Shown: piece by piece, positions 1-64,000 of the stretch
How the letters are laid out: every line of letters begins with the position of its first letter
Numbering within the stretch: position 1 is the first letter of the stretch
Source of the DNA: Opitutales bacterium
Lineage (GTDB): Bacteria > Verrucomicrobiota > Verrucomicrobiia > Opitutales > PNEW01
Assembly (NCBI GenBank): GCA_965219535.1
Contig: CBDCNV010000002.1
Location: forward strand, 1,993,305-2,057,304
Length of the DNA stretch: 64,000 nucleotides
Reading direction: 5' to 3'
Notes under the pieces: generated by a model
What the model was told of the DNA's origin: nothing
The model's input: only the letters and a program-made list of their open reading frames with translations
Databases searched by the model: none
Program-made: the position numbers and the translations under genes

Positions 1-2
1 CA

Positions 3-131
3 GATAAATTTTCATCCTCTGCGCAAAAGAAAATAGAAGCTGCTGGCGGACAAACCATCACCCCAGATCCCCCAGCGAAGGCTCAGACCAAGGATAAGAG
101 CAAAAAGAATGATTCTGCAGATAGTGATTGA
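3..131 (+). CDS. rplO: 50S ribosomal protein L15, C-terminal fragment (5' end outside window)
   Basis: Frame-3 translation DKFSSSAQKKIEAAGGQTITPD... ends at TGA 129-131. The ...AKxKIEAAGG... motif is typical of the L15 C-terminus. Canonical position directly upstream of secY. Confidence 0.6.
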   Translation, partial: DKFSSSAQKKIEAAGGQTITPDPPAKAQTKDKSKKNDSADSD

Positions 132-148
132 GAAATTAAAATTGCGAC

Positions 149-1651
149 ATGATATCTGCGTTCACTAATTGCCTGAAGATTCCTGAACTTAGGCAGCGAA
201 TTTTATTTTCACTCGGGTTAATCTTTATTGCGCGCATTGGCGCGAATATTCCATTACCCGGACTTAATCCTCTCCCCCTCCAGAGCTTTTTTGCCGATCA
301 AAGCGCAGCGGGAGGTGGCTCACTTGTTGGTCTTTACAATATGTTTACTGGTGGCGCCTTACTGAAGGGCGCTGTTTGCGCTCTCGGTATCATGCCTTAT
401 ATCAGCGCATCCATCATATTCCAGTTAATGGGTGCCGTTGTCCCAACTCTGGCGCGACTTCAGCAGGAAGGAGAGGTGGGTCGTCAAAAATTATCACAGT
501 ATACACGTTATGCCACGGTGTGTATTTGCTTTGTTCAGGGGACATTGTTGATCATGGCTCTGGAAAATCCTCAGCGCTTGTTCAATGGATTTACAACAGA
601 AGAATATGGAAACATAGTTTTGATCGATCACGGATGGTTTCTCTTCACATCTGTCATCCTGCTTACTACTGGTACCGTTCTTCTCATGTGGTTGGGAGAA
701 CAAATCACTCAACGTGGCATAGGCAATGGAATTTCTCTGCTCATTACGGTTGGAATTCTCGCAGATCTTCCTGCCGCTGCTTCGCTCACTTACCGAATGT
801 TCTTCGCTCCAGTCGGTGTTAAAAGTCTGGGTGTACCTGAAGCGATACTCATGATCGCTTTACTTTTTTTCGCGATAGCTGGTATTGTTGCCATTACCCA
901 GGCACAGAGAAAAATACCCGTTCAGTACGCTAAGCGCGTCGTCGGACGCCGTGTTTACGGAGGGCAGAGTTCATTCCTGCCGTTGAAAGTCAATTATTCT
1001 GGGGTCATGCCTATCATCTTTGCCAGTGCGATACTGCTTTTTATCCAGCAGATCGCAAGCTGGGCAGGGGCGGCAAGCGGTTGGCGTTTCATGTCTGATT
1101 TCTCGGGATTCTTTATGTTTGGGACCTGGCCCTATTATTGCACCTATGCAACACTTATTCTTCTTTTCAGCTATTTCTGGGTATCTGTAATGTTTAAACC
1201 AATTCAAATAGCAGACGATTTAAAGAAATCTGGTGGCTATATACCAGGAGTACGTCCGGGTGAACCTACAGCAAAGTTTCTCGATTACGTGATGACGCGT
1301 CTCACGTTGGCGGGTGCGGTATTTTTGACGATAATTGCTGTTTTTCCTGACTTTTTGCTTTATACTTATAAAATTCCCTATCAGGTCGCCCAATTCTTTG
1401 GTGGAACAGGGATGCTCATTATAGTTGGCGTTTTATTAGATTCTCTCAGGCAAATTGAAACTTTTCTCCTGCAACGACATTACGATGGATTTCTTAAAAA
1501 GGGACGAATCCGAGGGCGCAGTGTCGGTCGCACTCGCCAATTGGTTGATACTTCTGAATTAAAAAGCGTTAGTATTTTGTGGATCGCCCTCGGGCTTATG
1601 TTCATTGGGGGAATGATCGCGTGGCTTGCCCAAAAGTACTTGATTAATTAG
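149..1651 (+). CDS. secY: Preprotein translocase subunit SecY
   Basis: 500-aa polytopic membrane protein with SecY signatures (LGIMPYISASIIFQL, RGIGNGISLLI). Position after rplO. Confidence 0.95.
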   Translation: MISAFTNCLKIPELRQRILFSLGLIFIARIGANIPLPGLNPLPLQSFFADQSAAGGGSLVGLYNMFTGGALLKGAVCALGIMPYISASIIFQLMGAVVPTLARLQQEGEVGRQKLSQYTRYATVCICFVQGTLLIMALENPQRLFNGFTTEEYGNIVLIDHGWFLFTSVILLTTGTVLLMWLGEQITQRGIGNGISLLITVGILADLPAAASLTYRMFFAPVGVKSLGVPEAILMIALLFFAIAGIVAITQAQRKIPVQYAKRVVGRRVYGGQSSFLPLKVNYSGVMPIIFASAILLFIQQIASWAGAASGWRFMSDFSGFFMFGTWPYYCTYATLILLFSYFWVSVMFKPIQIADDLKKSGGYIPGVRPGEPTAKFLDYVMTRLTLAGAVFLTIIAVFPDFLLYTYKIPYQVAQFFGGTGMLIIVGVLLDSLRQIETFLLQRHYDGFLKKGRIRGRSVGRTRQLVDTSELKSVSILWIALGLMFIGGMIAWLAQKYLIN

Positions 1652-1838
1652 CAGTTTTATATTGATTTCATAGTGCTAGTATTATTGATTTTCAGCTTCG
1701 ATAAGCTTTATAAATATTTTTGTAGATCAATTAAATTACTAGCTGTTGAAAGCGCTAAGACTTTGTTTGGTATTATAGTTTAACCAGCGCTTTTGGATCA
1801 GATTAAAGCAATATCATCAATTTACAGATGCACCTTTA

Positions 1839-2606
1839 ATGATACCTGTTAAGTGTGAAGAGGAAATCGTTAAGATGCGAGAGGCCTGCCAAATTGCGGC
1901 GCAGGTCCTTGATAAGCTTTGCTCTAAAGTGACGCCTGGAGTCAATACCTATGATATAGACCAGACAGGGAAGGAGTTAATAGCTAGCTTTGGCGCTGAA
2001 AGTGCCTGTTATAACTACCACGTGGGTAAACGTAGTTTTCCCGCCTACACTTGTATCTCAGTAAACGAGGAAATTGTTCATGGGATTGGTTCGATGAAAC
2101 GCGTTTTGAGAGCGGGGGACAATATTACAATCGACGTAGTCGTCATCTATAATGGATTTATCGGTGATAATGCCCGGACCATTCTTATCAAACCAGTTAG
2201 CGAGGAAATGGAACATTTGGTTACTTCAACCGAGGCCGCATTATTTCACGGCATAAAACAAGCCCGATCGGGTAATCGGGTGGGGGACATTTCCCACTCT
2301 GTTCAGAAGTTTATTGAATCGCGTGATTTAGCCATTGTCCGTGATTTCGTAGGACATGGTATCGGTCGCTTAATGCATGAGGATCCTCAGATTCCCAATT
2401 ATGGAAAAAAGGGAACGGGGAGTAAACTGAGATCGGGCATGACGCTCGCAATTGAACCCATGGTAAATCTTGGAAAACCAGAGATCGAAGTTGCGCCCGA
2501 TGGTTGGACAGCGTTGACGCGTGACCGTAAGCCAGCAGCCCATTTTGAACACACGGTATTAATTACCGATAAAGGACCAGAAATATTGACAATTGCTAAA
2601 AATTAG
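1839..2606 (+). CDS. map: Methionine aminopeptidase, type I
   Basis: 255 aa with MetAP metal-ligand context (EEIVHGIG, DVVVIYNGFIGD, VGHGIG, LAIEPM). Usual position after secY. Confidence 0.95.
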   Translation: MIPVKCEEEIVKMREACQIAAQVLDKLCSKVTPGVNTYDIDQTGKELIASFGAESACYNYHVGKRSFPAYTCISVNEEIVHGIGSMKRVLRAGDNITIDVVVIYNGFIGDNARTILIKPVSEEMEHLVTSTEAALFHGIKQARSGNRVGDISHSVQKFIESRDLAIVRDFVGHGIGRLMHEDPQIPNYGKKGTGSKLRSGMTLAIEPMVNLGKPEIEVAPDGWTALTRDRKPAAHFEHTVLITDKGPEILTIAKN

Positions 2607-2681
2607 CTTTTCAATATCCTCTTTTTTATTATTTTAGCCCTCTTATCCCCTATTCATCTTTGTAAAATTTTATAAGTACTT

Positions 2682-3074
2682 ATGCCACGCTTACTTGGAG
2701 TAGACATTCCGGGAAATAAATCACTGCCTTATGCCCTGCGGTATATCTATGGTATTGGCCCCAAGATTGCGGATGATGTAATTGCAGCTGCTGAGATGGA
2801 TGCTGGTCGTCGTGCTCACGAACTCTCAGAAGAAGAAATTAATAAAATTGCGGGAATTATCGCAGATAAAAACCTGAAAGTTGAAGGTGACCTCCGTCGC
2901 GATGTAATGGGTAATTTAAAGCGCCTGCAGGCGATTAACTGTTATCGCGGTATTCGTCATCGGCGTGGATTGCCGGTAAATGGCCAACGCACGCAAAGTA
3001 ATGCTAGGACGCGTAAAGGAAAGCGCAAAACAGTATCCGTCGCGAAAAGAGCAGTTGATACCGAAGCAAAGTAA
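2682..3074 (+). CDS. rpsM: 30S ribosomal protein S13
   Basis: 130 aa. MPRLLGVDIP...YRGIRHRRGLPVNGQRT is a typical S13 sequence. Confidence 0.95.
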   Translation: MPRLLGVDIPGNKSLPYALRYIYGIGPKIADDVIAAAEMDAGRRAHELSEEEINKIAGIIADKNLKVEGDLRRDVMGNLKRLQAINCYRGIRHRRGLPVNGQRTQSNARTRKGKRKTVSVAKRAVDTEAK

Positions 3075-3077
3075 ATC

Positions 3078-3662
3078 ATGAGCGACGAAAAACCAGAAAA
3101 TCAACCGGAGGCCGAGAAGGAGAATACGACACCTGCTCCTGAAGCGTCCGAAAAGCCCGACAAAGCGGAACCTAAAGATCAGAGCGATACTGAAAATAGC
3201 GAAGGCACGGAAAAAAAAGAGTCTGAAGAAGCCAAATCCAAGGCGCCTTCGAGTGAAGATTTGCTGCGCGATGAATTAGCGGATGTTAAGATTCGAAAAG
3301 CTAAAGGTAGTAAAAATATTACCAACGGTATCGTCCATATTCTAGCTACCTTCAATAATACAAAAGTCACTTTCACTGATGAACGAGGCAATGTAATTTC
3401 ATGGTCTAGTGCGGGGAAATGTAATTTTAGAGGATCGCGAAAATCTACTGCTTATGCCGCTCAAATTGTTACTCAGGATGCTGGCCGTACAGCAATATCA
3501 CATGGATTGAAAGAAGTAGCTGTACATGTTAAAGGTCCTGGGTTGGGTAGGGATTCGGCGATCCGCGCACTACAAGCTCTCGGTTTAATTGTTAACTCAA
3601 TAATTGATGTAACTCCGGTTCCCCATAATGGGTGCCGACCACCCAAAAGGCGTCGCGTCTAA
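3078..3662 (+). CDS. rpsK: 30S ribosomal protein S11 with ~70-aa acidic/Lys-rich N-terminal extension
   Basis: The C-terminal ~125 aa is canonical S11 ([18 protein letters not shown]..., [16 protein letters not shown]). The N-terminal E/K/P/S-rich segment has no counterpart in the ~130-aa E. coli-type S11. Confidence 0.9.
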
Positions 3663-3716
3663 TTCTTCCCTCTCGGCTTTTCGAGAATTTACATCACTTA
3701 ATTAAATTTACATTAT

Positions 3717-4325
3717 ATGGCTCGCTATACAGGTCCCACCACACGCATAAACAGGCGGTTCGGGGAGGCTATATTCCCTCCTAATAAGGCATTTGAAAGA
3801 AAGCCTCATCCACCGGGAATACATGGCCCGCGTATGCGCCGTAAAATTTCGGATTATTCCCTGGCGCTCAAAGAAAAACAGAAACTGCGCTATACCTACG
3901 GTTTAACAGAAAAACAATTTAGGCTCACTTTTGAGCGAGCAAAAAGAAAACGTGGTATTACCGGTGATATTTTTCTGCAAATGTTAGTGACTCGACTTGA
4001 CAATGTGGTCTATCTCCTGGGATTTGCTAAAACGCGTCGTCAATCGCGTCAATTTGTTGGCCATGGACATATTAAAGTTAATGGGCATAAAGTAGATATT
4101 TCAAGTTTTCAAGTTTCCCCCGGTGACGAAATCGAAGTTAAAGCGAGTACTTCTTCGCGGCAACTTGCCACACGCAGCCTTGACGAAACGCGGATGCGCA
4201 CGGCTCCTGCTTGGATGACTTGTCACGAGGATTCATTGCGAGCAGAAGTTAACCGGATGCCTACTCGTGACGAAATCGATCCAGGAATTAACGAGCAGCT
4301 CATTGTCGAGTTTTACAGCCGTTAA
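3717..4325 (+). CDS. rpsD: 30S ribosomal protein S4
   Basis: 202 aa. MARYTGP... start and a C-terminal S4 RNA-binding domain. Alpha-operon order. Confidence 0.95.
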   Translation: MARYTGPTTRINRRFGEAIFPPNKAFERKPHPPGIHGPRMRRKISDYSLALKEKQKLRYTYGLTEKQFRLTFERAKRKRGITGDIFLQMLVTRLDNVVYLLGFAKTRRQSRQFVGHGHIKVNGHKVDISSFQVSPGDEIEVKASTSSRQLATRSLDETRMRTAPAWMTCHEDSLRAEVNRMPTRDEIDPGINEQLIVEFYSR

Positions 4326-4401
4326 TACTTCAGGGTTGGGAACGATTAAGTTCAGAAATTAATTTTTTAAAATAAATATAAACTGGAACTATTGTCAGCA
4401 A

Positions 4402-5403
4402 ATGCCAATTAGATTAGGAAAATTCGAATTACCAAAGCGACTGATCAAGGACGAGGAGTCCGTGACCGATACGTACACGAAGTTCACTGCCGAGCCGTTT
4501 GAAACCGGCTACGGGCACACGATTGGGAACTCACTACGGCGCGTCTTATTGAGTTCAATTGAAGGTGCCGCTATCTCTTCGATCAAGATTGATGGCGTCG
4601 ATCATGAATTTCAGAGTATCGACGGCGTCGTCGAAGACGTAACTGATATCGTTTTAAACCTTAAGAAGGTGCTTATCAATTCGCACAAACAAGAGCCAAT
4701 TAAGCTACTCATAGATGTCAATAAATCGGGAACGGTTACCGCCGCTGATATTCAAGAGGATGCAAATATCGAAATTGTGAATCCCGATCAGATTATTTGT
4801 ACTCTCGATACAACGAAACGTTTTTTGGCTGAACTGGAAATCAAAGTCGGGCGCGGTTATTGTCCGGGTGAAGATAATAAAGAACCGGATCAGCCGATTG
4901 GTGTAATCGCTATCGATTCCCTCTTTAGCCCGGTAAAACTCGTTAAATATTCAGTGGAGAATACACGTGTCGGACAGATGACTGACTTTGATAAGCTTAT
5001 TCTCGAAGTCTGGACTGATGGACGAATTAACCCTGAGGATGCTTTAAAACAGTCAGCTTCGATAATAAAACATCATCTCGACATTTTTGATCGCGTTAGT
5101 GAGGAGAGCATCGAGTTTGAAAGTGAACAGGCGGAAGTGAGTGAAGAGCAGAATAAACTCCGGAAATTACTCAATATGAGTGTCAACGAGATTGAATTAT
5201 CTGTTCGTGCCGCCAATTGCCTGAATAACGCGAATATCACAACAGTAGGTGAACTGGCAATGAAGAGTGAACAGGAAATGCTTAAATATCGCAATTTCGG
5301 TAAAAAATCGCTGAATGAAATTAAAGCTAAACTGGAACAACTCGGGCTCTCTCTCGGTATGAAAATCGATGAGCGTTTGCTGGAAAACCGTAGCGACATG
5401 TAA
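4402..5403 (+). CDS. rpoA: DNA-directed RNA polymerase subunit alpha
   Basis: 333 aa with an alpha NTD (GYGHTIGNSLRRVLLSS) and CTD (ELSVRAANCLNNANITTVGEL). Confidence 0.95.
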   Translation: MPIRLGKFELPKRLIKDEESVTDTYTKFTAEPFETGYGHTIGNSLRRVLLSSIEGAAISSIKIDGVDHEFQSIDGVVEDVTDIVLNLKKVLINSHKQEPIKLLIDVNKSGTVTAADIQEDANIEIVNPDQIICTLDTTKRFLAELEIKVGRGYCPGEDNKEPDQPIGVIAIDSLFSPVKLVKYSVENTRVGQMTDFDKLILEVWTDGRINPEDALKQSASIIKHHLDIFDRVSEESIEFESEQAEVSEEQNKLRKLLNMSVNEIELSVRAANCLNNANITTVGELAMKSEQEMLKYRNFGKKSLNEIKAKLEQLGLSLGMKIDERLLENRSDM

Positions 5404-5431
5404 TTTTCATGATCAATAATAGGTAATATAG

Positions 5432-6136
5432 ATGCGACACCTCAAGCATCGACATACTCTGGGCGTAACGAGTTCTCATCGCCTCGCGATGTTAGCTAAT
5501 ATGGCTTCATCGTTAATTGAACATGGCAGAATCAAGACGACGCTAACAAAAGCCAAAGCGTTGAGGCCCTTTATCGAAAAAATTATAACGCTCGCTAAAA
5601 AAGCACAGAGCGCCCAACCGGAACGCGCGATTTACCTGCGTAAGTTAGCTTATGCCCGTTTGCGTAATCAAATGGCAGTCAGGCTGCTCTTTAATGATAA
5701 AGTAAATGAATTTCTTAATCGACCGGGTGGCTATTCACGCATCTATAAGCTTGGTACTCGTACTGGAGACGCCGCGGAGATGGCACTCATTGAGCTTATT
5801 CAAGCTTCAGATGAGGGATATAAAACTTCCTCACGAAAAGGAAGGACGAAAAAGAAAAAAACATCAGCGACAACAAGTGTCGCTCCCAGCACTCAAGAAA
5901 AAGAAGAACCTGTAACTAAGGAAGCAGAAGCTGAAAAACCAATCGCTGAAGAGAAGAAACCGAAGGTGACTAAGAAAAAATCGGTGACCGATAAAAAATC
6001 GGCTGTGAAAACCACGACGAAAAAATCAGCTAAAGATGACGCTAAGAGTTCTGAAGCGAAAAAAAAGAAAACTAAAACGGTAACCAAGAAAGCAAGTGTT
6101 GCTAAGAAAGCTGCACCGAAGAAAAAGAAAAGCTGA
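5432..6136 (+). CDS. rplQ: 50S ribosomal protein L17 with ~105-aa Lys/Ala/Thr-rich C-terminal tail
   Basis: The first ~128 aa is canonical L17 (MRHLKHRHTLG...GGYSRIYKLGTRTGD). The remainder is a K-rich low-complexity tail ending ...KKAAPKKKKS. Confidence 0.9.
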   Translation: MRHLKHRHTLGVTSSHRLAMLANMASSLIEHGRIKTTLTKAKALRPFIEKIITLAKKAQSAQPERAIYLRKLAYARLRNQMAVRLLFNDKVNEFLNRPGGYSRIYKLGTRTGDAAEMALIELIQASDEGYKTSSRKGRTKKKKTSATTSVAPSTQEKEEPVTKEAEAEKPIAEEKKPKVTKKKSVTDKKSAVKTTTKKSAKDDAKSSEAKKKKTKTVTKKASVAKKAAPKKKKS

Positions 6137-6164
6137 ATCTCGAACATTTATTACCATTTTCTGA

Positions 6165-6197
6165 AACGCGTTCTCTTTGGGACGCGTTAATTATTTT
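6165..6197 (+). terminator. Rho-independent terminator candidate after rplQ
   Basis: 7-bp stem aacgcgt (6165-6171) / acgcgtt (6182-6188), 10-nt loop, followed by aattatttt. Confidence 0.5.
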
Positions 6198-6297
6198 AGA
6201 CATACTCAGAGTAAATTAATTCAAAAGTGATTAATTTACCCACACTATGTTTCAAGTCTTTACAGATAGTCCCTTAACTTAAAAATAAGAAAGCAAG

Positions 6298-6531
6298 GTG
6301 TTTAGCATCGATCTTGAAGTATTTATTCTTATTTACGTGGTCGTTGGATTGGCATTTATTTTAGTCCTATGGCTTTATTATGATCGAAGAGATATTAATC
6401 TTTATGAAGCGAAGCGTACAACGGTGGTATTCCACTGTGTTAAGTGTGGGCAGCTTTACACCGCGTTAAAGGGAAATGAGGTAGCCGGATGCCCCGCTTG
6501 TGACTTCAAGAATTCACGATTGAAATTTTAA
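6298..6531 (+). CDS. Small membrane-anchored zinc-ribbon protein (hypothetical)
   Basis: 77-aa ORF with a GTG start. One N-terminal TM helix, then CxxC...CxxC (HCVKCG...GCPACD). Ends 4 nt before guaA. Confidence 0.4.
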   Translation: MFSIDLEVFILIYVVVGLAFILVLWLYYDRRDINLYEAKRTTVVFHCVKCGQLYTALKGNEVAGCPACDFKNSRLKF

Positions 6532-6535
6532 TTAG

Positions 6536-8074
6536 ATGACACAGGTAGTCGCAGTTCTCGACTTCGGATCACAATATACCCAGGTTATTGCACGGCGAAT
6601 TCGAGAATGTCAGGTCTATTCACGAATTTATCCATATGATACAACCGCTGCGCAGTTAAAAAAAGACGGTGTTCAGGGAATCATCCTGTCGGGCGGGCCG
6701 AGTAGTGTTTTTGCTAAGAACGCACCCATCCCTGATAAAAAAATATTTAATATTGGCATTCCCGTGCTGGGTATATGTTACGGTATCCAGCTGATGGGAT
6801 TTCTGCTTGGCGGTAAAGTTGAAAAGAGTAAACAGCGGGAGTATGGTCATGGACTCCTGGATATTAATAAAAAGGGGAGACTATTACGGGGCCTGAAAAA
6901 ACAGATCCGTGTCTGGAACTCGCATGGGGATAAACTTATGCGTCCACCAGCAGGATTCAATTCGCTTGCTTCTACGGAAAATTCATCCTTTGCGATTATC
7001 GAGGATGCGAAGAGAAATTTTTACGGTCTTCAATTTCACCCTGAAGTATATCATACCGAAGAGGGAATTAAGATTATTCAAAATTTTCTCTACCAGATCT
7101 GTCGCTGCAGTGGAGATTGGTCCATGGCAGATTACGTTATTAGATCGATCGCAGCAATACGAGAAACGGTCGGGGATAAACGTGTCATTTTAGCGTTGAG
7201 TGGCGGTGTCGATTCCTCTGTTGCGGCGGTCCTTATTCACCGAGCTATTGGTTCCCAGTTAACTTGCGTGTTCGTCGATAACGGGCTTCTGCGCCTGAAT
7301 GAACGTGAGACCGTTGAACGCATATTCAAAGAGAACTTTAATTTTGATCTTCGTGTTAAGCGATCTTCTAATCGTTTTTTGAAGCGTTTAAAGGGTATTG
7401 TTGATCCTGAGAGAAAACGTAAAATTATTGGAAAAGTATTTATCGAAGTATTTGAAGAAGCGGTGAAATCTATGGGAGATGTAATGTTCCTCGGACAAGG
7501 AACACTTTATCCCGATGTTATAGAAAGTATTCCGATTGATGGTAATCCTGCCGCTCTAATTAAGACACATCATAATGTTGGTGGACTACCCAAACGAATG
7601 AAACTTAAACTCCTTGAGCCCTTACGAGAATTATTTAAAGACGAAGTGCGTAAACTGGGCGAAGAACTGGGTCTACCCAGGGAAATGGTATGGCGTCAAC
7701 CCTTTCCAGGTCCTGGATTAGGGGTGAGGGTTATGGGTGAGATTACTCGGGCACGTCTTGATGTTTTGCGCCAGGCCGATGCGATTCTTATCGAAGAGAT
7801 GAAAAAAAGTGGATTTTATTATAAGGTATGGCAATCTTTTGCTGTTTTTTTACCTGTTCGTACCGTGGGCGTTATGGGGGATGAGCGAACGTATGAGAAT
7901 GTTATAGCTCTGCGCATTGTTAATAGCATCGATGCGATGACCGCAGATTGGGCGCGCCTGCCTTATCCAGTGATTCAGACTATTTCCACCCGTATCAGCA
8001 ATGAAGTTAAGGGAGTTAACCGCGTAGTCCTTGATATTAGCTCTAAACCTCCAAGCACTATTGAATGGGAGTAA
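6536..8074 (+). CDS. guaA: GMP synthase (glutamine-hydrolysing)
   Basis: 512 aa. GATase domain (GICYGIQL), ATP-PPase P-loop (LSGGVDSSV), C-terminal ...PPSTIEWE. Confidence 0.95.
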
Positions 8075-8154
8075 TATTTCCATTTTTGCACTTGAGCAAT
8101 GGATTATAATTTTATCAGAACCAAATACCATCGCAAGGGTCTAATGGGTAATAC

Positions 8155-8913
8155 ATGATGAATGGATTTAATAAATTTAATTTTGCAACGGTTCTCTTTG
8201 TCGTTTCGAGCACAATCGGCATACCCTTGCGAGGTGAACTTACTACAGATCAAATAATAGCCAAGGCTAGAGATTATCTTGGAGGGGATACTCAGTTACG
8301 TGCCGTTGAGACAATTCAATTTCAGGGCACCTTTACGACTCATGAGGGTGAGGGAAAAGGCGAAATTCTCATTTATTTAAAAAAGCCTTTCAAACAGCGA
8401 TTGGATGTCATCCGTGCGCACGATGGTATTGTCGAGACAACGGCAATAAATGATATTGATGGATGGGGTAGACGAGCCAATGAAAAGGATGCCGATGACT
8501 GGACCATACGCATTCTTAGTATGGGTGAACTAAAGCGTATGCGCGCAAATACCTTTGATAATTTAAATTTTTACAGTGGAATCGAGCAATTGGGCGGGAG
8601 TATTATCAATAGAGGAATTGTGAATAAAGACGGGAAAAAAGCCTACTTGCTTCACTTTAAGTACGATAAATCCATTCACTACAAACGTTATTTCGAAGTT
8701 AGCACAGGTAAGCTTCTTGCCACGGTTAATGACAAAGGTATCGAGATCAAAGATATTGATGAATTAATTGTTGATGGAATCCGATTCCCACGAGAACAGA
8801 TCCGTATTGAAAATGGTAAAATGAAAGACACGTTAACTTTTACCAAGATTGTTATTAATGTCCCATTGGATGATAAAATATTCGAATTACCGTCATTAAG
8901 GTTCGGTAAATAA
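8155..8913 (+). CDS. Hypothetical exported protein (possibly LolA-like fold)
   Basis: 252 aa with an N-terminal hydrophobic signal-like segment. No confident family match from memory. Confidence 0.45.
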   Translation: MMNGFNKFNFATVLFVVSSTIGIPLRGELTTDQIIAKARDYLGGDTQLRAVETIQFQGTFTTHEGEGKGEILIYLKKPFKQRLDVIRAHDGIVETTAINDIDGWGRRANEKDADDWTIRILSMGELKRMRANTFDNLNFYSGIEQLGGSIINRGIVNKDGKKAYLLHFKYDKSIHYKRYFEVSTGKLLATVNDKGIEIKDIDELIVDGIRFPREQIRIENGKMKDTLTFTKIVINVPLDDKIFELPSLRFGK

Positions 8914-9021
8914 ATATACACTCTCCTACCATGAATGGCATAAGCCTCGATTAACTGACGACCATTCAAGTAAAAATAAGGTTTGCCCGCGTAGAGGCCA
9001 AACGATTAAACATCAAGGCCA

Positions 9022-10317
9022 ATGCGTCAGTTAAATTATAGTGCACCGGGCTTTTATCTTAAACTAGCCCGATTCTGTGAAAGGGTAAATGCGGTTCCCG
9101 ATGTGAAAGGGGCAGTCGCAAAAATTCTTAGAGCGGTAAATGAACAAGGTGATAAAGCAATTATTGACTATACTGCTAAGTTTGATCGTGCGAAATTAAA
9201 AAAGACCCAACTTAGAGTCACGAGAGACGAACTGAATTCAGCTGCCAAAACACTTAGTACGGATCAGCGTAAGGCAATTAAAAATGCGATTCACTGTGTT
9301 AAGGAATTTCACCAGAAAAGTCTTCCTAAAAACTGGAAGGGGAAAAATCCTCATGGAGGTATTGTTGGCGAAACTTACTACCCGATTAATCGTGTGGGTA
9401 TATATATTCCAGGGGGCATCGTGCCTCTCGTATCGACGGTTATCATGACCACGACACTTGCGCGCCTTGCCCGGGTTCCAGAGATAGCAGTCTTTACGCC
9501 ACCTCAATCGGACGGCAATGTTAATAGTGGAGTCCTTGCAGCATTAGCGATCAATGGGATCGAGGAGGTCTATCGTATTGGCGGGGTAATGGCTGTCGGT
9601 GCGATGGCTTATGGCACTGCAACCATTCCCGCAGTGGACAAAATATATGGACCCGGTAATGCCTATGTCTTTGAAGCGAAAAAACAGGTATATGGAATCG
9701 TAGGCTTGGATTTATTACCTGGTCCCAGTGAGCTTATGATTATTGCCGATAGTACTGCCCGCGCAGATTATATTGCCGCAGATTTGCTTGCACAGGCGGA
9801 ACACGGTACCGGAATGGAAAATATATGTTTAATCACAAACAGGAAAAAATTAATTGATGAAGTGCGTGCAGAAATTAAGACCCAGTTACGAGATCTTAAT
9901 CACAAAGAGTGTATTGAGACGGTGTTAAGAGATGGAACTCTATCAATTTTGGTCAACAATCTTGATCAGGCAGTTGAAATTGCAAATTACGTTGCACCGG
10001 AACACCTTGAGCTTCATATCGGCAACAGGTATTTAAATTCATTAACAAAGAAAATTAAAAATGCTGGAGCAATATTTATAGGTGACTACACACCGACGGT
10101 TCTGGGTGATTTTGCAGCCGGACCGAGCCACGTATTACCCACCGGGCGCACAGCACGGTTTATGAGTGGTCTCAGAGTAACTGATTTTTACCGGCGCAGT
10201 AGTATCACCCAATATTCACCAAAAAGTTTAGTAGATGCCCTTCCGGTTGTAGAAGCATTCAGTAAACTTGAGCAACTTGACGCTCATGGACGATCTATGC
10301 AAATCCGATTTAAGTAA
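9022..10317 (+). CDS. hisD: Histidinol dehydrogenase
   Basis: 431 aa. Typical HisD blocks (IYIPGG, GPGNAYV, AGPSE, QAEHG, YVAPEHLEL). Confidence 0.95.
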   Translation: MRQLNYSAPGFYLKLARFCERVNAVPDVKGAVAKILRAVNEQGDKAIIDYTAKFDRAKLKKTQLRVTRDELNSAAKTLSTDQRKAIKNAIHCVKEFHQKSLPKNWKGKNPHGGIVGETYYPINRVGIYIPGGIVPLVSTVIMTTTLARLARVPEIAVFTPPQSDGNVNSGVLAALAINGIEEVYRIGGVMAVGAMAYGTATIPAVDKIYGPGNAYVFEAKKQVYGIVGLDLLPGPSELMIIADSTARADYIAADLLAQAEHGTGMENICLITNRKKLIDEVRAEIKTQLRDLNHKECIETVLRDGTLSILVNNLDQAVEIANYVAPEHLELHIGNRYLNSLTKKIKNAGAIFIGDYTPTVLGDFAAGPSHVLPTGRTARFMSGLRVTDFYRRSSITQYSPKSLVDALPVVEAFSKLEQLDAHGRSMQIRFK

Positions 10318-10403
10318 ATTGAATGCAGAGTGTTCCTATTAGGTACTTCCTTTAGGATGCTTGGTAGATTGCAGCGAATATATTTTTCTAAGAATTACCT
10401 TTT

Positions 10404-11498
10404 ATGACTCAGTGTTCTAAAGCTTACGATTTAGCATTGGCTCACATCCGTGAGATGGAAGGGTATGTACCGGGTGATCAGCCACAGGACAGTGGATGGG
10501 TAAAACTCAATACTAATGAGAACCCGTATCCACCGAGCCCAATGGTTGCAAAGGCAATTAGTGCTGAGCTAAATAATTTATCACTCTATCCAAATCCAGA
10601 GAGCATGCCTTTGAGAAATACGATAGCTGAGCGGTATGATTTGAATGTGGATCAGATAATTGTTGGAAATGGTTCTGATGATATACTTAATCTGCTCGTG
10701 CGCACATTTTGTGGTAAAAATGAGTTGGCGGGCACGATAATACCGAATTATACGCTCTATCCAGTACTAGCGGGAATTCAGGGGGGTAGTTTTTTCACCA
10801 TTCCCTACAATCGTGAATTTAGTCTTCCGATTGAGATTATTGCTGAATCCGCTGCCAATATATTTTTTCTCTCATCACCGAATACTCCAACCGGGGTTGC
10901 ACATACGAGTAAAGATATTGCTGATCTTCTGGAACGTTTTTCCGGCATCCTGGTCGTCGACGAGGCATACGCTGACTTTGCGGAAGAAACGATGGTAGGT
11001 CTCGTGAAGCAATACCGAAATCTTGTCATTACCCGCTCTTTATCCAAATCTTTTTCACTGGCAGGTTTGCGTGTCGGCTTCGCTTTTGCGGCTCCAGAGA
11101 TTATCAATCTTTTGGATCGTGTCCGCGATAGTTATAATGTTAATCGATTAAGTCAGGCTGGGGCGATGGCTGCACTCAAGGATGAATCTTATTATAAAGA
11201 GACGATCGCCAACGTAATTAAAACACGCGAATTTTGCGCTCAGGAATTAAAAAATCGCGCCTGGTTCTTTTTCCCCTCTCAGGCAAATTTTATATTTACT
11301 GAACCTGTCCATGGTGAAAAGAAAATTGGTCCAGAAGTGGCGCAATCTTTATATGAATTCCTGTACGCGCGAAAAATCCTCGTTCGTCTATTAAGCTCTA
11401 GTCCATTGACAGCCGGGTTTATACGTATAAGTATTGGCGACGAAAAACAGATGGAAATTCTTTTCGAAACAATCGATTCATGGCAGAAAATCGCATAG
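10404..11498 (+). CDS. hisC: Histidinol-phosphate aminotransferase
   Basis: 364 aa. [12 protein letters not shown] start block and PLP-lysine context [15 protein letters not shown]. Confidence 0.9.
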
Positions 11499-12079
11499 CT
11501 GAAATTCAGCGTGAGACAAAAGAGACACAGATCTCAATGAAATTAAACCTCGACGGTGAGGGAATTTCGACGATTGAGTCAGGCGTCCCTTTCTTTAATC
11601 ATATGTTGGAATTATTCACACGGCATGGGTTATTTGATCTGGAAATAAAAGCTCAAGGTGATCTTGATGTTGATTATCATCACATCGTTGAAGATATTGG
11701 AATCGTTCTCGGGCAAGCAGTTAAAGAAGCGGTGGGGGACAAACTGGGAATTAACCGCTATGGGTTTTTCTTGTTACCAATGGATGAAACCTTAGCATCG
11801 GTTATCCTTGACCTTGGTGGTCGGTCGGTTCTTGTCTATCGTGCTGAGACCCAGGAACGCTTTGTTCGCGATTTCAATATAGGACTCATTAAAGAGTTCT
11901 TCCAGGCTTTTGCCAATAACGCAGGAGCTAACTTACATGTAAATCTAGAATATGGCCAGGAGCCTCATCATATCGCAGAAGCGATCTTTAAAGGGTTCGG
12001 CCGAGCGCTGGATATTGCTACTCAAATCGATTTGCGCCAAGCAGACAAATTACCCTCGACCAAGGGGAGACTGGATTGA
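11480..12079 (+). CDS. hisB: Imidazoleglycerol-phosphate dehydratase (monofunctional, no phosphatase domain)
   Basis: 199 aa. [12 protein letters not shown]..., DxHHxxE and HHIAEA motifs. Overlaps the hisC end by 19 nt. Confidence 0.95.
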
Positions 12080-12196
12080 AATAGATTTTTGAATTAGGAA
12101 TTATGAATGTAGGCTAATAGAAAATGAAAAAGGTAGGAGAGATTGTTATACCTTTTAGCATTTTTACATTCTTGATTTAAATTCTTTGTTTACAAT

Positions 12197-12835
12197 ATGA
12201 GTGGAGTGAAACCAGTTTTGGTCGTCATTGACTATGGGATGGGCAATTTACGGAGCGTTGTTAAAGCTTGGGAGTATGTAGGTGCTGACGTACGATTGGT
12301 CAATAGACCTGATGATATCGGCGACGCGCGGGGGTTGATCTTTCCCGGTCAAGGTTGTATTGTCGATTGCATGAGCATGCTTCGCCAATCGGGTTTTGAT
12401 GAAACAATTACCGATTGGGTAACTGCAGATAAGCCTTTCTTCGGTATCTGTCTCGGGCTGCAAGCCCTTTTTGAATATTCGGAAGAAGGAGAGACAAAGG
12501 GGCTGGGATTGTTACCCGGGAAAGTGCTCCGTTTTCGTCTGGATCCTGAATATAAGGTTCCGCACATGGGTTGGAATGAGGTTAAATTTGTTCGCGATCT
12601 TCCGCCTAATACCGGTCTGCAGCTGGACGGTGATCAATTTTATTTCGTCCATAGCTACCATGTTGTCCCCAGCGATTCTGCGCTAATTTGGTGCGAAACT
12701 AACTATGGGGACCCATTTGTGAGTGGTATAGCGCGGGGAAACTGTTTTGCTACCCAGTTCCATCCGGAGAAAAGCCAGGCTAAAGGATTGCAGATTTATC
12801 GTAATTTTGTCGACTGGATCAAAATTAAACACTGA
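12197..12835 (+). CDS. hisH: Imidazole glycerol phosphate synthase, glutaminase subunit
   Basis: 212 aa. GATase triad context (GICLGLQ, FHPEKS). Confidence 0.95.
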
Positions 12836-12873
12836 AATAGCTTTTAATAAAAGCAATTAGCTAAATTTAATTT

Positions 12874-13608
12874 GGGTCATGCCTAGAACAGAGGGTATCT
12901 TAAGCACATATTAAGGATGTTACGATGGAGGTTTTGATGACGATGGTTAAAGCGATATTCAGTTTCTTTGAGGTGCAGTTGGAAGGTCCTACGAGAAAGA
13001 CCTTTGAACTTAGCCAATCGAAGTTTAGCAAAAGCCCAAAAAGATTCAATCCCGTTAATGTGGGAGTGTCCCTGGGCAAACTCGTTGTCGTTGTGATTGA
13101 CACGGTAATGCTTCTTATAGCCCAGATCCACGAGGCCGTTGTAAGCACGCCACCCGTCAGAATAAAGCACACTGTCAAAAGTAACTCTCCCTTGGATCAC
13201 CGCATGCAGAGCGGCTCTGGAGACGTTGCGTACAACCTGGGTATAGACTTTCCCATTACGCTTGAGCAACCCGAAGACGGGCACTTTCTTGAATGCACCC
13301 CGACCTCTTTGCCCTGGAATTCTTTTGCCTCCAAAGTAGGACTCATCCATTTCCACCGACCCCCTAAAAGGCGAGGCCTGCGCACATTGCTGCAACAAAC
13401 GCTCCCGCAACAAGCGCAAATAACGGTTGACCGTGTTACGATTCAATCCTGTCAATTGGGCTATCTTCAACGCTTCCATATCCAAGCTAAAACACTTTAC
13501 TAACTGCCGAAATTTGGCCTCAGAAATTTTTGAACGATGTACATACTTATTTCTCATTTGTCTAGAATAGCTTACACATCTGATATGTGTCTATTCTAGG
13601 CATGACCC
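12874..13608 (-). mobile_element. IS1595-family insertion sequence (small, IS1016-like), 735 bp
   Basis: Terminal inverted repeats GGGTCATGCCTAGAA(C/T)AG at 12874 and, reverse-complemented, ending at 13608. Perfect 8-bp direct duplication TTTAATTT at 12866-12873 and 13609-13616. Single transposase ORF. Confidence 0.85.
12883..13557 (-). CDS. IS1595-family (ISXO2-like DDE) transposase
   Basis: 224 aa. N-terminal HTH-like region (IAQLTGLNRNTVNRYL), then VEMDESYFGG...DGWRAYN...HINGIESFW, typical of IS1595/ISXO2-like transposases. Confidence 0.85.
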   Translation of the reverse strand: MRNKYVHRSKISEAKFRQLVKCFSLDMEALKIAQLTGLNRNTVNRYLRLLRERLLQQCAQASPFRGSVEMDESYFGGKRIPGQRGRGAFKKVPVFGLLKRNGKVYTQVVRNVSRAALHAVIQGRVTFDSVLYSDGWRAYNGLVDLGYKKHYRVNHNDNEFAQGHSHINGIESFWAFAKLRLAKFKGLSRRTFQLHLKETEYRFNHRHQNLHRNILNMCLRYPLF

Positions 13609-13628
13609 TTTAATTTAAATCATTAAAA

Positions 13629-14924
13629 ATGCAAAAGGAAGATACTGCCTTATTCAGGCTAAATGAACAAAACTTCAATTTCCCTTTAATGGAAGGGACG
13701 GAGGGAGAAAAAGCTGTTGATATACGATCCTTACGTGGACAAAGCGGGTATATCGCTTATGATGACGGCTACCGCAATACCGGATCCTGTAGCGGGAAAA
13801 TTACATTTATCGATGGGGAAAAAGGTATCTTGCGTTACCGGGGATACCCGATTGAGCAACTGGCGATAAAATCCAGTTTTCTTGAGACGGCCTATCTCAT
13901 TATCTACGGTGAATTACCAAATGCGGAGCAAATACAATCCTTTCGAAATATCATCAGTGAAAATGCTAGTGTGCATGAGGGAATGCATCGATTTATCGAA
14001 GGGTTCCCCGTCGAATCACATCCGATGGCCATGCTTTCAGCTATGGTCAATTCGTTGGGCTGTTATTACCCTGAAATGGCAAGTAATAACCGGCAGCAGG
14101 ATTTAGAATACTTTGATGTTGCAGCCGCGCATGTAATTTCAAAAGCACGTACACTTGCTGCGATGTCGTATCGCATGAAAATTGGGCTCCCATTTATTCA
14201 CCCCAATACGGATCTATCTTATACCGGTAATTTTCTCCATATGATGTTTTCCGAACCAAATAAGGAATATCTTGTCAGTGATGAAGTCGTGAGCGCGCTC
14301 AACTTAATTTTTCTTCTTCATGCGGATCATGAGCAAAATTGTAGTACTTCTACAGTACGCATGGTCGGCTCGGGCGGTGCGAATCTTTTTGCTTCAATTT
14401 CAGCGGGCATAAACGCTTTATGGGGACCTTTACACGGGGGTGCGAATATGGCAGTCATTAAAATGCTGGAGCAAATTCGCAATGATGGAGATGATGGGTC
14501 ACGCTTTATTGAAAAGGCAAAAGCAGGTAGTAAAATTATGGGATTTGGCCATGCCGTCTATAAAAACTATGACCCGAGGGCGAAGATACTCGGTGAGGCG
14601 GCTGAGGGAGTAATGAAGAGTTTAGGTATCCAGGATCCTCTTCTTGATATCGCGCGCCATCTCGAAAAGGCTGCGCTGAGCGATGATTATTTTATTAAGC
14701 GAAAGCTATATCCCAATGTAGATTTTTATAGCGGTTTTATTCTTAGCGCGCTTGGGATTCCACTTGATTTCTTCACCGTGATTTTTGCTATTGGCAGAAT
14801 GCCTGGGTGGATAGCTAATTGGAAAGAAATGGCTGAGGAACCTAAAGCGAGTATCTACCGCCCTCGCCAGATTTACGTCGGTCCCAAAGAACGCGATTAT
14901 ATTCCCATTGAAGAGAGAGATTAG
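13629..14924 (+). CDS. gltA: Citrate synthase (type II)
   Basis: 431 aa. [12 protein letters not shown] and [14 protein letters not shown] catalytic blocks. Confidence 0.95.
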
Positions 14925-15094
14925 GGGCGCAGAGGCTGTAGGGGAATAGGGTATTTTTAAAATAATTTGATAACTAAATCGGTAGCTATCGATTTGTAAT
15001 TGAAGCCTTGTTCAGCGCGATGGCTGTTGGCAGTCGAGTTATGAAGCTTGTTTCACTCGTCTTAACTCTGTCTTAACCGCTTGTCCGCGCGCCT

Positions 15095-15883
15095 TTATTT
15101 CTCCTCGGGTAAGATTCGTAGAATTTCTTCCAGACTTAATCCTGACAATTTTTTTAAACCGCTCAGAATTTTCCAAAACGCAATAAAAGAAATAACCGTA
15201 CAGGGGACGACGATAATCGGGTAGCTTAAAAGGGTCATCCGACCTATTTCTTCATTAAAGGCTTCGGTCCCTGATTCACTGTTGATGAGTATCTTGGCGA
15301 GAGCAAAATTGAGTATCGCACTTAATAGAAATGAAAGAGCGAGAAGAACGGTGATGTTGTTGAGAAGCCGGTTGAAAGATAGTAAATTGTTTCGAACTTT
15401 TATTTCCCATTCAACGGTCGCAATATTTATAATGTTTTCATTATAAATTAATGTCCGTACTAATGGATAGGGAGTTTTTAATGAAATAAGTATGGCAAGT
15501 CCAATAATTGAAGGCACCGCAGCTTCTTTTATCGCGATCCAATCTTTATCTAATTTCAATAAACCGATACCCCCGGTAAGGAGAATACTGATAAATCCCA
15601 GGATTGATAAAAAATTATATTTATGACGAAAAATGAGATCACTGAGACCATAACTTAGAGGAAAGAATAAAGCTATGATTAAGGCAATCGATGGTTGAAG
15701 ATTAAACCATTGACCCCCTTTCATTAGAATTAAAGCAGGTATAATGAAATTCAGCCCAAGATTGAGCCAAAAATTTTCACGTCGAGATTGCTTTTGGATT
15801 GGATTAAGAGATGGTCGTGCGTTATCTTCGGGATCTCCGTTTTTAATGTTTTCAATATCCATGGTGATAAAAGATTTCTGCAT
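15095..15883 (-). CDS. Hypothetical polytopic inner-membrane protein
   Basis: 262 aa with several hydrophobic helices. The true start may be the second Met (15862), because the annotated start lies 5 bp from the divergent coaB start. Confidence 0.5.
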
Positions 15884-15888
15884 TTAAT

Positions 15889-16539
15889 ATGAAAGCAAGC
15901 AATATAAGTTGCCTGATATCTGCCGGGCCAACGCGTGAATTTTTCGATCCAGTACGATTTTTAAGCAATCCTTCGAGTGGAAAAATGGGGTATGCGATGG
16001 CTGAAGCAGCTATCAAACGTGGATGGAAGGTGGATCTCGTCAGCGGTCCGGTGTGCCTTACCTCGCCAGAAGGTGCTGTCGTGCATCCTGTAATTACGGG
16101 AGATGAAATGCTTAGAGAAATTGATTCCCTCTTTGACCAATGCCATATTCTGATCATGACCGCCGCGGTAATGGATTATCGACCACGAAGTTTTTCTCCA
16201 CATAAACTGAAGAAATCCGGTGATACAAGCACCGTAGAACTCGATCCGGTCGTCGATATCCTGAAAACTGTTGCCTCGCGAAAGAGCAATCAAATTGTCG
16301 TGGCCTTTGCAGCAGAAACAGAAAATCTGGAAGCAAATGCCAAAAAAAAACTAAAAGTGAAGAACGCAGATTTCATCATTGCTAATCATGTAGGTCAGGC
16401 GGGAACCGGTTTTGAGTCGGAAAATACTGAAGTGACTCTTATTTCTGCGCACGGGGAAAGTTATAATTTTGGTCCTGACAGTAAAAAGGCGATCGCAGAT
16501 ATTCTGATTGAACGCTTGGCACAGGAATTAACTACATAG
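15889..16539 (+). CDS. coaB: Phosphopantothenate-cysteine ligase (CoaB domain only)
   Basis: 216 aa. [32 protein letters not shown] matches the CoaB half of CoaBC. No flavoprotein (CoaC) domain upstream. Confidence 0.8.
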
Positions 16540-16596
16540 AGAAACTTGAATACTTTATCAGTGGTGAGAGTCATCAATACTTACAATTCATAGCAC

Positions 16597-17781
16597 ATGT
16601 CACCAACGACTAAACTGAGTGCATTGGAAAAAGTATTAGGCCGTCTAGACGACCTGGATTCGGTAAGCTTGTCTAATTTAGTTCAGCGATTAGCTCGCGA
16701 ACGAAGCCTCCTGGAGACTGTTTTTAATACAATTCGTGAAGGGATACTCGTTATCGATCAAAATGGCATTATTGAATACGCCAATGCCGCTGCCGGTAAA
16801 CTCATCGGTCTATCCCTGAAAGACCAGGGCCAGGCTGTCCTCTGGAAGCTTGTACCGGAACTAATTCGTACGCTTGATATTTCAAGCGACGGTGAATATC
16901 GAGCAGAATTAGTGGTAACTCGTGACCTGGAACTTAACTATCCGGAGACACGTTTTGTTCGTCTCTATATAATGCCGATTAAAAGTATAAATGATGACGA
17001 TTTGGTAAGTAAAAACTACGCTGTGATTATCTCAGACGTCACTGAATTACAGCTTTCAACTCGGGAGCAGATTGAGAATGAAAAAATTTCGTCCGTTATC
17101 ATGTTGGCTGCTGGTGTCGCTCATGAGTTAGGAAATCCTCTGAATTCACTTACCATCCACTTACAATTGATCAACAGGCAATTGGAGAAACTGAATAATT
17201 CAAATGAGAAAGAAAAAATCAAGAACCAGCTTGATGTATGTACAGGTGAATTAGAGCGTCTAGATGGAATCATTACGCACTTTTTGGAAGCCATTAGACC
17301 TTCCCCTCCAGACTTTCAGGATCTTGATCTTTTAAAAGCACTTGAGGAGGCCTTTGAATACCTCGGAGAGGAACTGAATGATGCGGGTATCAATGTGGAT
17401 ATTGAAGTATCTGATGATTTACCGGTCGTCATGGCAGACGGGAATCAGATTAAACAGGTTTTTTTCAATCTCATTACTAATGCGCGTGAATCAATGACGA
17501 GTGGTGGTACGATCAAAGTCCGAACACGTAGCGATGATGATTATGTATATATCCTAATTGGGGATTCAGGGGTGGGGATTAAAGAGGAAAACTTGAGCAA
17601 AGTATTCCAACCATATTTCACGACGAAGAAGAGTGGTCATGGATTAGGGATGATGATCGTACAACGAATAATGCGCGATCATGGTGGACAAATTGGTATC
17701 GATAGTCAGTCGGAGGTTGGTTCGGTGTTCACCTTGCAATTCCCTCAGAAGCATCGGCGCATTCGTCTACTCGAGAGTTGA
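16597..17781 (+). CDS. Cytoplasmic PAS sensor histidine kinase (NtrB-like)
   Basis: 394 aa with no TM segment. PAS-like N-terminus, H-box AAGVAHELGNPLN, N/G boxes (NLITNARES, DSGVGI, GHGLGM). Confidence 0.85.
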   Translation: MSPTTKLSALEKVLGRLDDLDSVSLSNLVQRLARERSLLETVFNTIREGILVIDQNGIIEYANAAAGKLIGLSLKDQGQAVLWKLVPELIRTLDISSDGEYRAELVVTRDLELNYPETRFVRLYIMPIKSINDDDLVSKNYAVIISDVTELQLSTREQIENEKISSVIMLAAGVAHELGNPLNSLTIHLQLINRQLEKLNNSNEKEKIKNQLDVCTGELERLDGIITHFLEAIRPSPPDFQDLDLLKALEEAFEYLGEELNDAGINVDIEVSDDLPVVMADGNQIKQVFFNLITNARESMTSGGTIKVRTRSDDDYVYILIGDSGVGIKEENLSKVFQPYFTTKKSGHGLGMMIVQRIMRDHGGQIGIDSQSEVGSVFTLQFPQKHRRIRLLES

Positions 17782-17902
17782 TCCGACTTTAGCCGTATTC
17801 ATGGCGATTAATCACTTGCGAAGTGGGACAAAATTACCCATTCTCAATACTTATTTCAGTTACCACCTGCTATTGCGTGAATTTCAACCTGACTGATTGA
17901 TT

Positions 17903-19270
17903 ATGCCGGCTTCCATTCTTATCGTAGATGATGAAAAACATACCCGTGAAGGGCTGCTTCAAGCGCTGGAGGATACTTTTGATGTTTATCTTGCATCCAG
18001 TGCAGATGAGGCCTTCAATCTGTTCGAAGCGGAAAAATTTGATATAGTTCTCACGGATTTAAAGATGGCTGGAAAATCCGGGTTAAAGGTCATTGATAAG
18101 GCAATAAGCCTGCCAGTAAAACCGGTCACCATAATGATGACAGCGTATGGCAATGTCGAAACGGCAGTAGAAGCGATGAAGCGAGGGGCTTTTGATTTTT
18201 TGACTAAACCCCTCAATTTGGAAAAATTAGAAATTTTAATAAAACGGGCACTAAGGTCTCGCGAATTGGAAGAAGAGAATATAGCATTGCACAGAAGACT
18301 CGACCGAAAGTATAGTTTCGAGGGAATTATTGGAAATTCGAAAGTATTACAGGATGTGATCGAGAAGGTAAAACTGGTTGCTCCTTCTAAAACCACGGTT
18401 CTCCTGGATGGGGAGACAGGAACCGGCAAGGAATTAATCGCGCAGGCGATACATCAGAATAGCGGTCGCGCGAGGCAACCGTTTATCGTTGCTCATTGCG
18501 CTGCATTACCCGCTAGCCTTCTTGAAAGTGAACTTTTTGGGCATGAAAAAGGAGCTTTTACCGGTGCAGTCGAGCGTCGAATAGGTCGTTTTGAAGCGTC
18601 ACAAGAGGGGACTCTCTTTCTCGATGAAATCGGCGATATCGATCAGTCGACGCAAGTAAAACTCCTGCGTTTTATCGAGTCTAAAACATTTGAACGATTG
18701 GGGAGTATCAAGCCCATTACAGTTAATGTTCGTCTTGTTGTAGCTACAAATCAAAAATTGGATGAACTCGTAAAAAAAGGTTTATTTCGTGAAGATTTAT
18801 ACTACCGGCTTAATGTCGTGTCTATCACCATGCCGCCCTTGCGCAATCGTCGAGAGGATATATCACTCCTCTTACAGCATAGTATTCAAAGGTTTAGCGA
18901 GGAAAACGAGGTGTCTCCAGTTAGAATAGATCCCTCTGCGATGAAGGTACTAGAACAATATGACTGGCCGGGAAATATACGCGAATTACGCAACTTTGCT
19001 GAAAATGTCGTCGTGATGAAGCGAGGGGGCAACGTCACTAAGTATGATCTAGAGCGGAAGTTTTTAAACGAAGGGGGGGACTTGAATTATGATGATGAGA
19101 TGATAAATCCCTTGTCGGTCGAAGAAAATGAAAAGCGATTATTGCGTAATGCCTTAGTGGAAGTCAGCGGTAACCGTACTAAAGCAGCGAAATTGTTGGG
19201 AATTAGCAGGCGCACCTTACACCGTAAGCTTCAGCAATGGCCAGAACTTGATATTGTCGATGAAGTGTAA
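17903..19270 (+). CDS. Sigma-54-dependent response regulator (NtrC family)
   Basis: Receiver domain (ILIVDDE...DLKMAG), AAA+ domain ([14 protein letters not shown] loop in [15 protein letters not shown]), C-terminal Fis-type HTH. ATG at 17903 preferred over the upstream TTG at 17897. Confidence 0.9.
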
Positions 19271-19392
19271 AAATGAGAGAGGTGGAATCATGTGGGTGCA
19301 GTTGTTAGATTTGAACTGTGCAGTCGGTATAAGAGTGAATATCACAGTGGCCAATAATTTTCTTTAAGCCCTACGGAAGACATTCCGAAGAG

Positions 19393-21204
19393 ATGGCAAA
19401 TTTTTATCAGCAAATAGTCTACTGGATCGATTTGGGTCTAGGAAAAAAAATAATCACCGTAGTGGCATTAGCAGCTATTACCGTTGTTTATTCATTTTAC
19501 CACGGTTATAAACGCTATAACGGGCCAGGGCATGAAGATGTTATAGAAATGGCGGTTCTCGGAAAACAACTATCCGAGGGGAAAGGATTTTCAACTTTGG
19601 TTGTATACCCACAAGCGGTTGCCGTTTTGGAAAGTAAACATGACGACTATATTTACAAAGAAAATCAATTGCATCCTGAACTCTATCAAGCGCCTCTTTA
19701 CCCATTAATTCTTGCAACTGGATTGAAAGTTATGGGGAAGTCTTACCGGAGAAATGTATGGAAAGATCCCGTATCTAAGGCGCGTGGAGTCTATCCTGCT
19801 TTTAACGGAGATTATTATCTTATCATTGTTAATGTTATTATTTTCTGGCTAGTTTGTTTGCTGACCTACTTTCTAGGTCGCCTCTTGTTTACCCCTACGG
19901 TGGGATTGCTGGCATATTTAGCTGTGCTCTTTTCATTAGGTCTTTGGGATAACATTCTGTCGGTATCAGGGGTGGTGGTGCTTATGGCTTTGTTATTATT
20001 ATTATTTATACTATGGAGCATTATTGAGCGCGCCCGTAGTGCCGAATCAGTTGAAGAGATAAGCAATATAAAACCTTGGTGCTTTCCCTTGATGGGATTC
20101 ATCCTGGCATTGCTCTTTCTAGCAGAATACACAGCGGGATTAGTCGGTATTGTTTTCATCGGTTACTGTTTAATATTTTTCCCTCGTGGAAAGCTATTAG
20201 CTCGATCTCTGGGCATTGCCGTTCTTATTTTTCTGCTCACGATTTCTTTGTGGGTATGGCGCAATATCGAGTGGACTGGTCATCCTCTGGCGCTGGCAGG
20301 ACAATACCTCAGCATGCGAGCAGGTGATTCGACCGCCGAACCGGATGAAATAAAAAGAAAATTTGATCATGAATTACCGCCTTTGAAGATTAAAAAGGTC
20401 ATTAATAAAGGTTTTAAGGGTATTGAAGTTAATTTAAAGGATCACATTTGGAAAGGTGGTGGCTATTTATTTTGTGCTTTTTTTCTAACGGGTTGTCTCT
20501 ATCGGTTTCGTCAGCGAACAACCAATGTTATGCGCTGGTGTGCATTCATAACGGTTTTTTCTCTCCTTTTATTTCAACCCTTTTTTAGTAGTGGCCTCGC
20601 TATAAGGTTGCCCGCTTATTATGTCACACCGTTGATTATTGTCTTTGGCTGCGGATTTTTTATGATCCTTTTGGAAAGTACTAAAAAGCGAGACCGTTGG
20701 GAAAAACTGTTGGTTATCGTACTGGTGCTGGTTTTTCACAGTTTACCCTTAGTGCATAATCTAAGTGAGCCACGAAGAGTTCCCTTTAAATACCCGCCTT
20801 ATATTCCATCCATCATGGCTTATACGCGTACTGATCTAAAAGTAAAGTTTCGCCCTGAATACGGATTTATGGCAGATATCCCAGCAGGTCTTGCCTGGTA
20901 TTCTCAACAGAAAGTCTGGGCAAAACCAAGTGATTATAGTGGTTTCGTAAATGTGTTTTTACGGCAGAATATAGGAGGACTTCTCTTATCACCCGCCATT
21001 CTTGACAAACCTTATTTCAGTAAACTTCTCCCTGCGGACGCCGAATTAACCGGGGGGATAGGGGAAACCCGACATTGGGGTGATATATATCACGGTTTAG
21101 AGCAGGGTAAGCTGCCAGAATACTTTCCCTTACAAATTCCATTGCGATTGGCCGTCAATATGTTTGTTCTAATTAACCCTCTTGCTACTCAGCGTTTTCG
21201 GTGA
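19393..21204 (+). CDS. Large polytopic membrane protein, possible GT-C-fold glycosyltransferase (ArnT/PMT-like)
   Basis: 603 aa with >10 predicted TM helices and an acidic motif in the first loop (GHEDVIEMA). Assignment rests on architecture only. Confidence 0.4.
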   Translation: MANFYQQIVYWIDLGLGKKIITVVALAAITVVYSFYHGYKRYNGPGHEDVIEMAVLGKQLSEGKGFSTLVVYPQAVAVLESKHDDYIYKENQLHPELYQAPLYPLILATGLKVMGKSYRRNVWKDPVSKARGVYPAFNGDYYLIIVNVIIFWLVCLLTYFLGRLLFTPTVGLLAYLAVLFSLGLWDNILSVSGVVVLMALLLLLFILWSIIERARSAESVEEISNIKPWCFPLMGFILALLFLAEYTAGLVGIVFIGYCLIFFPRGKLLARSLGIAVLIFLLTISLWVWRNIEWTGHPLALAGQYLSMRAGDSTAEPDEIKRKFDHELPPLKIKKVINKGFKGIEVNLKDHIWKGGGYLFCAFFLTGCLYRFRQRTTNVMRWCAFITVFSLLLFQPFFSSGLAIRLPAYYVTPLIIVFGCGFFMILLESTKKRDRWEKLLVIVLVLVFHSLPLVHNLSEPRRVPFKYPPYIPSIMAYTRTDLKVKFRPEYGFMADIPAGLAWYSQQKVWAKPSDYSGFVNVFLRQNIGGLLLSPAILDKPYFSKLLPADAELTGGIGETRHWGDIYHGLEQGKLPEYFPLQIPLRLAVNMFVLINPLATQRFR

Positions 21205-21290
21205 TTATTTTATTGACGCTAGGTGCTGGTTTTTAAGTAAATCAACGAGAGCTATCAATATTACCCCACATGAAACAACAGTCGTGATTT

Positions 21291-21319
21291 ATGAATAAAG
21301 TGGTAACTCTTATACCTCT
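21291..21319 (+). pseudogene. 5' 29 nt (start codon plus first signal-peptide codons) of the OMP gene, split off by IS3 copy 1
   Basis: atgaataaagtggtaactcttatacctct joins in frame to 22669 onward once the IS and one CTCT copy are removed. Confidence 0.8.
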
Positions 21320-21346
21320 TGATCGGACCCCGTTTTTCGTACCAAT

Positions 21347-22312
21347 TTAAGTGAGAGAGTTACCGGGTGTTAATGGTTTTAGGATTGATGTATATGAGAG
21401 ATCTTGGCGAAGTGAGGGCGTAGCCCGAACGCGGCCAAGATCGGAAAGGAATCTGACAAACTCTTGTGGGCTTTTGAAGCCTAAACGACTGTGGGGATGT
21501 TCATGGTTATAGGTCTGACGCCATTGTTCGATTACCACTTGCGCTTCAGCCACGCTGAGCAACACTTCACGGTTCAAACACTCATCGCGTAAGCGGTTGT
21601 GAAACGACTCGATGAAACCGTTTTGCCAGGGACTGCCCGGATCGATATAGATCGCCTTTATGTTATTACCGGACAACCACTGCTGCACTTGATGAGCAAT
21701 GAACTCACTGCCGTTGTCACTACGGATATAGCTGGGAGGTCCCTCCTCTTCAATGGCCTCGCTAAGCACAGAGAGGACATCGGTTGAGGTGAGTTGACGA
21801 GCGACCCGGATATCCAGGCATTTACGCGTATATGTCTTCGCTTCGCTTGAGTGTCGTCGCTTTCAGCTCCTCGGTACATCGATTAGAGTCATCATCTTTA
21901 ATGGACCGCCGTTGTCTGTACGATCATGGACAAAGTCCCAGGACCAAACGTGATTGCGACCCTTTGCTTTAGTAGGTGACCCCGTAGAGACTCCTTGACG
22001 GTGTCTGCCCTTTTTCGGGGGCTTTACCTGCAGCCCTTCTGAACGTCGTACCGCCTGGACAAACTTCCTGCTTGTTGTCCAGCCTTCCTTTACCAGCAAG
22101 GCACGGATGCGCCGGTAACCGTAGCGGGGATGTTTCCAGGACAAGCTCACAATCCGCTCGACCAACCGCTGAGCTTTCTCACTGGCCTGTTTGGGCCGGT
22201 AACTGAACGTTGACCAACTCAGGCTGAGATAAGCACAAGCCCTCCGCAACGAGCACAACCCTTTCTCAGCCGCAGCTTTTACTACTCGTTTCTTCTGCTT
22301 TGGGCTCACCAT
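21347..22312 (-). pseudogene. IS3 orfB (DDE transposase/integrase core) with in-frame TGA at 21863-21865
   Basis: ...NHVWSWDFVHD...IRSDNGSEF...PGSPWQNGFIESFHNRLRDE... gives the DDE triad context. The TGA lies between the first and second catalytic Asp. Confidence 0.75.
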
Positions 22313-22599
22313 TTTTTTGACAGCGTTTCCTCCATTACCTGATTCTTGAGCATTTGATCTGCGAGCAGCTTCTTCAGCTCGGTATGTCAGGCCTTCTCGC
22401 TTGCGCTCGTGAATTCTTTTTCCAGCTCTTTAAATCGCTTCGCATCGGCAAGTTCTAAATTGCCATATTTTTTACGCCAGCGATAGAAAGTCTGTTCGCT
22501 CAGGTTGTTTCCACGGCAGATTTCCTGTACCGTTTTACCGGTATCGGCTTGCCGCAATATTGTTATAATCTGTTCTGTTGTGTATCTTTTTCTTTTCAT
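22306..22599 (-). pseudogene. IS3 orfA (HTH protein) with in-frame TGA at 22387-22389
   Basis: MKRKRYTTEQIITILRQADTGKTVQEICRGNNLSEQTFYRWRKKYG... is a typical IS3 OrfA. The frame continues after the TGA as HTELKKLLADQMLKNQVMEETLSKKW*. Confidence 0.75.
22312..22318 (-). promoter_or_regulatory. A7 slippery run, candidate -1 programmed frameshift site (orfA to orfB)
   Basis: AAAAAAA lies at the orfA/orfB overlap, and orfB is in the -1 frame relative to orfA. This is the canonical IS3-family arrangement. Confidence 0.6.
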
Positions 22600-22664
22600 T
22601 GAGGTTATCTGTTTATCCCGATAACCTCTCTCTGTAAATGATACGATTTTTGGGGGTCACTCCA

Positions 22665-23821
22665 CTCTTCTGATATCGCCCTTATTATTTGGAGTTTACG
22701 CTCCTATCCCGGAACAAGAACAAGGTACGCCATTAACGATCAGTTTGAAAGCCGGTGGTTTTTACGACACTAATATTTTTGGGAATTTTACGAATGAGAT
22801 AGATAGTGGAGCGATCAGTTTTGCGCCACAATTTAAGTATAATGCTTCGCTTTCCGAGCAAACATTTTTATCCGGATTGTATAATTTAGAAATTATCTCC
22901 TACGATAATCGTCCCACGGATGATCTTCTTTTTAATAATGTGCTCGGTCTTAACGTCTATCATTCGTTTGCGCCCAACATTAATTTTCAGATTTCTGAAA
23001 ACCTCTCTATTATTGATAATCCGGAATCGTTGCTTGTAGGTGTATTACAATCTAACCAGTCTTATAATCATAATCTTTTTAATGTCAGCTTAGGGGTCGA
23101 TTTATCAGAAAAACTGGGAGCTGTTTTCAAATTTAGAAATACAGACTTTGGCTATGATGATCAGAGTCTTGGATCACTTCTAGATCGCAATGAGCATCTC
23201 CTGGGCATTGAAGGAGATTTCAATTTGTCGCCCATCATGACCGCAGTCGGGGAATTTCGTTATCAAGATATAAACTATGATCAAAACGGCTTCGATAAAA
23301 ATAGTGATTCGGTTTTTTTCCTGACGGGAGTAAATTACAAACCCGATGAGAAGTTAGATGTAAGAGGAAGGGTTGGGGTAGAGGACCGCAACCGACAATC
23401 CAGCACTGATAATGCAACATTTTATGGTGAATTTACCACGTTCTACCGTTATCAGGAGGAATCGTTTATCTCGGCTGGGGTGACTTACGATATACGTGAG
23501 ACTTCAAATCCACTTAATTTTACTGACGATGAAGTTTTAAGTGTATTTTTAAACGCTCAGCATGCACTTAGCGGAGCCCTTACAGCTTCCGGATCGGTAT
23601 TATATAATGCGTCAGAATTACTTCGCAGAGATCCCACCACGGGCCCCAATACCGAGGATGATACGATTCGTGTAGGCTTTGGCTTAACTTATAAGCATTC
23701 TGATAATTTATCCATTATCATTGATTATGATTATGATAAAACGGGTTCATCCGATCCTGTGCGTGAGGAAAATAGGCACCGCGTCGGGATCAATTTCCGT
23801 TATACATTCGGAATATTTTAA
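22665..23821 (+). pseudogene. Outer-membrane beta-barrel protein gene, 5' end severed by IS3 copy 1
   Basis: The frame is open from the IS boundary (LLISPLLFGVYAPIPEQEQ...). Alternating beta-strand pattern with a C-terminal ...RYTFGIF. The ORF track only recovers it from an internal TTG at 22745. Confidence 0.8.
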
Positions 23822-23922
23822 TAAGAATATAGATATTTCCGGTCTAGAGTGATAGCCAAAGCAGGTGCGGGTCATGCTTGACCGGCATTTCAATTAGGAA
23901 GTATAATCTAAAGCTTGCGCAT

Positions 23923-26103
23923 ATGAACAATGATGACCAATCAATGCCCATTGGCCTTTCCCTCTCCGATTTGCTGAGAGTGTTGCGGGCAAGAAAAACG
24001 TTGATTGCGCTGATTCTCTTAATATGCCTGCTTACGACCATTGTTTTTACTTGGAGTCAACCGAAGTGGTACAACGCGATAGCTGGAATTAGGGTGGAGA
24101 AACCGGAAAGTGAGGTCGTTCTTTTTGGACGACAGTCTACAGGAAATTTCGACCCCTATTTTATCCGTGAACAAGTTCAGATCATCCAAAGTAAATCGGT
24201 TCTCGCTCCAGTGATAGATGGGTTTTCGCTTCAAAAGAAACTCAGTGCAAAACTTGGGGGAGCGCTTACTGAAGAAGAGACTTATTTATATTTGATCAAA
24301 AAAATGCTTAACGTTGATTCTCAACCGGGAACGCCGCTTATTGATATCGGTGTGCTCATGCAGGAAGAACCTGTTTTAGCCGCGGAGTTGGCTAATGCGA
24401 TCGCTATAGCTTATGCTCGTAACCGTATCGCTTTTGCTACCTCAGGGCAAACCGAAGCGATCGAAAAATTACAGGAGGAATTATTATTACAGGAGAGCTC
24501 AGTCTCTGAACAGCGAGATAGGGTAGAGAGTTTGCGTAAGGAGCTACAGATATCTGGTGTTGATATTGCCGCGCGTACTACCCAGTTGGATATTGAAAAC
24601 TTGCGTCAGTTAGAACGTAGCTTAATCGCTTTAAAAGTTGATGCCATTGCGAGAAAGACTCGGTTTGAAAGATTTAGTAAGGTCCCTTTGGGAGAGCGAT
24701 TCAGGCTGGTTAATTCTGAACTGATACCTGACACTAATATATTGAATCTGATGCAGGCCCATATGATTGCCGATCAGAACTTCACACAATTGGAAGGTAG
24801 ACTGGGTGAAGCGCACCCTGATCTGGTGGCAGCGGCAAATAATCTACAGAAAATTAGTGAGCAGTTGGCTAACCTGCTCCAGGGCTATGAAGAGGCATTA
24901 GAGATCTCCTACATTGAAGCGCAAGCCCGCGTATCTGAACTGGAAAAACAACTGGAGAGCGCTCGAATTGATCAGATTTATTCCGCGGAAAATAAAATGC
25001 GCCCGTTTGAAGAAGCGGTGACTAAGCTGCAAGATGAAGAGAATCTCTACAAAACACTTAAAATTACATTAAGACAGCGTGAAATCGACTTTCAGGTACC
25101 TAAGCGCACAATTGAAATTCTTAATGAAGCGGTTCCTGCCCGCCGTCCATCAAAGCCAAGTTGGGTAATCAATCTTGGGCTCGCGATAATCATGGGTAGT
25201 ATTATTGGACTGGGGAGTGCATTTCTTTTCGATTTTTTTGATACTAGTTTTCGCTCCATCGATGATTTGGAACGAATATTGCAACTCCCGGTAATGGGAG
25301 TAATTAAGAAGGACCAGCCATTAGTGACTGCTGATAATTTTAATACTTTTGAAGCTGAACCTTATCGCGTTATTCAAACCAATTTGAATTTATCAGGGAA
25401 TGATAAAAAAAGTAATGTGATTATTGTTCAATCTGCAGGCCCGGGTGAAGGTAAATCATCTACCCTTTATAATCTCGCTTCTGTAATGGCTTTTAGCGGA
25501 TTGAAAATTCTTGTTATCGACTCCGATCTTCACCGGCCCGTTCAACATAAATTAATGGAAGCAAAACGAACGCCAGGACTTATTGATATCCTGATGGGAG
25601 ATAAGAAACCCAAGAGTATTATTCAGCATACAAAAAATCCTAATCTGGATGTTATGCCCGCCGGTCATAGCGCTCATTTCAATCTCAGTGTAATTCACGT
25701 TAATCTACTGATAAAGATATTGGACGAATTAGGTTCTAAATACGATAAGATCTTTCTCGACTCTCCCCCCATAATTGGAATTAGCGACGCATCGATACTT
25801 GCCAGCGTAAGTGATGGAGTAATCATTGTCATCCAACATAAACGCACAACTACATCCATGTCTTTGCGTGCGCGACAAATTTTGCAGAATGTTGAAGGAA
25901 ATATTTACGGCGTTATTTTAAATCAGGTCCCAGAAGTTGGTGATGAAGATTACAATTATTATACGAGTAATTATTCTTATTACAGCTCTGCAGGTAGACA
26001 AAAAGAAAGTAGCTCACCATTTAATACAGACAATGTAGTTGAAAATGAAATAGAAACGTTCGAAATTGAGGAATCAGATAAAAAGAATTTCCCCTCGGTC
26101 TGA
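23923..26103 (+). CDS. Polysaccharide co-polymerase / BY-type tyrosine autokinase (Wzc/GumC/EpsB-like)
   Basis: N-terminal Wzz-type TM, long coiled-coil periplasmic region and a second TM. Kinase domain with Walker A (SAGPGEGKSST), A' (VIDSDLHRP) and B (IFLDSPP), plus a C-terminal Tyr cluster (DYNYYTSNYSYYSS). ATG at 23923 preferred over the track start at 23878. Confidence 0.85.
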   Translation: MNNDDQSMPIGLSLSDLLRVLRARKTLIALILLICLLTTIVFTWSQPKWYNAIAGIRVEKPESEVVLFGRQSTGNFDPYFIREQVQIIQSKSVLAPVIDGFSLQKKLSAKLGGALTEEETYLYLIKKMLNVDSQPGTPLIDIGVLMQEEPVLAAELANAIAIAYARNRIAFATSGQTEAIEKLQEELLLQESSVSEQRDRVESLRKELQISGVDIAARTTQLDIENLRQLERSLIALKVDAIARKTRFERFSKVPLGERFRLVNSELIPDTNILNLMQAHMIADQNFTQLEGRLGEAHPDLVAAANNLQKISEQLANLLQGYEEALEISYIEAQARVSELEKQLESARIDQIYSAENKMRPFEEAVTKLQDEENLYKTLKITLRQREIDFQVPKRTIEILNEAVPARRPSKPSWVINLGLAIIMGSIIGLGSAFLFDFFDTSFRSIDDLERILQLPVMGVIKKDQPLVTADNFNTFEAEPYRVIQTNLNLSGNDKKSNVIIVQSAGPGEGKSSTLYNLASVMAFSGLKILVIDSDLHRPVQHKLMEAKRTPGLIDILMGDKKPKSIIQHTKNPNLDVMPAGHSAHFNLSVIHVNLLIKILDELGSKYDKIFLDSPPIIGISDASILASVSDGVIIVIQHKRTTTSMSLRARQILQNVEGNIYGVILNQVPEVGDEDYNYYTSNYSYYSSAGRQKESSSPFNTDNVVENEIETFEIEESDKKNFPSV

Positions 26104-26200
26104 ATGGGAAAAATCTATCTAGCGTTCGTTTTCACCCAGACTTCGTGCATTCACTATTGACATTGACGTAAATCCGGAAAAGTTATCATCAAAATTTATT

Positions 26201-26276
<76 letters not shown>

Positions 26277-26289
26277 GTAAAGACTAAAG

Positions 26290-26976
26290 GTGAAAGCTAG
26301 CGAACTTTTTCAATTGCCGGGAACCCTGCCATTCGGGGATTATTTTAAGGGAGATGATGCCCCTTGGGAGTGGGTTAGTGGAATAAAAACTGCCTTAGCC
26401 GAATTTGATTTCAGTATTCATTCCAAAACGTCTAATTTACCCTCGGGTGTATCAATAAGCGAAGATGTATTTATTGATCCTTCGGTTAAACTTCCGCCTT
26501 ATTGTGTTATAGAAGGACCAGCTTACATTAGTGCGAATACAGAAGTTCGCGCTGGCGCCTATATTCGAGGCAATGTCATTGTGGGGGAGGGGTGTGTTTT
26601 AGGAAATTCATGTGAATATAAGAATTGTTTACTCATGGATCGAGTTAAGACGGCACACTTTAATTATATCGGTGATTCAATTTTAGGCTCAGATGTTCAT
26701 TTTGGGGCTGGAGCAATTTGTGCAAACTTACGTCTCTTTCATGATCCAGTTCCTGTTGAATTACCAGATGGCAGTCGTGTATCAAGCCAGATGCTTAAAC
26801 TGGGCGCCTTGATGGGGGAACAGTCTGAAGTGCTTTGCAATAGTGTTTTACAACCAGGGGCAATTTTGGGCAAACGCTCGGTGGTTCTACCAGGCACGGT
26901 ATTCAGTGGATATCTTTCTGAAAACACTATTGTGCGCGGGTCGCAGCAATTAAAAACATCTTTACGACGAGATTGA
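26290..26976 (+). CDS. Left-handed beta-helix (hexapeptide-repeat) transferase family protein
   Basis: 228 aa with a GTG start. Repeated [LIV]-G-x-x-x-x hexapeptide pattern (IRGNVIVGEGCVLGNSC..., IGDSILGSDVHFGAGA...), resembling GlmU C-terminal or sugar-nucleotide transferases. Confidence 0.6.
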   Translation: MKASELFQLPGTLPFGDYFKGDDAPWEWVSGIKTALAEFDFSIHSKTSNLPSGVSISEDVFIDPSVKLPPYCVIEGPAYISANTEVRAGAYIRGNVIVGEGCVLGNSCEYKNCLLMDRVKTAHFNYIGDSILGSDVHFGAGAICANLRLFHDPVPVELPDGSRVSSQMLKLGALMGEQSEVLCNSVLQPGAILGKRSVVLPGTVFSGYLSENTIVRGSQQLKTSLRRD

Positions 26977-26999
26977 TTATATTTCTGTTTTAGGCACAA

Positions 27000-28745
27000 T
27001 CAAATCTCTTCATAGAGGGATTCTCCACGATGCAATCGAATTGCAGTACGGGTCATTTGAGACTCAGCTCTGCGCGTCGGGCAGTGTGCAGTTAAATGTC
27101 GGGTAACGGCTACATAAATATGTTCTTCCTGTGGTTGTCCTGCCCATAATTGGGCTTGTTGCACACCCGCTTCCAGGCACTGTAATTTATGAAAATCTAG
27201 ATCCTCACGCAGAGTGGCTTTCGCGAGAGTATCAATCAGTCGATCTACCGGATGTTGGAGGCGGATATAGCGGCTTACCGGTGCCGTAACGGTATCCCAG
27301 GACTGTCGTCTGTCCAAATTTTCAAAAATGGATTCAAGTAACTCGTCAGGTTCAGTACTTAAAGATTCCAAATCAATGTGTTCATCAGGAAATTTCGCTT
27401 CTGGTATGTTCAGAAATCGATCTACGTATACGGACATTGCACCATGAAGAATTCCACGGATCGTATTGTGATTAACAGAGCGTTTCAATGTCTGATAAAT
27501 CGCGTTCGAATAGGTGAAAGTGTGAAGAGGCCCAAACCAGTCGTTAATATCATTCGATTCAGGAAAGTGCGCCATGCGCAATGCAGAGGTATAGGCAATG
27601 TGTTTGGCGATCTCCGTCGGATCCACTCCGCGAATCAGAATATCTTTAAGAGTATTAAGAATTAAATTAGGATCATTACCGAGCAGTATTTCATTTAAAC
27701 CGTTAGGCACTTCATTGATATTCTTAGATTCGAGATTATATTCAGACAGTTCTTCTTCTCTTTTACGAATCTCGGGGATAAGATCGATAGGATTTCTCCA
27801 GGAGCTACTTTCTTCCTCTCCGCGCGCTGAGCTTATGCCTGAGACCAAGGTTGGCAGAATCTTCTCCAAGTGATCCCAACCGATAGTGTTTAAGATTTCG
27901 AAAGATTTGTTCGCGAAATCAAGGGTGTGTCCTGTTGCGGAAAAGATACGGTCAGTTATCGTGCCGAAAACGAGATCGTTAATAATAGGTGAATTGGGGG
28001 ATTTAATTGCCGCGGTAAGTAAAGTGCGCTCAGCACCATCACGATGGCGGACTAAAACCCAGTGTTTGAACCATCGCTCAAGCTGTTCTGCCTCATTCTG
28101 ATTACCCTCCAAAGGATAGCGATCTCTTCTTGCCGGCATCCCTACGCAGTTGGAGGCGAGGCGTCTGGACGCGAGCGAGAGGGCATATATCTTAGTGTCC
28201 TTAGATAAGTAGGGCCAAAGATTTGCAACAGCTGATAGCAAAGTCATCCCGTCTTGCCAGTTATCGTGATTGGAAGCCCCGAACAAAGCGATCTCGCGGA
28301 TTATATCACGAAAATCTACTCCAGTCTCTAGAAGACCGATGATGCTTTTAGCCTGAACGAGCGCAATATTTTGCTCTAGCCCGCGTTTCAATCGATTTAA
28401 GTAATATTTCTTTGTTGGTTGTTCATTAGCTAATTTGGCAATATAAATTTCATCATCATCGACCTTCACTTGATATGTCGGTACATCATCTGCGAATAAA
28501 TCAAATGCGCAACCGCTGCTTAAATCGAATCGCGCATGATGCCAATGACAAGTCAGGATTCCGTCTTTAACTGTTCCTTGGTGGAGGGGAAATCCGAGAT
28601 GAGGGCAACGATTATCAACCGCTAATACTTTTCCTCCATTCCAAAAAATTGCAATCGGTCTGTCTTCACCCGAGATTACAATAACCTCCTTTTTTCGTAA
28701 ATCATCCAGCGCTGCCACGTGGATGAATTCTGGATCATTGATCAT
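27000..28745 (-). CDS. Rieske [2Fe-2S] domain protein fused to a ~450-aa domain of unknown function
   Basis: N-terminal CPHLGFPLHQG...CHWHHARF matches the CxH...CxxH Rieske motif. I cannot assign the remaining ~450 aa to any family. Confidence 0.7.
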   Translation of the reverse strand: MINDPEFIHVAALDDLRKKEVIVISGEDRPIAIFWNGGKVLAVDNRCPHLGFPLHQGTVKDGILTCHWHHARFDLSSGCAFDLFADDVPTYQVKVDDDEIYIAKLANEQPTKKYYLNRLKRGLEQNIALVQAKSIIGLLETGVDFRDIIREIALFGASNHDNWQDGMTLLSAVANLWPYLSKDTKIYALSLASRRLASNCVGMPARRDRYPLEGNQNEAEQLERWFKHWVLVRHRDGAERTLLTAAIKSPNSPIINDLVFGTITDRIFSATGHTLDFANKSFEILNTIGWDHLEKILPTLVSGISSARGEEESSSWRNPIDLIPEIRKREEELSEYNLESKNINEVPNGLNEILLGNDPNLILNTLKDILIRGVDPTEIAKHIAYTSALRMAHFPESNDINDWFGPLHTFTYSNAIYQTLKRSVNHNTIRGILHGAMSVYVDRFLNIPEAKFPDEHIDLESLSTEPDELLESIFENLDRRQSWDTVTAPVSRYIRLQHPVDRLIDTLAKATLREDLDFHKLQCLEAGVQQAQLWAGQPQEEHIYVAVTRHLTAHCPTRRAESQMTRTAIRLHRGESLYEEI

Positions 28746-28800
28746 GATAATCTGTTTTTAATATTCTAGTGTAGACGAATATATTTATTTCACAATGCAT

Positions 28801-29565
28801 TCAGGCATTAAGTATATCGATTACCTGCTCATGAAGGTGTGGATTGGACGCCACAATTGATGAACCTTTTACCGGATCTTTTCCTTGCCAGTCGGAAATC
28901 ACTCCACCTGCTCCTCGAATGATAGGGACAAGCGCAAGGAGATCCCACGAATTCATAATCGGATCTAGTGCAATATCGGCATTTCCCGTTGCTACCAGTA
29001 GATAACCATAGCAGTCACCCCATGTGCGGAGAGTGTTAACGCTTTTAGTAAGATTCTCCCAGTTTAAACCATTTTGATGTTTTGCGGGACTTTTTAAATT
29101 TCCACAAAGGAGATCGGCATCATTCAATTTATTCGTACCTGATACACGCACTTGTCTGCCGTTTAGATTTGTCGTCTCGTTATTTCCGATGAGTAGTTGG
29201 CTGAGCAAGGGTTGATGAATTGCTCCAAGTATGGGTTGCCCATTTTTTGTAAGACAGATGAGTGTGCCAAAAAGTGGGCAGGCTTTTGCGAATGCTTTCG
29301 TCCCATCAATAGGATCCAAGACCCAGACATATTCTGCATCATTGCGTAGCGAACCGAATTCTTCACCGATTATACCGTGATCGGGAAACTTATCCTCAAT
29401 AATTTTTCGCAATATCTCTTCGGCTTTACGATCAGCTACGGTAACTGGAGATTCATCTTTTTTGAACTCCACTTCCAAGTCTGGGTTCGAAAAATAATGT
29501 CTAATTATCTGACCACTTTCTTGGGCCAACTCGCCTATAAACTCGATTAGGTCTTTTTCTTTCAT
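28801..29565 (-). CDS. Inositol monophosphatase family phosphatase (SuhB/HisN-like)
   Basis: 254 aa. IMPase motifs PVTVADRKAE, GEEFG, WVLDPIDGTKAF, WDLLA. Confidence 0.85.
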   Translation of the reverse strand: MKEKDLIEFIGELAQESGQIIRHYFSNPDLEVEFKKDESPVTVADRKAEEILRKIIEDKFPDHGIIGEEFGSLRNDAEYVWVLDPIDGTKAFAKACPLFGTLICLTKNGQPILGAIHQPLLSQLLIGNNETTNLNGRQVRVSGTNKLNDADLLCGNLKSPAKHQNGLNWENLTKSVNTLRTWGDCYGYLLVATGNADIALDPIMNSWDLLALVPIIRGAGGVISDWQGKDPVKGSSIVASNPHLHEQVIDILNA

Positions 29566-29710
29566 TATCCTATAAGTACCAATGACGGGAGCAATGTATA
29601 CACTTTCAAAATCATTTTAAAATAAATGGCAAGCGGCCATTATTAGAATCAGGCTAGCTTAAATACTGCTCGCACTACATAAACGATATATCAAATATTA
29701 GATATAATAT

Positions 29711-30367
29711 ATGCTTTGGACTGATTCCCCCATTCATTTTGTGGATTTTGAAGGCAACCGAGAGTGTGGTATCATTGAATATGGTGTCGCCACACTGCTA
29801 AATCGTGAAATTGTAGCGACGCAAACACGATTATGTATGGCGTATGCGGAAATTCGATCTATAGAGTCACAATTGCATGGAATTCAATACTCCGCCACGC
29901 AAAATAAAAATCCATTTTCTGATGAATGGGAGTATTTTAATCAACTACGTAAATCGGGACCGCTTGCAGCGCACCATGCATCCACGGAAAACAGTCTTCT
30001 TAAAGTGGTATGGCCTTATCCCACCTATTCACCTGACTTTTTAAATTCCAATCAAGAGATTGCCGAATGGGGACCTTGGTTAGATACTTGCGCCATTGCG
30101 TTAAATCTCTATCCCCAATTACTGAGTCATAAACTGCAGGATTTAATTGAATATTTCGACTTGGGTCACCGACTCGAAGTATTGACATCGCAACATTGTC
30201 CCTCGAATCGACGTCACTACCATTGCGCACTCTATGACGCAATCGCATCAGCCGTACTGCTTATACATGTTGGAAGCCTTTCTGGCTTCGAACATGTGAC
30301 GCTTTCCTGGCTTCTTAATCGTAGTCGTTCAAGTCCCAGTCAATCTGAACAAACTGAGCTTTTTTAA
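29711..30367 (+). CDS. DnaQ-like 3'-5' exonuclease domain protein (DEDDh-type)
   Basis: 218 aa. N-terminal FVDFEGN (Exo I, DxE) and C-terminal HCALYDAIASA (Exo III, HxxxxD). Confidence 0.55.
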   Translation: MLWTDSPIHFVDFEGNRECGIIEYGVATLLNREIVATQTRLCMAYAEIRSIESQLHGIQYSATQNKNPFSDEWEYFNQLRKSGPLAAHHASTENSLLKVVWPYPTYSPDFLNSNQEIAEWGPWLDTCAIALNLYPQLLSHKLQDLIEYFDLGHRLEVLTSQHCPSNRRHYHCALYDAIASAVLLIHVGSLSGFEHVTLSWLLNRSRSSPSQSEQTELF

Positions 30368-30381
30368 AAATCTTTCGCTGC

Positions 30382-32805
30382 TCAGTTACTGCCATCCTCT
30401 ACTTGGATGATTTTAGAAATTCCAATGAGTTTATCTCCTTTGACAAGATTAATGAGCCTTACTCCCTGTGTTGTGCGGCCAATGATGCGAATGTCTTTGA
30501 CCGGAGAACGCACCGCTTGACCGGATTGTGTCAGCATCATTACTTCATCTTTTTCTTGGACGCTAAGCGCGCCCGCAACATCTGACGAACGTATCGCGAT
30601 AATACCACTGCCGCCCCTTTTCTGCAAACGGTATTGATCGAAGTTTGTACGTTTGCCTTGGCCGTTTTCGCCAGCAATTAGAAGGGTGGATTCGTTGTCA
30701 ACCACTTCAAATGTTTCGACACAATCATCTTTTCTCAAGGTTACTCCTTTGACTCCACGCGTAGCACGACCTTGATCACGCAAATTTGTCTCCTTGAATC
30801 TAATCGACATACCTTTATGGGTGACGATGACGAGCTCATTTTCGCCTTGGGTAAGTTTTGCTCCGATTAACTCATCACCTTTATCAATTTTGATGCCAAT
30901 AATTCCGCCCCGACGATAATTTCTGTAATGATGCAAGTTAGTTTTTTTAGTTATCCCATTCTTTGTGCACATCACAAGGTGTTGTTTATTTGTAAATTCA
31001 TTCACGCAAATCATCGCTGCGATCTTCTCATCTTTTATCATCTCGAGCACATTCACCACTGATCGGCCTTTTGATATGCGAGTTCCCTTTGGAATATCGT
31101 AAACTTTTTCGACATAGACACGACCGTTATTCATGAAAAACAGGATGAAGTCGTGAGTACTTGCGGTAAAAAGATTCTCAACAAAATCTTCATCGTGGGA
31201 ACCCGTGCCGATAACCCCTTTACCGCCTCTCTTTTGTGAACGATATGAACTAACGGGCGTGCGTTTGATAAATCCATTGTGAGTAACGGTTATAATACAA
31301 CCCTCGTTCGCGATTATATCCTCCATCCGAAATTCCCCCTCCGCGGCCATGAGTTGGGTGCGCCTTGAATTGTTATATTTCTCTTTCATCTCGAGAAGTT
31401 CGATTTTAATCAAATCAAGCAGTTCATTTTCGTTATCAAGAATCTTTTTCAATTCCTTGATTCGTTTCATCAGTTCTCGATATTCAGCTTCAATTTTTTC
31501 TCTCTCCATACCTGTGAGCTGATAAAGGCGAAGATCGAGAATGGCATTGGCTTGTCTTTCAGAAAGTGGATATTTAGCGATCAAGCTCAGTCTTGCTTCA
31601 TCCCGGTTCGCGCTGGCACGAATGATTTTAACAAAATCGTCCAGGTTGGTAAGAGCAGTTTTATATCCTTCCAGGATATGCGCACGGTCCAAAGCTTTAT
31701 TAAGACGAAATTCCGTTCGCCTATAAACTACCTCTCGGCGGTGCTCAATAAAACAACCGAGCATTTCCTTGATGTTCATTCCTTTTGGCCTGCGCTCGTC
31801 AAGAGCTAGAAGTATGACGCCAAATGAAGATTCCATAGGCGTCATTTTAAATAGTTTATTCACGATGACACGCGGCACTATTCCCCGTTTCAATTCAATC
31901 ACAATACGGGTGTTTTCATCGGATTCGTCGCGAAGGTCGCTGATTCCATCGAGTGACTTGCTTTGTGTGAGCTCAGCAATTTTTGTAACTAAATTGGATC
32001 GATTAACATTATAAGGAATTTCCGTTATAATTAATTGTTCTTTGCCGCCTTTAAGTTCCTCGGTGTGCACCGTTCCACGAACTTTAACAATACCGCGACC
32101 GCTTTTCATGTATTTCTCAATACCTTCTCTCCCCATGATTGCCCCACCGGTGGGGAAGTCAGGGCCGGGAATTATTTTAATTAATTCATCGACCGAAATT
32201 TCCGGATTGTCGATTATTGTAATTGTCGCATCGACTAACTCGCCCAGGTTGTGAGGGGGGATGTTCGTTGTCATGCCCACCGCAATCCCCGTGGACCCGT
32301 TCATGAGTAAATTTGGCAAAGCTGCTGGTAAGACGGCAGGCTCCGTGGTGCTCTCTTTATAATTCGGATTGAAATTAACCGTATTCTCATCGATGCTTCG
32401 CAGCATCTCTTCCGTAAGTTCGGTAAGACGGCATTCGGTATAGCGATAAGCAGCGGGGGGGTCACCGTCGATCGAACCAAAATTTCCCTGAGGGTCAATG
32501 AGCGGATAACGCATGACCCAGTCCTCTGCCATACGGACAAGAGTGTCATAAACTGAGGCGTCTCCATGAGGGTGGTAGTTTTTCAAGACTTCGCCAACCA
32601 CACCCGCACACTTATCGTAATTGCGATTATGGATTAAACCTTCTCGCAGCATTGCATATAATATTCGACGTTGTACCGGCTTTAAACCATCTCTGGCATC
32701 GGGGAGCGCCCGACTGATAATGACCGACATCGAATAATCGATGTAGGCTGTTTGCATGATCTCAGTGATGTTAGTCACTGTCGGGGTTTCATTTTCTGTA
32801 TACAT
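30382..32805 (-). CDS. gyrA: DNA gyrase subunit A
   Basis: 807 aa. LKPVQRRILYAM, HPHGDASVYDT (QRDR), AAYRYTECRLT (active-site Tyr), C-terminal beta-pinwheel repeats. Confidence 0.97.
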   Translation of the reverse strand: MYTENETPTVTNITEIMQTAYIDYSMSVIISRALPDARDGLKPVQRRILYAMLREGLIHNRNYDKCAGVVGEVLKNYHPHGDASVYDTLVRMAEDWVMRYPLIDPQGNFGSIDGDPPAAYRYTECRLTELTEEMLRSIDENTVNFNPNYKESTTEPAVLPAALPNLLMNGSTGIAVGMTTNIPPHNLGELVDATITIIDNPEISVDELIKIIPGPDFPTGGAIMGREGIEKYMKSGRGIVKVRGTVHTEELKGGKEQLIITEIPYNVNRSNLVTKIAELTQSKSLDGISDLRDESDENTRIVIELKRGIVPRVIVNKLFKMTPMESSFGVILLALDERRPKGMNIKEMLGCFIEHRREVVYRRTEFRLNKALDRAHILEGYKTALTNLDDFVKIIRASANRDEARLSLIAKYPLSERQANAILDLRLYQLTGMEREKIEAEYRELMKRIKELKKILDNENELLDLIKIELLEMKEKYNNSRRTQLMAAEGEFRMEDIIANEGCIITVTHNGFIKRTPVSSYRSQKRGGKGVIGTGSHDEDFVENLFTASTHDFILFFMNNGRVYVEKVYDIPKGTRISKGRSVVNVLEMIKDEKIAAMICVNEFTNKQHLVMCTKNGITKKTNLHHYRNYRRGGIIGIKIDKGDELIGAKLTQGENELVIVTHKGMSIRFKETNLRDQGRATRGVKGVTLRKDDCVETFEVVDNESTLLIAGENGQGKRTNFDQYRLQKRGGSGIIAIRSSDVAGALSVQEKDEVMMLTQSGQAVRSPVKDIRIIGRTTQGVRLINLVKGDKLIGISKIIQVEDGSN

Positions 32806-32873
32806 TGCGGGAAGATGAAATAAATAAAATTGAAATAAATATTATTTTTACGATCTACTTTCTCTCAAACCCC

Positions 32874-35396
<2,523 letters not shown>

Positions 35397-35535
35397 TTAA
35401 TTATTTTCTATAGGGTTAATAGAAAAATTGCGAATCATTTTTACTGTTTTCTACCTTAAAAGTGAAGAAATTTGAGACCGAGTAGAGCTTGTTTTTTGGT
35501 TTGCTACTAGAGATAAAGATATATTAATTACTGTA

Positions 35536-35949
35536 ATGAAAGTCTCTATGAAAGTAGAGTATGCCTGTCGGGTTCTGGCGCAGTTGGCTCGATGCCAGGG
35601 AAACAAGAAACTCTCTCATATTGAAGAGCTTGCCAAAGCTGAAGAAATACCTGCGAACTACCTTGTGCAAATCCTTAATGAGTTGAAAAATGGGGGTCTG
35701 ATCATCAGCCGCCGTGGTAAACAGGGGGGGTATGCACTGGCTAAAAATCCGAGTGAAATCACGCTTAATGAAGTGGTGCGTGTAATCGATGGTGAAGTGA
35801 TTGAATTGAACTTCTCAGGTAATGGACAATCGGGCCTGAGAGTGGCACAAGTTTGGGCGGAAATTGCGCATAATTTAGAGGCAAAGATGAATGATTATAC
35901 GTTGGAATCTTTTCTTCAACCTGAATCGGAATCGATGTACTATATTTAG
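35536..35949 (+). CDS. Rrf2-family transcriptional regulator
   Basis: 137 aa. MKVEYACRVLAQLA...IPANYLVQILNELKNGGLIISRRGKQGGYALAK is a typical Rrf2 wHTH. No C-terminal Cys cluster seen. Confidence 0.8.
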   Translation: MKVSMKVEYACRVLAQLARCQGNKKLSHIEELAKAEEIPANYLVQILNELKNGGLIISRRGKQGGYALAKNPSEITLNEVVRVIDGEVIELNFSGNGQSGLRVAQVWAEIAHNLEAKMNDYTLESFLQPESESMYYI

Positions 35950-36157
35950 TGATTATCTTCGCTGCTAATCCAAGCAATAGATAATCTAATAGCTCTGGGC
36001 CACGGCATAAAATCGATATTCAGGACATCCAAATAATGGATTTCTCAAGCGTGGGGCTCGGTCGTGAATACCTCCATTATAGAGTATGAACGATCACGTT
36101 GCTTTTCATGACTTTTGAATGCATCCAGATTAACTTACGGGTCAGAATGTGATTTTT

Positions 36158-36769
36158 TCATATAAGTATATCCGTATAATCAGATACCCATTTCTTTAAA
36201 TCCTTGTTTAGTGATTCGATAGTTGCAGCCGAAATTTCCTGTTCATTTATTGGATATTTAAGTATGGATGCGACAGCATCTCGTTTGGAATGACTAATCG
36301 ATTTCCACCACTGTTCTTTTATCGGGTAACCTTCTTTCCTAACAAAGAGATAAAGAGATTTAAAAAAAACTGCTTCAGGCCTAATATTTGATTCCCAACT
36401 CTCTAAGGCCTGGGCGAAAAGTTGAAAAACAGGTGGTGAAAAATCAGCATGCATCAGGGTTCTTATTAAAATACGGGAAAAATCAGAAGCATAGAAAAAT
36501 GTTTTATAATCATTTCCAATTGCCTGGTAGCGCTTGAGCAGTTGAAAATCACGCATAAAACAAACCTTACCTTGTGCGGATTGGTCCAGTTCAACCGCGG
36601 CATAATCAAAAATGTCCGGTTGTGTTTTTACTGAAGGCTTATTTGATCTCCGTTTTAAGCAGAGCATCAATCCTTTTTTATCGGCAAGGATCTGGTATCG
36701 CGAATGCGATTCACCTGTGGTTTCCTTACTTAATATAAAGCCTTCAATCGATAGTTGGCGTCCTGCCAT
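36158..36769 (-). CDS. RecO-like DNA repair protein (tentative)
   Basis: 203 aa. The N-terminal IEGFILSKETTGESHSRYQILADKKGL resembles the RecO OB-fold start. Sits at the end of a ybeY-containing operon, where recO is commonly found. No zinc finger. Confidence 0.4.
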   Translation of the reverse strand: MAGRQLSIEGFILSKETTGESHSRYQILADKKGLMLCLKRRSNKPSVKTQPDIFDYAAVELDQSAQGKVCFMRDFQLLKRYQAIGNDYKTFFYASDFSRILIRTLMHADFSPPVFQLFAQALESWESNIRPEAVFFKSLYLFVRKEGYPIKEQWWKSISHSKRDAVASILKYPINEQEISAATIESLNKDLKKWVSDYTDILI

Positions 36770-36774
36770 ACAAC

Positions 36775-37497
36775 TTAATCCACGACCTCTTTTTGCGTGG
36801 CTTCCGCATTTGAAATATTATCAGTATTGATAGTTTCAGGAACCGTGACTTCGACGAACTCGTTCGTTCCACGTTCTGAATTATAATGAGGGACTACTGC
36901 CCCACCTGAAACAATTAACTTCATTCCGTCGGCTACAGTCATATCCAGTTCTTGGACGTCATCTTTAGGAACCATAATGAGATAACCACTCGTCGGGTTG
37001 GGAGTAGTGGGTAGAAAGACATTAATTATATCATGGGGGGTTTTGTTTTGCACTTCCCCTTTGCTTCTACCCGTTAAAAAACCCATAGCGTAAATATCCT
37101 TACGGGGAAATTCAATAAGTACGACCTTCTGAAATATCGCACTTTTTTGTCGTGCAAAGGTATCGATGATTTGTTTCACCGTATTATAAACTGTTTTTAT
37201 AAAGGGGAGGCTTGTGATAATTTTCTCAGTCATTTGAACCGTAAATTTGCCAAAGAAGTATTTAGAAAACCATCCGATTAGGGTTATCAAAATCAGGACC
37301 ACTAAGGTGGCGAGAATATTAAGTAGGGCCGAGAGGACAGTTTTATCAAATATTTCATCGGGGATGAAAAAAAAGAAAAGCTGAGCCGTGGGCGCTCCAA
37401 TGCTACCTACGAGCGTTCTGATAACATAGACCGTGACAACGACCGGCGCGAGAACGATCAACCCGGAGATAAACGCATTTCTGATAGCCTTAAACAT
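36775..37497 (-). CDS. DUF502-family membrane protein
   Basis: 240 aa with two N-terminal TM helices and the conserved ...VFLPTTPNPTSGYLIMVP... block characteristic of DUF502. Confidence 0.7.
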   Translation of the reverse strand: MFKAIRNAFISGLIVLAPVVVTVYVIRTLVGSIGAPTAQLFFFFIPDEIFDKTVLSALLNILATLVVLILITLIGWFSKYFFGKFTVQMTEKIITSLPFIKTVYNTVKQIIDTFARQKSAIFQKVVLIEFPRKDIYAMGFLTGRSKGEVQNKTPHDIINVFLPTTPNPTSGYLIMVPKDDVQELDMTVADGMKLIVSGGAVVPHYNSERGTNEFVEVTVPETINTDNISNAEATQKEVVD

Positions 37498-37576
37498 CGT
37501 TGGAATAGGGAATTGATTACCTGTAACTATTGATATGTTCGGTATATCGTCCTAACAAGAAAAAAATATTGTTTAT

Positions 37577-38062
37577 TTAATCTGAACGAAGAATAAAAGA
37601 GGGGATTTTTTTTGCCGTTATAGCTGCAGACATAATCCTTTTTTCGGCGTCTCTCATCGAGTTGCGGTCACCTTCACTATTGTCATTATAGCCGACAAGA
37701 TGCAGCCATCCGTGGACCAGATAGAGCGTGATTTCTTGCGCTAGTGTGAGATCGTGATCGGGTGCTGATTCTTGGGCGACATCAACGCAAACACAAATCT
37801 CACCTGCAAAGTCCATTGAGTGATCGCCTTCAAAAGTGATGACGTCGGTAATACTCGCATCGTTAAAATATGCCGAATGCAGGCGCTGTATTTCTTCGCT
37901 CTCGATAAATGCAACTGACAGTTCACCATCGGGGATTTTTTCTGAGCAGATATCGCGATCTAGGAAATGGAAGAGAGAGCGCACCTTACTAACCTGGCAT
38001 TCCAATCGATTGCAACGGTTAATGACCTGTACGTTGCGCGGCTTTCTCTTCGATTGAGACAT
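37577..38062 (-). CDS. ybeY: rRNA maturation endoribonuclease YbeY
   Basis: 161 aa. Metal-binding motif HGWLHLVGY. Follows the phoH and HD-domain genes as in many bacteria. The annotated start overlaps the upstream gene by 44 nt. Confidence 0.85.
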   Translation of the reverse strand: MSQSKRKPRNVQVINRCNRLECQVSKVRSLFHFLDRDICSEKIPDGELSVAFIESEEIQRLHSAYFNDASITDVITFEGDHSMDFAGEICVCVDVAQESAPDHDLTLAQEITLYLVHGWLHLVGYNDNSEGDRNSMRDAEKRIMSAAITAKKIPSFILRSD

Positions 38063-40475
38063 CGGGACTGCTTATTTCCTGGGTGACATTGCTTGTAATC
38101 GGTTCTTTTTCAGATAGAGATTTCACTTCAAGCTGATCTTCTTTTTTCGGATAATCAACGCGTGTATGAAGCATGTTAAGGAGAGTAAATGAAAAACTGC
38201 TTTTAAGGTCATTGACTTCTTCAAATGTAAGCGGACAATCTGAAAGCTGTCTGCTTTCGATTCGATCTTTGCAGATATCTTCAATCAGATCATCAACAGC
38301 TTGAGGAGATATTTTTCTCAGGCTTCGGCTCGCCGCTTCAATGGAATCTGCGAGTAAGATTATTGCACTTTCTTTGAATTGCGGTTTAGGCCCCTCGTAG
38401 CGGTAGGTGCTCTCATTTACTTTGTCGAGTTCAACCTTTGGTGCATTGGGGAATATCCACGGGGTGAGATCTTTCTGTTTTTTTAGTGCCATGTAGTAAA
38501 AGTATTGGATGAGAGAGGTCCCATGATGCTGCCTGATGACGTCAATAATCGGCTTAGGCAACTTATGTTGCCGCGCTAGTTGCACCCCTTCTTTAACATG
38601 GCTTTTAATGACGAGAGCACTCATCGATGGATTCTGGACAAGGTGGGGATTTATCCCCTCCCTTTGATTTTCCGTAAAATACTGGGGTTTGACAATTTTA
38701 CCGATGTCATGGAATAGAGAACAAACACGGCAGATGAGAGGGTTTGCTCCAATCGCCGCCGCTCCGTTTTCCGCTAAATTAGCCACCATCAGGCTATGGT
38801 GATAACTGCCTGGAGCGAGGACCTGCATCCGCCGTAACAAGGGATGATTAAAATCCGTCAGTTCGAGAAGTGAAATATTAGTCGTGTACTTAAAAATCTG
38901 TTCTAAGATAGGGAGGAATCCCAAGGCAATTACCCCAGTCGCTATACCGATTAGTTGAGCGGCCATCATTTGTTTAGCAATAACAAATATGTCGAGTGCA
39001 TCACGTATACCTAAAAAGAAAGTGCATAAAGCAAGGCAAAGCCCGGAATAGGCACCGGCTCTTACGACGCGGCCACGCAGTTGGATATTTCGACAGTAAT
39101 AAATACCCACGATTGAAGAAAGGAAAGTGATCAATAATAAGGGTAGCGAGTTACCATGCATTAATGCATTGAAGATACTTATTTCAAGGGCGACGAATAT
39201 GCCCGGACCAGAACCAATAAGTATGGATACGATAATCGGACCCAGTAAAGTGGGTGCGAGAAAGGGTAATATCGCGGTTAAAGTATTGGAACTTTGACTG
39301 AGAATTCCAATTTCACCAAATTCAATAACGAGTCGGATAATGGCAAGATTAAACAAGATAACGACAGCCGAAAGGGTGAGTGCCCGATTGTGTTTACTTA
39401 GCTGTCGGCTTCCAACTTTAATGAATATTATTGAAGAGAGTAGCACGGCACAGGTCATAAAAATGCGTTCCCAGATGAGGGAATTAAAACTGAAACCAGT
39501 ATCCATGGTTTTTTGGATCGATTTTCTATAAGCATTTAACTTTTCAATATCTATCGGCATTACCTTGGATCCGGGCTCGATTATTGTTTCACCTTCCTCC
39601 ACGGAAATGATCACGGGTTCGACGCCGGCTAGTACTTGTTGAATGCGTTCCTCGCTTTTTTCAGGATCGTATACCAGGTTTGGACCGAGTCCATTGCGCA
39701 AAAGTCTATAGAGGGCCGCCGAGGCTTCTCGCGTAATATCCAGGGCTAAAAGATTTATCCGAAGAGAGCGCAAAGCGTCTTCTTCTGATTGCATTTCCAC
39801 CTGGACGATGTGGCCGGTTCCTTTTTGGATGTTGAAAAAACTTAATCTTCCGGTCTGGAGCTTTATCTCTGAATGCTCAGCGTCATATATGCCCTCTCGA
39901 AATATGTCCTGCATAATTTTAAGCCCCTCTTCAAAGGCTATATCCCGTTTATTATCATTTAGTTCGGTAATAATTATCGAGAGATCTTCCGAATACAAGT
40001 GATAAGGGCCTTGCGCTTGTGGGTCAAATTCCTGGGTAAAAGTTTCAATCGCAACCTTCTTTTCTGCAGGAGAATGATCAATAACTTTTCTATTCAATTC
40101 GTTGAGACCGGTAATTAATCTTTCAATATATGCGGAAAAGTTTTCATACGGCGTCGAATCTAATCGATAGATAGGAGGGACTCGCCGTCTTCGACTGTTA
40201 ACGATAGATTGGGTTCGAATATTACTCTCGTAGCTGAATGTAGTTTCAGCGACAATGCGTATACGAGCGATTTGTTCAGGAAGAATTTGTGGTCCGGCGG
40301 GGGAAAGCCCGACGAAGCAAATAAAAATTACGAAAATGGCAAAACTTATAAATAAGGTGAGCGAAATAATCTGGCGAGAATCCAGAAAATTTTTAGGTTC
40401 TGTATTATCCCTGACTCGGCGATGATTGCCAAATACGGACGAACGCAATTTCTTAATTAAAGGTGATATTACCAT
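38019..40475 (-). CDS. 7TM-receptor HD-domain phosphohydrolase (PgpH/YqfF-like)
   Basis: 818 aa. N-terminal TM and extracytoplasmic domain, 7-TM block, C-terminal HD domain (HHSLMVANLAE..., LFHDIGK). Confidence 0.8.
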   Translation of the reverse strand: MVISPLIKKLRSSVFGNHRRVRDNTEPKNFLDSRQIISLTLFISFAIFVIFICFVGLSPAGPQILPEQIARIRIVAETTFSYESNIRTQSIVNSRRRRVPPIYRLDSTPYENFSAYIERLITGLNELNRKVIDHSPAEKKVAIETFTQEFDPQAQGPYHLYSEDLSIIITELNDNKRDIAFEEGLKIMQDIFREGIYDAEHSEIKLQTGRLSFFNIQKGTGHIVQVEMQSEEDALRSLRINLLALDITREASAALYRLLRNGLGPNLVYDPEKSEERIQQVLAGVEPVIISVEEGETIIEPGSKVMPIDIEKLNAYRKSIQKTMDTGFSFNSLIWERIFMTCAVLLSSIIFIKVGSRQLSKHNRALTLSAVVILFNLAIIRLVIEFGEIGILSQSSNTLTAILPFLAPTLLGPIIVSILIGSGPGIFVALEISIFNALMHGNSLPLLLITFLSSIVGIYYCRNIQLRGRVVRAGAYSGLCLALCTFFLGIRDALDIFVIAKQMMAAQLIGIATGVIALGFLPILEQIFKYTTNISLLELTDFNHPLLRRMQVLAPGSYHHSLMVANLAENGAAAIGANPLICRVCSLFHDIGKIVKPQYFTENQREGINPHLVQNPSMSALVIKSHVKEGVQLARQHKLPKPIIDVIRQHHGTSLIQYFYYMALKKQKDLTPWIFPNAPKVELDKVNESTYRYEGPKPQFKESAIILLADSIEAASRSLRKISPQAVDDLIEDICKDRIESRQLSDCPLTFEEVNDLKSSFSFTLLNMLHTRVDYPKKEDQLEVKSLSEKEPITSNVTQEISSPDVSIEEKAAQRTGH

Positions 40476-40497
40476 GACTGATTGGCACTCCTAAGGA

Positions 40498-41490
40498 TTA
40501 ATCCTGGAGGCTGGAATTGGCCCTATGATTCCCATCTCCTTCAGCGTGATAATTTTCATAGGCTTCGATAATATTCTGCACCAGTGGGTTCCGTACTACA
40601 TCCGTAGCTTGCAAATAAAATAAATGAACGCCTTGCGTGCGCATTAATACTTTGGTCGCTTCTTTTAGGCCAGAATTCTTTGAATTCGGGAGGTCGATCT
40701 GAGTGATGTCACCCGTAATTACCATGCGGCTGCGATCCCCCATACGCGTGAGAAACATCATCATTTGCTCCGGGGTAGTGTTTTGCGCTTCGTCCAGGAT
40801 AACAAATGCATTGGAAAGCGTTCGCCCACGCATATAGGCAAGAGGCGCGATTTCAATCGCTCCACGATCGATGAGGCGAGTTGAAATATCGCGTCCAAGC
40901 ATAGCGTACATGGCATCATAGAGTGGACGTAAGTAGGGGTGGATTTTTTCCGTTAGATCTCCCGGTAAAAATCCCAGTGCCTCACCTGCTTCGACTGCAG
41001 GTCGCGTAAGGATGATACGATCGATCTCTTCTTTGAGCAGCGCATCTATCGCCGCAGCCATTGCCAAATAAGTTTTACCTGTTCCTGCAGGCCCAACGCC
41101 CAGAACGATATCGTTGTTCTGTATCGCTTGAAGATATTTTTTTTGATTCATCGTTTTAGGAACGATGCTTTTATTTTTAATCCGTATGATCAGGGGATGA
41201 TCAAAAACATCCTTGAGCTCGGAGCCGTGACCGTTGGCAATGGAATTTAAAATATTCTCAAAGTCTGAGTCTTGAATATTCATGCCTTGAGTGCGTCCTT
41301 CAGCGAGCATGTTAAAAAATAATTCAGTCTTTGAAATATCCTCTTGGGCACCACTCACGCGGAGCCAATCTTCACGAGTAACGATGTTTACGGATAACAT
41401 TTCCTCAACTTTAGATAGGTTACTATCCCGAGCACAATATAACTGGTTGAGCAGGCGGGGGTTATTAAAATAAAGGGTCTTTTCTGTCAT
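40498..41490 (-). CDS. ybeZ: PhoH-like ATPase (YbeZ)
   Basis: 330 aa. Walker A GPAGTGKTYLA and Walker B FVILDEAQN. Confidence 0.9.
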   Translation of the reverse strand: MTEKTLYFNNPRLLNQLYCARDSNLSKVEEMLSVNIVTREDWLRVSGAQEDISKTELFFNMLAEGRTQGMNIQDSDFENILNSIANGHGSELKDVFDHPLIIRIKNKSIVPKTMNQKKYLQAIQNNDIVLGVGPAGTGKTYLAMAAAIDALLKEEIDRIILTRPAVEAGEALGFLPGDLTEKIHPYLRPLYDAMYAMLGRDISTRLIDRGAIEIAPLAYMRGRTLSNAFVILDEAQNTTPEQMMMFLTRMGDRSRMVITGDITQIDLPNSKNSGLKEATKVLMRTQGVHLFYLQATDVVRNPLVQNIIEAYENYHAEGDGNHRANSSLQD

Positions 41491-41527
41491 TTGCCCTCTC
41501 GATTTACTGGGGGATCGGTATTGATGA

Positions 41528-42010
41528 TCAGCAATTAGCTTTTAATTTTTCCCAAGTATCCGTCAGTGCCTCTGGAAGAACTTTTGTCTTTCCAATAACG
41601 GGCATGAAATTGGTATCACCCTCCCACCGTGGGACGATGTGACAATGGAGATGTGTGGGGATGCCTGCGCCGGCTGAGCATCCTAAATTAAAACCAATAT
41701 TAAAGCCGTCTGGGTTAAACGTTTTTTGCAATATCTCTTTGCCCTTTATTATCGTAGCCATGAGATCGTTGCGCTCGTCTATTTCCAAGTCACTGAGATC
41801 CGCAACTTCGCGATAAGGGACAGTCAATAGATGACCTGGATTGTAAGGGTATTTATTCAAGATAAGATAAGATTGTTGTCCGCGGTAAATAATAAGAGCT
41901 TCTTTATCATCACCGAGTTCGGGCAGGCATAGAAAAGGGTTTCCAAAACTTTCATCCGTTTTTGGAGTCTCAATATATTCCATACGCCAATATGCGTGAA
42001 GTGTTTCCAT
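41528..42010 (-). CDS. HIT-family nucleotide hydrolase/transferase
   Basis: 160 aa. Histidine triad HLHCHIVPRW. Confidence 0.8.
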   Translation of the reverse strand: METLHAYWRMEYIETPKTDESFGNPFLCLPELGDDKEALIIYRGQQSYLILNKYPYNPGHLLTVPYREVADLSDLEIDERNDLMATIIKGKEILQKTFNPDGFNIGFNLGCSAGAGIPTHLHCHIVPRWEGDTNFMPVIGKTKVLPEALTDTWEKLKANC

Positions 42011-42610
42011 TTCGCCTCAAATTTTTTATTTCGTAACAGGGGACGAAAATTAAATACCGTCTATACTTAAAAAAGACGAAAAAAGCGTAAAGTTTTTCCC
42101 ACCCTTCGTCCACCTCTTATTTCAAGCAAATAAAGCAATTAATCGATCAACAAGATGCTTAATTTGCACATTTTCATGAGGGAATAAATTTATCATATCT
42201 TAGCTGTGTGTGTCATCTGGCTTCCTTCAGGGATGTTGGACTCCACGCGACTCCGGTTAAAATTAAATCGATATTTTTCAACTGTTGTCATGTCATATTT
42301 TTTTAAATAAATTATCGTTCGCATATCAAGTTTGCTTACGAAGAAGAAGATACAAAATGATGATTTATTATGCTCACTATACTCACGAATAAGCCCCTCA
42401 TTTTTTTTCATGGGCGTTTTTTTAAGCAGACATATACAAGAAAACTATGATGGCTATTAGAAAAATGATATGAGAGACAACTGGATACTGTTTTATCTTA
42501 TTCTCGCACTCTTTGGGAAAGAGCGATTCATTTCACTTGCGTGCCTCTAATGATTGTTCTTCTTTTAACTTTAATTTGTATACAGCTTACGAAATCATAA
42601 TTATTTTAAG

Positions 42611-43054
42611 ATGGTTCATCGGACAAAAATAAAAGGCATTTTTCTCCTTCTTACGACGGTGATGATCCTGGGATTATTTGCACAGATTATCCCTGATGCC
42701 CCCGTAATTGATTTTAAGCTGCCGATGTTTGGTGAAAATGGATACAAGATATGGGAATTACAAGGTGATGAAGGCCGTTATATCAATGCCGGGAGGATTG
42801 ATGTTATCAACCTGAAGTTACGCGTTTATTCTGGAGATGAGTCACTTGCGCTCGATACGACAATTGAAAGTCCTAAAGCGATAATGCTTGTTCGCAGAAA
42901 TAGGGCATTGAGCAATGCTTCTATTCGAATGCTTGGATCTAATTATGAAATAATGGGATCTGATTGGATTTGGGAAGGATCCAATCGGACCCTTAAAGTG
43001 AAAAAAAATGTGCGTGTTAACTTTCAAGATAGGCTTACAGATATATTAAAATGA
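42611..43054 (+). CDS. lptC: LptC-like LPS export protein (tentative)
   Basis: 147 aa. Single N-terminal TM anchor plus a beta-rich domain. Its end overlaps the start of an OstA-like gene by 4 nt, with lptB following. Confidence 0.5.
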   Translation: MVHRTKIKGIFLLLTTVMILGLFAQIIPDAPVIDFKLPMFGENGYKIWELQGDEGRYINAGRIDVINLKLRVYSGDESLALDTTIESPKAIMLVRRNRALSNASIRMLGSNYEIMGSDWIWEGSNRTLKVKKNVRVNFQDRLTDILK

Positions 43055-43638
43055 ATAAATTATTTCTCCTCTTGGCACTGATACCCTGCATTTTATCCGG
43101 TTTTCGTATCACTGATGGCGAAAAGACAATCGCGGATCAATATATTTCACCCCTTACTGTCGTTAGAAGTGAATCACTCAAAATGACGAGTACTCCAGAA
43201 CTAAACTACTTTTATTTTAGCGAAAATGTGACTATTACCGGTAACAACCTACTCGTTAAATGTGATAATCTTGAAGTAACAGCAAATCGTTCGGGAGAAG
43301 CTGAGGCGACGATAGGTCGAATTGGCGTTATTAAAAAAATTGTTGCTCTCGGTTCAGTAGAAATATTTCAGGCCGGTCGAGCGGCTCTCGCAGGTCGAGC
43401 TGAATTACTTCCTGCTGAAGACAAAATTATACTTACCGATTCGCCCCAAATCCTGGATCGAAAAGCAACAGTTAGTGGGTGGCGTATTACCTTGTTGAAA
43501 GGAAATCGCACAGCGATCGTCGAAAACAATCCGGATGACACCGGCGGGAGTCGACCGACAGTTGTTCTCGATGCCTTGCCAAATTTGGGATTTGATGATA
43601 ATGAAAATGCTGATACCGAGGAAAGAGAATCCGAATAA
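43051..43638 (+). CDS. lptA: LptA/OstA-like periplasmic LPS transport protein
   Basis: 195 aa. Signal peptide and an OstA-N-like repeating beta pattern (LLVKCDNLEV...GSVEIFQAGRAALAGRAEL...). Synteny with lptB. Confidence 0.6.
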   Translation: MNKLFLLLALIPCILSGFRITDGEKTIADQYISPLTVVRSESLKMTSTPELNYFYFSENVTITGNNLLVKCDNLEVTANRSGEAEATIGRIGVIKKIVALGSVEIFQAGRAALAGRAELLPAEDKIILTDSPQILDRKATVSGWRITLLKGNRTAIVENNPDDTGGSRPTVVLDALPNLGFDDNENADTEERESE

Positions 43639-43672
43639 TTCACAGCTGGTGACAGGATGATCATATAATAAG

Positions 43673-44407
43673 ATGAGTACTGCGCGTGCATATATTCAGA
43701 TAAACGGGCTTGTTAAAACCTACGGTAACCGACAAGTGGTGGATGGGGTCGATCTGTCCGTGCGAGCGGGAGAGATCGTAGGTCTGTTGGGCCCAAACGG
43801 TGCCGGAAAAACCACGACATTTTATATCATTGTCGGACTAGTCCCGGCGTCGCGCGGGTCTGTGTATTTTGAAAAACTCAATATTACCCGAATCCCCATG
43901 TACAAACGAGCCCGTTTAGGGATTGGCTACCTTCCGCAGGAACCCTCTGTTTTTCGCAAGCTTACGGTGGAAGAAAATATAAAAGCCGTAGTCGAAACTT
44001 TACCGATGAATGGATCTCAGCGAAGAGAATGTACCGCGCGTCATCTCAACGAGCTCGGTCTTGCTCACTTGGCGGCGCAGAAAGCATTTACCTTAAGCGG
44101 GGGTGAACGCCGTCGGCTTGAAATATCCCGCGCACTCGTTACTACGCCTAAATTTTTACTCATGGATGAGCCGTTCAGTGGAGTCGATCCCATAAGTATC
44201 AGCGATGTCCAAGAGATAATCATGGGTCTTAAGAAAAAAGGCATTGGTGTCCTGATAACCGATCATAATGTGCGTGAAACACTGCGTGTTGTTGACCGCG
44301 CCTACCTTCTTCATGAAGGTAAGGTTTTGTGTGAAGGGAGTAGTAATTTTCTCATCAATGACCCGCAGAGCCGTCACTTCTACCTCGGAGAAAACTTTAA
44401 TCTTTAA
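43673..44407 (+). CDS. lptB: LPS export ABC transporter ATP-binding protein LptB
   Basis: 244 aa. GLLGPNGAGKTTTFY, LSGGERRRLEI, LLMDEPFSGVDP. Strong LptB-type similarity. Confidence 0.9.
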   Translation: MSTARAYIQINGLVKTYGNRQVVDGVDLSVRAGEIVGLLGPNGAGKTTTFYIIVGLVPASRGSVYFEKLNITRIPMYKRARLGIGYLPQEPSVFRKLTVEENIKAVVETLPMNGSQRRECTARHLNELGLAHLAAQKAFTLSGGERRRLEISRALVTTPKFLLMDEPFSGVDPISISDVQEIIMGLKKKGIGVLITDHNVRETLRVVDRAYLLHEGKVLCEGSSNFLINDPQSRHFYLGENFNL

Positions 44408-44415
44408 ATCCGATC

Positions 44416-45375
44416 ATGCCACAGAAGCCACAGCCTAAAATAATTGAGAGTATCGCGGTCGAGGAATTCTTTAATTCCTACTCCAAGTCATTAAAGATGG
44501 TTCTTGTTGCGGGTAAGGGTGGCCTTAAAAAACTCGTTCGTGATAAAAATATAAATCGCCCATCTATTGCCCTGACTGGATATTTAAAATATCTAGGTTA
44601 TAAACGTATTCAATTATTTGGTGCAGGAGAAATGGGATTCTTGCGCGAGCTAACTGAAGAAAAACAATATGAGGTGCTCGTCGGAATGGCACGCAAGCAT
44701 ATAGTCTGTGTGGTAATATCACGTAATATGCTTCCCACCAACGCTTTATTAAAAGTCGCTGATGAGTACAAGATCCCACTTATACGCACTCAGCTTAATT
44801 CGCGCGATTTCATTGCAAAAGGTACATTGATTCTTGAAAACGTATTTGCCTCTCAGTTAACAGAACATGGTACAATGATGGACATCAGGGGAATGGGCAC
44901 ACTTCTGCGTGGTGAAAGCGGAATGGGGAAAAGCGAGTGCGCTCTCGCGCTCATCGAGCGCGGTCACAGTCTCGTCGCCGATGACGTTGTCTATGTTAAG
45001 CTTATCAATGAACGTGAATTGATGGCAACAAGTTCTGAGTTAAATCGGGGTTATATGGAATGCCGGGGTCTGGGGATAATTAATATAGCCGAACTTTTTG
45101 GTATACGATCTATCCGCTTGGAAAAACATATCGACCTTGTTGTTACTTTCAACGAGTTTTCAAAAGGGATGGAGGAAGATCGCACCGGGTTGGAGGAGAA
45201 TAATTATGAAATTCTCGAGATTAATGTCCCTCACATTGAACTTCCTGTCCGTCCGGGTAGGGACCTTGCCCGTCTTGTCGAAGTGGCTGCCATGACCCAG
45301 GCCCTTAAGTTACTCGGTCACGATCCGGCAAAAGATTTTAATGACCGCTTGATTCAATATATGGCTGAGCATTAA
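44416..45375 (+). CDS. hprK: HPr kinase/phosphorylase
   Basis: 319 aa. P-loop GESGMGKSECALALIERGHSLVADD and the downstream ...GLGIINI... block. Confidence 0.9.
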   Translation: MPQKPQPKIIESIAVEEFFNSYSKSLKMVLVAGKGGLKKLVRDKNINRPSIALTGYLKYLGYKRIQLFGAGEMGFLRELTEEKQYEVLVGMARKHIVCVVISRNMLPTNALLKVADEYKIPLIRTQLNSRDFIAKGTLILENVFASQLTEHGTMMDIRGMGTLLRGESGMGKSECALALIERGHSLVADDVVYVKLINERELMATSSELNRGYMECRGLGIINIAELFGIRSIRLEKHIDLVVTFNEFSKGMEEDRTGLEENNYEILEINVPHIELPVRPGRDLARLVEVAAMTQALKLLGHDPAKDFNDRLIQYMAEH

Positions 45376-45568
45376 ACGAGCCTTCATTGGAATTTTTATT
45401 AAAAAAAAGTTGCCGAGCGGAGTTTCGGATTGCAATCTTGCTACCCCTTCTTGAAGCGAATGTTTCAAGAATCGACCTGGAAACCGCATAGTTATCAGGG
45501 TTCTTTTATACGCGATGATTTTCTAATGAAGGCAATATTTTTAAATATAAAGTTATCAGCAATTCTCA

Positions 45569-45577
45569 TGTGAATAA
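45569..45577 (-). promoter_or_regulatory. DnaA-box candidate (TTATTCACA)
   Basis: The + strand TGTGAATAA equals the reverse complement of TTATTCACA, which fits the TTATNCACA consensus. Confidence 0.35.
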
Positions 45578-45872
45578 GTTGTTAGAAACTTGAACTTGAA
45601 AACATTCTTACAATACAAAATTCTAATTTATTCAAATGAGATAAGACTACATTGCTTACTTTTTGAACCGACAATTACCTCTTCTGAATGAAACTGAATT
45701 ATCACCTACATAAAAATATAAGTAATTGATTATTAACAGAATACTATAAATTAGAGATGACTGAAAATAGCTTTTTACCCCCTCATATCAATGACGAAAC
45801 CCATCCTTCCGGTGTCATTCTGTCTCCATATTTTACCCTATAAATATGAGGGTCGATACACCATTTTTCATC

Positions 45873-45881
45873 TGTGAATAA
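45873..45881 (-). promoter_or_regulatory. DnaA-box candidate (TTATTCACA), 22 nt upstream of the dnaA ATG
   Basis: Same 9-mer as at 45569. The position is compatible with dnaA autoregulation. Confidence 0.35.
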
Positions 45882-45902
45882 AAACTCATTTATCCCAAAA
45901 AA

Positions 45903-47309
45903 ATGTCGCAACATTCTGTAAAAAAAGATCTTTGGACTACTTTAAAGAGCGATTTGAAAACGCTATTTCCCAGCGATATCTACGAGACATGGTTTGAGCC
46001 GATTCATGGAATGGAAGAAAATGAAAAGTCATTGACTTTATCGGCCCCAAACGAGTTTGCCAAGATTTGGATCCAAGACAATTACCTGGATTTGATCAAC
46101 CAGAAAGCGCACCTGATGCTTGGTAGGCCGTTAGATATCATCGTTAAAGTTTTCAACGATGAGAATGGAGTGCTTGATCAACAAACGACTAAGCTGAATG
46201 ATAATCGAAATGAGCAAACATCCCGATTAGCCCATAAAGATAATAGGCGGCATTTAGAAAATAGGCTATCGGAAAGAAATCTATCGCTTAACCCGGCGAA
46301 TACATTTGAAAATTTTATCGTCGGCACCAGTAATCAGCTGGCTCATGCCGCCAGTGTGGCGGTAGCAGAAGCACCCGCGAGAGCTTATAACCCACTCTTC
46401 CTCTATGGAGATAGCGGTTTGGGTAAAACCCATCTCATGCACGCTATTGCGCACACAATTGTGAAAGAGAAAACTCATCCCAAGGTTATTTATGTATCCT
46501 GTGAGAAATTTACGAATGAATACATTCGAGCGCTTCAGGAAAATAAGCTGGTAAGTTTTCGCAAAGATTTTCGCAATATCGATGTTCTTCTTATCGATGA
46601 CATCCAATTTCTTGCCGGCAAAGAGGGTATTCAAGAGGAATTTTTTCACACTTTTAACGATCTATTTGAGTCACAGCGTCAAATTTGTCTATCCAGTGAT
46701 CGTCCGGCAAGTGAGATATCAAAATTGGAAAGTCGTCTTCTTTCCCGCTTTCAATGGGGTATGGTAACGGATATTCAGGCACCGGACCTCGAAACTCGCG
46801 TCGCGATCCTTTCTCAAAAAGCAGCCTCCCGGGGATATAATATTCCCGTCGATGTAATACAATTCCTTGCCGAGCGCATCACGCGTAATGTCCGGCGCTT
46901 AGAAGGAGCATTAACGAGAGTAGCCTGTGCATCAGTCCTTCAAAATCCACTTGATATCTCCCATGTCGAGCAACTCCTGCAAGATATCCTTCAAGAGGAA
47001 GCCTTAAATCAAATCACGATTGAAATGATTCAGAAAAAAGTGGTGGAATATTATCAGCTTAGACTGAGTGACATGGTCAGCAAGCGCCGCCCAAACAATA
47101 TCGCCTTTCCTCGCCAGATTGCCATGTATATTAGCCGTCTTCATACCAACCACTCCTTACAAGATATTGGCGAAGCCTTTGGTGGCCGTGATCATGGTAC
47201 CGTCATACATGCCTGTAAAACAGTGGAGAATATCATGGAGCAGGATGAATCTGTGGCAAGGAGTGTGGAATACTTGACAAAACAGCTTACTAAGCAGAAC
47301 CCTCAATGA
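45903..47309 (+). CDS. dnaA: Chromosomal replication initiator protein DnaA
   Basis: 468 aa. AAA+ domain (GDSGLGKTHLMHAI, LLIDDIQF) and C-terminal DNA-binding domain (...IAFPRQIAMYISR...IGEAFGGRDHGTVIHA). Confidence 0.97.
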   Translation: MSQHSVKKDLWTTLKSDLKTLFPSDIYETWFEPIHGMEENEKSLTLSAPNEFAKIWIQDNYLDLINQKAHLMLGRPLDIIVKVFNDENGVLDQQTTKLNDNRNEQTSRLAHKDNRRHLENRLSERNLSLNPANTFENFIVGTSNQLAHAASVAVAEAPARAYNPLFLYGDSGLGKTHLMHAIAHTIVKEKTHPKVIYVSCEKFTNEYIRALQENKLVSFRKDFRNIDVLLIDDIQFLAGKEGIQEEFFHTFNDLFESQRQICLSSDRPASEISKLESRLLSRFQWGMVTDIQAPDLETRVAILSQKAASRGYNIPVDVIQFLAERITRNVRRLEGALTRVACASVLQNPLDISHVEQLLQDILQEEALNQITIEMIQKKVVEYYQLRLSDMVSKRRPNNIAFPRQIAMYISRLHTNHSLQDIGEAFGGRDHGTVIHACKTVENIMEQDESVARSVEYLTKQLTKQNPQ

Positions 47310-47804
47310 ATGGAACTGACGAATGAGCAGCAAAAGGCCCTGGAAAAATGGATCAGTGATGGTTTGTCATTGTCCTCTATTCAGGCTCAATTGAACGAAG
47401 AGTTCAGTCTCTCCCTTACATACATGGAAGTCCGCTTCCTTGTTGATGATTTGAATCTTACATTACAGGACAAACCTGAATTGAGTGATGCTGTCCCGAA
47501 TGAAAATTTGGAATCTGCAAATCTAAGTGCTCCAGATGATAGTGATAACGCAGCTGAAGACTTGGGTGGAGGTGGCGATGATTTTGGTTCTTCACTCACC
47601 GTAGAGGTTGACCGTTTAATGAAACCAGGTTCGGTCGTAAGTGGGACGGTTAAATTCAGTGATGGGGTCAACTCCAGTTGGTCTATCGATCAATTTGGGC
47701 GTCTGGGTCTAAATCCTTCACAGGAAGGTTATCAGCCAAGCGCAGAAGACCTGCAGGCATTTCAAAAGGAACTTCAATCCGCACTGCAGAAGCACGGTAT
47801 GTAA
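47310..47804 (+). CDS. Hypothetical acidic protein directly abutting dnaA
   Basis: 164-aa ORF whose ATG immediately follows the dnaA TGA (tgaatg). Helical N-terminus, D/E/G-rich linker, beta-rich C-terminus. No family recognised. Confidence 0.5.
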   Translation: MELTNEQQKALEKWISDGLSLSSIQAQLNEEFSLSLTYMEVRFLVDDLNLTLQDKPELSDAVPNENLESANLSAPDDSDNAAEDLGGGGDDFGSSLTVEVDRLMKPGSVVSGTVKFSDGVNSSWSIDQFGRLGLNPSQEGYQPSAEDLQAFQKELQSALQKHGM

Positions 47805-47811
47805 CTCCCAT

Positions 47812-49830
47812 TTAGCGCTTTAGCAGTTTCTGAAATTCTTTTTCATCAATTATCTTCGTCCCCAGTTTTTGAGCTTGGGCCAGTTTTGATCCAGCCGATT
47901 CGCCAGCGAGAATAAAATCCGTATTTTTACTGACACTCGACGTCACATGACCCCCAACATTTTCAATCAGTTGCGTCGCGGCTTCACGGGTAAGGGATGC
48001 TAAAGTTCCGGTTAAGACAAACGATTTACCGCTGAAATCATGGGTTTCACTCTCAGTAGGTGTTACCTCCTCGACATTCAGACCATAGCCAATAAGGCGC
48101 AAAATGATTTCCTTATTGGATTCTTGAGAAAAAAAATGATTTACGCTCTTAGCCATTATCTCACCAATGCCATCCAGCGTCATAAGGTCATCCTCGTTTG
48201 CATCAATGAGCGCTTGGAGGCTATGAAGGGAGCGGGCTAAGTCCTTAGATGCCGTTGCCCCTATGTGTTGGATTCCGAGTCCGTGAATTAGACGCCAAAG
48301 TTCACATTTTTTACTAGACTCTATAGCCTGGATAAGGTTTTCAGATGATTTCTGAGCAAATTTTTCGAGAGGTAATAAATCATTGACGATCAACTTATAG
48401 AGATCCGCGATATTATTAATTAGATTTTTACTTACAAGTTGATCCACTACTGCTTCACCAAGGCCTTCAATATCCATGCATTGGCGCGAGGTAAAATGTT
48501 CAATCCGACCGCGGACCTGGGGTGGGCAACTTAAGTTTGGACAACGCCGCGCCGCTTCTCCGGGTAAACGTATGGTTTCCGTTCCACAAGCTGGGCATAC
48601 TTGTGGGAAGACGTATGAAGAGATGCCACTTTTTCTTGAATCTGTGAGCACACGAACGATTGCCGGAATGATATCACCTGCTTTTTCTATTATCACGCTG
48701 TCACCTTCCCGGATATCCTTGCGTTTGATTTCATCCTCGTTGTGAAGAGTAGCGTGAGATACTGTGCTACCGTCTAGAAAAACCGGCTTTAATTCAGCGA
48801 CCGGCGTTAAGGTGCCAGTTCTTCCTATTTGAATATTTATCTTTAGAATTTTGGTTTCAGCCTGCTCTGCAGCAAATTTATAGGCAATTGCCCAGCGTGG
48901 AGACTTTGATGTGGAACCGGACACACGCTGTTGATCCAGTGCGTCTAACTTGATAACTGCGCCATCGGTTGAATAGGCAAAGGTCTCACGTAAATTTTCA
49001 AGTTCCTCTATTATCTTCCAGGCTTCTGCGATGCCATTTGCCATCCAATATTTTTCGACTGTTGGCATGTTCCAGCTCTTTAATAATTCTTGAAACTCGC
49101 GTTGACGACTGAAGGAAAGAGGGGAGCAATAGCCCAATCCGTAAAGAACAATGTCCAGTTTTCGTCTCTTTGCAATTTTGGGATCGATCTGTTTTATTGT
49201 ACCAGCAGCTAAATTTCGCGGGTTGGCATAAAGATCGAGAGCTGCCTCTTCGCGTTCCTTATTGATACGTTCAAATTCAGGATGCGTCATGTAAATTTCT
49301 CCACGGATTTCAATCACCTCCGGGCAGGACTTATCTTTTATCCGGGTGGGTAGGTAATCAATGCCTTCAAGGTTTTTTGTAATCACGTCACCTTCAATAC
49401 CGTTACCGCGTGTGACCGCTCGGACGAGATTCCTCTTTTCGTAAGTGAGGCTAACCGCGACACCATCAATCTTTGGTTCGATGAGGTAGATCAGCTCGTC
49501 GACACCTAATAGCTTTTGTAAACGCTTATCGAATCCACTGAGTTCCTCCTCGTTATAAGTATTGTCAAGACTCATCATCGGTTGAAGATGACGGTATGAA
49601 TCGAAACCTTCATGCCGATCGTCACCTACCTGGTGGATGGGTGAACCTTCATCCGAAAACTCGGGATGTTGTTTTTCCAACTCACTCAGCTCATTTTTTA
49701 AACGGTCGTATTCGTAGTCGGTGATTTCAGGCCTCGCATTTTTATGATAAAGTGTATCATGTCGGGCCACTTCCTTACGCCGTTCAGCAATAAGTTTTTC
49801 TATATCTCCTTGCTTCATACGCTTAATCAA
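47812..49830 (-). CDS. ligA: NAD-dependent DNA ligase
   Basis: 672 aa. Adenylation motif EPKIDGVA, four-Cys zinc finger (CPACG...CPNLSCP), HhH and BRCT regions. Confidence 0.97.
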   Translation of the reverse strand: MIKRMKQGDIEKLIAERRKEVARHDTLYHKNARPEITDYEYDRLKNELSELEKQHPEFSDEGSPIHQVGDDRHEGFDSYRHLQPMMSLDNTYNEEELSGFDKRLQKLLGVDELIYLIEPKIDGVAVSLTYEKRNLVRAVTRGNGIEGDVITKNLEGIDYLPTRIKDKSCPEVIEIRGEIYMTHPEFERINKEREEAALDLYANPRNLAAGTIKQIDPKIAKRRKLDIVLYGLGYCSPLSFSRQREFQELLKSWNMPTVEKYWMANGIAEAWKIIEELENLRETFAYSTDGAVIKLDALDQQRVSGSTSKSPRWAIAYKFAAEQAETKILKINIQIGRTGTLTPVAELKPVFLDGSTVSHATLHNEDEIKRKDIREGDSVIIEKAGDIIPAIVRVLTDSRKSGISSYVFPQVCPACGTETIRLPGEAARRCPNLSCPPQVRGRIEHFTSRQCMDIEGLGEAVVDQLVSKNLINNIADLYKLIVNDLLPLEKFAQKSSENLIQAIESSKKCELWRLIHGLGIQHIGATASKDLARSLHSLQALIDANEDDLMTLDGIGEIMAKSVNHFFSQESNKEIILRLIGYGLNVEEVTPTESETHDFSGKSFVLTGTLASLTREAATQLIENVGGHVTSSVSKNTDFILAGESAGSKLAQAQKLGTKIIDEKEFQKLLKR

Positions 49831-49878
49831 AATGGTGTGAAATAATAATAACGATGATAGTATGATTTCTGAGAAATG

Positions 49879-50292
49879 TCAGTTAATCTTCGAAGTATTA
49901 TTCTTTTTCCAGTTAAGATTAATATTCATCTCAAGTAAGCGTCTGTAGTGTTGCAAGCTCTGATAAGCAATAACAGCTACTATAGAACCAAGGGTATCAG
50001 CCATCCAGTCAGCCACCTCGAAATAGCGATAAGGATTTAGGTACTGATGCCATTCATCGAGCAATCCGAAAAGAGAAGTAACAATAATCGCAATGAAAGC
50101 GTATTTAATGTGTGCGAGTTTATTATCGTAGACACGCAGGATTAAAGTAGCGAGGAGACCGAAAATAAAAAAATGTACTAGCTTATCGATACTTACTAGC
50201 TGTAGGAAATCAGGTAATTGTGGACCTGCCCCTCCCGAGGAATAAACGATGGTGGAGGCAAGGGCTAAAGGCCATAGCATACGATAAAACAT
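49879..50292 (-). CDS. VanZ-like membrane protein
   Basis: 137 aa with 4 TM helices and a conserved LLDEWHQ...D motif typical of VanZ-family proteins. Confidence 0.6.
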   Translation of the reverse strand: MFYRMLWPLALASTIVYSSGGAGPQLPDFLQLVSIDKLVHFFIFGLLATLILRVYDNKLAHIKYAFIAIIVTSLFGLLDEWHQYLNPYRYFEVADWMADTLGSIVAVIAYQSLQHYRRLLEMNINLNWKKNNTSKIN

Positions 50293-50728
50293 TTAAATAA
50301 TTAAGGATGATATAATTTCGATCGAGAGCGCGACAGATCAATCGATAGCATCTCGCAAGACCGGCTATTATGTTCGTTAAAGAACTATCATTTATTGTCG
50401 TAAAGGCTAAAACTGCTTGCTTAATAAATAAATCAAAGTAAGACTAATCTTTGATTAAGTGTGACTTATGCGAGTTGAAATACGAAATTTGTGTATAATT
50501 ATAATTCTATCACTCGATGAATAGTTACTTGATTAATTTGTTTATCTTTCGCTCTGCTTCGAGCACGTTACTTTTAAAGGTAAGAATATAGATGCTAAAG
50601 TAATTTGTGGAATAGACGATATACTTCAATCTCAATTTTTGCTATCATTGTTTGATTTTTTTTTATTACACGGTCAAAGTTTCAGGCCGTTTTTCTATTA
50701 TTAGTTCTTTAATTATCGATAGGATCCC

Positions 50729-53700
50729 ATGCCTAAATATACTCAAAACGCGCAGAAATTTCTGGTCGATGACGTTGTAGCTGAAGCCAGAAAGAAGGTG
50801 AATAAAAAAAACCTGAAAAAGGTAAAAGCGTACATAAGCCAGTATTACCGGTCCGTATCTGAGATTGATCTGCGAGATAAAGCGACCTCCGATTTGAGTG
50901 GAGCCGCGCTTGCACATTTAAAATTTGCAGAAAATCGGAAACCCAATCTTCCAAATGTCCGTATTTATAATCCTGAACTGAAAAAGGATGGTTGGGAATC
51001 GACGCATACGATTGTCGAAATGGTTAATGATGACATGCCATTTCTTGTCGATTCCCTGAGTATGGTTCTGAATAAATATTCGATTTCTATTCATTTAACG
51101 ATCCATCCTATTTTTGAAGTTCGCCGAGACGGTAAAGGGAATCTTAAAGAGGTAAAGGCTGCGAGTGAGAATACTGATGGCGCGCATTTAGAATCTTTTC
51201 AACACATTGAAATAGATCGAGAAACGAATCCAAAGCGAATCGCGCAATTGGAAAATGAAATTAAATCATCAATGGCCGACGTCAGGGCTTCGGTTAGGGA
51301 CTGGCGTGAGATGATAGATCGCTCAAGCTCATTATGTCAGGATTTAGCGAGCAAACCACCCCCTCTCGAGCTTACCGAGGTCTCCGAAAGCAAAACCTTT
51401 CTCGAGTGGATGGGGGATGATAATTTTACTTTTCTTGGCTATAAGGAATATCGGCTGAGAAGCTATGGGAAAAAGGTTGTATTTAATCCAGTCAAAGGAT
51501 CGGGGCTTGGTATTCTTCGCGAGGATCATAATAAGTTTTCAGATAGTGAAATTAGCTTGCCAGAAAACCTGCCAAATCGAGTGCATTACAAAGAACTGCT
51601 TATCATAACTAAAGCTAACTCATTCTCTACTGTTCATCGAAGAGTCTTTCTGGATTACATTGGAGTTAAGATTTTTGATAAAAAAGGTAAGTTAGTTGGA
51701 GAAAAAAGATTTATCGGCCTCTTTACTTCGGTTGCTTACAACCGAAGCGCTCTCGAAATTCCTTTTATTCGTCACAAGGTAAAGCAGGTTAGGGAGCGCT
51801 CTCAACTCTATCCCTCAAGTCATGCGGCAAAAGCGCTTCTGCACATCCTGGAAACGTTTCCCCGCGATGATCTATTTCAGGGATCCCTGGATGAGTTATT
51901 CGATATTTCTACCGGGATACTTCATTTACAGGAACGCCAAAGGGTTAAGTTATTTATTCGTAGTGACCCTTTTAACCGTTTTTTCTCATGCCTCGTTTAC
52001 ATTCCCCGCGATCGCTATAACACCCAGATTCGCGAGAGCGTTCAAGCGATTCTAATGCATGAACTTAGTGGGAGCTCTGTAGAACATACGATTCAACTAT
52101 CGGAATCAATCCTCGCTCGTGTCCATATCGTCGTTCGTACCGAACAGAATGAAAAAATAAAATTTGATACTGCCAAGATTGAAGAAAAAATAATTTCAAC
52201 TGTCCGTTCATGGCAGGATGTTCTAAGCGAATCATTAATTAATAAATTTGGAGAAGAGAAAGGTCTCAGTTTATTTCATAAATATAGCGATAGTTTTTCC
52301 GCCGCTTATCAAGAAGATGTGTCGGCACTGGAAGCGGCGTCAGATATTATACATCTTGAATATTTAGGAGAAGTTAAGGACAACCTGAGGATCTGTCTTT
52401 ATCATCCCACAAGTGATTCAGAATCAAATCTTGGTTTAAAATTATATCGTCGAGAAGGCCCTATCCCTCTTTATGATGCGCTTCCAATACTGCGGAACAT
52501 GGGATTGCGGGTTATCAGTGAACGGCCCTATCGCGTAAAGTTGAATGAAAAAACCAATTTTTGGATTCAAGATTTCGTATTGATCCATCGACTTTCCCAG
52601 GCACTCGATGCCGAAGCAGTCAACGATCATTTCGAGGATGCGTTTGCCAAAATATGGCGACGCGAAATGGATAACGATGGCTTTAACCGTTTGATTATTA
52701 GTGCACGGCTTAGCTCACGCCAAACGATATTAATTCGCGCATTCTGTAAATATTTACTGCAGATTGGAGTCCCTTTTAGTCAGACCTACATGGAGAAGGT
52801 ACTCACTGAAAACGCTTCTCTAACCAGCCTTCTTGTGGACTTATTTGAATTGCGGTTCGATCCTGCACTAGAGAGCAAAAAACGAGATCGCAGGGTACGT
52901 TTAAGTATACAAAAAATTGAGGCTGGGCTAAATGCCGTAGAAAGCCTTGATGAAGATAGAATATTACGCAGTTTTTTTGAAATTATTAGTGCCTCTCTCC
53001 GAACTAACTATTTTCAAAAAGGTAAAGATCATGATTTCAAATCTTATATTTCAGTAAAATTTGATCCGAAAAAAATACTTGAATTACCACGACCCAAACC
53101 GCTATTCGAGATATTCGTTTACTCGCGCCGTTTTGAAGGTGTTCACCTGAGAGGGGGAAAAATAGCGCGTGGAGGACTGCGTTGGTCAGACCGACGCGAA
53201 GATTTTCGCACCGAAATCTTGGGGTTAATGAAAGCCCAAATGGTTAAGAACACCCTTATTGTTCCAATCGGTGCCAAAGGTGGTTTTGTTGTCAAACGTC
53301 CTCCAATCAGTGGAGGACGCGAAGAATTAATGGGTGAAGTCGTAGATTGTTACCGAAATTTTATTCGTGGGCTACTGGATATCACCGACAACCTTAAAGG
53401 TGCAAAAGTTATAAAACCGAAAGAAGTCGTGCGGTATGATGAGGATGATCCTTACCTCGTTGTTGCGGCGGATAAGGGAACAGCCACATTCTCCGATATC
53501 GCGAATAGTGTTGCCCATGAATACAATTTTTGGCTCGGTGATGCCTTTGCTTCCGGTGGTTCTGTAGGCTATGATCATAAAGTCATGGGAATCACTGCTC
53601 GTGGTGCCTGGGAGTCAGTCAAGCGGTTATTCCGGGAACTGGATGTCGATATTCAGACAACAGATTTCAGCGTTATTGGCATTGGTGATATGGGAGGAGA

Positions 53701-55576
53701 CGTTTTTGGGAATGGCATGCTCCTTTCGCGTCATATTCAATTAAAAGCGGTTTTCAACCATCTTCATATTTTCCTCGATCCTAATCCCAATTCAGCGAAG
53801 AGCTATCTTGAGCGAGAAAGGCTCTTTAATTTTCCGCGATCCACTTGGGAAGATTATAATAAAAAATTAATTTCCAGGGGAGGGGGTGTTTTTTCCCGCC
53901 AGGCTAAAGAAATCAAGTTGAGTGAGGAAGTTAAAAAAATGTTGGATATTGAAGCCAGTGTATTAACCCCGCTTGAATTGATCAGGGCGATTATGCGAAT
54001 GCGGGTGGATTTGTTTTGGAATGGTGGCATCGGCACTTATGTTAAAGCCAGCGGGGAGACGCATTTTGAAGTAGGGGACAGGAGTAACGACAATGTTCGT
54101 GTAAATGCGAATAAATTGAGGTGTCGAGTCGTTGGTGAAGGCGGCAACCTGGGCTTTACTCAATTGTCCCGTATTGAGTACGCGTTGAATGGGGGCCTGA
54201 TCAATACTGACTTCGTTGACAATTCCGGAGGGGTAGACTGTTCAGACCGTGAAGTTAATATCAAAATTCTCCTCAACGTCGTGAAGCAGAATGAGGATTT
54301 ACCGGATAAAGAGCGTAATCAGCTTTTAACTAAGATGACCGATGAAGTCGCCACACTCGTTTTGCGGGACAATTATCTTCAGAGTCAAGCCATCAGCATG
54401 ATGGAAGAACACGCTGTAGACAGAATGAATGAAAATGCCTACCTCATTCATGTTTTGGAAAAAAAAGGTGAACTTGATCGAGCCCTGGAGTTTCTACCCA
54501 CCGATGATGAAATTATTGAGCGTAGAAAATCTCGAAAAGGTTTAACCCGTCCTGAACTGGCGGTCCTCATCGCTTATGGTAAGATCACACTCTATAATGA
54601 ATTGGTTGATTCGGATGTCCCTGAAGACACTTATCTCGCCGAGGAAATAGAACGCTATTTTCCGGGGCCTCTTTTAAAGAGGTTTCCGCAATACATGGCT
54701 TTACACAATTTGCGTCGTGAAATAATAGCGATGCGCGTTACAAATAGCCTCGTAAATAGAATGGGCCCCACTTTTGCCCATCGAATGTGGGAGGAAAGTG
54801 GTGCCGATGCAGCCAGTGTAGCGCGGGCTTATACAGTAGCACGTGAAGTCTTTAATATGCGTTCTCTTTGGCGGTCGATCGAGTCTTTAGATAATAAAAT
54901 TCCAGCTAATGTTCAGTACTCAATGATGTTTCAGACCAGTCGTCTCTTGCGGCGCGCCACACGCTGGCTTTTAGAACAACCTGCGCGGTCTGCAAATATT
55001 GCGTCTGCGGTTTCAAATTACCGTTCGGAAATCTCTACCCTGATTAAAATTCTGCCCGAATTACTCGTAGAGGACGATTTGCGAAGTTTCAAAGAAATGG
55101 TGCGGAATTATCTTGAAGCGGGAGTGCCAAGAGAGACGGCAAAAAGTATTTCACTCTTAAATTCTATTTACCCTGCGCTGGATATTACGGAAATTGCACT
55201 TAATTCTAATGCCAAAGTTACCTATGTAGCTTCAGTGTATTTCAATATTGGATCGACGATCGCGCTTAATTGGCTGCGGAATCAGATTGAATTATTGGAA
55301 GTTGACGGTCACTGGCCAGCTGTTGCTCGAGGAACACTTCGCGAAGACCTATACGCGATGCACCGATCTCTTACCGCTCAAGTGATTGCTCTGGATGGAA
55401 AATCACGAGCCGAAACTTCCGTGAACCGCTGGTTGCAACACCACCAGGATAATATTGTTCATGTCGAACAAACGCTCAACGACATGAAATCTGCTGGAGA
55501 AATTGATTTTGCTACATTGTCGGTTGCAGTACAGGAAATCCGTAAGCTTAATCAATTTACGATGAACTCCCGTTAA
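50729..55576 (+). CDS. gdhB: NAD-specific glutamate dehydrogenase, large (~180 kDa) class
   Basis: 1615 aa. Catalytic-core blocks of the large bacterial NAD-GDH family (GGLRWSDR, VPIGAKGGFV, ADKGTATFSD, GIGDMGGDVFGNGML, EGGNLGFTQ). Confidence 0.9.
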   Translation: MPKYTQNAQKFLVDDVVAEARKKVNKKNLKKVKAYISQYYRSVSEIDLRDKATSDLSGAALAHLKFAENRKPNLPNVRIYNPELKKDGWESTHTIVEMVNDDMPFLVDSLSMVLNKYSISIHLTIHPIFEVRRDGKGNLKEVKAASENTDGAHLESFQHIEIDRETNPKRIAQLENEIKSSMADVRASVRDWREMIDRSSSLCQDLASKPPPLELTEVSESKTFLEWMGDDNFTFLGYKEYRLRSYGKKVVFNPVKGSGLGILREDHNKFSDSEISLPENLPNRVHYKELLIITKANSFSTVHRRVFLDYIGVKIFDKKGKLVGEKRFIGLFTSVAYNRSALEIPFIRHKVKQVRERSQLYPSSHAAKALLHILETFPRDDLFQGSLDELFDISTGILHLQERQRVKLFIRSDPFNRFFSCLVYIPRDRYNTQIRESVQAILMHELSGSSVEHTIQLSESILARVHIVVRTEQNEKIKFDTAKIEEKIISTVRSWQDVLSESLINKFGEEKGLSLFHKYSDSFSAAYQEDVSALEAASDIIHLEYLGEVKDNLRICLYHPTSDSESNLGLKLYRREGPIPLYDALPILRNMGLRVISERPYRVKLNEKTNFWIQDFVLIHRLSQALDAEAVNDHFEDAFAKIWRREMDNDGFNRLIISARLSSRQTILIRAFCKYLLQIGVPFSQTYMEKVLTENASLTSLLVDLFELRFDPALESKKRDRRVRLSIQKIEAGLNAVESLDEDRILRSFFEIISASLRTNYFQKGKDHDFKSYISVKFDPKKILELPRPKPLFEIFVYSRRFEGVHLRGGKIARGGLRWSDRREDFRTEILGLMKAQMVKNTLIVPIGAKGGFVVKRPPISGGREELMGEVVDCYRNFIRGLLDITDNLKGAKVIKPKEVVRYDEDDPYLVVAADKGTATFSDIANSVAHEYNFWLGDAFASGGSVGYDHKVMGITARGAWESVKRLFRELDVDIQTTDFSVIGIGDMGGDVFGNGMLLSRHIQLKAVFNHLHIFLDPNPNSAKSYLERERLFNFPRSTWEDYNKKLISRGGGVFSRQAKEIKLSEEVKKMLDIEASVLTPLELIRAIMRMRVDLFWNGGIGTYVKASGETHFEVGDRSNDNVRVNANKLRCRVVGEGGNLGFTQLSRIEYALNGGLINTDFVDNSGGVDCSDREVNIKILLNVVKQNEDLPDKERNQLLTKMTDEVATLVLRDNYLQSQAISMMEEHAVDRMNENAYLIHVLEKKGELDRALEFLPTDDEIIERRKSRKGLTRPELAVLIAYGKITLYNELVDSDVPEDTYLAEEIERYFPGPLLKRFPQYMALHNLRREIIAMRVTNSLVNRMGPTFAHRMWEESGADAASVARAYTVAREVFNMRSLWRSIESLDNKIPANVQYSMMFQTSRLLRRATRWLLEQPARSANIASAVSNYRSEISTLIKILPELLVEDDLRSFKEMVRNYLEAGVPRETAKSISLLNSIYPALDITEIALNSNAKVTYVASVYFNIGSTIALNWLRNQIELLEVDGHWPAVARGTLREDLYAMHRSLTAQVIALDGKSRAETSVNRWLQHHQDNIVHVEQTLNDMKSAGEIDFATLSVAVQEIRKLNQFTMNSR

Positions 55577-55603
55577 GCGATTGAGCAAACGGATATAATT
55601 TTA

Positions 55604-56761
55604 TTAATCCGCGTATTGCTTCAAGCGCTCGCAAGCAATCTTAAGATTGTCTAAACTTGTCGCGTAGGATAGGCGTAGATAATCTTCTCCCTCCTTGCCG
55701 AATGAATTGCCCGCGAGGACGGCAATACCGGCATTTTCCAGGATATCATCGGCAAGTTGGCTCGCACTTTTTCCCGTCTCTTTAATATTGGGAAAGGCGT
55801 AAAAAGCGCCACTTGGTTTAAGGCAGTGAAAACCGTTAATTTCATTTAATGCATCGACTAAATAATCCCTGCGGGATTTAAATTCAGTCACCATTAATTC
55901 GACGCAGTCCTGTGAACCTTGAAGTGCGGCCAACGCTCCATATTGATTAAAAGTACAAGCACAGGAAGCGATATTAACATTATAGAGCTCAAAGGCCTCT
56001 GCTAAGAAGGAAGGAACTATTCCATATCCCAGTCGCCACCCGGTCATTGAATAGCTTTTGGAAAAACCGTCGAGAATTACCGTTCGTTCTTTCATTCCAG
56101 GTAGAGAGGCAATACTGACGAAACTACCTTCATAGAGAAAATCTTTATATATTTCGTCAGAGAGGACGAAAAAATCGTTGCGTTGAGCTTCTTCGGCAAT
56201 TACTTCGAGATCATCTCGACTAATTGTGCCTCCGGTAGGGTTATGCGGAGAATTAATTATGACGAGGCGAGTGCGCTCAGATACACGGGATCTAAAATCT
56301 TTCTCATCAAACGAAAAAGCTTTTTCTTCTCTTAGGGGTAGGGGGACGGGAGTGGCACCACTGTGCGCGATGAGTGACGCATACATGGGAAATCCAGGAT
56401 CTGGATAAATAACTTCATCACCTTTCCCCGCAAGACTTTGAATAGTATAGAAAATAATTGGTTTTCCACCCGGTGATATAATGACATTATTTATGTCAAA
56501 CGGTATCCCTCTACGTGCGCCAGTCTCTGAGGCAATAGCTTCTCTTAACTCAGGGAGCCCTGGTGCCGGTCCGTATCCCGTTTTTCCTTCACGCATAGCT
56601 GCGACTGCGGCATCACATACATGTTCAGGCGTAGGAAAGTCGGGCTGGCCGATTTCCAGATGTATTATATCCTTCCCCTGCCTCTCCAATTGTTGAGCTT
56701 GTGCCAGTACTTTGAAGGCTGTTTCTGTCTGCAGACCTTGAGTGCACTCTTTAATTTTCAT
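55604..56761 (-). CDS. Class I/II pyridoxal-phosphate aminotransferase (aspartate/aromatic type)
   Basis: 385 aa. NSPHNPTG and PLP-lysine context SKSYSMTGWRLGY. Confidence 0.9.
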   Translation of the reverse strand: MKIKECTQGLQTETAFKVLAQAQQLERQGKDIIHLEIGQPDFPTPEHVCDAAVAAMREGKTGYGPAPGLPELREAIASETGARRGIPFDINNVIISPGGKPIIFYTIQSLAGKGDEVIYPDPGFPMYASLIAHSGATPVPLPLREEKAFSFDEKDFRSRVSERTRLVIINSPHNPTGGTISRDDLEVIAEEAQRNDFFVLSDEIYKDFLYEGSFVSIASLPGMKERTVILDGFSKSYSMTGWRLGYGIVPSFLAEAFELYNVNIASCACTFNQYGALAALQGSQDCVELMVTEFKSRRDYLVDALNEINGFHCLKPSGAFYAFPNIKETGKSASQLADDILENAGIAVLAGNSFGKEGEDYLRLSYATSLDNLKIACERLKQYAD

Positions 56762-56991
56762 GGATGCAGAATAGCTTCATGCCGGGTCAGGGCAAGCAGC
56801 TTGATTTCAGAATCAAATAACGGGAATGAACCCATCATGGCGTACAAAACTTCGGCGTGAGCTCCCCTTGGCACCATTTCTGGGCCAAAGAGGTCCAACA
56901 CCCACGCCGAAGCCTCAGTCGTACCCCTCTTCGTGAGGGTTAACTTGCCGGCCGTAGCCCCAAGTAGGCGGGACTACAGCTCAACAAGGTT

Positions 56992-57021
56992 GCGATTGGG
57001 AAGCTCGTAAAACCCAATCGC
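56992..57021 (-). terminator. Perfect 9-bp hairpin downstream of the truncated surface-protein remnant
   Basis: gcgattggg-N12-cccaatcgc, 16 nt past the remnant stop codon. There is no U-run, so terminator function is uncertain. Confidence 0.3.
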
Positions 57022-57036
57022 AAAATTTCACCTTTA

Positions 57037-57344
57037 CTAAATCGTTTCCTCATAAATTGTGACCGTAATTTCATCACCGTCTTCATTGATGAATGTTTCA
57101 TCGATGGTCTGCGTCACCTGTTCCGTTCCGTCCGACTTAACATTGTTCTGAGAGACCAAGGTATCAAATCCAGGTGTCGTCGATCCGCTCTCAGCTACTA
57201 CGATGTCGGCTTCGTTCGTCTGAATGAGATCGCCTCCAGCGATCCGCAATCCCGGATTTGACGCGGCAACCGTAAAAGACCCTTCTCCAAATAGAATGTT
57301 TGGCACCGCATCACCTGAAGCGTCGATGTCTCCGATTAAGACAC
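57037..57344 (-). pseudogene. 3' remnant of a surface/adhesin-like protein gene, truncated by IS3 copy 2
   Basis: The minus-strand frame is open right up to the IS boundary (…VLIGDIDASGDAVPNILFGEGSFTVAASNPGLRIAGGD...) with no upstream start. G/D/T/S-rich beta-type sequence. The rest of the gene is absent from the other side of the IS. Confidence 0.6.
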
Positions 57345-57409
57345 TGGAGTGACCCCCAAAAATCGTATCATTTACAGAGAGAGGTTATCGGGATAAACAG
57401 ATAACCTCA

Positions 57410-57703
57410 ATGAAAAGAAAAAGATACACAACAGAACAGATTATAACAATATTGCGGCAAGCCGATACCGGTAAAACGGTACAGGAAATCTGCCGTGGAA
57501 ACAACCTGAGCGAACAGACTTTCTATCGCTGGCGTAAAAAATATGGCAATTTAGAACTTGCCGATGCGAAGCGATTTAAAGAGCTGGAAAAAGAATTCAC
57601 GAGCGCAAGCGAGAAGGCCTGACATACCGAGCTGAAGAAGCTGCTCGCAGATCAAATGCTCAAGAATCAGGTAATGGAGGAAACGCTGTCAAAAAAATGG
57701 TGA
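57410..57703 (+). pseudogene. IS3 orfA with in-frame TGA at 57620-57622
   Basis: Identical to copy 1 orfA. The frame reads ...KELEKEFTSASEKA*HTELKKLLADQMLKNQVMEETLSKKW*. Confidence 0.75.
57691..57697 (+). promoter_or_regulatory. A7 slippery run, candidate -1 programmed frameshift site
   Basis: tcA AAA AAA tgg tga in the orfA frame. The -1 frame reads aaa aaa atg gtg agc... (orfB). Confidence 0.6.
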
Positions 57704-58662
57704 GCCCAAAGCAGAAGAAACGAGTAGTAAAAGCTGCGGCTGAGAAAGGGTTGTGCTCGTTGCGGAGGGCTTGTGCTTATCTCAGCCTGAGTTGGTCAAC
57801 GTTCAGTTACCGGCCCAAACAGGCCAGTGAGAAAGCTCAGCGGTTGGTCGAGCGGATTGTGAGCTTGTCCTGGAAACATCCCCGCTACGGTTACCGGCGC
57901 ATCCGTGCCTTGCTGGTAAAGGAAGGCTGGACAACAAGCAGGAAGTTTGTCCAGGCGGTACGACGTTCAGAAGGGCTGCAGGTAAAGCCCCCGAAAAAGG
58001 GCAGACACCGTCAAGGAGTCTCTACGGGGTCACCTACTAAAGCAAAGGGTCGCAATCACGTTTGGTCCTGGGACTTTGTCCATGATCGTACAGACAACGG
58101 CGGTCCATTAAAGATGATGACTCTAATCGATGTACCGAGGAGCTGAAAGCGACGACACTCAAGCGAAGCGAAGACATATACGCGTAAATGCCTGGATATC
58201 CGGGTCGCTCGTCAACTCACCTCAACCGATGTCCTCTCTGTGCTTAGCGAGGCCATTGAAGAGGAGGGACCTCCCAGCTATATCCGTAGTGACAACGGCA
58301 GTGAGTTCATTGCTCATCAAGTGCAGCAGTGGTTGTCCGGTAATAACATAAAGGCGATCTATATCGATCCGGGCAGTCCCTGGCAAAACGGTTTCATCGA
58401 GTCGTTTCACAACCGCTTACGCGATGAGTGTTTGAACCGTGAAGTGTTGCTCAGCGTGGCTGAAGCGCAAGTGGTAATCGAACAATGGCGTCAGACCTAT
58501 AACCATGAACATCCCCACAGTCGTTTAGGCTTCAAAAGCCCACAAGAGTTTGTCAGATTCCTTTCCGATCTTGGCCGCGTTCGGGCTACGCCCTCACTTC
58601 GCCAAGATCTCTCATATACATCAATCCTAAAACCATTAACACCCGGTAACTCTCTCACTTAA
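57697..58662 (+). pseudogene. IS3 orfB (DDE transposase) with in-frame TGA at 58144-58146
   Basis: The 149-aa and 140-aa track ORFs are in the same frame (both start positions are 1 mod 3). They are separated only by one TGA: ...MTLIDVPRS*KRRHSSEAKTYTRKCLDIRVARQLTSTDVLSVLSEAIEEEG... Confidence 0.75.
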
Positions 58663-58761
58663 ATTGGTACGAAAAACGGGGTCCGATCAATGATGTTGTT
58701 ACTTTTGGTAATTAATAAACCTAAACAACCATAATTATTTATATACTAGCTATTTATGAAA

Positions 58762-58841
<80 letters not shown>

Positions 58842-58908
58842 ATAAAAGTGAAATGTGCACTAAGAGTTCAGATGACGTCAAGTTAAAGATGTATCGTTGA
58901 AAAGGGCT

Positions 58909-59838
58909 TTAAAGAGATAATGACTTGCGTGCTGCGCTCATCATTGCCTCTGCCGGGACGCTTGCTTCGCTCCAGATTTCAAGCGAGCGTGCGCCCTGCC
59001 AGACGAGCATGGTGAGACCGTGGGCACCTTTCATTCCCCGACTTGCGGCATCTCGCAGGAGTGCAGTATCAGCGGGTTTATATATCAAATCGTAAATTTT
59101 CAGGGATTGGTCAAAGCGATCCAAGTCAATCGGTGAGGGGTCTTCCTTATGTAAACCCAGGGAGGTGGCGTTTATTAGCAATCCGGTTTCAGGTAAGTCG
59201 GAGGGAGGGGAACTGAGAGTGAAACCCGCTACTTTGCTAAATGAACGGTGGGTGCCCAAGCTATTGAGGAGCGCTGCAAGGCGTTCTTGATTGCGATTAC
59301 CGATCCACAATGCTTCGCATTCACCTTCAAGGCATTGAACGGCAGCTGATCGACCCGCGCCGCCGGCACCGAGGAGTATAACCGTTGCCTCTTTCAATTC
59401 CGTATCCAGGTCTTGTTGGATTGCTTTTTCAAGACCGTAACCATCTGTATTGTAACCGTGATAGCCATCGTCCTGCCAATGAAGAGTATTGACGGCGCCG
59501 ACATGTTGTGCGGCAGGATCGACTTTTGTAATCAGGGGCACAGCTTCGACTTTATGAGGAAGGGTGAGGTTAAGTCCGACGAAATTTTTTTTATAGAATA
59601 AGGGAAGGGCAGAGGATAAGTCCTCCGGTAAAATATCAAATTTAAAATAACGCCATTTTGTAAAACGGGAATCATCATCACTCATCAGCGAGAGTGCGGC
59701 ATTGTGCATCGCGGGGCTGACAGAGTGGGCTATGGGGTTACCGATGACGGCCAGTGATACACCTTCAAATTTCCAGTTCTCAAGGTCAATCAGACGATAG
59801 ACACTATCGGTATCGGGGTCGTTCGTGAGTGACATCAA
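58909..59838 (-). CDS. aroE: Shikimate dehydrogenase
   Basis: 309 aa. VIGNPIAHSVSPAMHNAA, NLTLPHK, NTDGYG, GAGGAGRSA blocks. Confidence 0.9.
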   Translation of the reverse strand: MMSLTNDPDTDSVYRLIDLENWKFEGVSLAVIGNPIAHSVSPAMHNAALSLMSDDDSRFTKWRYFKFDILPEDLSSALPLFYKKNFVGLNLTLPHKVEAVPLITKVDPAAQHVGAVNTLHWQDDGYHGYNTDGYGLEKAIQQDLDTELKEATVILLGAGGAGRSAAVQCLEGECEALWIGNRNQERLAALLNSLGTHRSFSKVAGFTLSSPPSDLPETGLLINATSLGLHKEDPSPIDLDRFDQSLKIYDLIYKPADTALLRDAASRGMKGAHGLTMLVWQGARSLEIWSEASVPAEAMMSAARKSLSL

Positions 59839-60702
59839 TCAGGACTTAGCGTGTCGTCGATAAATTGTCTCAAACTCCCGAACAAAACTGGCAAATAACC
59901 TGGCTCGCTCTGGGTCATTATTTAAAGTATATTGACGACTCAGATTAGCGCAACTTCGGCGCAGAATCTGACCGACAGGGATCGGTGCGAAATAACTGGG
60001 CTTGGGGCTGAAATTTTCATTACAGAGGAAATCATTGAGGTCTTCTTCCATCTTGAACCTTCCCCGCTCGTAGGGGTCGATGTAAAAAGGGGTTTCTTCA
60101 AGAAAACAGCCGACTAAAAATCTGACCGGCATACCGATGGGTTCAAGGTTGATGCCGCAGCGCTGTGCGACAAGAATGTAGAGAATGGAAAGAGTGATCG
60201 GTATCCCTTTACGCCGAATCAGGACCTGGCTGATTAAGCTGTTCAGCGGGTCATCGAAATTTTCGGTATTTCCGCGGAATCCGGATTCGTGAAAAATTAC
60301 CCGGTTTAAGACTTTGCATTTTTCCCAAGGCGTACTGGGCAGGATCATAATTTCTCGGCAGCGCGCGGCGATGGCATCTATCTGGATACAGCATTCAGCA
60401 ACATCCACGTTGGGGAATACCGTTCGGTCCAGAAGAAGACTTCCCGTTTCGAGCTCGTAATTCAAAGATCTTATAAACCGATAAAACTCCGCGACCGTGT
60501 CATGACCGGAAATTTTCTGAAGGAATTCACGAGCATGGGAGGAGAGAATGCGGTTGTTGTTATGAGTAAGTTTCTGTAAAAGATGGATCCCTCTATCATC
60601 CATTCTTTTAAACTCTTTGATCAGCGCTTCTTGAACGACAGGTGTATCGTCATCCATAAGTCGGATGAGAGCACCGTCATGTTCATTGCTTAATCTATTC
60701 AT
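59839..60702 (-). CDS. SirB1/YchA-like transglutaminase-fold protein (UPF0162-type)
   Basis: 287 aa. The central block FDDPLNSLISQVLIRRKGIPITLSILYILVAQRCGINLEPIGMPVRFLV resembles the conserved core of the SirB1 family. Abuts the aroE start with no gap. Confidence 0.5.
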   Translation of the reverse strand: MNRLSNEHDGALIRLMDDDTPVVQEALIKEFKRMDDRGIHLLQKLTHNNNRILSSHAREFLQKISGHDTVAEFYRFIRSLNYELETGSLLLDRTVFPNVDVAECCIQIDAIAARCREIMILPSTPWEKCKVLNRVIFHESGFRGNTENFDDPLNSLISQVLIRRKGIPITLSILYILVAQRCGINLEPIGMPVRFLVGCFLEETPFYIDPYERGRFKMEEDLNDFLCNENFSPKPSYFAPIPVGQILRRSCANLSRQYTLNNDPERARLFASFVREFETIYRRHAKS

Positions 60703-60836
60703 CGCATTATCTTAAGTGAATCAGAAATTGTGTTTCTCGCAATCAAGAAATCTAAAAAATTATTTTATAAAAAATAATTTGTAAGTAGCAGGAGAACTTA
60801 TATCAAACAGTCTGCGAATAAATTATTCGAAAAACT

Positions 60837-61535
60837 TTATTGATTTTCGCGTTCACCGTAAAGTGCAGTGCCAATGCGTATTAACGTACTTCCGGCCTTT
60901 ATGGCTTGTGTCATATCACCTGTCATTCCCATTGATAATTCGGGAAGAGGTATTCCGAACTTTATGGCAAGCGAGTCTCGCAAAGAACGAAGACGCTCGA
61001 AACATTTTGCGGCTATATCACGGTTATTGCTAAGTGGTGCAATTGTCATCAAGCCTTCGACTTTGAGATTATTACATTGAAGGGCAGATTCAAGAAGCTC
61101 TTTTGCCGCTTCGAGAGTTGCTCCATATTTTGCCGGATCCTCACCGGCATTAATCTGTAATAGTATAGGTAGAGTTTTGTTTGATTCACCACACAATCGA
61201 TCGAGGGAGTTAAGTATTTTCAAACGATCGACGGATTGAATACGATCAAAAGTTGCGACTGCCAATTTCGCTTTATTCGACTGTAGATGGCCGATAAATT
61301 CCCAACGCAGACGCGAATTTATTTTTTGCTTCTTATCGCTTGCTTCCTGGACCAGGTTTTCACCTATCGCCTCAAATCCGTAGCGTTCGGCATATTCTAC
61401 CGCTTGATAGGGGTGTGATTTAGTTACCGCTAGAACTTTTACTTCGGTTGGTTTTCGACCGCACTGGGCGCAGGCTTCCGCGATTTTTTTTTCTATCAGT
61501 TCAGCGTATTTCTCGAATTTTGGGTAATTTATCAT
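60837..61535 (-). CDS. yggS: YggS-family pyridoxal-phosphate homeostasis protein
   Basis: 232 aa. VKVLAVTKSHP (PLP lysine), IGENLVQEA, HLQSNK, LSMGMTGD blocks. Confidence 0.9.
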   Translation of the reverse strand: MINYPKFEKYAELIEKKIAEACAQCGRKPTEVKVLAVTKSHPYQAVEYAERYGFEAIGENLVQEASDKKQKINSRLRWEFIGHLQSNKAKLAVATFDRIQSVDRLKILNSLDRLCGESNKTLPILLQINAGEDPAKYGATLEAAKELLESALQCNNLKVEGLMTIAPLSNNRDIAAKCFERLRSLRDSLAIKFGIPLPELSMGMTGDMTQAIKAGSTLIRIGTALYGERENQ

Positions 61536-61613
61536 TAATCCGGGCCGAATATTTGATTAGTAATGCTGTATTCATGTTTGCATTATGATTAGAAATAGTG
61601 ATATAGCAATATC

Positions 61614-62525
61614 ATGCATATTGAGAATTTTAAAATATTTTCAGATTTAGTTGAAAGCCAGAGTTTTTCTCGCGCAGCAAAATTAAATAGTATCACCCAA
61701 TCGGCAGTGAGTCAGCAACTTCGGGCGATGGAAAAACATTTTCATGTGTTAATTGTCGATCGCAGCCAAAAGCAATTTCGTTTAACGCGGGAAGGGCAAA
61801 AGCTATACGACAGCTCAAAAGACATACTCCACCGCTACGAAAAGCTCAATAGCGAGCTTCTGGAGATGAAAAAAGTGATCAGCGGAACGATCCACATCTC
61901 GACAATTTACAGTATCGGGTTGCATGAATTGCCCGAATATATCACTAAATTTTTAAAAGAATTTCCTTCCGTCAATGTAAGAGTAGAGTACCGGCGTTCA
62001 AACATGGTTTACGAAGACATCCTGCATAATTCGGTAGACTTCGGTTTAGTTGCTTATCCGACAAAAATGCGTCAGCTGGAAATTATTCCTTTTATGGAAG
62101 ACCGGTTAGCGGTTATCTGTAATCCACAACACCCCTTCGCGAAAAAAGAGGGAGTGGATATTAAGGAATTAACGGGCCAAAAACTGGTAAATTTTGAATC
62201 GGATATCCCAACCCGGAAAGCAATCGACCAGTTGTTTAAAGAGAACAAAGTAGAAATTGATCCGGTGATGGAATTTGACAACATTGAGACAGTTAAACGC
62301 GCCGTAGAAATCGATGCAGGTATAGCAATTCTTCCACTCGCGACCGTAGAACAGGAAGTAAGTCAGCGTTTGCTTAATGCCGTCCATATTAAAGGGAAAA
62401 AAATTGTCCGACCACTTGTTATTCTGCATAGAAAAGGGCGTGTATTAACAACGGCGATGAAAAAATTTATTGTTACCCTTACGGGTAAAGCCTATAAGGA
62501 TCCAGATAAAGCTAACGATCGATAG
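61614..62525 (+). CDS. LysR-family transcriptional regulator
   Basis: 303 aa. N-terminal wHTH (FSRAAKLNSITQSAVSQQLRAMEKHF) plus a LysR substrate-binding domain. Confidence 0.9.
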   Translation: MHIENFKIFSDLVESQSFSRAAKLNSITQSAVSQQLRAMEKHFHVLIVDRSQKQFRLTREGQKLYDSSKDILHRYEKLNSELLEMKKVISGTIHISTIYSIGLHELPEYITKFLKEFPSVNVRVEYRRSNMVYEDILHNSVDFGLVAYPTKMRQLEIIPFMEDRLAVICNPQHPFAKKEGVDIKELTGQKLVNFESDIPTRKAIDQLFKENKVEIDPVMEFDNIETVKRAVEIDAGIAILPLATVEQEVSQRLLNAVHIKGKKIVRPLVILHRKGRVLTTAMKKFIVTLTGKAYKDPDKANDR

Positions 62526-62557
62526 TATTATCGAATAATCTTTATCACGAAGTCTTA

Positions 62558-62578
62558 TTACCCGGATAAAGCGGGTAA
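62558..62578 (+). terminator. Hairpin after the LysR gene (weak terminator candidate)
   Basis: 7-bp stem ttacccg/cgggtaa with a 7-nt loop. No clear T-tract follows. Confidence 0.3.
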
Positions 62579-62673
62579 ATATATCTCCTTCATGGGGTGA
62601 ATGTAGCTAATTGTGGGTTATATTAATACGGTATAGGTGCGAAATAGATCCAAATGTGACTTATTGATGTGGC

Positions 62674-64000
62674 ATGGTGTCTAAAAACAATTCTGAATCT
62701 TACTTAAATGGGAAGGATATGGCTATAACTGAAGATTCAAAAGTAAGTGACGAAGTGGGGGACGATTCTTGCCATGCTGATTCAAATACTTTCATACGTT
62801 TAGAACCACGATTCTGGATAGCTTTAATCTTCACGATCCCTGTTCTGGTCTTAGCCATGGCGGAGATGGTTCCGTTTTTAAATATTCAGGCAATACTTCC
62901 GGAAAAAACAATTTTATGGCTGCAATTAATACTTGCGACACCTGTGGTCTGCTGGGCGGGATTGCCATTTTTTAAGTGGGGCTGGCAATCTTTAATCAAG
63001 TTGGATTTCAACATGTGGACCTTGATCTCAATCGGGACGGGTACCGCTTACCTTTTCAGTTTATTGGCAATTGTCGTTCCCGATATTTTTCCACCGTCGG
63101 TTGGCAGTGATGGCATGTTACCCATTTATTTTGAATCTGCAGCGGTCATTATAACGCTCGTCCTCTTCGGCCAAATATTGGAATCGCGGGCGAGTGATAA
63201 AACCGGGGATGCAATCCGCAGTTTATTAGACCAGTCGCCCAAAGTAGCCTGCCGGGTGGAAACGAGCGGAGATCAGATCGTTTCTCTCGATCTTGTAAAA
63301 ATAAATGATCGTTTGCGTGTCCGTCCGGGGGATAAAATACCCGTCGATGGTACTATCGTGGAAGGGAGTAGTTCTATTACCGAATCGATGATCAGCGGTG
63401 AGTCCATTCCCGTAGATAAAACGGTGGGAGATGCAGTAATTGGTGGGACGATAAATAATGAAGGTGCCTTTATTATGAAGGCAGAGAGGGTAGGCGCAGA
63501 AACGGTTTTAGCACGTATTATCGATCTTGTTTCAAAAGCTCAGAAAAGCCAGGCCCCTATCCAGCGTGTCGCGGACAGGGTATCAGCTTTCTTTGTCCCC
63601 GCGGTTATCGCCATTGCTTTCATTACATTTATATTTTGGATAGTGTGGGGACCGGAACCTCGCTTGAACTACGCACTCATCAATGCCGTTTCCGTATTGA
63701 TCATCGCCTGTCCCTGTGCTCTTGGTTTAGCTACACCGTTGTCGATCATGGTCGGTGTAGGGCGGGGCGCACAGTCTGGAGTTTTCATTAAAGACGCTAT
63801 TGCCCTTGAAACTCTAAGCGGGGTGCAGTCACTACTTCTGGATAAAACAGGAACGCTAACTGAGGGACGGCCACGTGTAGTTGAGATTAATGCGTTAGAT
63901 CCTTGGGAAGAAAACGAGATACTACAATACGCCGCTACCTTGGAGAAAAACAGCGCGCACCCTTTAGGGGTAGCCATCGTTGATGCAACAGCGGAGAAAA
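62674..64000 (+). CDS. Heavy-metal (Cu/Ag-type) P1B-type ATPase, 3' end outside window
   Basis: The frame is open from ATG 62674 to the window edge and is absent from the ORF track because it has no stop. The translation shows an A-domain MISGES, a TM6 CPC motif ([13 protein letters not shown]) and the phosphorylation site DKTGTLT. No N-terminal GMxCxxC metal-binding domain. Confidence 0.9.

Follow-up and report, generated by a model that had tools for sequence, protein, structure and literature searches.

Insertion sequences (ISs) are known to inactivate genes for outer-membrane porins, including ompK35 and ompK36 in Klebsiella, oprD in Pseudomonas aeruginosa and carO in Acinetobacter. Elements of the IS3 family transpose by a copy-out/paste-in route in which the donor stays in place, and they are not normally excised precisely. 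A reversible relationship between an IS and the surface of a marine bacterium is represented by IS492, which underlies phase variation of exopolysaccharide (EPS) in Pseudoalteromonas atlantica (Higgins et al. 2007, PMC1794265, cited in PMC11208160). The window analysed here, a 64,000-nt stretch of DNA from an uncultured marine member of the Opitutales, carries an IS3-family element within a gene for a β-barrel protein that is located between the genes of a glycosyltransferase and a Wzc-like co-polymerase/kinase. Taken as a whole, the explanation that this is a recent IS3 knock-out of a constrained but recurrently lost barrel gene is likely to be correct.

The insertion and the gene it interrupts

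An earlier note on this DNA had described an IS3 copy lying within the signal-peptide codons of an outer-membrane protein gene, and all of its coordinates and sequences for the insertion were verified against the window sequence. The features concerned are as follows.

21291-21319, plus strand: 5′ stub of the barrel gene, codons 1-10 (MNKVVTLIPL)
21316-21319: left CTCT of the target-site duplication, present as a single copy in empty sites
21320-22664, minus strand: IS3-family insertion sequence, copy 1, 1345 bp, orfA then orfB, TG...CA ends
21320-21360, minus strand: right end of the IS, terminal inverted repeat, reverse complement TGATCGGACCCCGTTTTTCGTACCAATTTA...
22600-22664, minus strand: left end of the IS, upstream of orfA, terminal inverted repeat TGGAGTGACCCCCAAAAATCGTATCATTTA...
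22665-22668: right CTCT of the target-site duplication
22669-23821, plus strand: remaining 3′ portion of the barrel gene, from codon 10 to codon 393 and the stop

The barrel gene begins with the ATG at 21291 and is interrupted at codon 10 of 393, within the predicted signal-peptide codons as proposed, and the two CTCT repeats stand exactly where the earlier note gave them. With the IS present, the reading frame of the 5′ stub enters the element and ends after 19 aa, whereas deletion of the IS and one CTCT rebuilds an open reading frame (ORF) of 1182 nt, encoding 393 aa with the N- and C-termini originally quoted. An extra T shared at positions 21319 and 58690 also allows the site to be read as a 3-bp duplication with a 1346-bp IS, but a 4-bp duplication is preferred because other copies of the same element are flanked by 4-bp duplications (AAAT in L009, TAAC in L010). 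Inversion between the two inverted IS copies of the window is ruled out as the origin of copy 1, because a single gene continues from one flank into the other and the duplication on the two sides matches.

The uninterrupted allele was sought in related genomes, and the exact predicted empty site, ATGAATAAAGTGGTAACTCTTATACCTCTTCTGATATCGCCC, was found in six assemblies, at the syntenic loci L001, L005, L133, L134, L135 and L136. Judged by this comparison of sequences, the rebuilt junction is not due to chance. The flanks of L134 differ from those of the window by one mismatch in 6.4 kb, yet L134 has no IS at the site; with the site still empty in what is essentially the same strain, the insertion must be very recent. 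The remainder of the interrupted gene carries no further lesion, and the description of the insertion as clean and recent is upheld. L134 itself was dropped as an independent lesion, as its nine small insertions, some of them fragments of the IS or of the barrel gene itself, are typical of artefacts in a 5x consensus.

The rebuilt protein matches PF10082 (BBP2_2) over residues 143-388 with 29.9 bits, above the gathering threshold of 23.7, and its AF2 model is a β-barrel of ~18 long strands (pLDDT 88, pTM 0.82) in which residues 1-26 are unstructured and of low confidence. The best Foldseek matches in the PDB are all outer-membrane barrels (Occ/OprD, AlgE and TonB-dependent-receptor). The barrel assignment made in the earlier note is thus supported by both model and profile, and a genome scan with a single barrel protein returned only two loci. 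The rebuilt N-terminus is the natural one, being identical in the intact 393-aa protein that P0183 and L133 both encode. Approximately 50 homologues of 391-393 aa share a conserved N-terminus and align from residue 1, and not from the internal TTG at 22745 that had been considered as a possible natural start. The N-terminus has the features of a signal peptide, with a Lys in the n-region and a hydrophobic stretch at residues 4-18, and the IS, at codon 10, would have landed in its hydrophobic core. The family has a conserved block, (A/G)-VYAPIPEQEQGK, usually preceded by A-x-A. Signal cleavage had been placed after VYA, which does not hold up, as it would put a Pro at +1; for this reason, cleavage before VYA, after G18 here, is predicted to be more likely.

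In the 3′ part, there is no start codon before residue 36 and the first possible start is the TTG at 22745, which lies past both the predicted signal peptide and the VYAPIPEQEQG block that is conserved in the family; no exportable barrel could therefore be produced. In agreement with the original claim, export is predicted to be abolished, since the remaining 3′ ORF lacks a signal peptide. The PF10082 match, the confident barrel model and the ~50 homologues that share the N-terminus together indicate a real knock-out, and the IS allele is, as far as can be read from the DNA, a null. By itself, the IS insertion is an ordinary gene knock-out.

The setting of the gene differs from that first described, in which the barrel gene headed a Wzc/EPS locus. 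It is instead the third gene of a cassette that is conserved across the Opitutae, retains its synteny in distant members of this group, and comprises a sigma-54 response regulator, a GT-C glycosyltransferase, the PF10082 barrel and a Wzc-like co-polymerase/kinase. The following neighbours of the barrel gene are found in the window.

16597-19270, plus strand: histidine kinase (16597-17781) and sigma-54 response regulator (17897-19270)
19393-21204, plus strand: 603-aa multi-pass membrane protein, a GT-C (ArnT/PMT_2-like) glycosyltransferase, second gene of the cassette
23878-23907, plus strand: sigma-70-like promoter consensus TTGACC-18-TATAAT, 11/12 matches, a consensus match only
23923-26103, plus strand: Wzc-like polysaccharide co-polymerase/BY-kinase, 726 aa, with Wzz, GNVR, AAA_31 and a C-terminal Tyr cluster

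On the 5′ side, housekeeping genes are followed by the histidine kinase and the response regulator; on the 3′ side of Wzc, a tRNA is followed by unrelated genes. No Wza-type exporter, exosortase or glycosyltransferase cluster was found within the window. The GT-C assignment of the 603-aa protein comes from homologues carrying PF13231 or ArnT-like/RgtA-D-like names. The Wzc-like protein, whose length of 726 aa is the same in relatives, matches PF02706, PF13614 and TIGR01007 (126.4 bits against a cut-off of 108), and its translation contains the motif DYNYYTSNYSYYSS, which provides the C-terminal tyrosine cluster.

The transposase and its mini-inserts

Domain and profile matches confirm that the inserted element belongs to the IS3 family. 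OrfA contains HTH_Tnp_1 and OrfB contains HTH_21 and a DDE rve integrase core; the three ORF pieces match PF01527, PF13276, PF00665 and PF13683 (also rve_3) and cover positions 1-60, 88-241 and 263-368 of NF033516 (transpos_IS3). The two ORFs overlap, with the orfA stop and the orfB start at an A-rich heptamer, and the element has imperfect terminal inverted repeats, 5′-TG...CA-3′ ends and a target duplication within the 3-5 bp of the family. A second copy lies elsewhere in the window, and both carry the same two small foreign inserts, referred to here as mini-inserts.

22312-22318, minus strand: slippery A7 heptamer where orfA and orfB overlap, A AAA AAA, which reads A AAA AAG in intact relatives
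22384-22414, minus strand: mini-insert A in orfA, 31 nt for 4 nt, net +27, with an in-frame TGA
21834-21876, minus strand: mini-insert B in orfB, 43 nt for 1 nt, net +42, with an in-frame TGA
57345-58689, plus strand: IS copy 2, 100% identical to copy 1 and inverted relative to it
57595-57625 and 58133-58175: mini-inserts in IS copy 2, the same two as in copy 1

We take the A7 run to be the expected -1 frameshift site, a putative role assigned from what is known of IS3-family elements. The TGA of mini-insert A, an insert that is missing from the intact copies L009-L012, ends orfA at 70 rather than 88 aa, and that of mini-insert B, which carries the motif CCGAGGAGCTGAAAGCGACGACA, shortens OrfB to 149 of 306 aa. 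The transposase is consequently broken in both of the identical window copies, neither of which is an autonomous element. Copy 2 lacks a target duplication and lies 72 nt from a tRNA-Pro(GGG). An alternative genetic code in which TGA is a sense codon was rejected, as 15 of the 44 long ORFs in the window end in TGA and both transposase TGAs fall in segments missing from intact IS copies.

The core motif of the mini-inserts recurs in more than 120 metagenome contigs. Inserts that contain it are 21-55 nt in length and share a 21-nt core without a single difference between marine, freshwater, soil and sludge metagenomes. This invariant, T-free core, CCGAGGAGCGAAGCGACGACA, contains a very stable GCGAAGC mini-hairpin and is followed by a covarying hairpin. 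The motif is found in IS transposase genes, the PolX interdomain linker, tRNA T-loops and tRNA-like ends, and the apical loops of attC-like hairpins, and it lies in the transcribed sense in every context that could be oriented. Insertion is sometimes in frame and tolerated, as in the PolX interdomain linker. Terminal inverted repeats and duplications are absent from four inserts, each of which replaces 1-4 nt of target. The covariance models of Rfam gave no match at the motif, either at the gathering threshold or at E≤1, and a literature search for the motif found no description of it.

A number of explanations for the mini-inserts were discarded. Programmed translational bypass would require matching take-off and landing codons, which are absent, and one insert (L008) is +31 nt. 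The segment CCGAGGA...CGAC resembles the CUGANGA...GAAA of the hammerhead ribozyme but breaks invariant positions, and Rfam returned neither this nor any other known ribozyme. A sequencing adapter or other technical artefact is contradicted by two observations: the motif turns up in assemblies of both Illumina (Tara, JGI) and HiFi data, and diverged PolX genes carry it at orthologous positions. A phage link was dropped after only three matches in a viral contig collection. It is possible, although doubtful, that the mini-inserts belong to a hitherto undescribed class of very small elements (~21-55 nt), either mobile or templated. Such an element might act at the level of single-stranded DNA or RNA, and might even be removed from transcripts. 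The mini-inserts point to a widespread sequence element without a described family.

Recurrent loss of the barrel gene

At least six independent disruptions of the barrel gene, the IS allele included, have been verified at the DNA level, and more are apparent at the protein level. The gene is broken in 10 of 11 genomes (contigs ≥97 kb), and only one of the 14 distinct proteins in its 90% cluster is full length. The alleles of relatives include nonsense codons at positions 28, 253, 312 and 326 and several frameshifts.

L135: GAA>TAA at codon 326 (circular, 5.05 Mb, 21x)
L136: GGA>TGA at codon 312 (circular, 4.98 Mb, 20x)
L005: TAA at codon 253
L001: +1 C frameshift
L002, L003, L004 and L006: TAA at codon 28
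L007: +1 G frameshift

Almost without exception, the long contigs carry full-length control genes, namely those for Wzc, the 603-aa GT-C protein, a 581-aa Rieske protein and a 394-aa kinase, and the dN/dS of the barrel gene (0.12-0.20) compares with 0.04-0.24 for its neighbours at comparable divergence. Intact neighbours, coupled with a normal dN/dS, point to recurrent and recent loss in nature. Coverage of these long-read metagenome assemblies is low in several relatives (4x for L007, 5x for L134 and 13x for L001), where a frameshift could therefore reflect an erroneous consensus. Such doubt weighs less on the nonsense alleles found in three chromosome-scale contigs, of which two are circular at 20-21x, and on the codon-28 stop, which occurs in three separate assemblies (four loci). 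Low-level readthrough of in-frame stops can occur (PMC7918605), and some nonsense alleles may therefore be incompletely null.

Several other accounts of the interrupted gene have to be weighed against this record. It is scarcely credible that a repeated IS was misplaced into the gene by metagenome mis-assembly: the source is indeed a long-read metagenome assembly in which the IS is multi-copy, and the low-coverage related locus L134 has consensus artefacts with IS fragments, but the element is flanked by a perfect 4-bp duplication of the length seen at its other copies, its flanks are two halves of one gene, and a second, independent assembly from a different sample (L008) has the same IS-occupied allele with identical junctions. 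The proposal that the IS chiefly alters Wzc transcription, by activation or polar silencing, and not the supply of the barrel, is improbable. It draws on the adjacent and co-oriented barrel and Wzc genes, on the gap of only 20-53 nt between them in distant relatives, which suggests an operon, and on two weak plus-strand terminator-like hairpins in the IS (22447-22464 and 22539-22554). However, the IS-derived transcription of Wzc put forward in the earlier note finds no support, as the transposase reads away from Wzc and a consensus scan of the last 600 nt of the IS found no outward plus-strand promoter-like site. Moreover, the near-consensus promoter at 23878-23907, whose sequence is conserved in L001, lies immediately 5′ of Wzc, 16 nt from its ATG, and Wzc probably keeps its expression from this putative promoter. 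In relatives, the point mutations strike the coding sequence of the barrel itself, an argument that the barrel is the target of the loss. Given the short gap in distant relatives, it is conceivable that the barrel gene and Wzc were ancestrally co-transcribed, in which case the IS could have some polar effect on Wzc. Reversible phase variation, in which precise excision through the 4-bp repeats restores the gene and switches the envelope or EPS on and off, is very unlikely, even though the insertion is perfectly clean and its removal would restore the ORF. The empty site of L134, in a near-identical background, can be read as a revertant rather than an ancestor, but the garbled 5x consensus does not separate the two. 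Excision calls for an active transposase of a suitable family; here the family is IS3, whose copy-out/paste-in movement leaves the donor in place, and OrfA and OrfB of both copies are cut by premature TGA codons. With a dead transposase in copy 1, the on/off switch suggested by the earlier note is unlikely, and no evidence of excision of this copy was found in the compared assemblies. Among the other natural null alleles, nonsense and frameshift mutations, which are irreversible, predominate, so loss is independent of reversibility. These irreversible lesions, in genomes that are environmental metagenome assemblies, also speak against the laboratory adaptation that had been offered as a further possibility. 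The event would thus have been a one-way knock-out, made by copy-out/paste-in movement of an element whose transposase is broken by two small foreign inserts.

A more substantial competitor, although still an unlikely one, is neutral decay, in which the barrel has become dispensable through redundancy or a changed niche and random lesions, the IS among them, accumulate without advantage. Many types of lesion are indeed spread along the gene, some alleles are multiply hit (the P0181, P0182 and P0184 backgrounds combine E326* with others) and Wzc is also frameshifted in L005. Against this, the dN/dS of 0.12-0.20 matches that of the intact neighbours even at dS ~1, and constraint must therefore have lasted until very recently in every lineage. 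Lesions are also concentrated in the barrel gene, whereas its four neighbours are almost never hit, and the gene is intact in the ~50 more distant relatives. Under the preferred explanation, a recent knock-out of a constrained gene, the sampled marine populations would have seen loss of the barrel favoured time and again, or at the least tolerated, most plausibly because the protein may be a surface target, such as a receptor for phage, or a costly component of the envelope. Null lineages would be short-lived, and the gene would therefore still appear constrained over longer times. Independent breakage in nearly every sequenced genome of this marine lineage, combined with long-term purifying selection, is the signature of a strong, fluctuating pressure on the surface, which could be exerted by phage or grazers. 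The barrel gene is thereby singled out, in a group without cultured members, as a candidate gene for a receptor or envelope component, and IS hits and point mutations would be interchangeable routes to the same phenotype.

Comparison with known systems

The barrel protein resembles EpsL (TIGR03014) of XrtB/PEP-CTERM EPS loci, which is likewise a barrel of ~390 aa encoded beside a gene for a chain-length determinant/tyrosine kinase, but it scores only 15.4 bits against the TIGR03014 model, below the cut-off of 275. A further likeness to EpsL loci is seen in a distant Opitutae relative, where the genes for a VPDSG-CTERM protein and a Bac_transf protein lie close by. A literature search on EpsL, PEP-CTERM and the outer membrane found nothing. 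AlgE is among the structural matches, but its TM-score of ~0.5 is no better than those of Occ porins or TonB-dependent-receptor barrels.

The mini-inserts recall Rickettsia palindromic elements (RPEs) and MITEs, which insert in frame into genes (reviewed in PMC10969869) and are likewise short repeats with hairpin potential inside protein-coding genes. However, RPEs are ~150 bp long and confined to one genus, whereas the mini-inserts are 21-55 nt and shared across habitats, and they also differ from both MITEs and RPEs in having no clear terminal inverted repeats or target duplications.

The IS492 system of P. atlantica shares with this locus a marine host, an IS in a gene related to envelope polysaccharide and a clean duplication that allows exact restoration. 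IS492, however, is an IS110-family element with frequent precise excision, in contrast to the IS3-family (DDE) element with a broken transposase found here. The inactivation of ompK35/ompK36, oprD and carO resembles the present case in that there, too, an IS within the coding sequence of a barrel protein yields a clean null, and independent nulls arise recurrently in different strains by IS insertion, nonsense mutation and frameshift. Those porin genes are lost under antibiotic pressure in clinical isolates, whereas the gene described here encodes a PF10082 barrel within a Wzc/GT-C cassette of uncultured marine Opitutales.

The insertion site and the encoded barrel

The IS3-family element divides the barrel gene close to its start, and a sequence reading of 21100-24000 gives the following arrangement.

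Features of the interrupted barrel gene
21291, plus strand: ATG of the barrel gene
21316-21319: first CTCT, ending the 29-nt 5' coding part
21320-22664: IS copy 1, 1345 bp, with ends 5'-TG...CA-3'
22665-22668: second CTCT
23819-23821, plus strand: stop codon TAA, ending the frame that is open after the second CTCT

Removal of the IS together with one CTCT restores a 1182-nt, 393-aa ORF whose termini are exactly those quoted in the earlier note; if both CTCT copies are kept, the gene is frameshifted. Syntenic loci were recovered from related Opitutales metagenome-assembled genomes (~98% nucleotide identity) by searching with the rebuilt protein and by context look-ups. The uninterrupted allele that the earlier note proposed to seek is present in L001, L005 (OY829953.1), L133, L134, L135 and L136, all of which carry the empty site ATGAATAAAGTGGTAACTCTTATACCTCTTCTGATATCGCCC with a single CTCT and no IS, proving the rebuilt junction. 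Copies elsewhere are flanked by AAAT (locus L009) and TAAC (L010), thus a 4-bp duplication is typical of this element. As L134 has an empty site and matches the window across 6.4 kb of flanks with a single mismatch, the insertion is later than nearly all strain divergence. L134 also carries nine small insertions at 2740-2920 (~window 22843-23016), 180-350 nt past the empty site at codon 10, among them 17 nt of IS sequence and 23 nt from the 5' region of the barrel gene itself; these probably reflect a consensus artefact in a 5x assembly of a population in which only some members carry the IS.

The rebuilt protein scores above the Pfam threshold for PF10082 (BBP2_2, putative beta-barrel porin 2) and far under the cut-off for EpsL. 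Its AlphaFold2 model, built on a 51-sequence alignment (pLDDT 88, pTM 0.82), has ~18 long antiparallel strands preceded by an unstructured segment at residues 1-26, and its Foldseek matches are exclusively outer-membrane barrels (Occ/OprD, AlgE, TonB-dependent receptors and MtrB; TM-scores near 0.5). Some 50 homologues, 391-393 aa long and 35-43% identical, can be aligned from the first residue onward and share a near-invariant block, (A/G)VYAPIPEQEQGK, directly after the hydrophobic segment, which refutes the TTG at 22745 as the natural start. Within this otherwise divergent family, VYAPIPEQEQG(K) at rebuilt residues 19-30 (window 22690-22725) is nearly invariant, suggesting that the mature barrel protein has a conserved, functional motif at its N-terminus. 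Most members read A-x-A|VYA, and the window protein LFG|VYA, a pattern that suggests signal-peptide cleavage before VYA; cleavage after it, as read in the earlier note, is less favoured since proline would fall at +1. With the IS in place, translation of the 5' stub gives MNKVVTLIPLDRTPFFVPI and then a stop, and no start codon precedes residue 36 in the 3' part; the IS allele is therefore null.

Barrel-gene lesions in relatives

The IS allele is one case of recurrent, recent and independent loss of the barrel gene in natural populations. Among 14 distinct proteins in the 90%-identity cluster around the window's truncated product, a single one is full length (P0183, locus L133), and the lesions differ between lineages.

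Lesions of the barrel gene (lesion; locus; evidence)
IS at codon 10; window and L008; DNA, two assemblies
GAA>TAA at codon 326; L135 (circular, 5.05 Mb, 21x); DNA
GGA>TGA at codon 312; L136 (circular, 4.98 Mb, 20x); DNA
TAA at codon 253; L005 (4.49 Mb chromosome); DNA
Extra C in a C-run, nt 1004; L001; DNA, 13x
TAA at codon 28; L002/L003/L004/L006 (~79% nt identity); DNA, three assemblies
Extra G at nt 988; L007 (~80% nt identity); DNA, 4x, low confidence
Frameshifted tails near residues 227, 248 and 350; further cluster members; protein level only

In the genomes compared, all of them metagenome assemblies and some at low coverage, the gene is broken in 10 of 11 (contigs of at least 97 kb). 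The control genes, encoding Wzc, GT-C, a Rieske protein and the kinase, keep their full length on essentially all long contigs, except that Wzc is frameshifted in L005 and one GT-C protein has 578 aa. The L005 frameshift splits the Wzc-like gene near residue 500 (L005 9284-11459, on OY829953.1), in addition to the barrel stop codon. Barrel-gene dN/dS is 0.12-0.20, similar to that of its neighbours even at dS ~1, which implies that constraint lasted almost up to the time of each lesion.

Of the four nonsense lesions (L005, L135, L136 and L002), three are G>T transversions (GAA>TAA twice and GGA>TGA), the fourth being CAA>TAA. Between sister lineages (the window against L002 or L007), barrel-gene dS is 0.59-0.98 and several neighbours are higher (1.5 to saturation), which may reflect recombination or codon constraint. 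Stop codons are subject to low-level read-through (PMC7918605), so some nonsense alleles could be leaky, unlike the IS and frameshift alleles.

A defective element and its mini-inserts

Three minus-strand ORF pieces of the IS match HTH_Tnp_1, HTH_21, rve, rve_3 and the IS3 transposase model NF033516. Intact relatives (L009-L011) encode an OrfA of 88 aa and an OrfB of 306 aa that overlap at A AAA AAG; copy 1 is defective, its OrfA being cut to 70 aa and its OrfB to 149 aa. In this genome TGA serves as a normal stop codon, and both truncating TGA codons sit in short segments without counterpart in intact copies.

Mini-inserts of the window element
22384-22414 (copy 2: 57595-57625): orfA insert, 31 nt, net +27 nt, with in-frame TGA
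21834-21876 (copy 2: 58133-58175): orfB insert, 43 nt, net +42 nt, with in-frame TGA

Copy 2 (57345-58689) is inverted, 100% identical and carries the same two inserts; thus neither window copy can supply transposase. No target-site duplication surrounds copy 2, whose flanks (57300-57344 and 58690-58760) read ..ACAC / ATGA.. when taken in transposase orientation. An ORF missing its 5' part is open to the IS end (VLIGDIDASGDAVPNILFGEG...) on one side, and on the other lie an AT-rich spacer and tRNA-Pro(GGG), suggesting IS-mediated deletion or rearrangement.

Related inserts occupy four different sites among copies of the element: two in the window, one in L008 and one in a Tara Oceans Illumina contig (L012). 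The L008 insert (6929-6961, ~window 21704-21705) consists of 33 nt, TTCCGAGGAGCGAAGCGACGACATGCGAAGCCA, in place of AG (net +31), and shifts the OrfB frame in a locus otherwise 99.99-100% identical to the window across 17 kb; P0124 on OY829953.1 encodes the same OrfB variant. The alternatives are mobility of the inserts and gene conversion between IS copies. All four are in transposase sense, start T(A/T)C(C)CGAG and substitute for 1-4 nt of target. Three contain a core, CCGAGGAGC(N)GAA(N)GCGACGACA, exact or slightly varied, which in the window orfB insert reads CCGAGGAGC(T)GAA(A)GCGACGACA; the orfA insert is more diverged.

The 21-nt core occurs in at least 120 JGI metagenome contigs (L013-L132) whose samples span marine, freshwater, soil and sludge habitats. 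Sorted roughly by pattern, 125 matches among those listed include ~31 in apical loops of attC-like hairpins, ~40 in the T-loop of tRNA genes or in tRNA 3' fragments (some adjoining tyrosine recombinase genes), and ~20 that form palindromic units, GTT-core-(A/T)GACCGG-hairpin-CCGGAAC, with clear hairpin covariation. Removal of a 55-nt T-loop insert from a tRNA-Ser(GCT) in a tRNA array leaves a normal tRNA, and a PolX gene carries the element in frame, within the linker between polymerase and PHP domains. The core is in transcribed sense in every orientable context among the matches listed. Tandem 36-nt repeats of AGGCCGAAGGTTCACACCGAGGAGCGAAGCGACGAC (three copies in L073, 5243-5350; two in L040, 370-426) stand directly upstream of a tRNA-like 3' end (..CCAATCCTCTCGCCCCGACCA). 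The core contains GCGAAGC, an exceptionally stable DNA mini-hairpin; an Rfam search returned no family match to it and a literature search no match to its sequence.

Genomic setting and possible causes of loss

Housekeeping genes fill the first 15 kb of the window (secY, map, rpsK, rpsD, rpoA, rplQ, guaA, hisD and an aminotransferase). A unit of histidine kinase, sigma-54 response regulator, 603-aa GT-C (ArnT/PMT_2-like) membrane glycosyltransferase, barrel and Wzc-like PCP/BY-kinase is conserved in close relatives and in Opitutae with merely 37-41% barrel identity, and is followed by tRNA-Gly, a hexapeptide transferase and unrelated genes. From this order, the barrel gene does not head a large EPS locus, as had been proposed, and instead stands third in a compact envelope-glycan cassette.

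Selection favouring loss of the barrel is our favoured reading. Loss might provide escape from a phage or another agent, itself conjectural, that uses the barrel, or might save a costly structure; barrel-null lineages would then be short-lived. The main rival, neutral decay of the gene, is hard to square with the normal dN/dS and with lesions clustering in this single gene. That the insertion is an assembly artefact is unlikely; L008, from a separate assembly, has the same site occupied with identical junctions.

The on/off switch envisaged in the earlier note, a reversible insertion, is unlikely because the transposase is dead. A regulatory role of the IS is likewise unlikely. The suggested IS-derived transcription of Wzc is unsupported, as the transposase faces away from the barrel 3' part and Wzc, and a consensus scan found no promoter-like site on the plus strand near the IS end at 22664. 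The scan did detect TTGACC-18-TATAAT, a near-perfect match, at 23878-23907; the site is 16 nt ahead of the Wzc start codon (ATG, 23923) and has the same sequence in L001, so that Wzc appears to have its own promoter. Some polarity of the IS on Wzc is possible, given that distant relatives have just 20-53 nt between barrel and Wzc.

The barrel-gene event works in the manner of porin-gene inactivation by IS elements in clinical bacteria. The resemblance to the IS492/eps switch of Pseudoalteromonas atlantica (PMC1794265) is only superficial: the window element differs in family and mechanism, and its transposase is dead.

What the first reader, a model, noticed from the sequence alone, without database searches (positions are those of the whole stretch)
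21320..58689. Two apparently identical IS3 copies in inverted orientation bracket 34.7 kb holding dnaA, candidate oriC, gyrBA and ligA
Copy 1 (21320-22664, minus) and copy 2 (57345-58689, plus) have the same length and termini, and every ORF translation is identical. Inverted 1.3-kb repeats are substrates for homologous recombination, which would flip the 34,680-bp segment at 22665-57344. That segment carries dnaA, its AT-rich upstream region, gyrB/gyrA, lptCAB-hprK, ligA and gdhB. The candidate origin (~45.6 kb) lies about 23 kb from one copy and 12 kb from the other. An inversion would therefore shift the origin and reverse the strand of highly expressed genes relative to replication. The population may be heterogeneous for this orientation.
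Basis: partly seen in the sequence, partly recalled or inferred. Interest (0 to 1): 0.6.

Follow-up and report, generated by a model that had tools for sequence, protein, structure and literature searches.

The report
Two identical IS3 copies, no inversion
Two identical copies of a very abundant jumping gene flank the dnaA/gyrase region of an uncultured Opitutales bacterium, but every available assembly and relative shows the segment in its ancestral orientation, so this is an ordinary case; the more unusual thing is that short inserts found widely in other bacteria interrupt the jumping gene's own transposase genes.

Summary
Two 1,345-bp IS3-family copies (21320-22664 minus, 57345-58689 plus) are 100% identical, inverted and 34,680 bp apart. 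The segment between them holds gyrBA, lptAB-hprK, dnaA, ligA and NAD-GDH.

- Copy 1 is a clean insertion with an intact 4-bp target duplication (CTCT). Three IS-free relatives have the same gene order across an empty site with a single CTCT.
- Copy 2 has no duplication because it sits on an ~8.9-kb deletion joint next to tRNA-Pro. A close relative keeps both flanks in the same orientation.
- All same-species long-read contigs on record show the window's junctions. The segment is therefore in its ancestral orientation, with no trace of inversion.
- The pair is not special. The IS occupies at least 16 sites, and 9 of them lack duplications, so IS-mediated rearrangement is common in this lineage.
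- The origin claim is weak: GC3 skew has the same sign on both sides of dnaA.
- Both copies carry in-frame TGA stops in orfA and orfB, introduced by 29-nt and 44-nt inserts.

Those inserts belong to a widespread family (core CCGAGGAGCGAAGCGACGACA) that also occurs in tRNA T-loops, attC-like loops and ORFs. I found no description of it.

The parts
21320..22664 (-). IS3-family element, copy 1 (1,345 bp, ends TGGAGTGACCCC...GGGGTCCGATCA)
   Evidence: It is 100% identical to copy 2. Pfam finds HTH_Tnp_1, HTH_21, rve and rve_3. NCBIfam NF033516 scores 219 bits against a cutoff of 160.
21316..21319 (.). Target-site duplication CTCT, left copy, of IS copy 1
   Evidence: The flanks read CTCT|IS|CTCT. 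Relatives L097 and L098 have a single CTCT at the empty site.
22665..22668 (.). Target-site duplication CTCT, right copy, of IS copy 1
57345..58689 (+). IS3-family element, copy 2, with no target duplication (flanks ..GACAC | ATGATG..)
   Evidence: It sits at an ~8.9-kb deletion joint relative to L220.
57410..57703 (+). orfA of copy 2 (HTH_Tnp_1), interrupted by an in-frame TGA at 57620-57622
   Evidence: Read-through OrfA matches positions 1-80 of the NF033516 model.
57691..57697 (+). A7 slippery run at the orfA/orfB overlap, the presumed -1 frameshift site
   Evidence: The sequence reads TCAAAAAAATGG. The orfB frame is open from 57580.
57697..58662 (+). orfB of copy 2 (HTH_21 plus the rve DDE core), a single frame interrupted only by an in-frame TGA at 58144-58146
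   Evidence: One search shows the continuous frame, with WSWDF, SDNGSEF and IESF intact. One search compares it with an intact IS3 transposase.
57596..57624 (+). Mini-insert A (29 nt replacing AA) in orfA of copy 2. The mirror position in copy 1 is 22385-22413.
   Evidence: It is absent from IS copies L005, L007 and L227. It carries the TGA.
58133..58176 (+). Mini-insert B (44 nt replacing the AG of GATGAGTA) in orfB of copy 2. The mirror position in copy 1 is 21833-21876.
   Evidence: The window reads D[VPRS*KRRHSSEAKT]YTR where an intact relative reads DQYTR. The motif search hits only these places in the window.
57037..57344 (-). C-terminal remnant (residues 414-515) of a 515-aa gene, cut off at the IS edge
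   Evidence: The gene is intact in relatives L016 and L220. tblastn gives 95% identity and stops at 57345.
58762..58838 (-). tRNA-Pro(GGG). Homology to relative L220 resumes at its 3' end (58759).
22665..57344 (.). The 34,680-bp bracketed segment, in ancestral orientation
   Evidence: Synteny with L096, L097 and L098 at the left end, and with L016 and L220 at the right end.
45376..45902 (.).
   Evidence: GC is 26-31%. It has two TTATTCACA boxes. It is ~97% identical to the relative, against 95.3% for the whole block. There is no skew switch.

Best explanation
The window comes from an uncultured Opitutales (Verrucomicrobiota) chromosome in which one IS3-family element has recently multiplied to many near-identical copies. 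Two of these copies lie in inverted orientation on either side of an ancestral 34.7-kb block of housekeeping genes.

Copy 1 arrived by ordinary transposition into the spacer between a 603-aa gene and a porin-like gene, and duplicated CTCT. This step is shown.

Copy 2 marks a joint where ~8.9 kb has been lost. The lost DNA is the 5' 1.2 kb of a 515-aa gene plus about eight genes, up to the 3' side of tRNA-Pro. The loss is shown. The route is inferred: most likely recombination between two directly oriented IS copies, or another IS-associated adjacent deletion. Either would leave a hybrid copy without a duplication.

The segment between the copies has not been inverted. Both ends match the gene order and orientation of IS-free relatives, and copy 1's duplication is intact.

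The two copies remain a legitimate substrate for RecA-mediated inversion. Any such events are at best rare variants not seen in any assembly.

Both copies are probably non-autonomous, because 29-nt and 44-nt inserts put in-frame TGA stops into orfA and orfB. Their spread would then need a transposase supplied in trans. This is inferred.
For: - Identity and geometry.
- IS3 membership.
- High copy number: identical ORFs on 22 or more contigs and 16 distinct sites tabulated.
- Copy 1: CTCT duplication and an empty site in relatives.
- Junction 1 synteny without an IS in relatives at 95%, 85% and 77% identity.
- Junction 2: colinearity with OY829953.1 ends exactly at the IS edge inside a 515-aa gene. 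L220 carries 8,926 bp between the two window blocks, with both flanks in the same orientation.
- Same junctions in the independent long-read assemblies ERZ25072670 and ERZ25067264.
- GC3 skew is uniformly positive across both IS boundaries, as expected if the segment has long been in its present orientation.
- Broken ORFs. TGA is a normal stop in this genome, used by 17 of 47 genes.
Against: - Assemblies report only the majority arrangement, so a minor inverted subpopulation cannot be excluded without reads.
- Only a few same-species assemblies exist, and they may share strains.
- The IS copies at both sites differ from the window by a 31-nt insert in the other assemblies. This implies either recent gene conversion at these very copies, meaning they do recombine, or an assembly effect.
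- An intact master copy of the IS was not found. The look-ups were biased towards copies that carry insert B.
Confidence: 0.85

Rival explanations
1. The segment flips back and forth by homologous recombination between the two IS copies, and the population is a mixture of both orientations.
For: - The repeats are 1.3 kb, 100% identical and inverted.
- IS-linked rearrangement is frequent in this lineage: 9 of 16 sites lack duplications.
- Copies at both sites differ by the same 31-nt indel between near-identical strains, which is compatible with inter-copy gene conversion.
- All four A+/-C+/- combinations exist among copies.
Against: - No contig on record carries the alternative junctions.
- Copy 1 has an intact duplication and there is no swapped-flank pattern.
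- Both junctions are ancestral.
- Skew is continuous across the IS boundaries.
- If the origin lies outside the segment, as the skew suggests, inversion would reverse 34.7 kb relative to replication and would probably be selected against.
Confidence: 0.1
2. The structure is a composite transposon. The two IS copies mobilise the 34.7-kb block as a unit.
For: There are inverted IS copies at both ends, with both IRR ends facing outwards.
Against: - The sequences just outside the two copies do not match (CTCT versus ATGA).
- The same genes occupy the same place without any IS in relatives.
- The cargo is essential single-copy genes.
- Both transposase genes carry stops.
Confidence: 0.01
3. This is an assembly artefact. 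The perfect identity, or the junctions themselves, come from repeat collapse, consensus polishing or a misjoin at IS copies in a low-coverage long-read metagenome assembly.
For: - Related contigs have only 5-10x coverage.
- The window's two copies both lack insert C, whereas the same sites in two other assemblies both carry it. Polishing a repeat with reads from other copies could produce this.
Against: - Junctions are reproduced in independent assemblies and agree with the relatives' synteny.
- Those assemblies resolve C+ and C- copies on the same contig, for example L008/L009 versus L010.
- Copy 1's duplication fits the empty site.
Confidence: 0.04

Closest known systems
IS3-family insertion sequences (orfA/orfB with a -1 frameshift, DDE transposase, TG...CA ends, 3-4 bp duplications)
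   Same: - Domain set and NCBIfam NF033516 above its cutoff.
- An A7 slippery run at the orfA/orfB overlap.
- TG...CA termini.
- 4-bp duplications at 6 of 16 sites.

   Different: - Both copies in the window have in-frame TGA stops in orfA and orfB, caused by short foreign inserts.
- More than half of the copies lack duplications.
- No intact copy of this IS species was recovered.
Chromosomal inversions between inverted IS or rrn copies, including origin-spanning 'symmetric' inversions. From my own knowledge: E. coli W3110 rrnD-rrnE, IS481 in Bordetella pertussis, and X-shaped alignments between related genomes.
   Same: The substrate geometry is the same: long, identical, inverted repeats flanking a chromosomal block that contains dnaA.
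   Different: The inversion product is not observed here. The duplications, the synteny and the skew all show the unrearranged state. An origin inside the block is not supported by skew.
IS-mediated deletion between directly repeated IS copies, leaving a hybrid copy without a target duplication
   Same: Copy 2 lacks a duplication, truncates a gene exactly at its edge, and replaces 8.9 kb that is present in a relative whose flanks are colinear.
   Different: The two parental copies are not available, so the route to the deletion is inferred rather than shown.
For the inserts inside the IS: tagged stem-loop repeats (GTAG/CGTC REPs with CCA tails) and Rickettsia palindromic elements that land inside genes (PMC3733652)
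   Same: - They are short (29-69 nt) and have many copies.
- They have no duplication and no transposase of their own.
- The 3' end is often (C)CA.
- They can sit in-frame inside ORFs.
- Opitutus terrae is reported as REP-rich, with intragenic REPs.
   Different: - The conserved part is a purine-rich 21-mer, not a palindrome.
- Inserts A-C have no significant fold.
- The same core occurs across very diverse metagenomes in tRNA T-loops and attC-like loops.
- REP families are usually lineage-specific and extragenic.

Membership tests
IS3 family insertion sequence | A DDE (rve) transposase with an N-terminal HTH that matches the family model | tested here: met
   Pfam finds HTH_Tnp_1, HTH_21, rve and rve_3. 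NF033516 scores 219.4 bits (cutoff 160) for read-through OrfB. OrfA and OrfB together cover model positions 1-369.
IS3 family insertion sequence | Two overlapping frames joined by a -1 frameshift on an A-rich slippery motif | tested here: met
   There is an A7 run at 57691-57697. The orfB frame opens at 57580 and orfA ends at 57703. This is sequence-level evidence only; frameshifting itself was not tested.
IS3 family insertion sequence | Imperfect terminal inverted repeats ending 5'-TG...CA-3' | tested here: met
   The ends read TGGAGTGACCCC... and ...GGGGTCCGATCA, with 26 of 45 terminal positions matching.
IS3 family insertion sequence | A 3-4 bp target-site duplication | tested here: met
   Copy 1 has CTCT on both sides, and the empty site in relatives has one CTCT. 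Across all sites, 6 of 16 have perfect 4-bp duplications. Copy 2 has none, which the deletion explains.
IS3 family insertion sequence | Uninterrupted transposase reading frames (an autonomous element) | tested here: not met
   There are in-frame TGA codons at 57620-57622 (orfA) and 58144-58146 (orfB), in both copies. TGA is an ordinary stop in the host.
IS-bounded invertible segment (an inversion that has occurred or is occurring) | Long inverted homologous repeats | tested here: met
   1,345 bp, 100% identical, inverted.
IS-bounded invertible segment (an inversion that has occurred or is occurring) | Both orientations observed, or the orientation differs from relatives | tested here: not met
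   All same-species contigs and all relatives share the window's orientation at both junctions.
IS-bounded invertible segment (an inversion that has occurred or is occurring) | Exchanged half-duplications between the two copies | tested here: not met
   Copy 1 has a matched CTCT pair. Copy 2's flanks match neither each other nor copy 1's.
IS-bounded invertible segment (an inversion that has occurred or is occurring) | A minor inverted subpopulation in reads | not testable with these tools
   No read-level data are available.
Composite transposon | A duplication flanking the whole unit, and the unit absent from the site in relatives | tested here: not met
   The outer flanks are CTCT versus ATGA. 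The internal genes are present at the same locus without an IS in relatives.
Chromosomal replication origin (oriC) at 45.4-45.9 kb | An AT-rich unwinding region next to dnaA | tested here: met
   GC is 26-31% over 45500-45900, immediately upstream of dnaA. The spacer is ~97% conserved against the relative.
Chromosomal replication origin (oriC) at 45.4-45.9 kb | A cluster of DnaA boxes | tested here: inconclusive
   There are two TTATTCACA boxes (one mismatch each) in 527 bp. The window-wide count is 19 against 16.3 expected by chance.
Chromosomal replication origin (oriC) at 45.4-45.9 kb | A switch of strand compositional skew | tested here: not met
   GC3 skew on the + strand is +0.059, +0.095, +0.049 and +0.204 in the left flank, left of 45.6 kb, right of 45.6 kb and the right flank respectively. 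It is positive for genes on both strands.
REP/RPE-type tagged palindromic repeats (for the inserts inside the IS) | An 8-9 bp stem-loop with an unpaired GTAG or CGTC tag | tested here: not met
   Inserts A, B and C fold no better than shuffles (z +1.1 to +1.8). The core is a purine-rich 21-mer. Only the longer metagenome versions add a hairpin.
REP/RPE-type tagged palindromic repeats (for the inserts inside the IS) | A short unpaired CCA-like 3' tail, no duplication, and occasional intragenic in-frame copies | tested here: met
   The inserts end in CA or CCA and replace 1-2 nt without a duplication. In-frame 'VPRSEATTRPGAER..' occurs in a NapA-like protein and a PolX-like protein. The comparison is with PMC3733652.

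The most novel reading that the evidence does not exclude
The short inserts that break both IS copies (29 nt in orfA, 44 nt in orfB, plus 33-43-nt relatives in other copies) may belong to an undescribed, very widespread class of miniature insertions. The class is defined by a purine-rich core, CCGAGGAGCGAAGCGACGACA, which contains the d(GCGAAGC) mini-hairpin sequence.

In diverse metagenomes the core lies, in the orientation of the host gene, inside tRNA T-loops. Removing it in silico restores perfect tRNA-Arg and tRNA-Ser genes. It also lies in the loops of attC-like palindromes, and in-frame inside ordinary ORFs.

In this genome the inserts have repeatedly hit IS3 transposase genes at conserved codons. 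One insert is 100% identical at the homologous codon of two IS3 species that are only ~70% identical. That points to site-specific insertion or short-patch conversion by an unknown mechanism, and possibly to removal or tolerance at the RNA level.
Probability: 0.2. Interest if true: 0.7.

Novelty: new member of a known kind. Interest (0 to 1): 0.22.

Why it matters
For the finding itself, little changes. It documents a new, highly expanded IS3-family element in an uncultured marine-type Opitutales genome. It also shows how target duplications, synteny and codon-position skew can settle an "invertible segment" hypothesis without reads. The practical lesson is that in IS-rich genomes any single inverted pair is unremarkable. 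The missing duplications at 9 of 16 sites indicate that this IS has already driven many rearrangements elsewhere in the genome.

The side observation could matter more. If the 21-mer inserts are a real mobile class that colonises tRNA loops, attC loops and coding frames across phyla, they raise two questions. How is such a small element moved with positional precision? And how do interrupted tRNAs and transposases remain usable?

Tried and rejected
- **Swapped duplications.** I looked for exchanged half-duplications between copies 1 and 2, and for reciprocal flank pairs among the nine IS sites without a duplication. Only chance-level 3-nt matches turned up.
- **Missing gene half.** I looked for the missing 5' part of the 515-aa gene next to other IS copies. 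Only ~60% paralogues were found. The question was later settled as a deletion through L220.
- **L164, L165 and L171.** I suspected a larger parent element downstream of the motif here. It turned out to be a simple deletion variant.
- **TGA recoding.** Global TGA recoding or selenocysteine as an explanation for the in-frame stops is rejected, because TGA ends 17 of 47 genes.
- **Rfam.** Scans of the IS and of motif-bearing loci found no family.
- **Literature.** Searches for the 18-mer on both strands, and for its peptide signatures, found nothing. Translational-bypass literature was checked as an analogy and does not fit inserts in tRNAs.
- **Viral contigs.** Only 3 hits, so there is no phage link.
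- **JGI hits and IS3.** None of the JGI motif hits lies in an IS3 transposase.
- **Elhai 2008.** This paper on small dispersed repeats could not be read.


Full report
**Observation.** The two arms are real. An alignment and a repeat scan of the whole window give a single long repeat, 21319-22664 and 57345-58690. It is 1,346 nt long, 100% complementary, with 34,680 nt in between. The termini read TGGAGTGACCCC...GGGGTCCGATCA.

The presumed lptC has no family hit.

**What the element is.** The ORF pieces carry HTH_Tnp_1, HTH_21, rve and rve_3. A read-through OrfB scores 219 bits against the NCBIfam IS3 model (cutoff 160), and OrfA plus OrfB span the whole model. An A7 run lies at the orfA/orfB overlap.

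Neither gene is intact. orfA has an in-frame TGA at 57620-57622, and orfB is one continuous frame broken only by a TGA at 58144-58146. TGA is an ordinary stop in this genome, ending 17 of 47 genes. Both stops sit inside short segments that are insertions relative to other copies and to an intact IS3 transposase from the same metagenome. The window reads D[VPRS*KRRHSSEAKT]YTR where that transposase reads DQYTR.

**Organism and copy number.** The exact 149-aa ORF of the IS is on at least 22 contigs of long-read metagenome assemblies. The closest genome is a complete 'Opitutales bacterium' MAG chromosome, OY829953.1. It is 95% identical and colinear with window 40729-57342.

Over all the same-species DNA I fetched, the IS occupies 16 distinct sites. 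There are at least four sites on one 479-kb contig and at least four on a 401-kb contig. That extrapolates to tens of copies per genome, which is an inference. Copies with the same insert state are 99.9-100% identical. The identity of the window's two copies is therefore what a recent burst predicts, not a special property of this pair.

**Has the segment inverted? Junction 1.** Copy 1 is flanked by CTCT on both sides (21316-21319 and 22665-22668). Homologues of the 603-aa flank protein led to three relatives at 95%, 85% and 77% identity. In all of them the order is his genes, sigma-54 regulator, 603-aa gene, then (in L097 and L098) porin-like gene and Wzz, then hexapeptide transferase, Rieske protein, HisN, gyrA and gyrB. 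This is the same order and orientation as the window, without any IS; L096 has lost the porin-like/Wzz stretch but is otherwise the same. The empty site in L097 and L098 contains one CTCT. Copy 1 is therefore a simple insertion. Its intact duplication means it has not been a partner in any fixed recombination since it arrived.

**Junction 2.** Copy 2 has no duplication (..GACAC|IS|ATGATG..). Colinearity with OY829953.1 stops exactly at its left edge, inside a 515-aa gene of which the window keeps only residues 414-515.

A 3.3-Mb contig of another close relative (L220) resolves this. It matches window 48585-57342 and 58759-61704 in the same relative orientation, with 8,926 bp in between that the window lacks. 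The missing DNA is the rest of the 515-aa gene, a two-component system, a cyclase and small ORFs. Homology resumes at the 3' end of tRNA-Pro(GGG). A third relative has a different island there, so this is a tRNA-linked variable spot.

Copy 2 thus marks an IS-associated deletion, not an inversion, and the right end of the segment is also in ancestral orientation.

**Other assemblies.** Look-ups of the four flank proteins returned only contigs with the window's junction pairs. They come from two independent long-read assemblies plus further contigs folded in as 'similar', and short-read contigs end at the IS. The aroE look-up failed only because of a start-codon difference. No contig shows the alternative junctions. 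This cannot exclude a minor subpopulation.

**Origin and predicted consequences.** The dnaA upstream spacer is AT-rich (26-31% GC). It is more conserved than the surrounding genes: ~97% identical to the relative, against 95.3% for the whole block. So it is functional DNA. But it holds only two one-mismatch DnaA boxes, and such boxes are not enriched in the window (19 found, 16.3 expected).

Bulk GC skew is positive over almost the whole window. The one negative stretch, at 28-35 kb, disappears at third codon positions. GC3 skew on the + strand is +0.059 in the left flank, +0.095 in the segment left of 45.6 kb, +0.049 right of it and +0.204 in the right flank. It is positive for genes on either strand. 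There is no polarity switch, so composition argues that the + strand is the leading strand throughout and that the origin lies outside the window.

The geometry also matters. An inversion that includes the origin keeps every gene co-oriented with its fork, and would only move the origin by about 11 kb. An inversion that excludes the origin flips all genes in the segment. The continuity of GC3 skew across both IS boundaries is a further sign that the segment has long been in its present orientation.

**Is the general idea wrong?** No. Of the 16 IS sites, six have perfect 4-bp duplications and one has a 3-bp duplication, but nine have none (the chance of a 4-bp match is 1/256). For a family this young, that points to frequent recombination or deletion at IS copies, and copy 2 is one example.

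Insert states A and C also occur in all four combinations among copies. At both sites in the window, the copies lack the 31-nt insert C that the same sites carry in the other two assemblies, although the flanks differ by only ~3 substitutions in 38 kb. Those assemblies do resolve C+ and C- copies on one contig. Inter-copy gene conversion is therefore a reasonable reading, but an assembly effect is not excluded.

Recombination among copies is thus plausible in this lineage. For this pair, however, no crossover product is seen.

**Side observation: the inserts.** IS copies differ by short inserts at five positions (A to E), each 29-44 nt long. Each replaces one or two bases, starts T(A/T)C and ends CA. 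They have no duplication and no inverted ends, and they share ..CCGAGGAGC..GAAGCGACGACA..GCGAAGC...

Insert C is 100% identical at the homologous SDNGS|E|F codon of a second IS3 species whose flanks are only ~70% identical. That is not vertical descent. In the window the motif occurs only in the two IS copies.

Among the 86 motif occurrences in the 80 loci kept:
- 27 are in T-loop-like contexts.
- 22 are in the loop of an attC-like palindrome.
- 14 are in a hairpin form that reads VPRSEATTRPG in frame.
- 23 fall in other contexts.

Deleting 69 nt from L132 or 55 nt from L167 restores a canonical tRNA-Arg(CCG) and a tRNA-Ser(GCT) respectively. In L139 and L135 the element is in-frame inside a NapA-like oxidoreductase and a PolX-like protein, in a gapped loop relative to solved structures.

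Related repeats also occur in intergenic DNA of this genome. Rfam has nothing. The sequence and its peptide signatures are absent from the paper library. Only three viral contigs carry it.

The nearest described things are tagged REP and RPE repeats with CCA tails that sometimes sit inside genes, reported as abundant in Opitutus terrae (PMC3733652). However, inserts A-C have no significant fold, and the conserved part is not a palindrome. I leave this as an unexplained lead. From memory, similar GC-rich repeats give spurious peptides in many annotations; that recollection is not a test.

**Verdict.** The specific hypothesis of an inverted or flipping origin-bearing segment is not borne out: the arrangement is ancestral at both ends, copy 1 is untouched, and copy 2 records a deletion. 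The finding is ordinary, a new member of a known kind. The short inserts inside the IS are the part worth a separate look.

Noticed in passing
window 57596-57624 and 58133-58176 (copy 2); mirror positions 22385-22413 and 21833-21876 (copy 1); other IS copies in L001-L011: Short inserts (29-44 nt, core CCGAGGAGC..GAAGCGACGACA..GCGAAGC) interrupt the IS3 transposase genes at five different positions. Each replaces 1-2 nt, has no duplication, and lies in sense orientation. One insert is identical at the homologous codon of a second IS3 species only ~70% identical (L007:430-1930).
   Followed up: partly
It occurs in tRNA T-loops, where in-silico removal restores tRNA-Arg(CCG) and tRNA-Ser(GCT). 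It also occurs once in a D-loop (L126), in loops of attC-like palindromes, in-frame in ORFs as 'VPRSEATTRPGAER..', and as 36-nt tandem units. It is not in Rfam and was not found in the paper library.
   Followed up: partly
window 58304 / 21705 versus L009:10608-10640 and L011:12312-12344: At both chromosomal sites, the IS copies in two other assemblies of the same species carry a 31-nt insert (C) that both window copies lack. The flanks differ by only ~3 substitutions in 38 kb. This means either gene conversion between IS copies or an assembly effect.
   Followed up: partly
window 57037-57344 and 58690-58838; L220 (reverse complement) 8763-17688: There is an ~8.9-kb deletion relative to a close relative at IS copy 2. 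It removes most of a 515-aa gene, a two-component system and a HAMP-cyclase gene, and ends next to tRNA-Pro(GGG). A third relative (L219) has a different island and a related IS3 at the same tRNA.
   Followed up: yes
16 IS sites in window, L001-L010 and L227-L233: 9 of the 16 sites of this young IS family have no target duplication, and 6 have perfect 4-bp duplications. This suggests extensive IS-mediated rearrangement of the genome. All four A+/-C+/- insert combinations exist.
   Followed up: partly
window 12874-13608 (ORF 12883-13557, minus): A ~735-bp segment encoding an IS1595-family DDE transposase lies between hisH and citrate synthase. It is absent from relatives L096-L098, so it is another recent insertion.
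   Followed up: partly
window 27000-42010: gyrA, gyrB, recO-like, ybeY, phoH and neighbouring genes (13 kb) lie on the strand that GC3 skew marks as lagging. dnaA is not next to dnaN. This orientation is shared with relatives, so it is ancestral.
   Followed up: no
window 45376-45902 versus L016:4648-5173: The non-coding dnaA upstream spacer is more conserved (~97%) than the surrounding 16.6-kb block (95.3%). It contains repeated TTATCAG/TTATCAC motifs besides two TTATTCACA boxes.
   Followed up: partly
L008 6598, 11853, 14303, 14483; L003 2347: A related intergenic repeat, ..TTGTCATTGCGAGG..GGC|TACCGAGCGCAGCGACATCTTCCAYTCCAGG.., lies near paralogous Ig_7-domain genes. The insert family is therefore not confined to IS elements in this genome.
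   Followed up: no
L096 versus window 21243-25574: The 95%-identical relative lacks the porin-like and Wzz/tyrosine-kinase genes that follow IS copy 1 in the window. This is a separate deletion or indel in a polysaccharide-export locus.
   Followed up: no

Follow-up and report, generated by a model that had tools for sequence, protein, structure and literature searches.

The two in-frame TGA codons that interrupt both genes of an IS3-family element in a marine Opitutales (Verrucomicrobiota) bacterium lie in inserted, REP-like sequence and are most likely not recoding signals. The element occurs twice in the window (the whole 64-kb stretch of DNA that was analysed), and in each copy one stop lies in a short block inserted into orfA (mini-insert A) and the other in a block inserted into orfB (mini-insert B). 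The preliminary description of this DNA had placed both stops in blocks extra to the family consensus, a view borne out here by intact relatives that have neither block; what it missed is the homology between A and B and the wider family, REP-like in its sequence, that is found at five sites of the element. The element and its parts are located as follows:

21320 to 22664, reverse strand: IS3-family element, copy 1, 100% identical to copy 2, with mini-inserts A and B
57345 to 58689, forward strand: IS3-family element, copy 2, 1345 bp, TG...CA ends, mini-inserts A and B, no target duplication
57410 to 57703, forward strand: orfA, HTH_Tnp_1 (Pfam), interrupted by TGA at 57620-57622, own stop at 57701-57703
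57596 to 57625, forward strand: mini-insert A, TTCACGAGCGCAAGCGAGAAGGCCTGACAT in place of AAC, holding the orfA TGA; mirrored at 22384-22413; also present in L014 (MAG OY829953)
57691 to 57697, forward strand: A7 slippery run, predicted -1 frameshift site between orfA and orfB, upstream of the orfA stop
57697 to 58662, forward strand: orfB, -1 frame, ATG at 57697, HTH_21 and rve/rve_3 DDE domain (Pfam), interrupted by TGA at 58144-58146
58133 to 58175, forward strand: mini-insert B, TACCGAGGAGCTGAAAGCGACGACACTCAAGCGAAGCGAAGAC in place of one A of the Glu codon of LIDEYTR, holding the orfB TGA; mirrored at 21834-21876

The two copies are 100% identical over 1346 nt, and the stops of copy 2 have their mirror images in copy 1 at 22387-22389 (orfA) and 21863-21865 (orfB), in agreement with the earlier report of an in-frame TGA in both genes of both copies. 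The characters of the IS3 family (IS407-group-like) are present: a helix-turn-helix protein encoded by orfA, an rve DDE core encoded by orfB, overlapping reading frames with an A-rich heptamer (a -1 frameshift site of the A6G/A7 type), termini (TGGAGTGACCCCC...GGGGTCCGATCA) that form imperfect inverted repeats with TG...CA ends, and a target duplication within the 3-5 bp usual for the family. An intact relative (P0004, ~93% identical) scores 238 bits against the NCBIfam model transpos_IS3, for which the cut-off is 160, and, judged by the 4-bp length of its target duplication and by no other character, the element would presumably be placed in the IS407 group under the ISfinder conventions. The duplication, AGAG, lies at 21316-21319 and 22665-22668 around copy 1 (AGAG-TG...CA-AGAG), which upholds the earlier claim that the element has transposed; copy 2 has no duplication (flanking bases acac and atga), and 4-bp duplications surround 11 of 51 related copies. 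At the slippery site the window lineage has A7, compared with AAAAAAG in the intact reference copies. Unlike a standard IS3 element, the window copy has both of its ORFs interrupted, orfA being translated as ...KELEKEFTSASEKA*HTELKKLLADQML...SKKW* and orfB as ...LKMMTLIDVPRS*KRRHSSEAKTYTRKCL.... The orfB stop falls, as had been recognised, between the first catalytic Asp (in WSWDF) and the second Asp (SDNG) and Glu (ESFH), and the Pfam rve match in the window OrfB restarts only past the interruption. An autonomous copy would have an uninterrupted OrfA and OrfAB; with a TGA in each frame, the window copies have neither.

That both stops were carried in by inserted sequence is evident from comparison with intact relatives, which were found both as DNA (1278-bp copies, e.g. 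L003:1673-2950, encoding an OrfA of 88 and an OrfB of 306 residues) and in a search of 5.8 billion proteins (306-307 residues, ~93% identical). These relatives read ELEKENTELKKLL in OrfA and LIDEYTRKCL in OrfB, so that LID-E-YTRKCL corresponds to LID-VPRS*KRRHSSEAKT-YTRKCL in the window. The intact DNA is GAAAAAGA-AAAC-ACCGAG at the orfA site, 3 nt of which are replaced in the window by a block of 30 nt (net +27); at the orfB site it is GATG-A-ATATACG, with 1 nt replaced in the window by a block of 43 nt (net +42). The blocks are therefore real insertions and not normal family sequence with a sense codon at the position of the TGA. The block sizes guessed previously were 30-33 nt for orfA, compared with a net gain of +27, and 42-45 nt for orfB, compared with a net gain of +42. 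The presence of a stop in each insert is not improbable, since by our arithmetic a stop is expected by chance in ~35% of random inserts of 9 codons and in ~49% of those of 14 codons. It had also been pointed out that both extra blocks are multiples of 3, which is correct for the net gains of +27 and +42, but this is a coincidence, since sister inserts measure +31, +35, +21 and +23 nt.

These sister inserts became apparent when 48 copies of the element from Opitutales MAGs and marine metagenomes were aligned to the intact 1278-bp reference; close relatives were found only in Opitutales (Verrucomicrobiota) MAGs. Five recurrent insert sites were found, all with related sequences in one orientation:

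Insert A, reference position 250, net +27: both window copies and L014
Insert B, reference position 761, net +42: 33 of 48 copies, nearly identical
Insert C, reference position 890, net +31: 37 of 48 copies; a +21 variant has an AGTG duplication
Insert D, reference position 971, net +42/44: 12 of 48 copies; a +23 variant has a CTGGC duplication
Insert E, reference position 1013, net +35: 11 of 48 copies

Every insert starts with T[AT]CC(A)GAG, most end in CAT, and mini-hairpin motifs (GCGAAGC, GCGAAAGC or GCGCAAGC) lie within them; A and B are homologous to each other. Numerous combinations of the inserts are seen (B, C, D, AB, AE, BC, CD, CE, DE, ABC, BCE and BCDE), each site always carrying its own variant. 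C and E break the reading frame, and E also holds an in-frame TAG. Every one of the 33 B-bearing copies retains the TGA of B. It is a matter of direct observation that the blocks are insertions, that they are homologous, that other copies contain them and that the frame is broken in sister copies. In B, C, E and a prophage gene described below, the point of insertion comes after the first G of a GAR codon for Glu, and cutting exactly the net length from any of these would leave an in-frame Ala codon. Models based on TA or other target duplications (IS630-like) were rejected, as the junctions do not fit them, 1-3 nt being replaced and duplications of 4-5 nt occurring only in the +21 and +23 variants; a derivation of the inserts from the orfA segment or the right end of the IS itself was also set aside, the similarities being short and not judged significant. 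A cousin IS family (61% identity; MAG CBDDEL; L052, L074 and L076), represented by ~30 near-identical copies, has no such inserts. Single copies of this cousin carry internal tandem duplications of 14, 21 or 23 nt.

Related units are also found outside the IS. In ~475 kb of IS flanks, units consisting of TACCGAG, a small variable hairpin and CGACAT(C) occur 9 times, compared with 2.1 expected from shuffled sequence; they are clustered in alternating orientation (L009 4319-4563 and L051 544-830), and one of them lies on L093, the contig that carries the window's locus. Within the 64-kb window the motif was not found beyond the two IS copies. A metagenome scan with the 22-nt insert head, using a pattern that excludes the IS flank, recovered the exact 22-mer in 4 contigs without the IS3 element, one of them with the unit downstream of hpf, another with the unit in the spacer that follows rplF, a third with the unit next to a pair of tRNA-Met genes, and the fourth with the unit within a transposase gene of the IS481 family. 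In this transposase gene (L097 ~1019-1100), a repeat composite of ~85 nt lies on the opposite strand in the N-terminal helix-turn-helix region; it resembles an extended form that could have given rise to B, C, D and E through internal deletion. At the tRNA site (L099 5393-5830), a partial third 3' end, which forms an att-like direct repeat, comes after the two tRNA-Met genes arranged in tandem, and together these enclose ~150 nt comprising one repeat unit and a GCGAAGC-containing terminator-like hairpin. The 22-nt head also occurs inside a 156-residue ORF on two viral contigs (L100 7669-8139, reverse strand, and L101), the 140-residue homologues of which (e.g. L102 501-923), some of them named Puniceicoccaceae or Verrucomicrobiota, are 16 residues shorter and read DAYFA-E-ISARP. 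The gene is a small, conserved (pro)phage gene of Verrucomicrobia. In its filled form 49 nt stand in place of one A (net +48), in frame and free of stops, and add 17 residues in place of one Glu (VPRSEATTRPGAERTGP). Tandem heptamer repeats (TTTTCGA, ATTCCGC and GGTAGTT / CCAACTA) are a further feature of the unit-bearing intergenic regions, with heptamer-rich spots at L051 870-910, L009 4340-4400 and L098 135-216. A literature search with the motif string gave no match, and Rfam scans of the IS region, the intergenic unit cluster and the 4 motif-bearing contigs returned only tRNAs and sub-threshold miRNA noise.

REP units are stem-loops of 20-40 nt with stems of 5-13 bp and a conserved unpaired tetranucleotide of the GTAG type at one end; they are dispersed in many copies, for the most part outside genes and often in inverted pairs, and have an associated RAYT (Y1 transposase) gene. 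The units described here measure 18-24 nt and have variable stems of 2-4 bp (GGGC-ACA-GCCC, GCG-TGAAA-CGC, GC-GAA-GC) with weak predicted folds; one strand of many of them reads ...CTCGGTAG, with TGTCG... at the opposite end. The tetranucleotide GTCG fits the GTMG variant of the tag as given by Di Nocera et al. (2013; PMC3733652). The closest known kind is that of the intragenic GTAG-type REPs, especially those of Opitutus terrae, a genome that these authors describe as highly enriched in GTAG-type REPs and as having the highest intragenic count, its in-frame intragenic REPs adding 7-8 residues as singles and 15-50 residues as dimers (PMC3733652). Because of the 2-4-bp stems and a tag that is only loosely GTAG-like, strict membership is not established, and the inserts are referred to as REP-like. 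With the Opitutus terrae intragenic REPs and the Rickettsia palindromic elements they have in common the form of short repeats with a stem-loop (~21-24 nt when single, longer as dimers or groups), the occurrence both as intergenic clusters in alternating orientation and as ORF insertions, and, in the prophage gene, a stop-free in-frame unit. They also come from the bacterial order that is known as the richest in intragenic units of this sort. In contrast to the Opitutus terrae REPs, they form another sequence family, with 2-4-bp stems of the GCGAAGC type and a CTAC/GTCG tag; also unlike intragenic REPs, the genes in which they are seen here are those of mobile elements, they bring stops and frameshifts, and they keep a separate variant at each of five sites. 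REP-type units and IS are likewise associated in the REP-targeting elements IS1397, ISKpn1 and ISPpu9 (PMC1525189), where, however, the relationship is reversed, with the IS inside the REP and not, as here, repeat units inside the IS.

Fresh target duplications surround interrupted copies with different sets of inserts. The AB, ABC and BC versions in the window's strain, which is represented by samples ERZ25067264 and ERZ25072670, are identical at all other positions, and perfect 4-bp duplications are found around AB (the window copy and L091), ABC (L087, L088 and L093) and BC (several copies of MAG CBDANS) versions alike, so that mobility is independent of the inserts being in frame. Also, the locus that holds AB in the window holds ABC in a near-identical strain, whose flanks differ by 1 SNP in 4 kb, and this exchange at one locus, together with unrelated lesions common to diverged lineages and with an intact copy and an E-bearing copy that adjoin on one contig (L004), argues for recombination among copies; the lesions are signs of a mosaic IS population. 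In two marine long-read samples, at least 22 contigs contain the exact N-terminal 149-residue OrfB fragment. A three-base change of TTGCGG to TTTTAG (Arg to TAG) at orfB codon 22 (window ~57760) recurs in L061, L009, L013, L039, L006 and others; this codon-22 TAG and a +1-nt lesion at reference position 223 are common to IS lineages that are otherwise far apart.

Mobilisation in trans is opposed by the preference of IS3-family transposases for acting in cis, as exemplified by IS911. An intact helper was found neither in the 64-kb window nor at 10 sibling loci from the window's strain, and the search of 5.8 billion proteins gave no ORF with more than 95% identity to the window lineage. Of the two near-complete relatives, neither OY829953 nor CBDANS, which has at least 35 copies and all of them interrupted, contains an intact copy. 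Apart from the inserts, the ORFs of the recently amplified subfamilies are intact, and comparison of lineages that bear inserts gives a dN/dS of 0.12-0.4. In their intact ends, broken transposase, many identical copies and fresh duplications, the interrupted elements resemble non-autonomous IS copies or MITEs moved in trans; they differ from MITEs and defective IS in that their lesions are nested repeat units common to diverged lineages and not point mutations or internal deletions, and from trans-mobilised defective IS in that no helper was found in the two near-complete genomes.

Within the inserts diversity is 0.005-0.03, compared with ~0.10 over 150 nt of flank on either side and 0.17-0.19 for third codon positions in the flanks, which makes the inserts ~10-fold less diverse than the surrounding IS. 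No valley of low diversity was seen in the flanks, carriers and non-carriers show no differentiation, and the inserts are unlinked to SNPs only 10-20 nt away. Low insert diversity in the absence of a flanking valley is not what is expected of neutral junk inherited by common descent.

The surroundings of copy 2 include two further features:

57037 to 57344, reverse strand: 5'-truncated fragment of a host gene, adjoining the left end of copy 2
58762 to 58838, reverse strand: tRNA-Pro(GGG), 72 nt past the right end of copy 2

In MAG CBDANS a homologue of the truncated gene (L009 3615-4307) is likewise interrupted by this IS, elsewhere in the gene and with the IS in the opposite orientation compared with window copy 2. 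Together with this homologue, the missing target duplication at copy 2, the truncated gene on its left and the tRNA-Pro on its right suggest an IS-associated deletion or rearrangement at this site, and possibly a preferred target gene. The identical inverted copies bracket 34.7 kb (22665-57344), a composite-transposon-like layout and a potential substrate for inversion; the intact AGAG around copy 1 argues that no inversion has taken place since copy 1 inserted.

The explanation that we favour, with a confidence somewhat above even, is that REP-like units invaded the transposase genes, that the defective copies were moved in trans, and that the inserts were shuffled by recombination. Insert A in orfA and insert B in orfB bring stops that leave no intact OrfA or OrfAB, so the copies would be non-autonomous with perfect ends; transposase would have been supplied in trans by an intact relative that is now absent or unsampled, and recombination or gene conversion between paralogous copies would reshuffle the insert content. 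Both the helper and the route by which the inserts were installed we infer. Mobilisation in trans, one of three possibilities raised in the preliminary description, is thus the one that we rank first, although the intact copy that it calls for was not seen in the window, at the sibling loci or in the two near-complete MAGs. The missing helper, the subfamilies with intact ORFs and their dN/dS values, the low insert diversity and the site-faithful variants do not fit comfortably with this explanation, and they leave room for a homing-like spread of the inserts and, less likely, for their neutralisation during expression. In a secondary spread, the IS would have dispersed intact and the inserts would then have homed from copy to copy, for example by biased gene conversion that keeps the loop, inactivating the copies progressively; this scenario, which is unlikely but deserves real weight, needs no helper and can coexist with the favoured explanation. 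It would accommodate the AB and ABC versions at the same locus of near-identical strains, the varying insert content of otherwise identical copies, a diversity of the inserts ~10-fold below that of their flanks, the absence of linkage to neighbouring SNPs and the constancy of the variant at each site. It is opposed by two CBDANS subfamilies, one of at least 9 copies and the other of at least 15, that differ by ~12% and yet all carry identical B+C, with subfamily-specific SNPs 8-18 nt from B, so that dozens of conversions with extremely short tracts would be needed; moreover, the replacement of 1-3 nt of target argues for rare, messy origin events, and we know of no nuclease or drive mechanism for such a spread. 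A broader proposition, that the inserts are no dead scars but a new kind of very small (~20-45 nt) site-faithful elements of transposase genes that either home from copy to copy without taking flanking sequence along or are removed or skipped in expression, we consider improbable; either version would explain a diversity ~10-20-fold below that of the flanks, the lack of linkage to SNPs and the amplification without an intact master.

We are more doubtful still that the inserts are neutralised, whether by removal from the mRNA, by translational bypass or by reversible precise excision through a REP-type enzyme, such that the copies would be autonomous and the inserts would serve as a brake or switch. 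Such a process is favoured by the multiplication of interrupted copies where no intact master is seen, by the strong conservation of the inserts, by the otherwise intact ORFs with their dN/dS of 0.12-0.4, and by the Ala codon that net-length removal would leave in B, C, E and the prophage gene. A likeness exists to bypass elements (the T4 gene 60 gap and the 'byps' of Magnusiomyces mitochondria), which are mobile coding inserts of 27-55 nt, often with a stop just inside. Unlike bypass elements, however, the present inserts have no matched take-off and landing codons in the right frames (as judged by eye), no 5' stem-loop and no consistent restoration of the frame. Predicted folding is weak and no secondary structure is common to the inserts, none of them matches Rfam, in no case has an insert been deleted so as to give back the ancestral sequence, the TAG at orfB codon 22 is an additional lesion of the 15-copy subfamily, many older copies bear further lesions of the pseudogene type, and to our knowledge no bacterial mechanism takes 30-45 nt out of an mRNA. 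An intron-like or bulge-helix-bulge model was rejected after folding with 0, 12 and 25 nt of flank, which gave weak structures, none of them shared and none with a helix joining the junctions. Codon-by-codon inspection of B, C and E for bypass or for +1/-1 shifts gave no consistent codon pairs, the apparent AGC...AGC and GCG...GCG pairs being spurious products of the repeated GCGAAGC motif, and internal restart at ATGs created by the inserts would take place in the wrong frames. Leaky UGA readthrough or selenocysteine insertion, through which traces of full-length OrfA and OrfAB with insertions of 9 and 14 residues would be made and which had been suggested as a second brake on transposition, is very unlikely. 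In its favour, each of the two inserts of the AB version has a length divisible by 3 and contains one TGA, and that of B is retained in all 33 carriers; against it, the whole block is absent from homologues, sister inserts are +31 and +35, and ABC and BC siblings with the +31 frameshift also have fresh duplications. Since the frame is shifted by C and by E, a general explanation through readthrough fails, and as frame-breaking versions have moved as readily as AB, it is neither necessary nor sufficient; in addition, insert B splits the LIDEYTR beta-strand motif of the catalytic core, RNA folding places no hairpin directly 3' of either TGA, and a stop is expected by chance in inserts of such lengths. 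An origin in a lineage that reads UGA as sense, also raised earlier, has a negligible probability: nothing but the two in-frame TGAs speaks for it, and it is refuted by the blocks being insertions that are wholly absent from intact relatives. In fact, TGA is an ordinary stop in the host, terminating 15 of the 46 window ORFs of at least 150 residues, with dense coding under table 11, and all close relatives of the element lie in Opitutales MAGs.

As a candidate for recoding the element is therefore ordinary, since its stops were carried in by short repeat insertions. Of wider significance is the repeated occupation of mobile-element genes by a short REP-like repeat, at five sites of the IS3 element, in an IS481 transposase gene and in a prophage gene, together with the observation that the interrupted IS copies still multiply; the population-genetic oddity of the inserts lifts the case above that of a plain pseudogene. 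If a helper exists, these copies would provide a clean natural example of efficient mobilisation in trans in a family thought to act in cis, and if drive or neutralisation should prove true, they would represent a new layer of interplay between repeats and transposons, and possibly a natural brake on IS expansion.
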